Assembly: GCA_000708835.1 (NCBI GenBank) | Contig: DF237247.1 | Location: 45,021-109,020, forward strand | Length of the DNA: 64,000 nt | Direction of reading: 5' to 3' | Source of the DNA: Klebsormidium nitens | Lineage: Eukaryota > Plantae > Klebsormidiophyceae | In this document: positions 1-64,000 of the stretch, one piece after another | Layout: every line of letters starts with the position of its first letter | Numbering within the stretch: position 1 is the stretch's first letter | The notes under the pieces: model-generated | What the model saw: only the letters and a program-made list of their open reading frames with translations | Told to the model about the DNA's origin: nothing | The model's database searches: none | Translations under genes and position numbers: made by a program

Positions 1-51
1 AAGGTTGAAAGGAAGAAATTGTGCAAGCATCCACAAATCATTTTACAACAG

Positions 52-340
52 GTCTGAGACGAGCATCTTCTCAGGAAGCTACTGTGTTCTAACAGATCCC
101 CTAGGATCCGCATTTGCATCACAAGGTCTGAAAACCTTTGACACGCCAAGGTAAGGTTCTGCTTTAAGCACTCAAGTTGCAAAGCTGAGATTCAGGCGCT
201 CTTGCTTGACCACCTGCAGAACATTACAATACAAAATACCACCATATGGCTGGTGGCTTGGTACATCAATGATTCTGCGAGGACTTTGGATTCCAAAGCA
301 GGGATTGTTTAGGCACTTTGCAGCTAAAAGTATTCGTCCA
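52..340 (+). CDS. Probable upstream exons (52-150, 220-340) of the unknown gene at 774-8043, or of a gene starting before the window
   Basis: cag|...ag|gtaagg at 51/150 and ctgcag| at 219. Only one frame is open (SETSIFSGSYCVLTDPLGSAFASQGLKTFDTPR-TLQYKIPPYGWWLG...). Phases are compatible with joining to 774 through a weak donor at 341. Confidence 0.35.
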
Positions 341-773
341 GTGTGTTCGTGCGTTGGGGACAACACTTGCCTGGGCACTTCTGATTTGAATGGGAGGCAC
401 TGGTAGTTCAAGACAATGCAGCTTGTCAAGGTGTCGCAGTGAAAATTTCCATGAAAATATGAGGTGGAGGATTCCAAACATCATCGTTTGGCTCTTCTGA
501 TCCTGCAAGCAAGAGTTTTGTCCAGAATCAAAAAAGCAACTGGCGAGGATTGCGCCCAGATTATATCAGCATGACTGCATGTTCAAAATTTTAGATCAAA
601 CTAACAGCTACAACCACAGGCTGGGGTTCGATTCTACATCGATTAAAGACAATTCACACATGTCCAGTCATCAATGCGAAAATCACATAGCCGGCCGGGG
701 TCCGCTTCCATGTCAATGAAATTATCAACAATTCACCGCACTTCTGGGCCATCAAGTCGTCCGTCACGCGCAG

Positions 774-3700
774 ATGGGTCGTCCTTGTGAAGACCCCGAT
801 GCCGTAAGCAACGAGGACAACAACTTCAGGGCGGAGATGGTGGTTGCCTTCGCTCAAGCCCTTCGGGAAGCGGAAGCAGCCAGAGCGGTTGCCGCGTCGA
901 CCAAGTCTCCAACTACAATGGCTGCCGATGCCTACGAGAACCTCTGCTTTGACTTCCCCCTGGTCGACAAAGATGCGCTGGACGCGCTGGGACTCGTCAT
1001 CAAGTAAGTGCGCCCTAGTTTCTGAGAAGCCGTCTTCATGCATTCTAAAATTTTCTCTCGCTGGTCACCACCAAGGTGCTGTTCTGAAAACAGCGGCCTC
1101 TTTGCCTGCCTAGATTCGTACACTTCTGTCACCAAGCTGGCCCTACCGACGAGCTCATCATTGAGAAAGGGCTGTCCACCCGTCAGCTTCTGGTGTCGCC
1201 ATAGCTTTCTAGTTGTAAGATTCCAAAATTTCCATACACAAGCTAGGGAGGTGGTCAAGGCAATAAGGGAGTCTTTGGTATGTAAGGACTTTTAGCAGAA
1301 CCTGCATCTGGAGTGTATTGTGCACTGGAGGGGGACAACTTGGATGCAATCGGAGGTCCTGGCCCTGATTCCGCTGACGCATCTTCACTACAGGTCAAAT
1401 CTGGCTGTGACCGGCCGCATTTCCTTCCCAATCACCCCGCGCTTCGTTGCGGGCCTGAGGTAAGCAGCCGGCCAGCTTGCATGTATCAGTCCCCAAGTTG
1501 ATCAAACATTTGTCAAGGGGATAGATTCTGTGGCTCAACCAGTCATCTGTCGCTTCGTAGATGGTATAGTCAATCGACCGGCAGCTTGCCCTTCGTGCCA
1601 TTCCCCTCTGAACTTCCAATCACCAGAATGTCACGATCACCGAGCATAAAGAACGACGATGTCAAACTTCTCAAAAACAGCCTTCTGAGGAGGAATCTGA
1701 TTAGACTGTTGGCATCGCACATCGAGCAGGTCATGCAGTGTGTGCCATTTGCGGTGGTTATGCCCCTGGTTATGGCCTGACTGTGCCCTGGTTACGGCCC
1801 TGGTTATGCCCTGGTTACGGCCCTGGTTATGGCATGGTTAAGATCTAATCTCTTATCCTGCTTCTGCAGCCACTTGGCTCGGCCAGCAGCCCCCTCGCAA
1901 CTAGGAGAGGATGCCAATACACCCGGCAACGACTCTCAGGGCCAAGCCAAGGGGCCTGTTAGCGACCAGTCCATCGCACTCGCCACCATCCTCTGTAAGT
2001 GAGACCTGGGCCTGCTTTGATAAATACGAGCATTTGCTGCGCCAATTACATCGGGTCACTGAAAGGGCGGTGTATCCTTGTTGCTTCTCAAATGTCAAGT
2101 TGAGCGCTCACAAGCGACTTATCTGCAATATCCAAGCCACGGTCATGTCCTTGTCTGGCCGATGATTGCTCCCCCTCTACCCAGAGCTCTGCTTTTACTG
2201 TTGCTGCTAGCCTCCCTCTTCAAAGTTTTCCGCTGGAATCTGATGACCATGTTTCTTGGAACCCCTCAAACCGACGAGCAGGAAAGTCGCTGTTAGACTC
2301 TAGGCTGACATACAGTCACCCCCTCGTGGTCCTAGATTTGGCCACATTATACTCAAACAAGCTGCCTGCGACGGCTGGAGTTAGTTAAGGGGTTTATTTA
2401 CGTGCTTGGGTTGCGGTTTTCAGTCTTAGTTTCTTTGTGAAAGTTTAACTTCTTGCAACTCTTTCTGCATTTCAGCTCGCTTCTGCAGCTTATGTTGTAG
2501 TCGTACCGGCCACTGCTGTCACGGACGATGGCCAGGCCTTGCGTGCCCTCCTCGGGTTGGTCAAGATTAGTACGGCGCGGCTTATGTGAGCGGCGCGGCT
2601 ACGTCTCTGGGTCAGGAATCTGATTCAATTTGTGGTTCTCGTTTTTTCATAAGCTGACACTAACTTCATTTCTCGCTTTTACAGCCTGTGTACTCGTGGT
2701 GTCTCCTTCCCACGCGCTCGCCACTGCTCTTACGGACGACGGCGGAGCCTTGCGCGCATTGCTCGGAACGTACCGCTCGGCCGGCCCCACCGCTGGCGTC
2801 CCCCAAGAACTCGCCTCAGAGACTCTGACACAATCGAATGAAGCGGCCATCGATGAGGGTCACGATCAGCCTGACCCGCTGCCCGAGGATGGTGAGCTGC
2901 TTTCTCTTCCGGGTGGTTTCGCTTTCAGTTTGAGGCCGCAACCGCTCCCTACTCTTTCCATGGCTTCTCTGTAACTAGGGTGCATATCGGTTCGAAGTAG
3001 TGCGATCCTGAGCCAGCTCGCGTCCGCCCTCGTGGGTTTTGAAAGACTACGTTAAGGTTAAGGTTTAAGTCGGCTTGAAAAGCTGGAGTTAACCTGTTAA
3101 GATGGCACCTCGACCCCCAGTGTCATTTGGCGGACGCGGGCCGCCCCTGACGTTAAGTTCATGTCGAGTTGCATCAGTTCCACGGGCACAAGATGAATCC
3201 TGAATCTTGAATCAAGATGCTCTGCACCCATAGTCACCCTTGCCCGTCTGCCCGGCAGTAACCTATTTCAACCTGGCTATTTCTTGTGCAAAGCCGCACC
3301 GTTTGCGGCTGCTCGGCCTGCCAGCCGCAAGCCGGCGACACACGTTGCGTGTTTGCAAAGCTACTTTGCGGGGGCAACTGTATACGAACGGACAATCCTG
3401 TTTACTTGTAACACATTACGCTGTGTTTGAGGTCGAATATATCGTACATGGAACCTGATGCCATGATGTTGTTCTTCTTTGGCACTTGACCATTTTACCT
3501 TATGTTTGCAGACGACTCGGACTGGGAACCCCTGGAAGAGGGCCTGAGTGGTGCAAAACCCCCTTACCCGGACCCCTTGCTTCCCCCACCGGACGACGGC
3601 CGTGCCTTGACGTGGCAGGAGCTGATTGGTCGCCTGGCGGATCTCGCTTCTCACACACGCTACGAGGTAGGGACAAACCGTTGCACTTACTTTATGCCCC

Positions 3701-6700
3701 TAATCTGTAAAAGCCGGAGAAGGGGTAAAAAAGAAACAGTCAGCCTGCCACATCCGTAGAGACAAATCGTCGCACGGTTTTTATGCCCCTAATATGTAGA
3801 ACTGGGAGAAGGGGTTTTGAACAAAAACAGTCTGCCTGCCAAAGCCGCTGATGACAGACAGAAGTTCCAGTTGTAGTCAAAGCTCAGCTTCTTTTGTTTG
3901 TGAGCTTTGTCTTTGCGGCACGCCTGTACAATCCCTCTCGGCCGGGCGTGCGCTGACAAAGAATTTCTGCCAATGACAAGGCTCTTACTGTAGGATTCGC
4001 ATCGTGCAACTGAAGACCCGGTTACCTCTGCTCAAAAAAGCATTTTCGCTGGTGTCGACTCTTAAAAGCCCCCTCCTCAAGACCACTCGTCCAGTCAATG
4101 TCGGTCTTGTGTCAGGTCACGTTTCTGCCGGCACGTCCCCTTTCAAAGACCCGCATCGGACTCGTCCCGCACTTTCTGGCCTCTGAAGCTGGTCTCAGAA
4201 GGAATTCTGATTGCGAGTGCCTTCTTTGCAGGCCCTAAGTTGCAGCGCTGTCTGGACAGACCCCACTCTCCGCGTGGTGCCTTCCACCCTTGACCGGCTT
4301 GAAAACAGTCTATCCTTCCCGTCCTTATGCCAAAGCCTTTCCTTTGGCGGAACGCTTTTTTAAAGTGGATTTTTTTTTGTGGGCGAAACCCTCATTTTGG
4401 CGGACTTGTTTTCTGCAGGCCCTAAGTTGCAGCGCTGTCTGGACAGACCCCACTCTCCGCCTGGTGCCTTCTACCCTTGACCGGCTTGAAAACAGTCTAC
4501 CCTTCCCGTCCTTATGTCAAAGCCTTTCCTTTGGCGGAACGCTTTTCTGAAGCGGAATGATTTTCTGGGCGAAGTCCTCATTGTGGCGGACTTGTTTTCT
4601 GCAGGCCCTAATTTGCAGCGCTGTCTGGGCAGACCCCACTCTACGCCTGGTGCCTTCCATCCTGGACCTTCTAGCCGGCTTGCAAGCGTGCGGCCGGCAC
4701 CACGCAGTCGATGTCACCGCGGCAACACGGCCTTACCTTGCGCTTCTCGTTGATAGGTTGGCGGCAGACTCCGCAAACGGGGGCAGGTGAGGAGATTGAC
4801 ATCAGTGTTGGACCGATGATGTAGCTTGTGGACAGATACGTCGCTGCTTCATTAACGGCCGAATCTCGCGCTTCTTGTCGACAGACTGGCGGCAAACGTT
4901 GAAAGCTTGGAGCAGGTGAGGATTACCATACAGTGACATAGCTTATGGGCAGATGTGGAATTAAGGGATGTGGCGGCCACTACTCGGCCGCACTTCGCGC
5001 TTTGTTTTCGAAGGAAGGCCGCAAATTCGAAGGAAGGCCGCAAATCCTGGAAGCGGAGGCAGGTGAGGAGCACCTTACAGACGTTGCTTATGGAGAGTTG
5101 ACACCGTCGTGCCCTGAATCCAGACTTCGCTGACTCCCTCCTTCAGACCATTTTTCATTCTTTCTTCTTTTCATCGTCACGAGGCCCCAAGAAGGGCTCA
5201 AAACCGCTCTCCGCTAAGAGTACTGAGACACCACTGTTTTCTACCTCGTTGCAGCGACAGCATCGCCACCGTGGTGCCCCGAGTCTTGACCACGCTGACT
5301 TCCTCCCAGCCGGGGGATCCCTCCCTGGCCCCCGCCTTTCTGTCGTCTCTAGTTGCTCGCCTTGCGGCCCGCCCAACGGCGCACCCCCTGCTCTGGCCAG
5401 CGGTTCAGGAGGCGCTCCCTATGCTGGCAGCGCATGCGCAAACGGTGGGTCGTGCTTGACTGAACTTGGGTCTTGGCCCAATAAACTCGATAACGTGATG
5501 ACCTTCCGTGATCGCTGTTATGGACAAACAGAATTGGATGTCTCATTCACGGTGGGTCCTTTTCTGGACTCGGCGTTTCGGCCCGATAAATCAGCAGAAT
5601 GATAACATTCCGTGGTCGTTACTGTGGTCAGGTAGTTTCACTGTTCTGCTGCATCGAGACAAAGAACTGCGATCAAGGACTGAGGTCCTTATGCGTTACT
5701 AAACCCGAACTGGACCTGCCGTAGTGCAGAGAGTGATACTCAATTTCAGGACGTTAAGATACGGTTAGCTTGGAGCACTTGGGGAGTGCAGAGGGAATTT
5801 GGGCCAGAAGTGTAGCGCGGACATCATTGCGGAATCAGAATGAGAATGCGGAGGCTGGGTCTACGGCCACGACTGGCTGGCCGGGGTAGAGGCGCTCATG
5901 ATTGTGCTGACGTCACAAGCGGAGACAGCCCCAAGGAACACGTCGAATCTGGGTTCCAAAAATTTCCTCATTTGTGCCCGGCTGCTAAGCGCGTCCGAAG
6001 ATAGCTTGTACGACCGTTTACTTTGGGCTTACCAGGTACTTGGCACAAAGACGGAGCGTGCTCACGACTGGCTGGCCGAGGTAAAAAGAGCTCATAATCG
6101 TTCTATGGAAAGGTAGCCCCAAACAGAAAACTTCAAGTTGGGTTTCATTGGTGCCCCGGCTGATAAGCCCGTTTGAACAAAACTCATCTGACCGCCAAAC
6201 ATGATATCTAATCAGGTACTGGGCACAAAGACGGAGCGCGGTCACGACTGGCTAGCCGAAGTCGAGGCGGTGATGATTGTGCTGACTTTTTACGTGGAGG
6301 CAGCTCCCGGGAACGCCGATATCGGCCCGCCGTTACTGCAGGTGAGTGCGATGAGTCGGCACGAAACTTTCGTCTGGAAGCGTCACTTGTCACAGTTGAG
6401 GCTATTGTAGTCTTCAGGGATCCAGCGGTTGAGGTGCGCCAGACTTGCGCATGCCATCATATCAAGTACCCCTTCTTCAGCGCACCATCCAGATCGCGGA
6501 CCGTTGGGACTTCTGTCAAACTGGACAAGAGTTACAACCAAACTGTCTCCCTCTTTGCACTCTCTTGCCACGTGTCAACTTTCGTTTGGTCGGCTTGAAA
6601 TAAGAATCATCCTATATCGATTTCCACTGCAGAGTGGCCTCTTACGCGACTCCCTCGCGCTCTTCGCCGCCGCCGCTGCCGCCCCCCCCGCCGAGCAACT

Positions 6701-8043
6701 CCGTCGCTTCCTCCTTTTCGCCTGCGCGGCGTCCCCCGTGGTCGCCCGTTTCGCAGCCGCCGTACCCACCTTCTTGGCGACTACCACGTCGGAAGCGTTT
6801 CTAGACGCCCGCGGCCCCGCCAGTCTGCATGCCGCCATTTGGCCGCTCGTGCTGCCACGTGCGGCGACGAGTTTGGCGGGGGCGGAAGATCGCGCTGCGG
6901 CGCTTGTGCGCGAGCCGGCGCAGGCGTGGACTGGGGGCGAGGATCCGGGTAAGCCCGTTACGCTTTTCTTTGACCAATTAAATGGTGAGCAGGCAAGAAA
7001 GCCGAGGTTTTCAGAAACCCGCTTTAGGTGTTCCCAAAAAGTCAAGCTGGTCCTTGACTATTATTTTGTTTCGTGGGAAGTAGTTTGACGGACGTTCTGT
7101 CCTTTTGCTTGGGTTCGCCCGACCTTGAAGCCCCAATTATGCCGAACCATTCCCTAGAAGGTTTTCTTGTGTCTGTCTTGCTCGAAGAAAGGCGTGCCTA
7201 CGAGTGACTTCTATCTTTGCCGAGTAGCGACTCTCATTTCTCTTGAGTATGGATGGATGCGCCAGATTGGGACGCAACTTGGACTCAAGTTGATAGCCGA
7301 GGCGTGCCAGTCAGAGCATTGGAAACTAGTAAACCGAAGCTTGAAAAGTTGACGAAACAATACCTCAGCGAGAGAGAAACGGTGTTGCAATTCTTGCTGC
7401 AGATGCAATCATGCTGGCGGGCGCTCTGGGTCGGCTTCACCGCTTCCTGTCACTGCTGCAAAGCGTCGTGCGCGCGGCTCCGGCCAACCGCGCGGTGTGG
7501 ACAAAAGGCGGCCCCTTAGAGCACGCCTTGAAAGAATGCGCGGCAAGTTTGCGCTCCGCCAAAACTAGCACCGCCCAATCAAGCCCACCGCAATCGGCGG
7601 CCTTAAGAGAGTTCTCTGACGAGGCGACTTCGCCGGATGAGGGGACAATTGAAGCGGTTGGAAGCGCGCAGTTGACAGCCTTGAGAGAGTCGGTTAAGGA
7701 AGCGCCTTCGTCGAACGAGCCGGATGATCGAAGAACGGACGCGACCGTGATCGAAAGCACAATAGAGAGTCGGATACAAGAGGCGGCCCTTGGTATCGGT
7801 GGAGAAAGGCATGCGGAGGAAGGAAAGCCGGCTCAGATTGAGGAGGTCACGCCCGATCTCGATGGCGAGGTTCGAACGAAGGGAGGGAGCCGGCACGTGC
7901 GGTCTGCTGACCGGCAAGCGCCGGAAGTCGATAGGAGCACGGCGGAAGACAAAGTGCAAGAGCTGCTGCCTACTGTTCTCAAGCAGCTGAAAGAGATCTC
8001 GGATCACAGTAGGGGGGCCGGGGCGGTCGGTAAGAACGATTGA
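774..8043 (+). CDS. Multi-exon gene, about 808 aa, Leu/Ala-rich and probably alpha-helical, with an acidic disordered C-terminus; function not recognised
   Basis: Exons 774-1003, 1114-1192, 1299-1393, 1627-1737, 1870-1994, 2685-2891, 3512-3666, 4605-4756, 5255-5444, 6216-6341, 6633-6948, 7403-8043. All are GT-AG and phase-compatible, totalling 2427 nt with stop TGA at 8041-8043. The 1737 donor is weak and the true start may lie upstream. Confidence 0.7.
1755..1840. repeat. Short intronic tandem repeat, unit about cctggtta(t/c)gg
   Basis: About six imperfect copies of CCTGGTTAYG inside the 1738-1869 intron. Confidence 0.8.
4220..4680 (+). repeat. Three tandem ~187-bp units, each an acceptor plus the first part of exon 4605
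   Basis: tgcag|gccctaa(g/t)ttgcagcgctgtctgg recurs with exon-like starts at 4232, 4419 and 4605 (periods 187 and 186). Confidence 0.9.
5860..6290 (+). repeat. Three imperfect tandem copies of the 5' part of exon 6216
   Basis: cacgactggct(g/a)gccg motif at about 5868, 6062 and 6243; cag|gtact(t/g)ggcacaaagacggagcg at 6036 and 6216. Confidence 0.85.
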
Positions 8044-10694
8044 GGAAGGAGTCAGAAGGTCGGAAGCTTGCTCAGCGTCATCCACGGTTGCGTGTGACCT
8101 TCTCACCTCTGCATCTCATGAAAGCATCGCATGCCGTTACCAAACATGCACGCGGCAGCTGTGCTATGTTGGCTTTTGAGTACATAGGTTTTTATCAGCC
8201 TAGCCTTTCGTCGAGCAATGTATTGAAGACTTGCTAGGCTGCTTCACCTGTAACCCCTTTATTCGCTTGGCCTTTTGGCCTTCGCTGACTTGAACGAGAT
8301 CGATCTCGGCGAGGTCAGCGGCGCGGCTGGCTTGGCGACCGTCTGGGCGTTCTTTTTGTTTATGCCCGATCACTTAAGCCTGTAACTCTGCCAGAGGCCG
8401 GTTTGTCACATGAACTAATATTAAAAGCGACGGCGGCTCGAAGATTATATGCATGCGGGGCGGCCCGGGATCATTGTGGCATGACCACGTCGTATAAAAC
8501 ATTGACTGATCATTTATGGCCGCGCCCGGCTGCGCACATGCATGCATGTGATCGGGTGTACCGTACATCCGGACACGCACAGGCTGAAACGCGCGAGCCC
8601 CCTGGTGGCGCCAATGATATCTCACGTACATGCCTACACGAATGATGGATCGATAGATCAAATATGGCCGGTGCACTGGCATTCAGTGTCCGGCCAGAAC
8701 TGCATGATACGATGGCGCAATTGAATATGTTCATGACGTACACTCGAGAGCGGAAGAAGCCTTCTTCACTCAATTGAAGTGCAATCAGTGAATCACTTTT
8801 TCTTCGAAGAAACGTTTATGATCATAAACTTATTTCATAAACTTTATAAGAAGCAATTACGTTCTCTTTACGAACTTATAAGACTGAGCCTCTGTGAGTC
8901 AGGGCTTGGCGCAAGTGTTGCGAGTCAGATCGCGGCTCAGCTTAATTGGTTTAAGCTGAGCACATTATTTGGGAAGCTAGCACGTTCGCTCAGGCTTCCG
9001 AATGTACACTGCTAACTGATGACGGTCGATCTTCGATCAGCGACAAACCGTTTCTTAGTTGAATGTTTCGATCTATGATACTATAATTCTATAAATTATG
9101 GCAACTACAAGACCGCGTAAGGTTGAATCTCTTTTTACGATGCTTACATGCACGTCAGCTTTGACTTCTTAGAAAGCACCCTACATGGGGTCAACGTACT
9201 TACTTACGGACCGCGACTTGTTCCTTATGTACAACGGACATTAGGGCCGATTTGCAGTTTAGTCTCAATACGTATCCACCATTTCAATGGACCCTTCAAA
9301 TGCTAATTTGTGGAAAGCAATTGACAGATTAGGTTTTTTGCACGGAACCAGTTTGTACACATGCCTGACCATGACGCTAGCTTAACTTCAAAAAAGGTAG
9401 GCCTTCACGCCTTTCGTCCTGTGTACTCCCAATCGTCCTGCTTAGCCGATGCCTTCGGTTGGATTCAACGGTCCGGTCGACCCAAGCCTGGAAACCAGAA
9501 GATGGAAACGCTTAATATAAAGTAAACGGAAGATCATGGTGGTTCCCGTATAAGCGTTGGCTCGAACCTTTTCAGGGGAGTCAAAAAGCACAGAAGCATT
9601 AGTGTTTGATATGTCACCGAGCACCTTTAGACCGACGACAGCCTGTGATACATGATTATTGAGGAGTGTCGCTCGTCTGCCTCGGTCTAAGAGTTCGCTA
9701 TAATGTACAGAGAGTTTCAGTAAAAGTTCCGTCGTGATACATGAGAAGGATCAGAACGCATTCTGCTGTAGTGGCCTAATGCACGCCCCTTCGTCTGTCT
9801 CTCAAACCGGCCGAAATGTCCCATTTGATAAAACGGGAAAAGGTTTTGAAACGGAGGACTGGTTCTGGAGAAGCATAAGGTCAGAGCAAAAGCTTCGCGT
9901 TTTGACCAGAGGGTCCAGCAAGGTTTGAAAGCTCACTTTGTGCCGTTGGTAAATGGACGTCAGGGGCATTGGAGAAACGCCGAGCCCGAAGATCGAGTTG
10001 CTAACCAGCCAGGGAACCCACTTGTGGAGCGTGGACTGCAGTGGGTTTGTTAGCGGTTAACAGCGTCATCTTTTAAGGATGACCGGTTCTGTTTCTGGGC
10101 TCCTTTGATGGGTATAGAAGGCCAGCATTTGAAACGGCTGACCCTACTTGTGGGTTGAAGAGCGTCAGCGGCCTTTCAAAGCATGGCTGACGGCAGAATT
10201 ATGTTGCTATTCATTATTACTATTGAATGATTAAATTGAACAAAGTTGCCCAAGCTCTTGACACCACACTCTTGACACCGATCGAAGGACGGCTTCGAAA
10301 GCGCCCGATCAAGCACGAACGCCAGACAAGTCTACTGGTGCCTCCGGTATAGAAGAATGAAATGTTCAGAAGCCTGAGAAGATCATCTGCGCCAGAGAAA
10401 TAGCAATTCTAAGACAGCCAACAGCACGGAAAAGCAGCGCTACAACGCGCATGCTCTTCTGGAGATTCCATGTGACAAGCAACGTGAGGCAACAAATTGG
10501 GGAAAGCCAGTTGATTCGAGGATTAACCAGGGATCGTCATGTCCTATAACGATCATACTCCCCTACATGACAGCATGAAAAGAAACAAAGTAAGAAAGCT
10601 CATAATGCGCAGCCCACCTGCACTATGGTTCGTACGCTGCTCATAGCGTATAGGAAGTCGCTCGCCGCGTTTTGGGACTCGGAGAGGTCCACCA

Positions 10695-11420
10695 GGGCGT
10701 GGCCCTCAGGGACCCTTAGCGCGGAATAGCGCTCCAGCACGCCCGGTAGTTGCCCCGGTTCCTCCTGCAGAGAGCAGGATTCCGGTTCCGGTGGGCGGAA
10801 CAACAAACGGAACGCTACCGGAACGAAGTTGAAGCAACTTAGGGCGTGGCCCTCAGGGACCCGTAGCGCGGGAGAAGCGCTCCAGCACGCCCGGTAGTTG
10901 CCCCGGTTCCTCCTGCAGAGAGCAGGATTCCGGTTCCGTTTGGCGAAACAAAAAAACGGAACGCTACCGGAACGAAGTTTGAGCAATTTAGGACGTGGCC
11001 CTCAGGAACCAGCGCGGAGAAGCGCTCCAGCACGACCGGTAGTTGCCCCGGTTCCTCCTGCAAAGAGCAGAGTTCCGGTTCTGTGAGCGGAAGGACGACG
11101 AACGGAAAGGAAGCATTAGAACTGCGGTTCCGTTGGGCGGAACAACAAACGGAACGCTACCGGAACGCAGTTGGAGCAGATGACGACGTGGCCCTCAGGG
11201 ACCCTTAGCGCAGACCGGTGGTTGCCCCGGCTCTTCCTGCAGGCATTTAGAGTTGCGGTTCCGTTGAGCGGAAGGACAACGGAAAGACACCGGAGCAAAT
11301 TAACGGAGCGCGGCTTTTGGAGACCCGTAGCGCAGAGAAGCGCTCCAGCTCACCAGGTAGATACCCCGGCTCCTCCTGCAAAGATCAGAAGTGCGGTTCT
11401 GGTGGGCTGAAAAGCGACGA
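10695..11420 (-). repeat. Five tandem ~145-180-bp units, each an acceptor plus the 5' part of monooxygenase exon 10764
   Basis: Minus-strand (c/t)tgcag|gaggaaccggggcaactacc acceptors at plus coordinates 10765 (real), 10913, 11058, 11237 and 11376, with divergence increasing away from the real exon. Confidence 0.9.
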
Positions 11421-11554
11421 CCAGAATGCTACCGGAATGACAGGGGGGCAGCATTACAGAGCGCGGCTTTGTCCACGAGAGGCTGCCCAAGCGCGGCCGC
11501 GTCTTGCTTTCTTCGAAGGATGCGTAAATTGTTTACAACAAGCGATACGCAAGG

Positions 11555-12110
11555 CGCGTCGCTCTCCATGTGCGCGAGCAGCTGCGCGACTGCGGCCGGC
11601 GTGTCGAACAGCATCCCCTCAATTCAGAAGGTAGCGCGTTGCTCAGGTTTTCACAATGTCCACGAACGGGCGCGCTCGCGCGGCCGCGTCCGGCGTTCGT
11701 CCCTTCAAGCTGTCTTTAAAAGCGCAACAAAAGTGCGCCGCTGTAGTCCCACCAGTCCGCGAGCAGCCGCGCTCACGCGACCGCGTTCCGTGTTCAAAGG
11801 ATTCCTGTCGTCTGGAAGTACGCAGCCGCGTCCTGCGTTCGTCCCTCAAGCGCTTTGTGAGAAGGAACTAGTAAAACGTGCGTCGCTTTGGTTTCCCTCA
11901 TGCCCTTGTGCAGCATCCCTACGACAGGCGAAACAAAAGGGCGCCGCTCTAGTTCTCACCATGTCCACGAGCAGCTGCGCTCGTTCGGCTCCGTCCTGCG
12001 TCCTTCACTGTTCGCAAAGGATCGAAAGAAAAGGGCGTCGCTCTAGTTTTCACCATGTCCGCGAGCAGCTGCGCGAGCGCGGCCGCGTCCTGCATCCCGA
12101 TGTTGCAGCC
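11555..12110 (-). repeat. Four degenerate copies of the 3' end and donor of monooxygenase exon 12054
   Basis: Plus-strand caccatgtcc(g/a)cgagcagctgcgc-like motif at 12051 (real) and about 11957, 11748, 11651 and 11564. Confidence 0.75.
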
Positions 12111-15100
12111 CTGCCCCAGGTTCGGCCCCGAGCAATGCGCCGCGTCGCCGATGAGAACTGCCTGGCCCCGGGGGTCGTGATACTGGCTGCACTTCAACTG
12201 CAGCGTTGGAACGATTGCGTCACTTGAGCCGTCATTTCCGAATCCTTCATTTCCTTCCGTTCCTCATTGACTCGTTAGCCGTTGGTCTGGGCTGTGTCAC
12301 CTCTCGACAAGATATCGGGAAGTGGGCTGTTCACCTCTCGACACGAAATCAATTTTCGATAAAACCGAACCGTTCAAGGCTTGCGGGCGGAAGTGGGTTT
12401 AAAAACCTGAGACGCTGGAGGAATTGGTACTTTTCCGAGGCCGGAAGCTGCAAGGATTCGCGTTTCTGGATTGTGACATCATCCGCTGTCTTGCTGTTTA
12501 CCAGCTTATCGAATGCTATTCAGCAACAGTCATAGCCCGCAAGAAAGCCCTGAAGCATCCTAGGATTGGTTCTCAATGACACTCCTCAAACGAATGGTTT
12601 ACAGCCACCTCAAAGCCGCGCGCGGGTCGCTGCGCCTTGAGCCGCGCGGCCGCGTCTTCGGGAACCTCGAGCCACGGGAACGTCTCCTCCAGGAACCGTT
12701 TCGCGTCCCGGGGGGTCTGCTGGGCGTGCCATTCCGCCGGAAAGGTTCCGGTCGGCCACTTGAGGATGAACGACATGGATGAATGCTCCGGGTCCGGACT
12801 GCAGGCGATTCCGCTGATTAAGAATCTAAACTCGATCTTCGGATCACGTTGGCCGGAAAAAGGATCAAAATTCAGGATGAGAAAAGTTGAGGAAGAAGAA
12901 GCGAGGAAGGAGGCAAATTTGCCTCTGGTCGGAGGTTAGGAAGAATAGAAGACGAGAAGCACGAGAGAACAAACACACGAGATTCCGTAGCTCACAGACA
13001 AGGAGAAATTGAGGAGATTAGACAGGGTCCAGAGCTTCCCTACGACTCCTCGATTACTTCGCTTTGTTAGGATGAAGCTCCTTCCCGGCGGGGAGTGATC
13101 AAACCACTGGCGATTCAAAGCAACGGGTAGAATGTGAGGAGCACGTATAGAGGAGTTCGCTTCCGTTGGACAATCCCTGCAACTTAGAATAGCCCCCCTT
13201 GAACTTACCTCGTCCCTGACACCGCCAAGCGCAAAGTAACGAAGAAACGAAAAAGGAGACAAACAATACCTAACAACGCCAAGCGCAAAGTTATAATGAA
13301 ATGACAAGGGAAATATACAACCAAAACAGTCTTCTCACATTGGGCTTGGCAGCATGATTCCGTGCAGGCCTTTCTTGCGGTATCCGATGACGATGACGAC
13401 ATCGTGACGTACTTTGGGCGGGACTGGAATGTTCGCCACGACCCAATCGGTTCCCAGGTCCTTCTGCTCGTACTCGAAGCTGGAAGGAACGGGACCTGTA
13501 GCTTAGGGGCCGCTCCGTGTCCGTCTTTCACACAACGTTTTCGTACTTGGGTTTCCCAACCTTATTCGCGGCTTCGTCATTTGGTTCGTTTGAGTAACCC
13601 TGTTCTTCTCCGGTTCGGCAAGCGTGCGTCAAACTAAGCCGAAAACGCGATTCATCGCCTTTGAAAGCCTAGAATTGGTGTGGACAGTCGGAAGCTTTGC
13701 CGCTTTTGGAAGAAGCGAAAGCGTGGAAAGACGTGCAAACCAATCAAGGCTAAGAATCCCAGAGAGATTGACACCGGGTCTGCTCGTGCATAGAGCCGAA
13801 CCTGGCACCGCCCAAACAATCTGTATAGAAAAAGACGTGGCTCTCCAATCGGCATCCGGTTGACAGACTTCTCGTCGTTGACTAAATCCGCTGTGGACTC
13901 AATGTTAATGCCTCCTACCAGAGGGTCGCCCATAACCCAGCGTGGTTAAGGAAGTAACTAATTCAATCTGTGCGACTGTCGGCATTCGAACGATCGAAGA
14001 AAAGCGTTACCTCGGCAGGTGCTGCATGACGGCGCTTCTCACAACCGAGCGCGCCCCATCTGCGCCCACCAGCAAGTCTTACTCCTTCTCAATGTGAACC
14101 GGCTCCGCTCCCGCCGGTGCGGTGTGAATTGCATCCGCTCCCGCAGACGGTTCGCTTAAGTTCCGTTGATCCCGCTTTCCGTTCCGAGATCCGTTCCTTA
14201 TTCTTCCTTCGTCTCCCGTTCCACTTCGCCTTCCGTTCCCCTTCGACAATCCGTTTGCATCTCCGTTCTCCGTCCCGTTCTGGCCGCCTTGATTTTTAAC
14301 TCCCGTTCCGTTTGCCTTTCCGTTCCCCTTCGACTCTCCGCTTCGGTTTCCGGTTGCCGTTCCGTTTTGTCCGCTAAAGTGGCACCGGAAGTCGGGCGAG
14401 CCGGCGAAGCGCGCGCGGCGGCGCTCGAGGTCGACGCCGGTGCAGCGGTGTTCGAAATGGACGTCCAACAGGCCGGAGGCTCCATACCTGATTCCCCCAG
14501 AAAAGGGATAGGTTCCTAACGGCCCTTGTTAGAGCGCAGCAAACGATTTTGCCTCCTTTTGCTCTGCTTCAAGCATAAAGCTTCCTTGGCTGAGCGAAAG
14601 GGCAAGGGTGAAAGGACGAAAGTCCGGCACAAGGTTTAAGCAGAGCGCAGACGCCCTAAAGATTTGATTGCACAGCTAGATCCGCAACCACATAATCGAT
14701 GATGGGACCATCTCTCAAGGCAGAACGGACTAGAACGAAAAGGCCGACACATTCAGAAGCTTCCGGCTCACCAGCGGTTTCAGATTCCAACCCTATCACC
14801 TTGCAAGAGAGGGTCTTGCAAAGAATGTCTATTTCTTCGGCAGCGCAATGTCGAGTTGCGTCCCAGCGCACCTTTCCAAGAGCAGCGTCAGCATTGCGGC
14901 GCACATCATGGCTCGGTCGTTCATGGTTGCGCGCACCTTCTGGTTGGGACGCAGGAGGTCGAACAGGTGTCCGAACAGGTAGATGCTGCGATGATCGATC
15001 TCGATCGCACATGCCTGTAGCCAAAATGACAGCTGTCAGGATCAGCATCTTGTTCTCCAGCACACGACAAACAGAGGTTGAAAAACATGCTATTCTGTCG

Positions 15101-18100
15101 GCCCATGGGTGGAGTAACGGGTTAGGTCTCTCAGTTGATCACTGTGAAACCGACTGAAAAACAGCAGCTGCTGTATGAAACAGCATGTAATGGCAGCACG
15201 TAATGACTCACACAGTGCCTTTCTGGAGCAACCCAAGCTGAATGAAAATACTCGAGAAAACTATCAGAGCTTATGCAGGTGACTGGCCATTCAGGACAAA
15301 GAGGATGCTTGTGCAGAACTTCGGTGAGTGGATCCCGTTGGCACAACCAGCAAAAATGCATAGTCTCAGATGTTCAAGTCCAGCCCAGTTCTTTGACCTT
15401 GACAAAGTGCAAGCTTGTAGTAATAGTTCCGCACCTTGACAGCTGCTCGTGAGCTCACTTTGTTTTGAGCAAGAAAAAAGTGGGACCTCCTCAACAGTGA
15501 AATGCGTCTTTGGCTCACTTTGACAGCTTCCCACAACCCAGGCACTCCTTGGAGGGCCAGCCCTTTGGCGGCAATGCCAATTCAGTACCTACAGCGAGGC
15601 CAGCTTTGAGTGGGTAAGTGAAAGCAATCTCGGACGTGCAGTAGGATTGGCCATTTATGTCCAACTAGTCAGCCAGCTGAGGAGAGGGGTTATGCAGATC
15701 AAGCAAGTCAAGGAGGCCTCTCGCTTTGCTCAAAGGGACGGGCACTTGGAGGTCCTCAGGGTACTCAAGAAACTTCATGGGTTCCATGCATCTGTTTCTC
15801 ACCAGACAACAAACATGCGCTGCAAACCCAATGATCATCTGCGGAGCACCCTATGGAGCACGGTGCCACAGCTGTGTGATTAACATGTTAACATTCAAAT
15901 CCCAACAATCATTGTGAAGATCAGCAGCATTGTCATTCCCAAGCTGCACCTTCCACAACCGATTAGGATAGCCTAAAACATCACTCCCGCACATCATATC
16001 TCTACACCCCAACAATGCCAAAACCCTAGAACCTCAAACCATACATTGCCCAGCCCACCTACGGTGTGTCGGTGGTCGCTGCGCCGTCTCCCGCGGGTCC
16101 TCTGCTCCATCAAACATTGAGATTCTGAATCGCCCATTTCCTTTGTCGAGTAGATAGTGGGCCAAAACAAGGCCTGCCGGTCCTGCCCCTACGATGACCA
16201 CGCGCATGGGCTGATCCGGGCTTGGCAGGCGAGGCCCTGTTTCCTTGTCGCGCACCATATCTATTAAGCCCAATAGGGTGATGGTAACCCGCTTTAGCTG
16301 ACACAAGAAAGCTTCTTCTCAACTAGACTCCAAAACAAGTTAAAGAATGCCTGTCCGGTCCCTTCGAAAAGGGCAATCCGAAAAGAAGACCTCAGGAAGT
16401 TTTCAGATATAAGTGGACCTAGAAAATGTCGAGCGTTTCTCTTGGCGAGGGTATGTAGGGGTGAGCAGATCTGAAGATGTGGTTTTGCAAGGCGTGTGCT
16501 TGCAATGAATTTACGCCGAACCTGCTCTGCCGATGTCCGATCAGCACCAATGCATCTGAAAAAGGATTATGAGGGGATTGCAAGGACAAGCAGAGCAGAA
16601 CATTCAGAGACAGGGTGCTCTTTCTAAAAGCTTGCATCTCTATTGCCACTCAGCAGAGCAAATCTGTGTAATGGTCAGGCCAACAAGCACCCGTATGAGA
16701 CTCCAATAAGACCGATTTGAGTAAAAATTGAAAGTTTCCCATATCTAGCTGACTGGTGGGCAGCTCAATGTGATCAGCTCAATGTACGTTACTCAAGAGG
16801 CAAGAAGGTTGATTTTGACCAGCTTCAAACTTCTGTGTCCGGTTAGGAACAGCTGCCGACATGCCCTGCATTCACTACCTAGCATAGTGTCTTGCTTGGA
16901 CACATCGGTCAGCTTGAATCAAGATCTCCCTGCAAGGTAGAAGCATTCATGGCAGGGATATCTTTCCTATGTCCACTTGTGCCGCATTGCAGGAGTTTCT
17001 CACAGGAGAAAATAGAAGTAGAAGTTCGAGACTGAGAAACCACCTCCAGGACTTTCGCCGTCGGAGGGGTTTCCAAAGCGGTGCATGATCAGATCGTCGT
17101 GTATTATGCACATCAACTCATAAATTTAAAATTACTCTGCTCCGAGATCGAAGCGGATAGCACCAGCAAGCAGGTCAAAACTGTTGTGAAAACGACAACA
17201 CTTCTTTCGACGCTTTCGATACAAACCCGCAAGCGGCGGTCGACGTTGAGCCTGGCCAGTTCTTCCCGGCTTGCTCAATGATGATGACAGCCGGATCTAA
17301 CGACACAACTAACGTCAAGAATACGGAGTGCTCGGGGGACTGCTAGGTTGAGTTTGGTTAGATGGGGTTTTGGGCACATACTACCGGTACATACTACCCA
17401 CTGGGGCAACGGACAAAGTTCCCGAAATAAATTTTGGTAGAGTTGGAGACGAACGATCGAGACCGTCGATCGACCAGAACGGTACCCACCGCCAGGAATT
17501 CGACCAGACGACCCGTACCAGTTGTCCGATACTGGTACGAGGACCGGACCTAGTACCACGACTTCAACCGGGCACTCGTACTAGCCTCACAACCCGTCCC
17601 TGGTAAATTTGGTAGTGTCGAGACTTTACGGTCGGACCGTCGGATGAGCAATCCGACGGCCGAATATGTCTTTTGATCGGCTGACACTGTGCACGCGAAA
17701 ACCCTCCAATGTCACGAACCAACTTTTTAAGCAACCCAATACAACGCTTTCAAGATAACGGAGGCCGCAAACTCAAAAAGGTCACCATGCCGATTGCGCA
17801 AATGTCCACCAAATGTTGTGCTGATTAGTGCCAACATTAGCACGCATATAGACGAGGCTTCATTGCAATTTACAGCTTCTGAAAAGATGGAAAGACCTGA
17901 AAATAAGAGTAGGCTGCCTACAATGCTTAGCGACCCCTAGCTCTTAATCGTGAACATTCAAGACTGCCGTCGGCCGTGCTTCAAAATACGCAGTAAGGCG
18001 TCGCAAAATCACTCTTACAAATTTGACTCCGGCCAAGACTCGACCGGTGACGTCATCAGTTCCGACCGTACGACTCCAATTTTGTACGGCCCGTGGGCCG

Positions 18101-18999
18101 GCGACACTACCTCGACTCGATGACGATTGATTTGGACCAAAACTTTCGCCGGACGGGACTTGACACAATGCCAAACTGGCCGACCAAGTTCGTCCTAGAT
18201 GTCTACCCCTCCAGTGAGGGCGGACTGGTCGTGCTTAGGGTCAAGTCACAAAGCACTGACAGTGTGTTAGGGTTACGCCCCTTCCCTGTGACGGTTTGTT
18301 AGGGCTACATTCCTTCCCTGTGACTGCTCTCCGATTAGGGTTCCCACTAACGGCAGAGCCATTGGTCTTAGGTTTTTAGTGTGCTTTGAGGCTACCCGAC
18401 CAGGTCTGAGTGTCCAATCACGTCCGGACCGTTGAGTACCGCGTCCGATTCTACCAAAATCTATTCAGCAACTTTGTGCCTCTTGCCACGCTCGGTAGCC
18501 CTGCTGGGCTCTCTTGAAACATATTGGTTTAGGCCTTTTAACACTTTGGTTATGTTTGTATCCCCGGGCACCACTCTAGCTTTTTCAACATGCAAGGCGG
18601 CAAGCCCTTGGACCACAATCGAAGGTCGCCGGTCCACCGGCTCGGCTCCCCCGACCCCCCCGGCTGAGTTTGCTTGGCGCAGTTTAGAACAAGAAACCCT
18701 AACTAAAAGTTAACCCTGTCCGTCACATAAGAACTTCTAATCCTCTTCTCGAACTCATTGGTGTTATGCTTGATTTCAGGAGGATAGAGTTTTTCGCCTT
18801 CCATCTACATCGTTCACATAAACCCCAATGTCGAAAGCTCTAGGCTGTTATGCCGCCCAGGTCTCGGCCCCGGGTTCCAGTGCCGGGCCGGTTGTAGAAT
18901 CAAGGTGCCGCGTCTGCTTCTTACGTGACACGTCACCGTCAGAAGTCTTGGGACCGAAACGCTCTGGTAACCAAAGAGTGACTTAACAGCGGGATGACT

Positions 19000-19100
19000 T
19001 CAGATAGGCACCCGGGAGACGGGTGGGGTTAGTATGATGGTTAGGGTGGGTTTGGGTGCGAAGCGGGTGATTATCTGGGTTAGGCTTTTCAGTTTGTTCG
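19000..19100 (+). repeat. ~100-bp dispersed repeat, inverted relative to the copy at 33915-34015
   Basis: 19008-19033 gcacccgggagacgggtggggttagt matches the reverse complement of 33981-34006 at 25/26 nt. Similarity continues inward (ggtgat..tctgggtta...tttt.agtt). Confidence 0.75.
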
Positions 19101-19320
19101 GTCGGGAATTGTGAATCTTAAGTCACTCACCCGTTAAGTCACCCCGGGGTTACCAGTATGGCTTCAAAGCCGCCGGCCCGTGACGACAGGCCGCCCGAAT
19201 CGGGATTAATTCCTGTACGAAAGTGGGCTGCTCATTAATTGTTCTGGATCGGGTAGAACTGGCGCGGCAGTAAGCTAGGGCTAGCTACTGCGCCTATACC
19301 GTAGTCTCACAGTGCTATTA

Positions 19321-20302
19321 NNNNNNNNNNNNNNNNNNNNNNNNNNNNNNNNNNNNNNNNNNNNNNNNNNNNNNNNNNNNNNNNNNNNNNNNNNNNNNNN
19401 NNNNNNNNNNNNNNNNNNNNNNNNNNNNNNNNNNNNNNNNNNNNNNNNNNNNNNNNNNNNNNNNNNNNNNNNNNNNNNNNNNNNNNNNNNNNNNNNNNNN
19501 NNNNNNNNNNNNNNNNNNNNNNNNNNNNNNNNNNNNNNNNNNNNNNNNNNNNNNNNNNNNNNNNNNNNNNNNNNNNNNNNNNNNNNNNNNNNNNNNNNNN
19601 NNNNNNNNNNNNNNNNNNNNNNNNNNNNNNNNNNNNNNNNNNNNNNNNNNNNNNNNNNNNNNNNNNNNNNNNNNNNNNNNNNNNNNNNNNNNNNNNNNNN
19701 NNNNNNNNNNNNNNNNNNNNNNNNNNNNNNNNNNNNNNNNNNNNNNNNNNNNNNNNNNNNNNNNNNNNNNNNNNNNNNNNNNNNNNNNNNNNNNNNNNNN
19801 NNNNNNNNNNNNNNNNNNNNNNNNNNNNNNNNNNNNNNNNNNNNNNNNNNNNNNNNNNNNNNNNNNNNNNNNNNNNNNNNNNNNNNNNNNNNNNNNNNNN
19901 NNNNNNNNNNNNNNNNNNNNNNNNNNNNNNNNNNNNNNNNNNNNNNNNNNNNNNNNNNNNNNNNNNNNNNNNNNNNNNNNNNNNNNNNNNNNNNNNNNNN
20001 NNNNNNNNNNNNNNNNNNNNNNNNNNNNNNNNNNNNNNNNNNNNNNNNNNNNNNNNNNNNNNNNNNNNNNNNNNNNNNNNNNNNNNNNNNNNNNNNNNNN
20101 NNNNNNNNNNNNNNNNNNNNNNNNNNNNNNNNNNNNNNNNNNNNNNNNNNNNNNNNNNNNNNNNNNNNNNNNNNNNNNNNNNNNNNNNNNNNNNNNNNNN
20201 NNNNNNNNNNNNNNNNNNNNNNNNNNNNNNNNNNNNNNNNNNNNNNNNNNNNNNNNNNNNNNNNNNNNNNNNNNNNNNNNNNNNNNNNNNNNNNNNNNNN
20301 NN
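19321..20302. other. Scaffold gap (982 N)
   Basis: Run of N. Confidence 1.
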
Positions 20303-23300
20303 ATTACCTTGTACTACGGTAGTAGCTCAGTGGCTGAGCCTGAAACTACTGTAGCTGCGCGCCGCAAAACTTCACCGCACTGCACAGAGCGCACAATAAT
20401 GCTAGCCCTGTGAAATAAAACACATCACGTTGAGCAAACAATCAATGTAAATTAAAGTGTGATCAGCTTCTCTGGTGATCAGCTGCCATAGCCAAATCAA
20501 TGCTTTCTCCTTACCTGCCAGATGCAGGAGTTTCAACGTTTGAGTCTTTCTTGTGTTGGCAACTCTCTGGCGAGCTATAAACCTTTCCGTAAGATGCCTG
20601 CACGTCAAGATTTGCAGTTGAAGAAGCCAAGAGAGAGGCACGTTCCGCTTGATACCTTTGTATAAAACGCCGCGGACCCGAAATTTTTATCGAGGGCAAA
20701 AATGGGGGGGTTTGAAGCACGTTTTGACACGTTTTGAAACAGAGGGATTTGCAGGCCAGAACCAGCCTTCATTTCTTCTCTCCCAAGTTCGCACCCTGAA
20801 AGCTGCAGAACTAGCAAGGATTTGCCTCTTTTGTTTCATTCCTTTATAGGAAACCGCCTCTACCATCAAGCTGCCTAGAGACAAGAAACTAGAACTGGCT
20901 GTGCTAGAACTGACTGCACGCAGCTTGACAGCTGCCAAGCCAGTCATGATCATTGCCTGGTTGTTCTTCACCTGTGGTCCAATGCACTTCCGGAAATCCT
21001 GAAAGAGCCCTCCAAAGCTGCAGGAATTGGTCCAAGTAAATCCAGTCTGACAGTCTCACCGTTTGCCTCAAGGAGTAGGCCAGCTGTAAGCTCAAGCAGG
21101 AGTCGGTGACCACCTCTGAAAAGCCATCAATCCCAAGTGGGCTAGAGCATTGTGGAGTCGAGCGGTAGAAAGCTGGCAGGCTATGTCCGAGGGTCAACAC
21201 AGCAGGTAAGCCCTCTTTTGGTATGATCTGCGAGGTGGGAATTATGATATCTGGACTGCATTCAAAGGTCCTCTGTGCACCCGAATGGGTTTATGAGTTT
21301 CTGTCAAGGCAATTGCAACAGATTGTGAGGGCATTTTAGGATGATTATTGGATTGGAGGTTTTTGGAAGTAACTGGGCGACAAAAGTTGAAGTCACCTCT
21401 TGCTGAGTCGTCCAATATGGCAACCTTTTAAGCATGACCAGCTCAAAGCATAAAGATCTGCAATGGCAAATCGTAATACAGGAGGGCTCTGTTAAACCTT
21501 TTGGTCGGTGGTCTTTGTTGACCCTCAACCCTCCAAGCTCAAGCATGTCCATTTGTGTGCATCTGGGCACGTGTGCACCTCAAAGGAGGTTACTTCAAAC
21601 TTGCTTGTCAATTTGAGCAATTTCAATTGAGCAGAGTAGTAAGTCAATGTCCGTAGAAGTTTTCTGTATAGCAGCAGTCCCCCAGCTGTCTCTGTTGGAC
21701 GGGGTCTTATGGGCTCCTTTTCTTTCAGTTTCTGCAGAAACTGAGGATAGGCAATGTGTTCCACATTTCACATATTCATGATCCATGAGTGACAAATATC
21801 ACAAGAGGCAGCATTTCATCTCTTTGTCTTATGCCGCACACCCCTCTTGAGCTTCTCACTCTGACAGAATCTATGCTTGAGAGCCATAGGACCTTGACAG
21901 CTGTCACAACTGTATGGTGGCTATTCTGCAGGTCTGACTCGCCTCCCCAATTTCTGCACCTCACTTGAGGAGGATTCCTTGGAGCATGGCGCCCCATAAC
22001 ATGACAGAGGGCGGCAGCGCGCCCCCAATGCGCAAGACCCCCCCTCAGGAACGAGCTGAGATCAATGCCACAAAGGGGGGTTTTCTTGTGGCTCAAGACA
22101 ACCAATCATCAAGCCCCCCCCAGAACGAAGCAGATCTCCTCAGCCGCCTCCAAGAGATCGTTTGCAGCCACTGTAACAAAGACGAGGCCCCTCCCGACCA
22201 GCCTCTCATGGCGATGGGGATTGACTCCCTGGGTATGGCGTCACTTTCGGAGTGTCTGCAGAAGGAACTGGGGGTCAGGGTTCCGGTGACGACACTCTTT
22301 GAAGTGCCCACGCTTAGGCTTCTGGCTCGTCACATTGGCCAGCAGCTTTTGGGGGGGTGCACAGTTGGACCCACAATGAAGACTTTCATGAATGCAGAGA
22401 CTGAGAAAGTGCAAAGCTCAGAAACTGTGGGGGTGCCAGAGCAGAGGGAAAGTGACTATGGGAGTGGGGCGATAGCAGTAGTGGGAATGGCGTGCCGACT
22501 GCCGGGAGAAGCAAACACGCCAGAGAAGCTGTGGGAAAACCTCGTTGCTGGCCGCGATTGCATCACTCCTGTGCCGCTTGCCAGGTGAGCCAGCCAGCTC
22601 CTGTACAGTCTTATGGTTTCAACCTGTTTCATTACCAGTTCTCAAGTAATTCCTATTATTCAGGTATAAATTCTGTGAGCTCTCTCCCTGGGAATAGAAC
22701 CAGTTCGTGGACACCCTTTTTCAATCTGGACATTTGGGACACTGTACCTCTATTGTTAAGTTTCTAGCGTCCGGGCAGGGGCCAGCAGCTTAAGTCGTGG
22801 ATGCATGAGTCATGACGCACTTCGCAATCGAGCCCACCAGCCTAATTACCATGCAAACCCACCCATCTCTGGGGCGTAGCTCATAGGCTTATTCTTTGAG
22901 AATTGGTTATATGTATCCTAACCTGGTTGCTCTCCCAAATATAGAACCATCCATATGTTGAACATCAACAAGAGAAGCCGCGCCCATCTTTGCATTTTTG
23001 CAAAGCCAGTGTTCAGGCAGTAGCAAAAACCTTTCGCTTTATATCATCATACAAAGGCTTCTCTTCCTGCAGGTGGGACGTAGACGCAGTCGACCGCAGC
23101 GGCCTCAAGCCCCCACTGGAGCCTTGCCTCGACAAGGGCGGCTTTCTGACAGACGCTGAGCTTCTGGACGCGTCTTTTTACGGAATCACTCCTTCCGAAG
23201 TGATTCCACATGGACCCGCAGCACCGGTTGGTCCTGGACGTCTCAACCGAGGCCCTTCTCGAGGTATGGCCCGTCTCGTCATCGACTCGGTCGTTCTCCG

Positions 23301-24004
23301 TTCTTCTTCATGCATCTTTGCGAGACTCGCTTCGCTCCTCTTTCTCTGGAGACGAACAACCGTATGTGGATTCTTAAGCACGGGAATTTCTTCCGCTTGG
23401 TCGCAGATGCAATTGCAGAGGAGGATGAGTCAGCACAGAGCACAATTGCAACATCTTCGAAACAGAGAGGCCGCCCCTGCATCGTGCCTTGTTTGACGTG
23501 TCCCGGTGCATGTTTCTGCTTCTGCAAACCGTAGGCTTTAACTCAAGACGGTTCTTAATTCGAGGTTCCCAATCCGTAACTGTCTTCCCAAGCCCTTCAA
23601 TTCAGTCCAAATAAGGTTCTCAATCTCGTGCAGATCGCTAATATGCGGCATTCTTAAATCCAGGTAGTAGATTTGCAGCCGAAAGATGAAGAGTAACGTT
23701 CAGTCCAGATGAGAATCATGGAAAATATCCTTGTTTTGGTCTTCCGATTCATTTGCGCTATCTTACCACACACAGACTCCAGGTTTCCTCATTCGTTCCA
23801 GGCGGGTTTTACCAAGGCAACCCTGGCTGGGAGCAAGACCGGCGTCTTTGTGGGCATCTCTAAAATGGAGTGGGGGGCGTTTCCCGTGCACGCCAAAGAG
23901 CCGTCCGCGTACTCCCTCCCGGGAACAGTGCTCTCTATGGCGTCCGGCCGCGTCTCGCGCCTCTTTGACCTTCACGTAAGCCCTCCAAGCTTGAGGGCTT
24001 CGCT

Positions 24005-24019
24005 TGTGTGTGTGTGTGT
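24005..24019. repeat. (TG)n microsatellite
   Basis: tgtgtgtgtgtgtgt in the PKS intron just after the truncated KS exon. Confidence 0.8.
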
Positions 24020-27000
24020 CTTTGTCCGCCTATGAGACGACGGTGATAACCTGATCCTCAAATGGTTGATACCACCAAAGCTTTGCATTCGTGCGAAGAC
24101 GTGCCTTGCTGCGATGTAAGTCTTTGCATCCACATATACACACAAAATTCTACAAGATACCCTTCAAGACAGGGGTACACCTGCGACAGAACACCAGGCC
24201 AAAATTGTCACAGGTTACTGGACACCTCGCCGAGCTCGTTGAGAGCCGATTCTTCTGTTACAGCCTTCTCATATCACTGACCTCAATCTCTTTCAACACA
24301 AGTAAGCGCCTTCAAGCTACCGAAAGTTGTCACTTCTATTGTGTGCTGGTGACTTTCCCCCGGTTCCCCAGGTCCCCTTTCAAGCAGCCCACGGTTGCTT
24401 GCTTTCTCTGAAAATCAAGAAATGACGCCCTCAACATACTCATACGAACGCTGCTGAATTGCAGGTATGCTTGGGACTATTTCCCGGTTTCTCTTCAAGC
24501 CAACCAAGGGGGCTTAGTCTTTCGATCAATCAGAAAGTGAGGCCCTCGACTTACTCATACGAACGCTGCTGGATTGCAGGTGTGCTCGGAGATATCCACC
24601 GGTCGCTCTCCGAGCCGACCAAGGTTGTTTTTTTGTTCCCGGGGCAAGGCTCCCAGTACGTCAACATGGGCCGCGAGCTGTATGAGTCGGACCCAGTGTT
24701 CCGCTCCGCCATCCAGCGGTGCGACGGTATCCTCGCGCCGCTTCTGCCGGAACGTCTATTACGAGTGCTGTACCCCACCGAGGTAAGTTTTCTGTATCCC
24801 CTAGTTAGAGGTTTGGATAAGTGAAGACCCTAAAAACCGGCAATGACAATCAGCGATCCTGTAAGACTCCTCTTGCGGGGGCTGTAGCCCACGTTAGCAT
24901 CGCGGGCGCTTCTTGACTCGATCGTTTTAAAAGAGGTTTCTGCAACGAAAGATGTGCTTACTTCCTAAGCGTCCCACTGGTATGGTAACCGGAGCGTTTA
25001 TATTACAATGATCCGGCAATCGATGGGCCCATCGCTTACTTCGTTGTTCTGGTGCCCAATTGAGTTCCTCAAACACAGACTCAGTACGCACAGCCCGCAT
25101 TCTAACCACCGCCGGTAACAATCCCAAACCTGTCTTCTTAACCCACATCCGCAGGACTTTGCCCCGACGGCAGAACGTTTGATTCACCAGACCCAGCGCA
25201 ACCCGCGATCTTCGCCGTCGAATACGCCCTCGCCCAACTGTGCCTTTCCAAGGGACTGCTTCCGTCAGCCGTTCTGGGCCACAGCGTCGGCGAGCACGCG
25301 GCCGCGTGCGTGGCTGACGTCATGTCGCTCGAGGATGGGCTGCGGATCATGGCGGCCCGGGGGGCGCTCCTGCAGGTACGAAACCCGAAAATAATTAGTA
25401 AATAACCTAAGATAATGACCAGCGTCAACCCTATAAGTGACGCACTCGGCTCCCTTACCGACTGTGATTAGTAAGTAACCCGTCTCAGTGCGACTACGTT
25501 ATCGTTATTTCAGCTTATTGTTATCTTTCTTGGATTTGATCCTGCAGGCGCTGCCGGCCGGAGGGTGCATGGCGGCTGTGCGCGCGAGCAAGGAGGACGT
25601 GGCGCGCGCGCTGGAGGCGGTCGGCTGCGAGGTGAGGGCTTCGATGTACGGGTATCCGAGCGTTCAAGCCGCTCATATAACTACGGACGGATACTCCTCG
25701 AGACATTATCTGGAATGGGTTTCGAGAAGGACCCGAGCTTACCGTTTGGTCGATGAAGGGATTGACATTCTCACCGCGGATTGGGGCATCATGCAGCCAA
25801 ACATCTTCGAAGCAGGCCCTTAAACAGGTTGGAAAACAGGTTGGAAGCACTTGTAACGGATGACAGAGCGCCGTTTCTTGCCCTCAAGAACGGGCCCGCC
25901 GTACGGATCCGTTTGTTCAAGCCAAACCATTCTCGAATGAAACCGACCACATAGCGGTCGTCTCAGGTACGCACTAGAAGCTGTAAAAACGAAAAGGGAA
26001 CGTATCGAAATGGACGACTTTTCGCGGGGCAGCTTGTAATGGCTGTAATCAGACCAGGGGGTACAATTTCAAGGGCAATCGAGGCCCGAGAGGAAAACGC
26101 TTTTCCGAGCGACCTACTCGCAAATGGGGCGCGAATTGCTTTCAATTCGCCGTTCGTTACGCCGGTAGCTCTCACCAAGACTAACATTGCACCTGCTCCT
26201 TTCAGGACGTTTCCATTGCTGCCGTGAATGGTCCCCGCAGCGTCTTGGTTTCCGGTTCCGTTCCGGCCGTGGAGCGGGTCCTGCAGGCCCTGGACGGATC
26301 TAGCAAGCGGCTGAACGTCTCCCACGCCTTCCACTCGCCTCTCGTGACGCCCATGCTGGAGAAGTTTGCAGAAGTGCTCCGGACGGTACGCGTCTTCAAT
26401 ATGTCCAACTTTTGCCGTTTGGTGTGTGCTTGTTTCCCTCTTAGTGCAGATTTGGACTTCGTTATTCTACCCCAAACCCGCTTACTCAAAGCGGGGTGCG
26501 TCGGAAGAGCAGATGACTTGTTATTTGCAGTATCTGCATGTAAACCAGCACAGCAAACAGGAGAACAGAGTCGCTGCGCCGTTTGCGGGCTCGAAACAAG
26601 TGTCTGAAGTGTCTGCAAAAGCAGGCCGCCGATCTTTTCGTCTCAGGCTGGCGAGCTTGTTTTCCTTTACGCTTGCCTTTCCTAATTTGAGGTCTCGTTC
26701 CCTCAGGTGACCTTTCGACCGCCGTCCCTTCCGCTCGTTGGCCTCGTAACCGGGGACCTTGTCGGCCCGGAGATCGCGTCCCCCGATTACTGGTTGCGCC
26801 ACACGCGCGCGCCCGTCCGCTTCCTCGCGGGCGCACGCGCGCTACGCGCCTCCGGCTGCCACGTGTTCCTCGAACTTGGGCCCCAAGCTGTGCTCTCGCG
26901 CCTTGCCCCGGGGTGCGAGCCACCGGAATCCGCCCCTCCAGTCCCCACGTACGCCTGCATGATCGAGCGGAACGGGAGCGGCGCCGCGGCCGCGGCCGAC

Positions 27001-28036
27001 GCGATCGCTTTCAGTCGAAATGCGGCGGATCGCCTCCGGAGCAACGGGGCAGCGGAACAGCGGAGTGACAGCGGAGTGGGAAAGTCACGCGGGGCGAACG
27101 CACGCGCATTTCCTTGGTGGACCGTTCCGCACAAGCTTTTGCAAAGCCGTACGATGGATTATGATGGAGCGACCGTATTTCGGACCATTCTTCGGGGGCG
27201 GCTCAGGGAAATGTGCGCTGCATCCATGACTGTGCACGGGGCGTCTCTACTGGGCGCTTTTTCCTGCCTGGAGATAGCTCTCGCAGCGACGGGGGACTCA
27301 CAACCGGGCGGAACCGAGTCGCCTTTGCTGCTCAGCGGCGTAACTTTCCCCTCTCCGTTTCTTCTTCTCAAGAAAGACAGCCCAACGATTTTCGCGGTCG
27401 TTTCGGAGGGCGGCCGCGGCGTGCAAGTGACGAGCGGCTCTGGACCGTCCAAGAGAGTCCACGTGGCAGCCTTAGTCAAACCGACCGGTAGGAAGCACCG
27501 GGGCTGGTGGAACGTCCCGGTTTGCTCCCCCGACCCAATCGCTCTGGGCTACAAGAAAATCGCCCCGGAACAGCTCGTCTCCGATCTACAAACTCTGGGC
27601 GCAGTGTCTTTCCTCGAAAGCGCGCGCGCGGTTGTTGAGGTTTCCATCGGTGACTCTGGGGCGTTGGCGAAGCTCGCTCTTCCTAGTTCCTCCGAAGGTT
27701 TTGGTATCCACCCAACGCTCCTAGAGGCCTCGGTTGTTGTGGTCGGGGGACTTCTCGCCCGGTCGGGGGAACTTGCTCCGGGGCCCGCTCTCCTGATGAC
27801 CGGAATCGCCGAAGTGGCGTCGCTCGGGGCGCACGCGCTTGGCGCGCGCGCGCGCGCCCGCCGAGCCTCGTTGCTGATGCACGCGAGCGGCTTGGAGACA
27901 ATGGGACCGGGGAGCTTCTCCGCGAACATCGACTTTTTCGACGCGGAAGGGAAGTGGGTGCTCGGTGCACGGCGGGTGATTTTTTGAAGCCGCCGACGCG
28001 GCCGCGTTCCGCGCGCGCGCGGAGCGCGCGCCTTCC

Positions 28037-28084
28037 GCTCCGCTCGCCGCTCCGCTCGCCGCTCCGCTCGCCGCTCCGCTCGCC
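28037..28084 (+). repeat. 12-bp coding tandem repeat x4 (APLA linker before ACP2)
   Basis: gctccgctcgcc at 28037, 28049, 28061 and 28073. Confidence 0.9.
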
Positions 28085-30039
28085 GGACCGGACGCACCGG
28101 AAGAAGAGCCGGAGGGTGAGAGCGCTCCCGAAGACGACCTCCGGGCGTTGCCAGTCAGCGAACAAAAGCCACGCGCCGAGGCGGTGATTCTTTCCGCGGC
28201 GCGAGAAGTTTTGGGCCACCCGGGGCTGGGGCTCTCCGACAGCCTCAAGGACTGGGGGATGGACTCGCTGGTCGCCAGTGAGCTGTGCAACCGCCTGCCA
28301 CGTGGCGCCACGTGGACGCCCGCGGTCGTCCTGCGGGAGAACTCCGCGCGAGCGCTCGCGGCGGTCTGGCTCGGCGCTCGTGCAGGCACTGACGTCAGCG
28401 ACGACGGAGACGACGCCAGCCGCGGGGGGAGCGCCTGCACCGATGACGTTAGCGCGGGCGTCAGCCCGGGGCCCGCTGACGTCAGCGGAGCGGCTCGCGG
28501 CCCCGTGGCGTTCTTGTTTGCGGGCCAAGGGTCGCAGGCCCCGGGCATGGCCCGGGGATTGCTGGCGACCGATCCGGTGTTCCGGGCTGCAGTGGAGGAG
28601 TGCGACCGGATTCTGAGGCCGCACTTGGGGCAGTCTATTATAGACATCATGGCGGTCGAAGTGAGTGTCCTCATTCGCGTTGACCCTTCTGGGACTCCCC
28701 AGTGAATTCTGCAGAATTTCTGCCAAAACAACCAGCCGTGTTGGGGCGGATACGAGTTGGAAGGACGTACAGAAATAGACTCACCGGCAACAAAATGCTT
28801 CTTCAGGCAGTTTTATATCGCCTGTGATTGACAGCTGTGGTCCTTTGCAAATCTTCGTCTGCGTTTTATGCTTTTGATGCATTTTCCACAATGATCAGTG
28901 CAGTAGCTCAATGGCAAGCTGAACCAGTCTACAAATGTCATCTAACCAATTTGGATGCGATAACGACCATAGTATGTCCCGTATCTAATCATGGCAATCT
29001 CGACTTCTTCCAGGACTCTCCAACTACCCCCAGCCCCGTCCACGAAAATCGCTACGCGCAACCCTGCCTCTTCGCCGTGCAATGGGGCCTCGCGCGCGTG
29101 CTCGGCGCCCGGGGCGTCCAACCGGGCGCCGTGATAGGTCACGGCTGCGGGGAATACTTCGCCGCGTGCCTGGCTGGGGTGTTCTCACTGGAAGACGCTC
29201 TCTTTCTCATCGCAACCCGATCGCGTTTGCTGAACGAGTTACCGTTAACCGGGGGCATGGCGGCCGTGAAAGCGAGCCAGGATCAAGTGGAGGCGGCGCT
29301 TAGAAAAACGGAGGGAGAGAAGGTGAGGGGCACACACGCTCCTATTTCTGCGCCGGCAATTCAGCAACATATGCACCGCATAGGCTTGGAGATCAGCAGC
29401 TATAACGATACGAACGATTCGCACGCGTATGTTTCCCGCGCTTTCATCCTGAAGCTGAAACGGACGACAGCGGGCTGCTCCATTTTAGTGCCCACATGCT
29501 TTCTATCACACGAGAGCGCTGTCGGTTAAGTTCTCTGTGGCAGGTCAATTACTTTCAAACGGATTCGTTGTGGGGCCATAGCAGACAGCGCTTTGTGCCG
29601 TTGCCTCTGCAGTCAGTGCCTATGGTTGCGTGCCCCTTATGAGCAGTACTGTTGTCGTGTTGCTGAAGTGGAAGTGCATCCCTGCTACTGATTTGCAGCG
29701 ACTGTTGGGACTGGAGCTCTGCTCTTGTAATGGTGCCACGACAAATCTCTTGAATCTGCGGCGCAACCGCTCCACCTTACTAGGATGTCCCTTATCTTTA
29801 GATCCACAAACAGGGCCACATCTGGAAGAGGCGAAGCGTGCTGGCAGGAATTATTCATTTTGCGTTCTACAAAGCCTGCATGATACTTGGTGTTTAAACG
29901 CTGATCAAGCAACTTCCCGGGTTCCTATTTCCAGGTCTACATCGCCGCCGTCAACGGGCCGTCAAACGTGGTCCTGGCCGGAGAGGCAACGGACTTGGAC
30001 CGGGTGCTCGCCCGGATGAAAGCACCGGCCAGTCGCCTG

Positions 30040-30440
30040 AATGTCCGCCAGGCCTTCCACTGCCCTCTCGTGGCGCCCGCCGTGCCAGAGTTTGCTGCAG
30101 CGCTTCAAAAGGTGGGCCCGGTAGACCCTGAAATTCTACATTCGAGATTCGTTTTCATATTGGAGTACTCGCCGGTTGAAAGCACCGTCTACTCGCCGAA
30201 TCGCCCGTCAGGCCTTCCACTGCCCCCTCGTGGCTCCTGGCGTTCCAGAGTTTGCCGCGGCGCTTCATAAGGTGGGCGCCCAGTGGACCCTAAATCCTAC
30301 ACCCAAGTTTCTAGTCAGATCGGAGTGCTCGCCCGGTTGAAAGCACCGGCCACTCGTCCGCCAGGCCTTCCATTGCCCTCTAGTGTGTTAAGTGGCGCGC
30401 GCCGTGTCAGAGTTCGCTGCGGCGCTTCGAAAGGTGGATT
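30040..30440 (+). repeat. Three tandem copies of the 3' end and donor of PKS exon 29935-30111
   Basis: caggccttcca(c/t)tgccc...cagagtt(t/c)gc...gcgcttc..aag|gtgg with donors at 30112 (real), about 30272 and about 30434. Confidence 0.85.
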
Positions 30441-33400
30441 CGTAGACCGCCCCGCTTAGTCAATTGCAGCATGTACGCACAGAGGGGAAGCTAGTCGCAG
30501 CTAGTACTTTAGACCGACGCAGATTCTGACGGGATCTGCCATAGCTCAGAAACTGCCAATTTCGTAGGACGTACTTCCGTTTTCTGTTCACAATCTTTTG
30601 TAGCATACAGGAGGCGTTCAAACTGCCACCGATTACAAACAAACATAATCTGGCCAGGATTTTTGAGTTCCGTTTTTCATTTCCGGTTTCAGGTCACTTT
30701 CCACCCGCCCACCCTTCCCCTCGCCGACAACGTCTCGGGGGGGGTGGATTCGGCGGCCCTGGCGACCCCCGACTACTGGGTCCGGCAGATGGAGGGCGCC
30801 GTTCGCTTTGAGCGCGGGGTGCGCGCGCTCGCGGGCGCGGGCGCGTGTCGCACGTTCCTCGAAGTGGGCCCGCAGGCGAAGCTCATCGGGATGGCCAACC
30901 AGTGCCTCCGGGCGGAACGGCTCGAGACCGGAAATGGAAACGAGTTTGCATTCCTGACGACGTGCGATCGGACCGGGGAGGCGACCGCGGGCGCCCTAGA
31001 CGCAGCCGCGGCCGCGTTCGCGCATTCATAAGCCGCGGCCGCTCTTTCCGCTGGATTGAGGTTCAGCAGCTTTGGCGATCTCAGGAGAAGGCGGCCAAAA
31101 GTGTTCTTGGAGTACAACTTCTTGTACATAGGGACTATTTTGGAGCGAGATACAGTCGGGTGTTCCGTCTCTCTGGTGGTCTCTTGCGCGGCTTGGCACT
31201 TGAAACATGATAACGTCTTAGTGGGTGTGATATTTATGGATTACGGGATCCGGTTTCGGGGAAATCAACGAATGAAACGGTTAAGTTGGAGAATGAGGTA
31301 GTCCGATGCTTAGGCTATTAAGCCTCGGGTTTAGGAAGTCGGATTGTAGGCAACTTTGCAGAAAGAAAGAAACGTCAAATTTGCAGATGGCTTGAAATAG
31401 GCTTGATGCCTCCAGGACATACTAACAGGCATTTGGAAGTATCGACTTCTCGCTTGGCATTAAGACCTCCGTATATAAGCAGATTAGTTCTGGTCGACGG
31501 TGGCAGGGGATTCGAAACCGGGTATCGAGTCGCGTTACTAATGACTCTCGACTTGTGGTGGTATCGTCTTTACGTCCTCAGGAGGCCCAGGTTCTCCACA
31601 AAGTACTTTAGATGGTTCAAATGATATGTAATTGTCTGAAACCATCCGAATCATTTCAGACGTTTGACTGGAGCGCACCGAGTCCGATGCCGTCAGCGTT
31701 TGGAGATTTCACCAGCGGAAATCAATCACTCCGGCACGCGTCTACAAATGAATTGACATGACCAGAAAATTTGAGCAGATAGATTCTTATCTGCTGAAAC
31801 TTCCGTACGTCGAAGTTTACACCATCACTAAGATGTGGCCGCCGAGCGGCTAGCCTTCGCAGTGGAATCCCGTCCAAACTGATTGTAGTCAAGTCCACTT
31901 GAAACAACGATTGCTGCAGACATTGGCCGACCGTCGATCCATGCAACGTGATTTTTAACTACTGCATGAGCCCTGATGGCAGCTCCGTCCGGAAAACCTC
32001 ATCTGCATCACATAACTGCACGCGCGGCAGGACCGTATCGATCAGTGGCATTCAAAATGATTCCTAGACAAGAGCACTACTGGCAATATGTTAAACGTAA
32101 TCGAACACCACAGCCGCCGAGTGTGAATGATTGTCAAGTGATCAATCGTGCAAACGCTCTGAAGGAAAGTTGGACCGCAAGACACCTAGAGTTTAAGCGC
32201 CGATCGACCCCTGTTTGTGTGAATCCGAAAATAGCTAAAGCTGTCAAACCCGGGCTCAGCCAAAGACAATTGACTTATACACAGACGTGATGATGTCGAG
32301 AGAGGTGCCCACGACGGCGAGGCTGCCCGCCAGCCCGGTCCTCCCAATCGGGACAACGCAGCGCTAATGACAGAAGATTTTGGCTGATTACCAGACTGAG
32401 TCCGACCAGCTCGGGTTATGAAGAAATAACTGGGCTTTAACCTTGTTCCAAGCCGGCTGGTTTCCGGCCCAAATCTGGCTATTGAACACTCAACCGGCAG
32501 TTTTGAAGCAGCCGACAGCCAGCCCATAAGCATCCATGATTAAGCGCCAAAACTACCTGTGAGTCGGGCCGCTAGTTACAATGGCGCTGAAAGGGGGCCG
32601 TTCGAACGTCTTTCCGTGCAGATTGAATATGCTCGTACTCGTCAAAAGGCCGGGCGCAGCTGCCGTGTAGGAATTTAAACATGCACGTACTGGCTGGAGT
32701 TGTCGTCAAAAGTGGGCCTTGCAGGCGTACGGCAGAACTTCGCAATGGTCGAAATCGCAGCGCTACCGTCCAATTCAAACGTAAGGACTCCTTTCTACAA
32801 AGTTTAGCCAGGGGTTACAGCTTCTTTGGCAGGACCGGTTCCAATACTGGGGTTCCGGCAGACCGTGCCTAACCGTAAATGCAAACAGAAGATCTCGAGC
32901 CCATCTCGAGCGTCCATCTTTTACAACGTCACAATCGGAACGGCAGCGCTGCGATACCAATATTGGTCATCCCCCAGCCATTACGGGGTTTTGCGGTCCG
33001 TCTGCTTGGAAGGGGACGCTGAAGACAATCTTCGCGAACGTGCCAGTACGTGTGGTAGACGTCATGATGCTCAGACGGCCCGTGCATCGGCCGTGGAGTT
33101 GCCGCCGGCTCGGATCGCAATTAATTCTCGCGTGGAAACAGAATGGTTGAGGTGCAACAAAGCACTGTACCCAATTGATCAGTGGCGCCAAAACTAGACG
33201 CAATCACCTGGGGGTGCCAGAAGCATGGGCCGGAGATGGATAGAGCTGTCGAGAAACTTGAAGCGATTATCTGCGGTTTTCGCGGATTTACGAGATGATT
33301 GACGACGTGCTCTCGATGACTCGGAGCCTACACCAGCGCTGGCCGAATCTTGGAATTATAGAGATCACCCGATTTCGGAGAAAAGCAGAGATGATCTTCG

Positions 33401-33914
33401 ATGCGTGAAGAACGCTACTAATTAAGTCGCATTGGCTGAGACCCGGCTGAGATTCTCCTCGAGGCGCCCCCGAGCTGGCGCAGTTTGGACTATTTGAGGA
33501 GGGACTCTTAGAAACATGGTGCCATGCATGAGGAGGCCTCGGTTGAAGGTCTGTCGATATTTGAAGGGCGGGAATGTCTCTATGTTTACCCGGCGCAATG
33601 CCTTGATTACAAGTGTCCAAAAGACTTTGGGCCAGGCTTGTTCTAGACCCGGCGGTCTACGTCGCGAATGGATGTCGAGTTGGCCTTTTATGCGTAGGTA
33701 ATATTTTCCTGTTTTATTGTACAGGCTTGTGCATTACTTGTAAACGAGCTGAACATCGAGCCTAGGCGCGCGCACAAATTTTCTACATTCCGATCCGTTG
33801 TCGTTTCGCTTCGCAGCGGACTGCGGGACTTCAACCGGAAGGCCGGCAAATACGCCGACAGAGGCGCTAAAATCGTGAATGCATGTTTTAATTGCCCGTT
33901 GCAGATGTCCCGTG

Positions 33915-34015
33915 CACCTCAACTAAAACTGTAACCCAGAATATCACCGGTTTCGTGCCCGCACCCGTCGTTAACCTACCACTAACCCCACCCATCTCCC
34001 GGGTGCAATTAATTA
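33915..34015 (-). repeat. Second copy of the ~100-bp repeat, about 320 bp upstream of the AIR9 ATG
   Basis: 33981-34006 actaaccccacccatctcccgggtgc is the reverse complement of 19008-19033 with one mismatch. Confidence 0.75.
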
Positions 34016-34325
34016 CCCTATCAGGCACTCAGGCTCCAGGTCAGCTTACCTATTAATTAATGCGCACACGCACTCGTGACTGCAGCAAAGCTGAGGAGGA
34101 GGAGAGGAGAACTCGGAACTTGGAATTAGGAACTTGCAGAAGTTGAAGTTTGAACATGGTGGCGCGTCGCAATAATATTGATTGTACTCCAGCAGAAGCA
34201 TCTTCAAACAGCAGAAGCAAGTTCAGAGTTCAGAAGTGGCGTGCAAGGACCTGTAGGCTCTAGCTCTTTGAAGGCCGGCTGCGCTTGCACTTCAGCCGGA
34301 TGGTTTGTCTGCATTGTCAGGAGTG

Positions 34326-37300
34326 ATGGACGCCCAACGGTCACCGGGCGCTGGGGAGGGGCGGCAACCAGACAATGCAAAGTCACCGTCTCTCAGATCT
34401 CGGCTTTTTGCTCCAACTGCAGCATCTAAGGCCAGGCGGGGAAGTACCCCAGAGCCAGGAGGTTTTGTGGATCTGTCTAAGAGCAGCGCAGAGTTAGCAG
34501 GACCACCTTTGTTTGAAGCCAAGGCGGCGAAGCCGAGCCCTACTGTTAGAAAACCTAGCAAAGCAGCCACAACGGGGACTGATGACCAGTTGGCGTCTCC
34601 CGTGGGTTCTCATAAGAACAATGCCACAGAGGAAAGTGGGGCGTCAACTGACAAGGTGAATGGTGGCAAGCACATGCAAGCAAATGGCAGTGCAAACGGG
34701 CATGTGAATGGTACGAAAGTGGACAGATCTGAAAAGGAGGCGGCGGGAAATGGTGTAAATGGTGTAAAAGGGACATTTGGCACAAATGGCAACGGGGAGC
34801 TGGGCATGTCCACAGGGAAGCCTGCCGAGCGTGATCTGGAGAGTCCGAAGAAGGGCGCTCAGCCCGTACACAACGCTAGCAACGCCGTGCCTGACGCTAA
34901 TGCAAACAAGACCAAGAAGGTCACAGGTGCCAGTCCTACAGGGCCTAAGAGCGCCGCTGCCACGCGGGGCGCTTCTCCCGCTCGCAAAGTGAGGGCGCCG
35001 TCGCCTGCCAGAAACGCAGGTGCCCCGCAAAATGCTCTGGCGCGCACGAGGTCGCTTGACGCGGCTCCTCCAGAGCGCGCTCGGGGCCGCTCACCTGCAC
35101 GCCCAAATTCTGACCGGGGGAGCCGGGGATCTTCCCCTAGTCCCAGCAGCGGCCCCCGGAGAGCCTCTCCCAGTCCCAGCCGGAGGCCAGCATCGCCAGC
35201 GAGGGGCAATCTCCACTCCCTAAGTTCTCCCACGCTCTCCTCGCTCGCACGGAGGAACTCAGGCGAGTTCGCTAGGGCGAGTCCTCGCTCTGTCCTGCAG
35301 TCTGCGGCGCCGAGCCCGCGGCTCTCCTGGGGCATGCCCAGTGCGAAGTCCCAGGGGATGGCCTCGACGAGGAAGGCCCTCGGAGTGGACAGCGAGAGCT
35401 CGAGCAGCAGCGAGAACGGCAATGCTGCGAACAGGCGATGGTCTACTGGACGGGCGAGCGTCCCTGGGTTAACGAGGCCGGCAGGGTCTGGGGCAGGGAC
35501 GGGCTTGCTGCGAGGGAACAGTTCGTTTGCGGGGCCGGAGGATCTGCATATCAGTCCGGATCTGGTGAGTGGACCAGGCTGTCTGTGTATCCTTTGCTTG
35601 TTTGTAAGCAGAGGGTCTGTTGGAGTGTGCGGTGTATTTTACGAGCCCAACAGCTGGCATTCTTGTTGAACCATTCTGAAATCTCATGATTCATCAGCAG
35701 CGTGACCAAAGTTTGTCGCTGGTGCAAACTTTGCTGCAATAGCAGTTGAGGGAGCTGCGGGGCAATCTAGTATGCGAGAATGCAACCTTGGATACCAAAG
35801 CACGGTGGCATGTGCTAGCGTGCAAACACGAGGCAAGCGAGTTATTTCATGCATTTAGTTGCCTGGTGTTTACACCATAAGACCACTTCTGAGGAGTTAG
35901 TCCGATGACAGGTGGCATGCGCAGTGCCACCTTTTCTACAATGCAGAGTAACAAGGACATGCTTTCGAGCAGGAAAATTGCTCATCACTTTTGTGCTTCG
36001 CTGGACTAACAGTTGTCGTACAAAGTCCACGTCATGCCAGACCAACTGACAAAAAAACGTCTGGATCTTTTCTAAACGTCCCTTTTTGCCCTTGAGAGAA
36101 ATGCACACGAGTCTCCAACTTTTATCGTGCAACATTGAAGCTTGTTTGCATTTACATTGATGGTCAAGTATGCCTTGCACCTTTTGTGTTCAAGGTTGCG
36201 CCTTTTGAGAATGCTTAACATACAGGAGGACAGGTGTCGTGGCTCCTTCACCTCTTTCCACCAAAGTTCCAGCCTTTCTAAAAATGTTGCACGAATGCAT
36301 TATCTAGGGGTCAGACGTTGTGGGCAGGAGTGAAGTCCGAGGAACAACTTGAAAGCGAGACTTTGATAGCGTGATTCATATGTTGGTGGTGCAACTCCTG
36401 GAGATTGACTTAAAGCCATCAGCCAAATCCTGCAAAATCAGGAATCCTGCATGAGGTGGCCAGGCAATCGTGGCAAAGAACCCTTCAGTCAATCTCGTTT
36501 GGTTACACCTGTGGGGGGCACCCAAGGTGAAGGCTTTGATTTCTGGCTTTTCAGTACAAATGTCAAAGCCTGGGGCAACCTAATGGAGGACCAATACTGT
36601 CTGCACCAGTCCACTCAGGCTTGCGTGACTGCATTGTGCCTTTCTCCACGTTGACTTGTGCACGAGCTGTGATGCTGGCATCTGGAAATAGCACAGAGCC
36701 TTGAAGTCTGACCTTTTCCCCGGAGTTGACTCGTGCACGAGCTTTGACAGCTGGCATTGGAAGTAGCACAGAGCTTTAAAGTCTGACCTTTTCACCGGAG
36801 CACGGAAGGCTCCGTGCCTGACAAAACTCCATACCACAGAGTGTGTCCAGCCAATCATCTCTGGAGAGTTCCGTTTCTCTCGCAACGGTGGAGCTGCCTC
36901 GCATGCGTTGTCCTTCCCCCATTCTCCCCTAGTCCGCCACCAATGGCTGCACACTTAGGTTCATCTCTTGCGTACAGCAGTACCCGCGTAATCACAGGCT
37001 TTCCTTCACAAGGCAGTGCAAGTCTTGGGGCAAAACTTATGTCAATGCACCCGTGATTGTGCGCACTGCATTCGTGACTGCCTGAGCCTGTGGGCCCATC
37101 CAGAAAAGAGTGGCAGACAGTACCAATTCGCCAATCGTAATCCAACGTCCTCACAGGTGTCGCACACCCAGTTGTGTCTCCCGCGCAGCTTGGACTGCAT
37201 TACACTGATTGGCGGATAGAAGTCAGACCAGATTATTCCGTTACAGTCCTTTGCCTCCACATTCACCACGACAGTTCAGATGTATTGAGCCACTCAGCAC

Positions 37301-40300
37301 GCTGTTTTTGCAGAAGCTGGACCTCAAGGGGAAGAGGATCCGGAAGCTTAGCTCGTCAGCACTCAGCCCAAAGCTTGAGGTAAGGTCACCCAAATATGAA
37401 GTGGTTGTGTGAAGTGTTTGGTTCTCACTGATGTGCAATCTGCCCCAGGGTAAGGAGACTCTGCCATGCAAGCTTCTCTAGGAGTACTCCTTTCACTCAA
37501 CAGTGGCATGTGCCCAGGCGAACGCACTTCCCCTGAGGATTGCTTCGGTGTACTTTGTGTGGGGGGCATATCGCTGAAACACTTCTGTGGCTAGATTGTG
37601 CAGAGCTTCTCATTGTGAGCCGGTCTCATGCATTCTCCACAAAAAGTGCCGCCTTTCTTCTGGTTGCAGTGGGTGAACCTCCGTGAGAACAAGTTGCAGT
37701 CTTTGGAGGGGATTGACATCTTGAAGAGGCTTAAGGTATGTGCGCTTTGCAACGCAGTTTGAACCACCAACTTGACTTAATGGTTTACTGTGCAATGAGG
37801 TTGAGGTGCGGTTGCTGGGATCTGTTGTTGGCAGTCACCAACTTACAAGGAATGCACACAACTTGGGGGATATCATTCAAGTGATGCGCAGGCAATGAGC
37901 CTTACCAGCATTTTGATACAACACATACGGCGGCAATACCTATTGGACACGACGGTGCTGCATATGTTTTCTGGAGTTTACTTTGAGAGTCTACTTTCCA
38001 GACTTCAAAACAAAACATCGAAGGCTGATTGTGTGGGCCATCTTGGCTGCCTGTTAAACTTTGCCGAATTGATTGCTTTGGAGGCCAACTCAAGGTCATC
38101 TTAGTATGCTTCGCCCCTTCAGGTCGGTAATTGTAATACTATGCACACCAAATGTGTGGGAGCCCCGCCCCAGAGAACTTGGTTTGGGTCAGTCTTGAAG
38201 TCCCCTTCCTTTCCTTCTGGTCAAGTTGAAGTCCCTTCCTGTCTCTCAGGTACTGCACCTCTCTACGAACGAGCTCAAGAGCAAGGCCCTGGCGGCCCTG
38301 GCGCCCCTCCAAAGTCTGCAGCAGTTGTTCCTGTCTAGCAACCGCCTCACGACTCTGGCCCCCCTGCCCAAACTCCAAGCGCTGACGGTGAGGCGTCAGA
38401 CGCTGACGTCATCACTGGCCCCCGCTGACAGCATTAGCGACCTCAGTGACTTCTCAATCTCAATGAAGCTAGTTACAAGATGCTTGTGCGCTGAACGAAA
38501 GCTTCCGATAGCAGGGCCCCCTGACTGGGAGTCACTTAGTCATTAGAGTGTCTTTGCCTTCAGAAAATACTATTGTATTGTAAGATCCCTCTCGCTAAGA
38601 CAGGAAAACAAAAGCCGCTTCTTTCCTACCCTGCAACGCACCTGCACCAAGGTCAACTTCACGCTGCGAGTCTGAACATTGGAATCTCATCCCTCTTCTC
38701 CTTTATGCAGTTCCTGTCCGTCACGCAAAACGAGATTACGACCCTCGAAATGGCGTCCTTCCCGCGCCTTCACACCCTCATCGCCAGCAAGAACTACATC
38801 ACCTCGCTCGCTGACCTGCCCCACCTGCCGGCACTCACAGTAAGTAGTGTACTCTTCTTTTCTCTCTCTTGATTCGTGACTCATTTGTCGAAGAGTGGTG
38901 ACCTTGGCCTCTCTCTTGATTCGTTGATTCGATTGTGAAGAGTCGTGACCTTGGTTAAAGCTGCTTAAACCTAGTTATGTGGCTTAGCCTCGCACCCTGC
39001 AGGCCTTCTGAAAATCGTATGAGTCGTTCTTCAGAGAGGCGGTAGAGCATGCTTTGAGTAAAAAACTTGCAAGAGCGCAGCAGTGTGCGTATTCACCTCC
39101 TGGGGTCTTTTGTTCATCACATCAGAACGCAGGCAACTTCAGCAAGCTGCTCCCGTCTTTCACATGCTCATCATCTTCCAATGGGCTCCAGGACGGGCTC
39201 CAGAATCCTGGACTCCCCCAATGCGGGCTGGTTTCAAAGCTAGGCAACGAAATGGCCCGTGATGATTTTACATTTGTAATCAAGGGCCGCAAATGAAACC
39301 CCCAATATCGCTCTTTCCCCCAGATTCTAAAGGTAGACGACAACCCAGTTTCAGAAGACCCCCTAGCCCGTACGGTGGCGATGCTGCTGGTGGGGAAAAC
39401 GCTGAAGCGGTTCAACGAGCAGGAAGTGGAGCCGGCGGACCACTTCGAGGCGCTTTCTTACCCCCCCCACATGGCGGCGTGCATTCGGAGCGGGTTCGCA
39501 CTAACCCCTGAGAACAACACTCCAGGTAGGGCTTCATGGTCAGGGTTTTTGGGTTTTTCGGGTTAAGGGTTTGTGGTTATCCCTGCTCTACCCCCCCAAA
39601 ACTTGGCCACGGGCATCTGAAGTGGCTTTGTGCTGACCCCTGAGAACCTCACTCCAGGTAGGGCTTTGTGGTCAGGGTTTCGCGCTTTTTGGGTTAAGGG
39701 TTTGTCCCTACCCCTGCTTTACCCGGCAGCGTACATTTGGAGCAACTTTGTGCTGACCCCTGAGAATAACCCTCCAGGTAGAGCTCAATGGTCAGGGGTT
39801 TCGGGGGGGTTTGGGTGAAGGCAGCTCTTATCTTTTGTACAAACAAGACCCGACAGCTGGTGGCTAGGTGAAGCGTGGGATGCATGTAACTTTGCATTTG
39901 CAGTGTTTGCTTGACCTTCACTGACAAAATCTGATGAGTTCCCGCCTCTTCCTGCTCAGAGCACCTGGGCCGTGCCCTTCTGACCGTCCAAAGCCGCGCC
40001 GGGCTTCCCCCTGGGTACGCCCTATCAGCCGCCTCCATCGAGCCGCCCTGCGAGGGATCCCCCTGCACGGCCACGTTCGATTTCCAGTACACCGGGAGTG
40101 AGGCGAAGCGGGCGCCGCTTCAGAAGCGGTACCGCTGGCTGCGAGGCTCCCGGCATGACGTCACGTATGACGTCATCGAGGGGGCGACGTCAGCGGTTTA
40201 CGCGCCGGACCCCGAGGACGTGGGGCAGTGCCTGAGGGTGGAGTGCACGCCCACGCTGGGGGGGATTGCGTTTCCGGCCGTCTATGCGGTGTCGAGCGAG

Positions 40301-43300
40301 GTGGAGGAAGGTGGGTTAAGTTTTTGTTTAAGTGGATGAAGACGTGAGTTCCAACGGTTGATTATAATTGCAGGTGTTGTGAGATCAAGAGAGTTTTGCA
40401 GGAGTTTAGAAATCAGTGCCGAGTGGGGCAAGCGAGCTGGAAAGAGCAAAGGGGAGAAAAGGTTTGTAAGAGGATGTCGAAGGTTGACTTTGGAGTGTCC
40501 TTTAAGCTCTATTTTGTTAAATCGGGGGCATAGGGACGCCTTCAACAGTAAATTCGACCGTTTTCCTCCCACCATAAAGAGCAGATGACCTACAAAACAC
40601 ACGATTGCAGGAGTCAACTGGGTCTGACCTTCAGTTGCAAGGAGGGTGACTCATGGAAACCTTCTCCTAGAAACCATAGTGCGATCTTTTAACCAAAACA
40701 GCATCCGTTTCTTACAGGCAGCGGCATTCCTGCCATCTCAGACATCCGGGTGGAAGGCGAGGCAATCGAGGGACGGACTCTGCAGGGCAGCGTCCAGGTG
40801 TCGTGGAACGGAGCGCAGCCCGGGAGGGTGGTCATCAGGTGCGCTTTGCCTTCAGCCAGTACGCATGCAAACAAAGGTGTTGTCTTCTCGTTTTTCGTGT
40901 CCTGATTTGCATTCAACTGCTGTTGTCTTCGTGCCTTCGAGGACACGGTGAGCGTACAACCTCTGTTCCTTACTTTGAAAGTATCCCTTGAGAACAGTTT
41001 TCTGGTCATTGCGCATGGTAGCGACCAAGACTGAGTCGAAGGGTCCGGTTCTCGTATGTTTAAAGGAGTGTGCCCAGTTTCTTCTTATGTAACAAGCAGT
41101 GTATCACTGATACAGACCATGACATGAGACTCTGATGTGCCCAAAATCAAGCCCTGCTGAACTGACTGTCAACCGATTGGCACTTACCAGCCACATTACA
41201 AAGCTCTTGACAGGAAAGCCTTTTCCTACTTGACGCCGCCCCAATAGACGCTCTCTCTTCGTATTTGTCCAGTTGGTGGCGGTGTCAAGACAGTGCGCAC
41301 CCGTTCACCATCCCGGACGCAACGGGTGCAGAGTATACCCTCTCTGCAAAGGACATTGGCCATAGCGTATGGTTCATGTGCCTGCCAATCGCAGCGGACG
41401 GGACGAAAGGGGAGGCGCAGTTTGCCCAGACGACAACTGTCCAACAAGGTGAGCACTGATTAAGTTTGAAGTCTTCTCGAGGTGTTGTGATTCGACTCAA
41501 GCCGAGATCAGCAACGAATGACTTCCACGTGATGTAGAAGCCGTGTCTACTGACCTGCAAACGTCCTTTTGATGCAGCCTATGTGACCCTCTGTCAAACC
41601 TTCTTTTTGGCTTGATCCGCCCACTCTGCCTGCTTTTCCCCGTGCGAAACCGACTCTTCCATCCGTTCCGCGCGCCTGCACTCACCCAAATCCGCCCATT
41701 CCGTCCATTCCGCTCTGTTCCCTTGTCCACTTGGTCGTTCCGTTTGTTGCAGACGTTCCGAGGGTCACTGGAGTGCAGCTTCTTGGCGAGGCTCTGACGG
41801 GGAAGAAGCTGACGGTCCAGGCTACCTATCATGGCGGAGAGGAGGGGGGCAGTGTTCTAGAATGGTTCTCGCAAGACCCAGCCACTGGGTGAGTCTTTCA
41901 AAGTTCCGCTCTAGATTTTGGAAGTCGTGGGAAATACACACGATAGTTGTGTTTTCTGACAGCGCTTCCAGGCGATCTGCGTTTGGTTCAAGGCCTACCG
42001 GTTTGTGCTTGTGCAGGCCTTGTACTTGTTTGATTTCAAACCCGATTCTTAGAGAGATCCGTGTTACAGATGCAACAGGACTGCTTTTAAGTGCTTCAAG
42101 CTGCAGTATCTTAATCTGCAAAGCCTGCGTTACCAGCATTTTCGGCTGCCCTAATCTTCACTCATGGCACCGCGCAATTCAGTGCAACCGCCAACAACAA
42201 GGTCTCCGGCAGGGTCTGTATGCAATCCATAGATTTCACAAAGCGTGCTGGATCAGAAAGGTCCGTCTCTAATTTCGAGACCTTCAAATTTGCGCGGCGC
42301 CACAAAAAGCTGACGCTTGTCCTGTCCGTCTCCTCAGCGCGCTCACCGACCTGAAAGTCCCCAACAACTCCCGCGAGTACTCCCCCTCTGATTCCGACGT
42401 CGGCCGCAAGATCGTTTTCCGTTACACCCCGGTCAACTCCGAAGGCCTTCCAGGCGAATTCGTCTCCGTAACCACCCCTAACCCCGTCGAGCTAGCGCCC
42501 CCGGAGCTTGCTGACGTGGCAATAACCGGCAGCTTGATGGAGGGGGGCAAAGTTGCGATTGCGTCACGCTACACCGGGGGGGGCACCGAGGGGGAAACGC
42601 GGATCCAGTGGCTGAAAAGCAAGTACCCGAAACTTTACGGGAGTCTGGGGGACAGTGCGGTGATCGAACTGGGGGAGGTGACGACGGAGAAGGAGTTACC
42701 GATCCCCGTGGATGCGATCGGGTGGTTTTTGGGCGCGAAAGTGACGCCGGTTCGGGCTGACGGGGTGCAAGGCGCGCCGGTGTACGTGGCAGCGGCAGAG
42801 CCTGTTGTTTGTAAGTTCTTCAGACACTGACCTCTTGGAATTTTGTTGTTTGCTGGCGTCATTAAACATCTGCAGATCTTATGATGCTGCTGCTGAATTT
42901 GAGGAAGGACCACATCAGGGCTTTTTATCGAGATATCAAAGGTCTGCTTGTTTTCACGGCCGAAGGAGACTTGAATATTTTTGACGTTGGGAGTCGCTCC
43001 TGTTGGGTCCCTCACAGCGTAGCGAGCTACTAGTCACTTGTCGACAGTTGGTGATAGTCTAGGAAGTGACTCGTGCATTTTCAGCTTTGATGAGCAAGAG
43101 CAATCACTCGCGACTCCCACGCTGCTGGTGCAAACAATTGCTGGTCGTTGTTCGAATAGAACACTACGACTCGTGGTATAACGTTTGATGGTGGGATGGA
43201 GGGAGTTGAGACAGAGCTTCTAGTATTTCCCCTCCAGCTGAAACGCTGCCGCCTTTGCTACTAGCTGAAAGTAGGTGCCCCCAAGAGCCAGCTTTCGAAG

Positions 43301-46300
43301 CAACAAAGACAAAGCAAACACGTTTTGAAAGATCGTTTCTAATCTCTGATTGCTTGTGTCGGCTCCCGCAGTGCGCCCCCCCAGCGTGATGAGCATCAGC
43401 ATCGACGGGACGCTGGTCTGTGGCGAGACGGTCGTGGGTTCCTACGAATACGCCGGCGGGAAGGAAGGCTACAGCCAAATTGCTTGGTACCTGCATCAGG
43501 TATGGGACTCGTGCCCTTTGTCAAGTACTGCCCAGAACCTTTTCTGTAGTCTCCGGTGGAGCGCATACTGGACGTTGCAAATGCAACGGTTTTCCATCCA
43601 CGCAGCGTCAGCTTTTCCCAGTTCTTACACTTGCGGTGGATTGATTGATTGGCCGTTTGTTCGTTTAAAAAATCTACTCATGGTCTCGGAGTTTCACCCG
43701 GAAGCTTTTGTGACGGCGACAAAGTGAGGCCATTGGTGCAGAAAGGAGGTTGATGCGCACTGCTTATGTTCCCGCGTCCAAAGATGGATGTCGCCTTCCC
43801 CTTTCGCCCGCGCCTCTAAAAACGAAATGATGGGGGTTTCATTGGTTGGTACTGATTGATTGACTGACTGTTAACAATAAGCTTCGGTTCATACGAGAAA
43901 GTCTGTAGTTGGGCGCTCCAGCACCGGTTCAACTCGTTACACGATTGGGACTGCTCATTCAGGAAGATTACCTGACTCACAAAGCACGAGAGTCATCGCA
44001 GGATTGACTAGAAAGTTGGCCACTGTCTTTCTCCCGAGAAAAATCGCACCCTTTAGACTCGTTGTAGGGGTTGTGCACAAGGCTATTGCTCAGCGTCTCA
44101 ATTTTAATAGCCTGTTTGCTCGATAAATCACTCATTCTAACAAGACCCTGGTCTTTTACAGGACGAGGTAGACCCCGGGACTCTGATCCAAGGTTCCGTC
44201 GGCCAGAAAAGCCGCCTGCTGACACGCAAGGAAGTGGGCAAGTTTATTTCGTTCCGGTGCGCACCTCGGCGAGCGGATGGGGCGGAGGGCCAAATCCAGA
44301 GCGCCATGAGCCAGGAGCGGGTCAAGCCACGTAAGCTTCTCCTTTTTCCGTTGAAGTCCCGTGCTTAACCCGGATCGGTTTCTGGTACAGTTTGTTCTGA
44401 ACCTGTTGGTCAGCTGAGTTCCTGTGTTTTCGGATTGGCTGCGCACTCCGCCGTGAAGATGGGGCGGAGCACCAGAACCAGAGCGCCATCAGCCAGGAGC
44501 GGGTCAAGCCACTTAAGTTCAGCTCCTTATCTGGCCAGCCCCTTGGTTGTTGGATTGCATTCCTCAGATTTTTAAGTTAAGTCTTCTGGTCAGCTGAAGT
44601 TTTGTCATTCCCGGTGCCTGCCTCGGCGCGCGGCTGGGGCAGAGGGCCAAATCAAGAGCGCCATGCGTCAGGAGCGGATCAGGGCATCTAAGTGTTTCTT
44701 CGTTTCTGTCTAGTCCGTTGCTTATTGCTCTGGCTTATCGGATTGGTCTTACTGGGTTTATCAATTTGCGGGAGGTCCGTTGGTCGGCTGAGAAACGGGT
44801 TCTATAGTCGGTGTAGACTAGGAGTTGCAAATCGTGAGAATAGTACCTCGCTCAAGATCATACGAATCTTTTAATCGTGGGGTGACCGTTGCTGAAATGG
44901 CAGGGACAGAGGCAAAGAGCAACGAGCAGTGTCATTCGCAACAAATCTCTGCAGAGCTCGTTGTGATTCCTGAGTCTTGCGCCATTTATATCAGGGCTCT
45001 ATTTACCCCGACACCACTTCTTGAGCTCACGTCACCTCTTCTCGCTCCCGTTCACTACCTGCTTGTACGACATCGCGCTTGAGCAGTGACCCAGCTCAGG
45101 GCTGACGTTATCCCCGTTGCTGATGTCATCTTCTGTCTCCGCAGTCCCGTTGAAGCTGGCGAAGCTGAGCGTGGGCGGCGTGCACATGGAGGGCGAGGCG
45201 CTCGTCGTGCAGCACCACGCGCCGAGCGAGCCGGAGCACCGGGACGACTGGGGCAACTACTTGCAAGAAATGACATATCAATGGTGAGGGTTTGCAGTGT
45301 TTGAGTCTTCGCTTTTCAGTCTGAAACGTTGTTGACGCTATTGAAGCATCCCGGGCGTCCGGATCAAAGGCGGAGTTGGTGTCAGAGCGTTTGACCTTTG
45401 GTTATCGATAATATCGCGCTAAAGGAGCTACACCGCCAGGACGACTGGGCCAACTATTTGCAGGAGATGACGTACCAATGGTGAGCAGTTGCAATCTTCA
45501 AAGTTTCTGGGCTGTGTGCGAAACGTTCAAACCCTATATCGGGTGTGAGCTTTTTCCATGTAAACGTCTGGAGTGGTGTCAGACCGTTTGTTCTTTGGAT
45601 AGCGGCTTTGATGCCGGAAGCAAATTGTCGTCTGTAAGCTCAAGTGCCGAGTCGCACAATGGACTACTTGACGCACGAAACGAGCTAGGAATCAAAGCCC
45701 AAAGGTCAGGCGTGGTATATTTGGTTGTCGTTTTCAAATGTTCACCTGCTATCCTGCGCTTCGTTCTCCCGATTATGCACCTATGTTGTTGTAGTCTTGA
45801 TGAATGCAGAGTTCCAACAAAAAGTCTACTTCAGAAAGAATCTAGATTGGACGAGCTCCGGAAGGATTTCACGAAACACGTGGCAAATGTTACGAAGTTC
45901 TGCCGCATTTGTGTCTTAGCTTTCTTGCCCCTTCCGCCAGGTTCCGTTCCGAGCCCGGCAGCCGCTCCACCTTCGCCCCCCTCCCTGCCGCCACGTCAGC
46001 AGAGTACCGCGCGACCATCGACGACGTAGGGCGCGTCTTGCGCTGCGAGGGGCGCGCCAAGGACGCGTTCGGGCGGTTTTCTGAGCCAGTCCACGTGTTT
46101 TCGGGGCTGATCGAACCCGCGCCCCCCTCGGTGACGAACGTGAGGTTGGAGGGGGACGCGGAGAGCGGAGCGCTACTGCGGGGGCTGGGAGACTTCAGTG
46201 GGGGGGTCGAGGGCGCGAGCCGGTTTGAGTGGTTCAGGCAGGACTACAAGGACGGGTAAGATCTGAGGGCCGCAAACCCTTGTGAAACTTGGAGTAACCG

Positions 46301-49300
46301 ATTCAAGTGCTTGACATTGATCCGCTCCGGTTTCGTGTCAAAACCTCGACCGTACCCCATCTTACCTCTTCTTTTTGCTCTGTCCCGCCATTTAGCCCAT
46401 GCTTCCGTCCTATCCTGGATCGCAAACCACAACCCCTCGCCGGCCCTGCTTGTCGCTCAATGTGCGGCATCTGCTACACACCCACCAGCTTCCTTATGGT
46501 TAAGTCGCCTTTCACGTCAATGATCGCAGTGTCTGATGCAAATATTCTCGACCCCCAGCCCTACTCGTGCGGTGCCTTCAGGCCTTTTTTGTTCGGTGCA
46601 CTGCCCTTGCATGAGGCCTCCTTTTTCGCCAGTCCTGCAACACGCTCTGATCCGTACTTCCGTGCAATTATTCGGCATCTCTTAACCCGCCTCGGTTAAT
46701 CCTGGATTTCTGCACCTTTTGCAGCGCGCTCTACCCCCTCAACGTGCCAACAACACCTCCTTGACCGTTTTGCTAAACTCCGGGTTTTGGCTTCCTTTGC
46801 AGCGTGCTTTACCCCCTCCACGTGCCCAACAACACCTCCTTGACCCGTTTTGCTAAACCCTGGGTTTCCGCTCCTTTCGCAGTGCGCTCTACCCCCTCAA
46901 CGTCCCCAACAACTCCCCCGAGTACATCATCCCGGAGTCCGAGGCCGGTCGCCGCATCGTCTTCAAGTACACGCCAATCTCAACCGGGGGTAAAGTTGGA
47001 GAGCCCGGTTTCGCGACGAGTCCGATCATCGAACTCGCGGCGCCGAAGGTCGCGGGGCTCGCGATCGTTGGCTCGCTTCTGGAGGGGAGTCGGGTGGCGG
47101 TGATTGGAAAGTATTCGGGCGGGGGCAAGGAGGGGCAGAGCGAGGTGCAGTGGTTCAAGTCGGAGGAGGGGACGGTTGGATCGGGCATGGAGGCGATGCC
47201 GCAGTTTGACAATCGAACGGTGAGGGATTGTTGACTCTTCCGCAGCTTGATAGTCGGACGGTGAGGGTTTGTTGACTTCGCTCGTCAGGGTCGCAAGGAC
47301 TACTTTGGAAATGGAAACAAGGATTTCTGAGCCGCTAAGTCGAACCGTGTTGGCGGAGGCGCTGCGTGGTTTGACAACTGGTTGGTGTGACCAGCTCGGA
47401 GAGCTTCTACACTCAAAAATGAGATAAAGATTCAGGCTTCTTTCGGTCGGGCGCTTTTTGCAGTTGAACTGAGCTCGTAGCTCGTGTTTCGTTTTGGGCT
47501 GAGCTGTCTCGTTCTGCCGGAGACGAAAATTTGTGTTTGGCTTGAGCACTATGGCTCCGCCTCCTCTTGGGTTTGGGTGCGAGCAATGGGCGGGCTTTGG
47601 CAATGACATTTGAGAAGGCAACTTACTGCAGGCTCGAGAACAAATCTGCGCTTGGCTCGATCAGAGTCGGGTCGGGCGGCCAGGTAACCCAGTGTGCATT
47701 TATCCGGGGCACATGGACTAATAGAATCGAAGCCTCGAAGCTTCGCACCTGCCTAAGGCTCTTCTTCTAATATCTGGCGCTTCGACGTGGTAACCCTGCT
47801 TAGAACAACTTACCATCGCAGGATAGCAGTGCCCGAAGAAACGACTGCCCGTATATTAGCAGGAATGAAGCCGAGTACTTGTGCTTGCATCCCTAAGACC
47901 ATTTGACGCAAGATGCATGTCTTCTGCCTTGCAGGAGTTTATCATTCCCGCAGAGGTCGTCGACTTGTATCTGATTGCCAAGTACACGCCCATCCGCATC
48001 GATGGGGAGAGGGGGGAGCCGTCGTTCGTGGCGTCTAAAAGCACCGTACAAAGTAAGTTTTCCTTTAGCCCCTGCTCTTTGGGATACAATCCGCTTCTCG
48101 GTTCCAAAAGCTCAATAGCACGGTTCTCAAATCTTAGCAGTCAACCGCTGAAAAGTACTGCTTTGCCCGCATGCTTTCCATTCAAAACGCTGACCGTCGA
48201 CACAAACGCTGCTCCCTTTGTACTGCTCAGGCCTGCCCCCGAGCGTTGTGTCAATCCACCTGGCTGGAGAGATGCAAGCCGGGGCTACCATCACGGCAGA
48301 GTACAAGTACGTTGGGGGGCTAGAAGGAGTCAGCCATTATGGCTGGTACTTACACGAGGTAAGGTAGCTCCAAATCGATCCCGGACGAGTCCGTAGTACT
48401 TTCCTGGTCATAAGGTTCTGATTAGTGTCTGCTGTCTCTTCGTTGCTAATCCCGATCGGATCTTTATTTTATTATGGTCATGATCTTGGCTGTCTCTTCG
48501 TGGCTAATCCTGGTCAGATCTTTGTTTTTGTTATGGTCACGAGCTACACCCCTCTTGATACAAATCTGATTTTATCAATTCTCGTCGCTGTTCCGCGACC
48601 TGTAGGCGCTTTCGATCATTTTCTGACACTCTTTCCATCATTCTACCCCGACCTGCTTCTTGCTCCTCCTTGACTGTCACGTCCGTAGACTCTGCTTTGC
48701 TCCCACATTCTGCTAAGAATTCATATGGTTTCCGTTTGCGCAGAGTCCCAGTGCGCCCGGTAACCTCATTCCTGGGTCCATCGGCCTAAAGGAACGCTTG
48801 CTCACAACGAAAGAAGTTGGCAAGTATCTGTCCTTTTCGGTGACGCCCCGGCGGAAGGACGGAGTGGAAGGGGAGACAAAGGCTTTTGTCAGTGGAGAGC
48901 GGATCATGCCAGGTGAGAAAAGCTCGCATCTCTGACAGCCCTTATACAGGATTGAAGGATCTTAGGGCTTTAGCTTTGCAGGGTTTTACGGCTTTGATCT
49001 TTAATCAGCAAAGCCTGAAGTCCTGGGGTGATCATGAAGCGTTTGTAGCTCAGGTGCATAAGCAGGCGGTGATTAATGAACGATAGTCGCTTCCGGGCCC
49101 AGATCTCGCTGGACATGCTCGTGAGCTCTCGTACAAAAGGTGGTGGTCGCTGTTCTGGTTTTGGCTTCAGATCTGCTCTAGCTGTACCAACGGCTTATGA
49201 GCGTGTATATTTTACTTAGCTGCGGTCACTGATAAGCTGTTGTCTCTCTTGACTATAGAGCCTCTTCAGCTATGGGGACCGCTTATAAGCTCACATACTC

Positions 49301-52300
49301 TATTGAGCTGCGGTCGCTTATGAGCTATCTACTCTCCAGACTTTAGAGCCCCTTCAACTGCGGGGACCGTTTATATGCTCGTTTCTTCGCACATGCCTCC
49401 GGCCGCTGATAAGCTATCGTCTTTTTCGACTCTCAGAGCCGCTTCAGCTGCGGGAGTTGACCATAAGCGGAGAGCCAGTGGAAGGAGAGAAGCTGACGGC
49501 AGTCCCGGTGCTGCCAACCGAGCGGGAAGAGTGGGACAAGTTCAAAAAGGATGTCGTCTTCCAATGGTAAGAACAGGTGTCAATTGTTGCGATCTGACAC
49601 CCTGGAGGACTCTCATATTGCTCGCTTTTGAAGCACGCAAAACACTATTGGATTTCATTGGTGTGTTTGATGTTTTAATCTGATCGATTCAATACATCAG
49701 CGAACTGATGGACTGCATTGATTTGGGTGACGTACAGCTGTGAGAAAAGTACAGCTGTGAGAGAAGTGCAGCTGTGCTCCAGACGGGTTTCAGAGGACTG
49801 CTCAAGTTCCGTTGTTTCTCAAAGTTCCACTTTTGTCGGTTTTAAGGAGTTCCGATCGATACTGGATTTCAGCTCTGTCCCTGCAAACTAGAAATGGAAA
49901 CGTAGAGGAACGAAAATGGCGCCCAGCAATCATGGGCCAAACCGAAGGAACGTCTGCTAGAGAAGCAAGACAAATGAAGGAACGTCATCTCACAGAAGTA
50001 AGACAACCGAAGCAAAAGCACCTCTCGGTCTTGTCAATAAGCTGACGTCACCTCCGCCCTTCAGGTATCGCTCCGCTGCGATCGGGAGCGGCAACTTCGA
50101 TTCTCTGGCCGGCGAGACGTCTAGTTCTTACTCCCCGACCTTCGACGATATTGGACGACGAATCAAGTGCGAGTGCTGTGTGGTCGACAAACTGGACCGG
50201 ACGTCGGGCGCGGTGGCTGCCATTACTGAGCCCGTCGAAGCAGGTTGGTCTTTCTAAGATTCCGCGTGCATGCCTCTTCTCCTCGTTTCCTCCCGCACCG
50301 AAAGCAGGGTCTCTTCCATGCGGCCAGAAATGCTTTTGTTCCCTTCCCTTTTTTCTCGGAGTGTCTACAAATGCCTGCCCTCTTCTCCGTTTTTTTAGGG
50401 AGTAGGATAATAAGATATGTCGTTTCTCCCGTTTCCTTGTCCTCCTTTTCCGTCCTTGCGTCCTTCTCTAAGCAGAGGAACGACGAGTCACAGAGCTGCC
50501 GACAAGAGGTCTAATGAAAGACCTCACCAACCCTCTTACGAAAGCGTTTCTGCAAATCCATTTGTCATGCCCTAGGTTTGCATGTATTTAGTATGTATGC
50601 TTGCATTACTCAGAAGCAAAAGGTACAACAAAGTCTTCAAATCACTCGAGAAGCAGCATTTCGTCGGTTTGTCTCCTCTGAAGCAAACGCCTATCGCTTG
50701 TTCAAATTATTCCACCAGCCACCTGCGATCTGATTCAAGTCGACGACTCGACAGATTGTATGTGCTTGCCTCGCATTGAAGTTTCGCTTATCGTCGTCGT
50801 GTGTAGCTTCTCCCTCCATACGAGACGTCGGATTCGACGGCAAGCACATGGCGGGGAGCACGATCCGGGGCATCGGTTCGTACTTTGGGGGAAAACAAGG
50901 CGCCAGCCGATACGAGTGGTTCAGAGAAAACATTCGGACGGGGTGAGTGGCTGGTTAACGGCAACCATAGATGGATGGTATTTGCTTCAGATAAGCGTAT
51001 TGCTTTTGTGGAACGCACGAGACTCGGGTGGCAGGCAGGAAGTAACGTTTGTGAATGACAGAGGTGCTTCGATTGTAGTCGGCTTGTAGATTTGTCTTCT
51101 TTTGAGATAACCCCTCGGAAAGCCTGACCTTTTGAGTCCTGGTCTGGCTGCCGTGTGCTTCAAGTCCGAGCTCCTAAAATGCCCCTTCTCCTCGGCAGCG
51201 TCTCTATTCCCACGATCTCACAAAACCAAAAACTATATCCGTTACAGACTTTCGTGAATATCCTTTGCGCATGCGCTGCACAACCTTGCTGAGGAAGTCC
51301 CGCTCTTTGCGTTTCAGCCATTCGCTCCTGAATCGGCGCTCCTCAAACGCTTCCGTTTTCAGATAATAGTCGTCGTCTTTAAACCTTTGCTTTTTGCTTC
51401 TGCAGCGAGTTCGAGCCCCTTCACGTGCCTAACAACGCCCCCGAGTATGTGCCCGGCAATGATGACGTCGGACGGCGCATCATGTTCAAGTACACGCCCA
51501 TCAACTCGTACGGAAAGGCTGGGGAGACAGTCACAGTGACGTCAGATCCCGTCAAACCAGGTGAGAAGCATCTGCGTTTCGAGCCAGAAGCGTCCTTCTC
51601 TTCGTTCTTTTTGATAACTCCAGCTTGCGCCACGTGCGGGGTGTTGGAAATTGATAGTGTTGGATAGACGTCGTTAGGGAACGGGTGGAAGTAGACTCGC
51701 TGCATGAACGAGTGTGAAAGCCAATTCGGATGATTCGAAGGGAGGCAAGGACGCAAATTTTATTAGTGCACAGATTGCTCAGCCTGGAGGATATATCTGC
51801 CAATGTTAGCTCCTGCATTCATCTTGAGCAGGTTACAAAGTACGTCAACGGCCTTTGATGGTTTACAGAAAAGGTCATTGCTTGTCGCAATTCTCGGAAT
51901 CTCCAGTAACTCGAACGGATCTTAATAGACCGCGCGTGCTCGCAAACCCGACCAGTCTGCATCTTAGTTCCTGCCAACACTGTTTCAGCTGAATCCAAAT
52001 GTAAGCCTGCCTGAAACCTCGTTTTCAAGAGTCGTCCTTCTGACTCTTCCCTAAATCCCGTTTCCGTCAGTCTCACTCTCAGATTGACCCTCCTCTCCTA
52101 ACCCAGTTTCTGCCCCTGTTTCTGCAGCACCCCCCCGTGTCGTTGATCTCTCCATCCGGGGCACTCTGACGGAGGGCAGCACAGTTACGGTGCACGCATT
52201 TTACGTGGGCGGAGGGGAGGAAGGCCTGAGCCGCATCCAGTGGTTCAAGTCGCGGTCGCCGTCCACCGGAGGAAACGACCTCGTCGAACTTGGGCCGGTG

Positions 52301-55300
52301 CAGACGAAGAGGGTAGGCAGCCTTCAGCATTTTCGACGCAGTGCTTTCGAATCACTGCCAGTAGGATCTGATTGCATGCACTCGCCGAAAAGTTTTATGC
52401 GGTTCTAAATGCGGTCGAAGAGTTCAGTGTGACCTTACAGAGTGCAGGTGTAGGGTTTTACCTCATTTAGTCAGCATCATCAAACCTCGACTGGTTGTTT
52501 GCCTTCGAGTTGCATTGCTGATTTGACCCCTTCATTTCTCTCCGTTGACAAAGGGTGAGATTCTGCTCCTACACGGCCTTATAGAGATAGTCGATTGTAG
52601 GTTTGGGGCTTCTTTCCCATTTCTTCCTCTTCAACAGAGCCACTTTTGGCCTTTTGGAATAGAGCCTTCACTTGGTAATTTCGCATCTGTACTTTGTCGT
52701 AATCTCAACCCTCCCCTTCCCTACAGGATCTCGTAGTTCCCCCCGAGGCGGTTGGTTGGTACCTCCTTGCAAACTACGTCCCCGTGCGTTCGGACGGCGA
52801 GTTCGGCGAAGCAGTCCAAGTGGTGTCCGCTCGTCCGGTGACTGGGCTTCCGCCGAAGATCACGTCGATCCAGCTGTCGGGGGCGTTTTTCGAAGGGGAA
52901 ACGCTGCGGGCAGACTACGAGTACTCGGGGGGGTACGAGGGAAACAGTGTGTATGGGTGGTACGTGCACGAGGTGAGTGGCTTGCGACTTTTGTTCTTCA
53001 GTAGCTTTTTAGGGGGGTGTACGTTTTCGGGGGGTATCGACGGAAAAAGTGTCCAGGCGTTGCTGTAAAAACCGGAGCAAGGTAGTTGGTGGGAATCTGG
53101 AATACTGATTAGAGAGGAGTGTGTTCGACTTCTCAGAAGTATCACTTTTAAGAAAAGGAACGTTTTCCTTAACCTCCTTCGCTCGAGAATCATCAAGCCC
53201 TGCTTTCTGACATCTCGCATCCTGCAGCACTAAGAATGTCTCGACGCAAAACCTGAGAGCTAACACCATCGTTCCCACGTAATGGAACAACTTCTAATGG
53301 AACAACTTCTCGTCAACCTGCTCCGTTAAAGAAGTACCAAGCCCTGGTTCTTGACTCCTCGCATCCTGAGTCTTCTTATGCAAAACCTCAGACCTGACAC
53401 CATCGTTTCCACCGTGACTGGAGCAACGTTTCTGCGCAACCTGCTCCGCTCAAGAAGCACCAAGCCCTGGTTCTTGACTCCTCGCATCCTAAATTTTTTT
53501 ACGCAAACCTCAGACCTGACACCATCGTTTTCCACCGTGTCTGCTTTTTCCAACGTTTCTGCTCAACCTGCTTCCGCTCAAGAGTCACCGGACCCTCGCT
53601 CTTGATATAGGTACCTCATCCTGAGTTTTCGTCGCAAAATTCGAAACTTGACACCATCGTTTCACCGCAGAACGAGCAAGACCCCGGGGTCCTCATCCCC
53701 GGCTCCGTCGGCCTCAAGGAGCGCCTGCTGACGAAGCGTGACGTCGGCAAGCTCGTCTCGTTCAAATGCACGCCCCGACGAGAAGAAGGTTTGGAAGGGC
53801 CCAGCAGAACGGCGATGAGTCCGGACAGGATCGCGGCAGCCCCCCCAGAATGCAAGAATCTGCGAATCGTGGGGTCGCCCGTGGAACACGGGGTGCTGCG
53901 CGCGGAGAAGGATTACGTGGGGGGGTACGAGGGGGCGTCGATCTACCGGTGGTATGTGGTAAGTGTTTTGGAGTTTTATTATTTTGAGCGTTTTCAGGGG
54001 TCTTTATATTGGTTTGTGCTTTCAGGCGTTTCGGATTCGTAGTGGACCTCCTAAGTTTGTGGATGGACTGCAGATGCTGCATCAGAGTTGGAGCAGGGGC
54101 TACGTGAATTCTCCAGTGACCTGTCACCGTGATGCAATAGTGAAGGAGTGAAGATCGTCCAATGTGGGTTGCGAGGCTTCTATATTATTTCACCTAATGC
54201 TCCCACTGCGATCTTCGTCGGCTCTTCTGGCCTAGTCCGAAACGCATCAAGCGTGCCAGAACATCTCGCTCGTAGGTGCCCCCTTGAGAAGCTGGACTGG
54301 TTCCTACCTTCTTGAACTCAAATGCCTTCTAATTTCGCGTCAACATTTCGAACAAGTGGTTCTGTCATGTCTCTGAAGAGCTCATCGAGATTGTTAGCAA
54401 AACCTCTAGAATGAGGTTTTGCAGACAGCCCAACGAGGTGCAGAAGCTCATCAAGGACTCCACAACTTCCGGCTACAAGGTGCGCTCGGAGGACATGGCT
54501 TTTAAAGACCATTTTCTGTCCAAAAGCGTAAAATCACCATTCAAAAAACTTTCAGATTTCTGATCAAGGATCGCCCCGTGCAGACCCAGCCCGGCGAGGT
54601 GCAGAAGCGCATCGAGGGCGCGACGACGTCCAGCTACAAGGTGCGCTCGGAGGACCTGGACTGCATGATCAGCGTGGCGTGCACACCGGTGCGGATCGAC
54701 GGTGTAAATGGGGACCAGGTCTGGGCCAGCCCGGTGGGACCTATCGTGGGGGGCCGGCCGTTTTTGGGGCATCTAGAGATTCAGGGGAGGGCGGTGGAAG
54801 GGGAGGTGCTCAGCGTGCACGCTGGGTACAAGGGGGGGTGAGTGGCACTCTTTCGTTTGCCCCTCGAACCGAGAGTCAGCATCCGATCGGCCAGGTTTTA
54901 TCGGATTTGTTTTGCAGGACTTGGTGTGCTGACTGGTGTGAAAGGTGGCCAGGATGGCCCGAAGGAGCTCGGTTGATACTTCCGCTTTTGGAAGAACTCC
55001 TAGGAGCATTAGCTCTGCGCCTACTGTAGTTGCTGGTCCAGAGGGAGTGCAGTACCGCATCTGTAGGACTCAAACGCAATTCATCTTTGTCTTTCTCGAT
55101 GTTATGCACAAGAATCTGAAAGATAGTGCAAGGTGGGGCAGTCTGAAGCCTGTTCAGACTCAATGTATGTGATGTTTCTTACGTCCTGTAAGGCCGTCGC
55201 TGACGTCAGTCTTGTCTGATTTCCTAACGTCACCCCATCCTGTCGCAGGGAGAAGGGCGCGTGCAACATCGTGTGGCACAGGATCGATAACAGCGGGGCC

Positions 55301-58300
55301 GAGACGGAGCTCAGTAAAGAAGGTAAGACATCGTTCTTGCCTCCCCGTTCTTGTCGTCACCTGCCTCGCTTGTGCTACCTTGTGATTCCGCTTAGTGGTT
55401 TCTCTGCCATTCGTGAGGGGTTCTGTCCGAAGTAATCCGCACTCTGATTTGCCCTTTCCCGGCGGTTCTGGTTCCTTTCTCCTGCTCGGTTGATCACTGT
55501 CGGAACCTTGTCATCCCTTCTGCGACGAAGCCAGGTCTTTTGAGGGCCACGTAGCAGAGGCATTCTCCCGAAGCTATCGTTCAGCATCCGCCGCTTTCTA
55601 CAGAGTTAGAGAGTGAAAGTCCGCTCACGATCAAGACTGGACCCGGCTCCAAAGCAACTCTACGGATTGATTCACCCCAACGAAATAATCACACCGTTTC
55701 TTCCTGTTCATCCGCAGAAACGATCACTCTAAGTACCGAGGACATAGGCTGCCGTATCCGGGCTTCGTATACCCCCATAAGGGCGGATGGCGTACAAGGA
55801 GATGAAGTATCGGCAACAACGGATGTGGTCGTAGAAGGTAAGCGCAAGACCCTGTCACTGCTGACTGCTTTTTAGCAATCCTCTTGAGATTGCGTGTATC
55901 AGCACATTTGTGACTTCGGGAATGTCTGGTTCTGAGCCGACCTCCGTATAACCTCGATTTTGGCGTCGTCAGTGGGTTGCATTTCTGCAAAGTGTTTGCA
56001 AGTGTACTGACAGCAAAAGCTGAACGATTCACACCTCTCTAGTCGAAAGTGACTGTAAAGTTATTCAGGACAGGAGCCCAAGTAAACTGTCCAGGTTTCA
56101 AAGGATGGCTACGACGTGGAGCGTCTCATCTTTGCTTGCACTATCACTCTTTCCAAGTTGCTTTGCTGCTCAGGATCTTCAGTCGGTAGACTGCTCCCAA
56201 GCAAATTACCTTCTTCGACTCAAAGGGATGCTCGATTCCCCTTGACCTCCTTCTTTGCGTGTGTTCAATGGCAAGCCAAAACCCAAAGGAATTCCCACTC
56301 TACAGAAATGGTTCTTCTTTCCTATCTTCGCAACAGCTGCCGACCTCTCAAAACGGGATTACTGTTGTTGTTTCAGGTAACCCCGTCGGCGTGAGCCTCC
56401 AGGTGCCCCCCCTCCAAGAGGGCCAAGAAGCAGCCCCCGCCTACAGCTATTCGGGGGGCATGGAAGGCTCCAGCGAATGGGGGTGGTATCGCTCAAACGA
56501 GGACCCCCAATCTTCCGGGGGGGTGTCGGCCGACGAAATGTCCATGGAACTGTTAAAAGTGGGTTCGACCCGGGTTTACAACCCCACGGTTAACGACGTC
56601 GGTCACTGGTTGCTGGTCCGGTGGACCCCGGTCCGACGAGACGGCCGGCGGGGGATCCCCCTGACTGCCACGTCAGAGGGGCCGGTCCACCCGGGCCCGC
56701 CGGAGGCGGTCAACGTAACCGTGGTGCAAACCGGGGAGCTAACCCTGCAAGGTTCGGCGGTGTACCGGGGCGGGAAGGAGGGGCTGTCGCAGTACAGCTG
56801 GCAGCGCCAGCTGGCGGACGGCACCCGGGAGCTAATCATTGGGGCGTGCGAACGAGAGTACACAGTAAGTGATGACGACTTTGGGCACGGTTTAGTTTTT
56901 GGTTACATCCCGGTTAGGGCGGATGGGGTGACGGGGATCGAAAAGTTGTCGGAACCGGCGCCGGCGATCTTGCCCCCCCTTTTGGTTGCGGTGCGCGTGG
57001 TTTTGAAGGGGAAAGCGGAGGAGCGGGAGATTTTGGGCGCGGTCGTGGAGGGTCCGGCGGACGAGCGGGGGGCGGCGCTGTGGGAGCGGTTCAAGAAGGA
57101 GGTGCAGTTCAAGTGGTGAGGAATTCTGGTTGGATTATGTTTTTGTTGAAGTTTCTTTCTGGATTGGCAGTTTCTTTTGGGTTGGCTAAGAGGCAATCTT
57201 TTAGACGTTGCTTCTTGTCTAGGGAGTCTCTGGGGCTCGCTGAAAGAAGATGCATATGAGCAATTTGGGTTGCCTTGTTCCTGCATCTCACGAACTCCTC
57301 AGGCCATTGTTTTGGACCATTGAGACCTCGAATCACAAACTTGTCTCAATCTCCTGTGAAAGGCTGTTAAGAATCACCACGGTGAACGGCATGTACGCGC
57401 CTCCTTTCGAAGCACCTGCTGCTACGCTTTCACGAACTCCTTCCACAATGCTCAAACTCACAACTTTTAACCCTCAGATCTTCGAAAACCTTTGTTGACT
57501 TGACGGCAGCAAGAGCTTGCTCCGCACCAGCACGATTTGTGGCATGTACAAGGCCGCTTTCTTGAGGAAATCCTAAAGTTTATATCGACACCCTGAACCA
57601 CCAGATTCTGAACTCAGAACCCTGAAGTATAGTGCTCACATTCCTTCCGATTTTCCAAGTCTCGCTTGAAGGACGACGGCAGCAAGAGCCTGCTCCGCAC
57701 CAGCACGATCAACGGCATGTACAAGCCTTTTCTTGAGAGCAACTTCACAAAACTTCAAAAATTGAAGACCCAATCTTGAATCCGAAGTCCCAATCCAACA
57801 CCCCAATATTTCATTTTACCTCTTTGCAGGTCGCGATTGGAAGATAACGGCAGCAAGAGTCTGCTGCGCACCAGCACGATCAACGGCATGTACAAGGCGC
57901 GCTTCGAAGACGTCGGGCGGTGCCTCGAGTGCGAGTGCAGCGTGATCGACATCTGGGGGCGCAGCTCGCCCCCGCTATCCGTCACGTCTGAGATTGTTGA
58001 GCCAGGTGAGCCCTTCCGGACGTCCGAAGCCAAGCAATTTGTAGAGTTGCAGGGTTTCGCATATCTTGGTCCTTGACCGTTTCCGAACGACTTTGAACCG
58101 TCAGATTGTCAAAGAACGCTCCGGTCTCGTGCCCCGCTGTACGTCACGTCCGACTCTTCGAGCTAGGTCAGCCCTGTCGGGCGTCCGGATATCCATACAT
58201 TCGTCAGAAAGGATGGTCGGTCACCTTGCAAGTGAAACTAAGTCAAGAGCATACAGTAGCGGGATCCATACTTCACCACGGTGGTATTCTTGAGACAAGT

Positions 58301-61300
58301 GAGGAACCCAGGCTATCTTAAGGACTGTATTGGTCGCAGTTCGGCCTTTTGGTACACAAAAGTCTCCAACAGTCCAGACACAAAAGGTTCATCGAAATTG
58401 CGCGCGTAGTCGCCTGCAGGTTTTGGTATGCTTTTGTCTTACTTCTTTTTTTACAAGTCACCAGACGCTTTAGCCGGTCAGCACAAGCTCGTCAAACGCT
58501 TCGTCGCTTTACGCTGACCGTTTGCAAAACCCTAACTCCTCAGCCCAATTTCCTTGCTGTCAGGTCTGCCCCTGGTTGAGCGCGTGCGTGTCTACGGTCG
58601 GGAGCTGCACAGCGGGCGCTTCCTGGTTAAGGGGAACTACAGCGGGGGGGTGGAAGGCGAGAGCACCTTCCAGTGGTACCGAGCAATTGCAGGGAGCTGG
58701 CAGCTGACGCCTATCCTGGGTTAGTGCATAACCCACTCTTTCCTCCACTTTTCACTTTCTCTAGGTGACTCCTTCCTTTGTTTCAACAGCATCAGGCAGT
58801 GTACCGGGCCATTGTGGGGAGCTGGCAGCTGAAGCCTAACTCGGTTAGTGCCTAACCTACTCTTCCCTTACATTGAAACCTTGGTTAGTTGACTCTGATT
58901 GATATCTACAGCATTGGGCAGAGCGCCTTCCGGTGGTACCGGGCCATTGCGGGGAGCTGGCAGTCGACTCCTAATTTGTGTTTGAGCCGAATTTACTGTC
59001 TGCTTGTTTCGACCGACAGTAACGTTTGTTCTGTGGTTTGCCTAACAAGAAGCTCGTCTCTTCCTTCGATTCGTCATCTTACATTGCCCAAGTTTTCACT
59101 GCATCAAGCGGACAACGAGGGCGCCTTCCAGTGGTCGCAAGTCACTGCGGGCGACCTCCGTCGTTGACTGAACTCCTCTTATTTTGCAGCCTTTAGTACC
59201 TGGACATGCTGTACCTAAGTATAAGAATCAGGGTTAAAGCAACGCCCGTCTTTTGGCTGGTTGTTGATACAAGATGGCAGCGGTTTCGCCCAGACATGCG
59301 TAGTCGTTTGAAGCCGCTTGAAGCTTGATGGCATAGCAACTCGAATTCCGTATCCTCACGAGCCACATGCTACGAAGCTGCAATTCAGTACCAAGTAGGG
59401 TGGGCAACCCAAGATTGAAACTTTGCCGTCCACCAAAGACCGCTGAAACCTTGAAGCTGTTTCCGCATGCCCGCTTTCCGAACGCACGACTGCATCAGGA
59501 AAATTGGGTTCAAAGAGCACCTTTTATCCTTCAGGTCCTACCTAGTCGTTCTTTAATTACTGCCTTTTCGTTCTTCAGGTACTCCCTTCCATCCTTTAGA
59601 GATTGCGGTCCGTTAGGCTCCTCGTTCTTTTTTCTCAATCTTGCATCTCTCCGGCCGCAGGCGCCAACCGGCAAAAGTACGACTCGAACGTGGACGACAT
59701 TGGGTTCATCCTCGCTGCCAAATACACCCCGGTTCGGGAGGACGGGGTGGTCGGTGAACCGGTCACCGCCCAAACAACCCCGATCGCGCTCGGTGAGTTG
59801 CACAAAGCTTCCCCTTTAGAAACATACATAGACGTTTTGTTCGGAGCAGAGCGCACTGATCTCTCAACGTGGAAGAGGTTCTCCAACGGGTCCAGTTTCT
59901 TTTTACATATGGATACAGGGAGTATTCTGACACTCTTGAATAAGGTGTAAGGTCTTGGATTGACGAAAGTAGTGCCAGATCAATTACGCTCACCTTCGAA
60001 CTATGTTTCTGAAGTGGCCCGGCCAACGGTTTGGCATGGATTCAGCTGGTACTTTTAATTTTTATCCACTCAACGATTGCTTGCCTTTGAGTGGACCGAA
60101 AACCGTTCTTTGCAGACGGTCTGCTGATTGACACCGGTTTCTGCACCCCTAATAGCTCTAATGGGTTTCCTAACCAGCCTTGCTAACCACCGCCTTTCCT
60201 GCATGCCTGCAGACCCTGACGTGGCCCGTGATGTCACCCACATCGTGGACCAGCAGGCGCACAAGTTTGACGTCATGATGGCGACGCCACAGGGCCTGCA
60301 GGCGCGCACACTGGACGCCACCAGCAAGCGGCTGAAGATCAACCGGTCGGGAACCAAAACGGGGCGGAACGTGACCGAGGTCAGTTCGTTTCTTAAACTT
60401 CGTCATTGATACAGTTTCGGCATACTCATTTCTGGCAGAGCGGGGAACTTTTGTGCAAGTTGCCTTCGAAGACCTGAACTAGCAGCCGCAATCGACTGAA
60501 CAGCACCAGCTAGGGGGAACGTGAGCGAGGTCGGTTTGTGGTTCGTTGGTTTATGTTGATAGGATAACCCCAGCTCATTCCGCTTTAACGACCAGGTACA
60601 GTGTGCAAGTTTGCCAGCAAAACCTGAGTTGGCCCAGCTTCCATGATTCGTCTTCGTGCCTTGACTTAGGCTCTTTCCCAATCTAAGAAAGAGAAACCTC
60701 GCTTTCGAGAATTCAAACAGCACCTCTTGAGTTTTGCTAGCGCCAAGATCGACAAGCGCGCCGTTCGTTGGGCCTCTACTTTTGTCGGGTTCAGTCGCAG
60801 AGGAGTGCAAAGGGTTCGGCCAGTTAGCGTCAACGGGCGCAGACTCGTGGCCAGTTCGCCATTCTATATAAGTGTACTTAGACGTCGGGGGCGGCAAAAT
60901 CGTCTCGATCATTCCAGGTAGTAAACAAAAGCCGCAGTCACATGTTAGGGAAAAGTTTCCTGGCCACAAGAAGATTCCTCAAGTGCTTTCCGCTTCTCGA
61001 ACTGGGACGCTGAACAGAGGCTGCGCGCCGAAAACTCGCGCACTCAGGCCGCACAATCGCTCATCACATTACGGCTGTTTACGAGGCCGAGACCTTAAAG
61101 CGCTTTCTCCAACTGAGTCTTTTTTGTCTGTGCAGATGAAGGCCAACTTCAAGCCGCCGTTCTGGGTGGAGATCAGTTTGAGCGACCCATACAAGGCGGT
61201 GGTAGTCTTGGAAGAAGACAAGATGGTCGAGGTCGTGCTGCCGACGCGGCACGAGCGGGATGTGTTCACGATGTCGATGCGCAAGTTTGCGCAAAAATAC

Positions 61301-61306
61301 CGATAA
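34326..61306 (+). CDS. AIR9: AIR9 microtubule-associated protein (basic Ser/Pro-rich N-terminus, LRRs, 19 A9/Ig-like repeats, conserved C-terminal domain), about 2635 aa
   Basis: 35 phase-compatible GT-AG exons: 34326-35564, 37314-37379, 37670-37735, 38250-38387, 38711-38839, 39324-39525, 39960-40310, 40718-40838, 41273-41448, 41753-41888, 42338-42810, 43372-43499, 44162-44330, 45145-45283, 45941-46255, 46883-47219, 47935-48052, 48231-48358, 48744-48912, 49437-49566, 50065-50243, 50807-50942, 51406-51560, 52128-52312, 52727-52972, 53671-53958, 54584-54837, 55249-55322, 55718-55837, 56377-57115, 57830-58005, 58564-58719, 59661-59792, 60213-60379, 61136-61306 (7908 nt). LRRs: LDLKGKRIRKL, WVNLRENKLQSLEGIDIL, LQQLFLSSNRLTTL. 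A9 motif: GGxEGxSxxxW...DVG...YTP.R.DG. The C-terminus PPFWVE...TRHERDVF...FAQKY matches my recollection of plant AIR9. Confidence 0.95.
36640..36800. repeat. Intronic ~74-bp tandem duplication
   Basis: ttgac(t/c)(t/c)gtgcacgagct...ctggcat...a(a/g)tagcacagagc.tt.aagtctgaccttttc.ccggag occurs twice in AIR9 intron 1. Confidence 0.85.
39490..39810 (+). repeat. Three tandem copies of the AIR9 exon 6 3' end and donor
   Basis: acccctgagaa....ctccag|gtag(g/a)gct with donors at 39526 (real), about 39657 and about 39777. Confidence 0.9.
46715..46920 (+). repeat. Three tandem ~80-bp copies of the AIR9 exon 16 acceptor and 5' end
   Basis: gcag|(c/t)g(c/t)gct(c/t)taccccctc(a/c)acgt at about 46725, 46803 and 46883 (real). 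Confidence 0.9.
57370..57900 (+). repeat. Tandem degenerate copies of the 5' part of AIR9 exon 31
   Basis: acggcagcaagag(c/t)(c/t)tgct(c/g)cgcaccagcacgat at about 57503, 57676 and 57847 (real), plus a weaker aacggcatgtac copy at about 57386. Confidence 0.9.
58660..59160 (+). repeat. Tandem degenerate copies of the 3' end of AIR9 exon 32
   Basis: ccttcc(a/g)gtggtacc...att(g)c.gggagctggcag at about 58665 (real), 58800 and 58927, and a weaker copy at about 59123. Confidence 0.8.
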
Positions 61307-62358
61307 CCGGGGTTTGGAGGGTTTGGGCACTGGGAGGGTTGGGGGTTAGGGGCCGGTTACTGAAGACGGGTGGAAAGAGGTGACAGCAAGGTGGTGGGTT
61401 CTACGGTCAGTCAAGATGCTGCTAGCTCGATTGAGACGAACAGCTTGTACGGGACCAGTGTTACGGCTTGATGAAGGAAGATTTAGGCTACGTCAAAAGG
61501 GAAACAGATTGGGAGGGCATCAAAACAGGACCGGTTGGTTCCAAAAGGGCAATAAAGTCTCGGCGGTGGGCAACGTGCGGTCCCAAGAAATAAGGCTCGA
61601 ACAAATGGTGCGCAGCTCAATTTAGGGGCTGCTTAATGAGAGTGTGGGAAAGACCGATGAGCGATCAGAAAAGGCAGCTTTGACGGACCGACAGCTTATC
61701 TTATTGGGCTTTGGGATAAAGTCAGTGTAGCTCAGAGTGCCTTGCTCAGCTTCGCTAGGGAGAAATAAACAATCATTGCATGCTGTGAGGCGCTAACTGG
61801 GTGCGCACTGGTTTAGATCTTACTTGCTTAATTGAGTTAGTAGATTAAGGTCCCGGTTCTTGCTTGCAGCTTTTCGTATGTAGCTAGGGGATAGACACCA
61901 ACTCGGCAATCGTGAGTGAACTTCCGCTTTGGAACCTAGTTCGTAAGTTTTGGCACCTCGTCTTTTAGTCGATAGTAGCCACTTGACGGTGGCGAGGCGG
62001 CAATTGTAGCTCTTATTGATGATCCGGAAATGCATACAGGCCGGCGCCCAGTCACAAGTAATCTACAATTGTGCACTCATGGATCGGCCATGTATGACAT
62101 GTAGCCTAAAGGCCCACGTGGCAGAAGATGTATTATTATTGGGGACACAATTACCGGTCGAAGACATTGAAGAATGTGAGCCTGTCACTCTAGGCAGCCT
62201 ACCTACCGTTGAGATATCAATGACGCGGTCATGCATATGGCTATAATAGACATCCGGCTGCAGTTAATAGTGATCTGGCATGCGATCTCATTGCTTCACC
62301 TGGTACTAATACTAATGTCCGTGGGCATCGTGTCAAAACATCTGTGCAATTGAAGGCC

Positions 62359-62924
62359 GCGTCCGGAACTCCGAAAAATAAACCGGCCACCAGGGGGGCC
62401 GGTACAAACGAAAGTTGACCCGAAAAACACCGGCCACCAGGGGTACCCAAGTTCCGACTGGATGTAAACCCGCTTTAGAGGGATTCAAGGAGATGGAGCG
62501 AGTGCAATATCGAATTGTCGAATTACATGACCAGAGGTTTTCAGGTGCTCCTCTTCGGTTCGGCCCCGCAATCAACTTATAAAACTTAGGCAAAATAGAA
62601 GACTATTACCTAAATGCATCTGGATTTGTACTAGTATGTAGTGATATCTGTGCCAAAACATTTGGTTCGAGACTGGTCGGTTGATGTTGCCTCGTAACCT
62701 CCAACCTCTTGCAAGGGGCTGACAGGCTGAAAGACAACACATACGCGGCTGATTAGTCGCTCATACGCGGAATTTCGCTTCGATTCTTGGAATGATGGCC
62801 CGAACATTTATCAGAGCATTCAGCCGGGCACCGGCCACCAGCCCCCTCGACTCATCTTGACGGTGCTTCGAGAATCGGCCACCAGCCCCTCCAGAAAAAT
62901 TGCGCAAACCGGAGTTCCGGACGC
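62359..62924. mobile_element. Possible non-autonomous DNA transposon (MITE-like), about 566 bp
   Basis: Perfect 15-bp inverted repeat gcgtccggaactccg (62359-62373) / cggagttccggacgc (62910-62924), with four subterminal cggccaccag motifs (about 62384, 62430, 62833, 62877). No target-site duplication is visible. Confidence 0.35.
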
Positions 62925-64000
62925 CACTGCACATATATTTTGACACGATGCCATGCGCAAGAAGGGCTGCGCCGAGCACTGTGCATGCTGACTATATAAA
63001 GTACGCGAACACATCCATAATTCATAATTGTCACTAGGACAATCGCATGTTTGCTGATTACTCATTGTGGGTATTATGGGTGAAAAGGTCGCATGGAAGC
63101 AACGGGCCTCGACTTAAGCACACGGCTTTAAGAATAGCTAGCTCAAATGATGGTGTCCTTTTGTTGTCGCCGTAGTCAAAATGACCACAGGCTTCTCATG
63201 GCATACATTGATACATGTATGATCGAGTTTGTGTATATCCTTGTCACGCTGGAATGGGTCGCATCTAGTTAGTGTCGTAACTAGAGGCGGACAATGATTG
63301 GTTGTGGTTAGTGTCCAGATGATGTTGGGACTGTGCCATAGTGTGGGCACTGGTGATATGGAGAAAGAATGCAGCTAAGGCATTCTTTCTTCTGTTCAGT
63401 CTTATGGTTGAGAGAGGGCGGCAATGAACCTATACAACATGTACGATGGCCAGTAAGATAGTTTCCCTCCATGCCACGAGGGCGTGGTTGTAGCTCTGTG
63501 TCTCATTCATTCACTCATGCCACCGTTCCGACGTGTCGTGATCGCGCTGGACGCGGCGCACTCACATCTCACATGGTACATATTGTGTCGGATGCTCAAA
63601 GTTGTGTAGCCGTGTGTTGCCGACAGGAGTGAGGCAAGAGCTATAGTGAGGCGACATCCTCAGCTGCTTACCAATGGCTAGCCTATGCCTACTTAGCGAG
63701 GTCCGTAGTACACCGCATCAACGCTACAACCACAATGCTTCTCAACAATGTCCTTGAAGTGATGATACCTACTGAAACACACTCTTGAAACTCTTGAACG
63801 AGCAATCTTGATCCCTCAAGCAGGCTCATCATCATCTCTTGTTAGGGTGCGCGTCGACCGAAAAGCTGCTTGAAAAAGCTTCCCAGATTTCTCAGCCAAT
63901 CGGATGGCTTTTAGGATCCACGTGATATGCCAAGGTACATATGCCAAGTACATACCAGAGGAGTGATTTGGCCTGAAAAGTACCGTACCTCCTACCTGTC

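Follow-up and report, generated by a model that had tools for sequence, protein, structure and literature searches.

Group A flavoprotein monooxygenases hydroxylate aromatic rings, and a KS-AT-DH-ACP arrangement without a KR recalls the bacterial iterative aromatic PKSs. Plant gene clusters, in turn, are thought to arise when a duplicated primary-type oxygenase moves beside a scaffold-forming enzyme. Cis-AT type I PKSs have been described from bacteria (CurL, the DEBS modules) and, in iterative form, from algae (PMC4661987). For streptophytes the surveys report none: Shelest 2015 counted 0 type I PKSs for Klebsormidium flaccidum and called the streptophytes PKS-free (PMC4661987), and O'Neill 2020 gives a T1PKS count of 0 for K. 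nitens (PMC7073580), in line with the literature context drawn on by a preliminary description of the DNA studied here. One of these two surveys (PMC4661987; PMC7073580) suggests that streptophytes may never have had type I PKSs and that chlorophytes gained theirs after the split, naming differential loss as the alternative. The kynurenine route to NAD has, in addition, reportedly been lost in Viridiplantae (PMC7455551).

We analysed a 64-kb stretch (64,000 nt, hereafter the window) of scaffold DF237247.1 from the nuclear genome of the land-adapted green alga Klebsormidium nitens. A broken type I PKS (+ strand) and a broken flavin monooxygenase (- strand) lie here in divergent, head-to-head orientation, with 5,778 bp from ATG to ATG, confirming the arrangement and the spacing of about 5.7 kb noted before; the other features listed in the preliminary description were also recovered in the sequence. 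These are probably two genuine, fairly young, adjacent pseudogenes, one a host-adapted relic of a cis-AT PKS and the other a native KMO-like duplicate. An assembly gap of 982 N (19321-20302) falls in the intergenic region between them, at a distance of 3.1 kb from the ATG of the monooxygenase and of 1.7 kb from that of the PKS, upstream in both cases. A search of 16.3-21.9 kb for pieces of the monooxygenase or the PKS found none, and no homologous coding piece flanks the gap. Because the gap lies in neither gene, frame continuity across it is irrelevant and the uncertainty concerns the intergenic length only. No repeats were found when the intergenic region was searched for them.

The PKS pseudogene (21986-31031, + strand) reads in the order ACP, N-terminal third of a KS, AT1, DH-like domain, ACP and AT2, matched in Pfam by PP-binding, the N-terminus of ketoacyl-synt, two Acyl_transf_1 domains, PKS_DH_N and a second PP-binding domain. 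Its ten introns are all GT-AG and phase-compatible; together with the nine GT-AG introns of the monooxygenase, this bears out the clean splicing previously described for both genes. Exon A (21986-22584), the start of which coincides with that of the annotated gene (public product, 1486 aa), holds the ATG, an ACP (GIDSL; PP-binding, 2e-14), a linker and the first ~40 KS residues (ketoacyl-synt, 9e-10). The KS continues through exon B (23073-23263; RWD ... MDPQHR) and exon C (23802-23975), which covers Pfam KS positions 103-164 and ends just ahead of the active-site Cys. AT1 (24615-26985) follows in five exons (24615-24782, 25155-25375, 25548-25631, 26206-26385 and 26707 onward), with GQGSQ, GHSVGE and HAFH (SHAFHS) motifs of the malonyl type. 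Its C-terminus shares an exon with a post-AT linker and a DH-like domain (26986-27984), for which PKS_DH_N gave 4e-05 and 23.8 bits, short of the cut-off (27), and in which HxxxGxxxxP is degenerate on reading; Atlas features in this region match AT/PKS-DH clusters with a score of 0.97. An (APLA)n 12-bp repeat, ACP2 (GMDSL; PP-binding, E 7.5e-06) and the start of AT2 (GQGSQ) occupy 27986-28660, both ACPs keeping the phosphopantetheine Ser. The remainder of AT2 (29014-31031; exons 29014-29322, 29935-30111 and 30693-31031) ends in a TAA stop, and both of its catalytic residues are replaced, Ser by Gly (GHGCGE) and His by Gln (RQAFHC). An AT2 intron contains two additional, incomplete copies of exon K (~30173-30277 and ~30325-30436). 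With GHSVGE and HAFH retained in AT1, and CurL and DEBS-type modules as its best solved relatives, the PKS can be assigned by sequence to the cis-AT type, as had been proposed.

After splicing, no single uninterrupted frame runs through the PKS, and the three frameshifts and large deletion given in the preliminary description were all recovered. The first frameshift (+1, ~23203-23209, exon B) leaves 7 nt between SEV and MDPQ where 6 are needed, the second (-1, ~25196) falls in AT1, and the third (+1, 27980-27985) lies in a T6 run between DH and ACP2. An in-frame splice alternative at the D/E junction (donor 24811) was considered for the second and dropped: the frameshift near 25196 is preferred because the phase-0 donor at 24783 and the acceptor at 25155 correspond to those of the homologous intron in AT2, and because the canonical L..T..QPA stretch is also restored. 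At the deletion junction (23976-24614) the KS has lost its catalytic core and its C-terminal domain, and the KS-AT linker is missing as well. Only positions 3-37 and 103-164 (of 252) of Pfam ketoacyl-synt are present in the PKS; since exon C ends at position 164 and the next homologous sequence is the start of the AT, everything between was evidently lost. No KS Cys or His motif was found in any frame within the 64-kb window. The junction also contains a 115-bp tandem duplication (24413-24624) with a motif like that of the post-AT linker (PSTYSYERCW).

The monooxygenase pseudogene (16207-9377, - strand), of KMO-like group A flavoprotein type, comprises 10 exons, 9 introns and 556 codons when spliced against an intact paralogue, P0010 (exons 1-5 at 16207-16059, 15588-15519, 15014-14872, 14487-14011 and 13479-13339; exons 6-10 at 12798-12609, 12197-12054, 10764-10618, 10035-9937 and 9487-9377). 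The fingerprints GxGxxG (GAGPAG), GADG and GDAAH occur in that order, and the GDAAH exon has a hit to Pfam FAD_binding_3 (E 4e-11). Exactly two in-frame stops interrupt the reading frame, the same number of nonsense codons as first described: a TGA at codon 52 in exon 2 (15584-15582), aligned with Ser52 (TCC) of the paralogue, and a TAA at codon 257 in exon 4 (14081-14079), just before DLLVGADG and aligned with Tyr181 (TAC). Exon 4 carries, in addition, a Gly/Asn/Lys-rich insertion (14100-14400) built on an 87-bp tandem repeat, which makes it ~75 residues longer than in the paralogue. Degenerate tandem partial copies of the exon 7 tail and exon 8 lie within intron 7 (10694-12004), and include a 148-bp array at 10694-11092.

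In a quick IQ-TREE phylogeny, the monooxygenase groups as sister (SH-aLRT 100) with GAQ88986.1, an intact gene of K. nitens that carries a kynurenine 3-monooxygenase (KMO) annotation, and the window gene and its paralogue are nested in a clade with genes from Coleochaete, Spirogloea and Closterium. This position, sister to a K. nitens gene inside a streptophyte-alga clade, indicates that the monooxygenase is a native, Klebsormidium-lineage duplicate of a KMO-like gene conserved in streptophyte algae, and it does not appear to be a co-transferred partner of the PKS. Single monooxygenase exons compared with PDB and NCBIfam did not place the subfamily, but a larger profile search did. The ten best solved structures for P0010 were all KMO (E 4e-22 to 7e-14; next family 4.5e-6), with alignment to the KMO structures end to end (residues 3-421), and the best solved match of the GDAAH exon of the window copy was likewise KMO. 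Comparison with the paralogue gave a dN of 0.41, a dS of ~2.2 and a dN/dS of ~0.18 (NG86), the ratio being rough because dS is saturated; the gene appears to have been under purifying selection after duplication and to have been inactivated later. The monooxygenase half of the locus is thus ordinary, a duplicated and recently inactivated member of a native family.

Decay looks recent in both genes, given that there are 0 nonsense codons in the ~1,460 codons of the PKS, that the PKS keeps its contrast in GC content between exons (0.65) and introns (0.49), and that the monooxygenase dN/dS is low, and the earlier suggestion of a fairly recent loss agrees with this. In the sequence of events that we propose, the PKS would have been inactivated when the KS catalytic core was lost and three 1-bp frameshifts arose, leaving a relic with ACP, a truncated KS, a malonyl-type AT1, a DH-like domain, a further ACP and an AT2 without either catalytic residue. 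The monooxygenase, a lineage duplicate of a KMO-like gene, would have passed through a period of purifying selection and then taken two point nonsense mutations. We infer separate origins for the two genes, whose adjacency alone is no proof of a common pathway.

The preliminary description had instead proposed a co-regulated pathway. In a more specific form considered here, the product of an iterative cis-AT PKS (phenolic or partly reduced) would have been oxidised by a recruited KMO-like hydroxylase, both genes decaying jointly once the product was no longer needed. The head-to-head placement at 5.8 kb and the purifying selection that continued to act on the monooxygenase here once it had been duplicated speak for such a pair, as does the lesion load (2 in 556 codons for the monooxygenase, 3 plus one deletion in ~1,460 for the PKS): similar densities in divergent neighbours, both of which look young, would be expected had a linked pathway been relaxed as a whole. 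The linkage, however, does not extend to relatives, where the preliminary description had proposed to look for it. No PKS fragments were found beside the paralogue locus (L001, 8 kb upstream of the paralogue) or in the fetched flanks of four related algal metagenome contigs (L033-L036; for L035, the orthology of which is uncertain, 7 kb upstream of the monooxygenase start were searched). Nor do the RNA data, which concern the PKS, connect the two genes in expression: 20 RNA runs contain 0.00 of the sampled PKS words, and the contigs assembled from 2 runs include none on the PKS. The monooxygenase family is, moreover, native and widespread in streptophyte algae with no known PKS, and only two genes are involved. 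We therefore consider it unlikely that the pair was a working pathway, and correspondingly doubtful that a plant-style two-gene route, combining an intron-rich iterative cis-AT PKS with a duplicated KMO-like hydroxylase, formerly operated in a streptophyte alga and was lost only recently in this strain. If it did, intact and expressed versions may persist in other Klebsormidium isolates.

Read remapping had been put forward as a check on the lesions. DNA contigs from two runs (X1 and X2), assembled independently, show 0 differences and 0 gaps against 22300-25293, 25311-26800 and 26980-27826, and a single 5-kb contig crosses the KS deletion junction without a difference, although the best DNA run may be the assembly's own sample or culture and so possibly not independent support. 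The agreement confirms two of the frameshifts (~23203 and ~25196) as well as the deletion junction; the other lesions lie outside contig cover. No contigs cover 27900-28299, where the T6 frameshift lies, and the monooxygenase stops are taken from the assembly sequence, the comparison having covered positions of the PKS within 22300-27826. That the lesions are assembly or sequencing artefacts, with one or both genes intact and functional, is very improbable: a homopolymer at the third frameshift and the protein-coding genes called here by the public annotation (1486, 195 and 370 aa) could be taken to favour it, but the KS active-site motif is nowhere in the window, the PKS has no RNA contigs, and the annotation itself had to divide the monooxygenase at precisely the TAA, giving two genes (the 195-aa product and GAQ86589.1, 370 aa). 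Both genes are best read as genuine pseudogenes.

The origin of the PKS can be approached through its AT domains. AT1 and AT2 are 46% identical, and three of their phase-0 intron positions coincide, so the internal AT duplication would have come after intron gain. Codon GC3 is 0.74 in the PKS, 0.71 in the monooxygenase and 0.75 in the paralogue, a host gene. An AT duplication that followed intron gain, together with this host adaptation, suggests that a type I PKS was long resident in the genome of a streptophyte alga; the PKS appears to be an old, host-adapted eukaryotic gene, and any horizontal transfer would have been ancient. Pattern scans found no close relatives of the PKS in viral, bacterial or metagenome contigs, the bacterial and metagenome matches being confined to the generic ~70-residue AT C-terminus at ~50% identity. 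A word search with the 433-aa AT/DH exon among fragment-sized entries (0.55-1.75x query length) returned two weak bacterial matches only, and one with exon A gave no match among fragment-sized entries, full-length PKSs being excluded by length. The horizontal acquisition followed by intronisation that had been entertained earlier is accordingly not borne out, as three introns predate the AT duplication, GC3 equals that of the host and no close donor was found in these searches. A recent foreign insert, whether bacterial or fungal by horizontal transfer or derived from an endogenous giant virus, is hardly credible: bacterial modular PKSs do give the AT domains their highest scores in comparisons with solved structures, but the ten GT-AG introns, three of them common to both ATs, the host-like GC3, the lack of a viral relative in the scans and the restriction of bacterial matches to a generic segment all stand against it.

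The PKS is thus a fossil of an enzyme class reported to be absent from the streptophyte lineage. As a host-adapted, intron-rich relic, it provides direct evidence for differential loss, in that a type I PKS resided for a long time in a streptophyte alga and was then lost. Surveys based on KS domains or on antiSMASH overlook such fossils. Compared with the cis-AT type I PKSs (bacterial CurL and DEBS modules; algal iterative enzymes, PMC4661987), the relic has the same covalently linked ACP, KS, AT and ACP, with a DH-like domain before the last of these, the GQGSQ, GHSxG and HAFH motifs in AT1, the post-AT linker motif and the DSL serines of the ACPs, and its best solved matches are the ATs of CurL and EryA. 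It differs in a KS without its catalytic two-thirds, in having no KR, ER or TE, in its N-terminal ACP and three frameshifts, in a second AT placed past the last ACP with Ser->Gly and His->Gln replacements, and in its host, a streptophyte alga, from a group reported to have no such enzymes. The monooxygenase shares with the KMO family the GxGxxG, GADG and GDAAH motifs and a KCSxYH stretch ahead of GDAAH, whereas its identity to true KMOs is ~25%, its own family forms a streptophyte-alga and fern clade of KMO-like genes, and the window copy differs further in its two premature stops and its expanded low-complexity insert. Set against plant-style biosynthetic gene clusters, the locus consists of only two genes, both dead, with no conserved synteny found and no RNA contig on the PKS, and any product would be hypothetical; it nevertheless resembles such clusters in that a non-homologous scaffold-type gene adjoins a divergent oxygenase gene, and in that a conserved gene was duplicated and relocated to give the oxygenase.

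The plus-strand type I polyketide synthase (PKS; 21986-31031) carries, in order, an ACP, a KS N-terminus, AT1, a post-AT linker, a DH-like region, a second ACP and AT2, as assigned by Pfam and motif reading, with the motifs GIDSL and GMDSL in the first and second ACP, respectively. The KS N-terminus is encoded by exons A-C and reaches Pfam position 164/252. Between the donor of exon C (23976) and the AT1 leader ~300-400 residues have been lost, comprising the core and C-terminal domain of the KS together with the linker. The deletion junction carries a 115-bp tandem duplication, and the KS Cys/His motif was absent from every frame of the 64 kb. Three frameshifts accompany this deletion: at ~23203, where 7 bases instead of the 6 required separate SEV from MDPQ; at ~25196, a one-base loss within AT1; and in a T6 run between DH and ACP2 (27980-27985). 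All PKS introns retain GT-AG boundaries (10/10), no nonsense codon was found across ~1,460 codons, and GC content is 0.65 in exons and 0.49 in introns, with a GC3 of 0.74 (host genes, 0.75). The PKS is host-adapted, and its decay looks young.

PKS 31-mers were present in four DNA runs of one sample (fraction 0.53-0.89). We aligned contigs from two DNA read runs (X1 and X2) to window 22300-28299, and found that a single 5-kb piece covers 22300-25293 while others cover 25311-26800 and 26980-27826, all with 0 differences and 0 gaps, so that two of the frameshifts and the deletion junction hold in a separate read assembly. The preliminary description had left room for these lesions being assembly errors; the frameshifts at ~23203 and ~25196 and the junction have now passed that check, with read support covering 22300-27826 and with the best DNA run possibly being the sample behind the genome assembly. 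Positions 27900-28299 had no contig cover, depth dropping where GC climbs: over 25300-28299, short-read contig depth fell from ~22 to 0 as GC reached 0.6-0.7, and GC-rich K. nitens exons were poorly covered in this data set.

Spliced against its intact paralogue, the minus-strand group A flavoprotein monooxygenase (16207-9377) comprises 556 codons in 10 exons, separated by canonical GT-AG introns (9/9), with the Rossmann fingerprint in exon 1 and FAD_binding_3 in the GDAAH exon (Pfam). Exactly two in-frame stops interrupt the spliced sequence: a TGA at 15584-15582 (-), where the paralogue encodes Ser (TCC), and a TAA at 14081-14079 (-), where it encodes Tyr (TAC). Splicing around either stop was ruled out. 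The public annotation places two genes here, one of 195 aa ending at the TAA and one of 370 aa beginning just past it. On the assembly sequence we regard the monooxygenase as a pseudogene, and the earlier view of two broken genes with clean introns is upheld.

Introns beside exons often hold degenerate tandem partial copies of the adjoining exon, both in the window (10694-12004 in the monooxygenase; 24413-24624 and 30173-30436 in the PKS) and at the paralogue's locus (L001; 9787-9843, 13500-13706, 14795-14845 and 15248-15346), as well as in a metagenomic relative (L035; 8375-8985, four copies of the GADG exon). Since they also occur in the intact paralogue and the metagenomic relative, these copies characterise the genes or the genome and do not signal decay.

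A profile-free HMMER search over 1.84 billion representatives retrieved the paralogue (GAQ88986.1; 496 aa, DF237425.1, annotated kynurenine 3-monooxygenase, KMO) and further homologues in Spirogloea, Closterium, Mesostigma, Coleochaete and one fern. A quick maximum-likelihood tree grouped the window copy and the paralogue as sisters (100 SH-aLRT; similar branch lengths, 0.40 vs 0.33, respectively), nested in a streptophyte-alga clade (support 99). For the paralogue, KMO accounts for each of the ten best-scoring solved structures, all aligning over its full length, and matches to the next family are sixteen orders of magnitude weaker. Together, these results identify the monooxygenase as a native duplicate, specific to this lineage, within a KMO-like family, and not as a gene that came in with the PKS. 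The two copies share 54% identity (dN 0.41; dS ~2.2, saturated), and their ratio of ~0.18 indicates purifying selection over most of the monooxygenase's life and a recent death, which, with the PKS free of nonsense codons, agrees with the fairly recent decay originally proposed. The family reaches the fern Ceratopteris richardii (KAH7446272.1) and Mesostigma; Viridiplantae have been described as lacking the kynurenine pathway (PMC7455551).

The window is, judging by its sequence, K. nitens nuclear DNA. The K. nitens protein GAQ86589.1 (KFL_002980120) is 99% identical to the GDAAH exon of the monooxygenase, and its gene lies on scaffold DF237247.1 of GCA_000708835.1 (the retrieved locus, reverse-complemented, ends at window 24027). 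The first gene to the right of the PKS is a 465-residue stop-free stretch (34272-35666, +), rich in Ser/Pro/Ala/Gly and without a Pfam family. Further downstream, an AIR9-like microtubule-associated gene with A9-domain repeats (56259-57116 and 47881-48393, +; Pfam IG_AIR9, 6e-32) fits a streptophyte nuclear region. The sole N run (19321-20302) is flanked by the start codons of the monooxygenase (ATG 16207, -) and the PKS (ATG 21986, +), and is therefore intergenic. From 16.3 to 21.9 kb, no coding piece of either gene was matched in tblastn by any of their exon peptides or by the intact paralogue, stop-free stretches looked non-coding, and a repeat search of the intergenic region returned none; continuity and frame across the gap are thus without effect on either gene. 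Additional upstream PKS exons may sit within the gap, and the 5.8-kb spacing between the genes is an estimate, as it crosses these 982 Ns.

The two genes are head-to-head neighbours, their lesion densities are alike, and the oxygenase is a relocated duplicate maintained under selection, all compatible with a functional pair, the biosynthetic mini-cluster of the preliminary description. We nevertheless consider such a pairing unlikely, because members of the monooxygenase family are common in lineages with no known PKS, and neither the paralogue's locus (SET-domain and deoxyhypusine-synthase neighbours; 8 kb of upstream sequence) nor four algal metagenome contigs that encode such monooxygenases contained a PKS piece. 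On two of these contigs (L033 and L034) the monooxygenases are 71% identical to the paralogue; that on L035 resembles the window copy somewhat more closely and has PC-esterase genes in the 7 kb upstream of its start. Nor was PKS expression seen, its 31-mers being at 0.00 in 20 RNA-labelled K. nitens runs (eight studies) and RNA runs X5 and X8 giving no contigs on 22300-28299.

AT1 and AT2 share 46% identity and three phase-0 introns in identical alignment columns, AT1 having one more, which indicates that the AT was duplicated after the gene had acquired introns and that the copies have since diverged by half, and hence that the PKS was long resident in a eukaryotic nucleus. In AT2 the catalytic Ser is replaced by Gly and the catalytic His by Gln; these changes may mark a long-standing non-catalytic domain and not decay. 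No close PKS relative was found in IMG/VR, 185,579 bacterial and archaeal species or JGI metagenomes, nor among fragment-sized proteins (length-filtered word search). With host-like GC3, introns common to both ATs and no close donor in these collections, the tests made do not bear out the suggested horizontal acquisition, any transfer having been ancient; the fossil favours loss over late acquisition.

Surveys list zero type I PKS for K. flaccidum (Shelest et al. 2015; PMC4661987) and K. nitens (O'Neill 2020; PMC7073580), the former discussing why streptophytes lack type I PKS and naming differential loss as the other possibility. In the searchable literature we found no streptophyte alga reported to have a type I PKS, so the relic appears unreported, despite a 1486-aa product silently annotated over it (21986 onward, +; positions 1-2042 of public locus record L002); this annotation has no Pfam hit recorded, which may explain how the relic escaped proteome-based surveys. 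Among solved structures, the nearest relatives of its ATs are bacterial cis-AT modules such as CurL and EryA, in line with the cis-AT assignment made at the outset.
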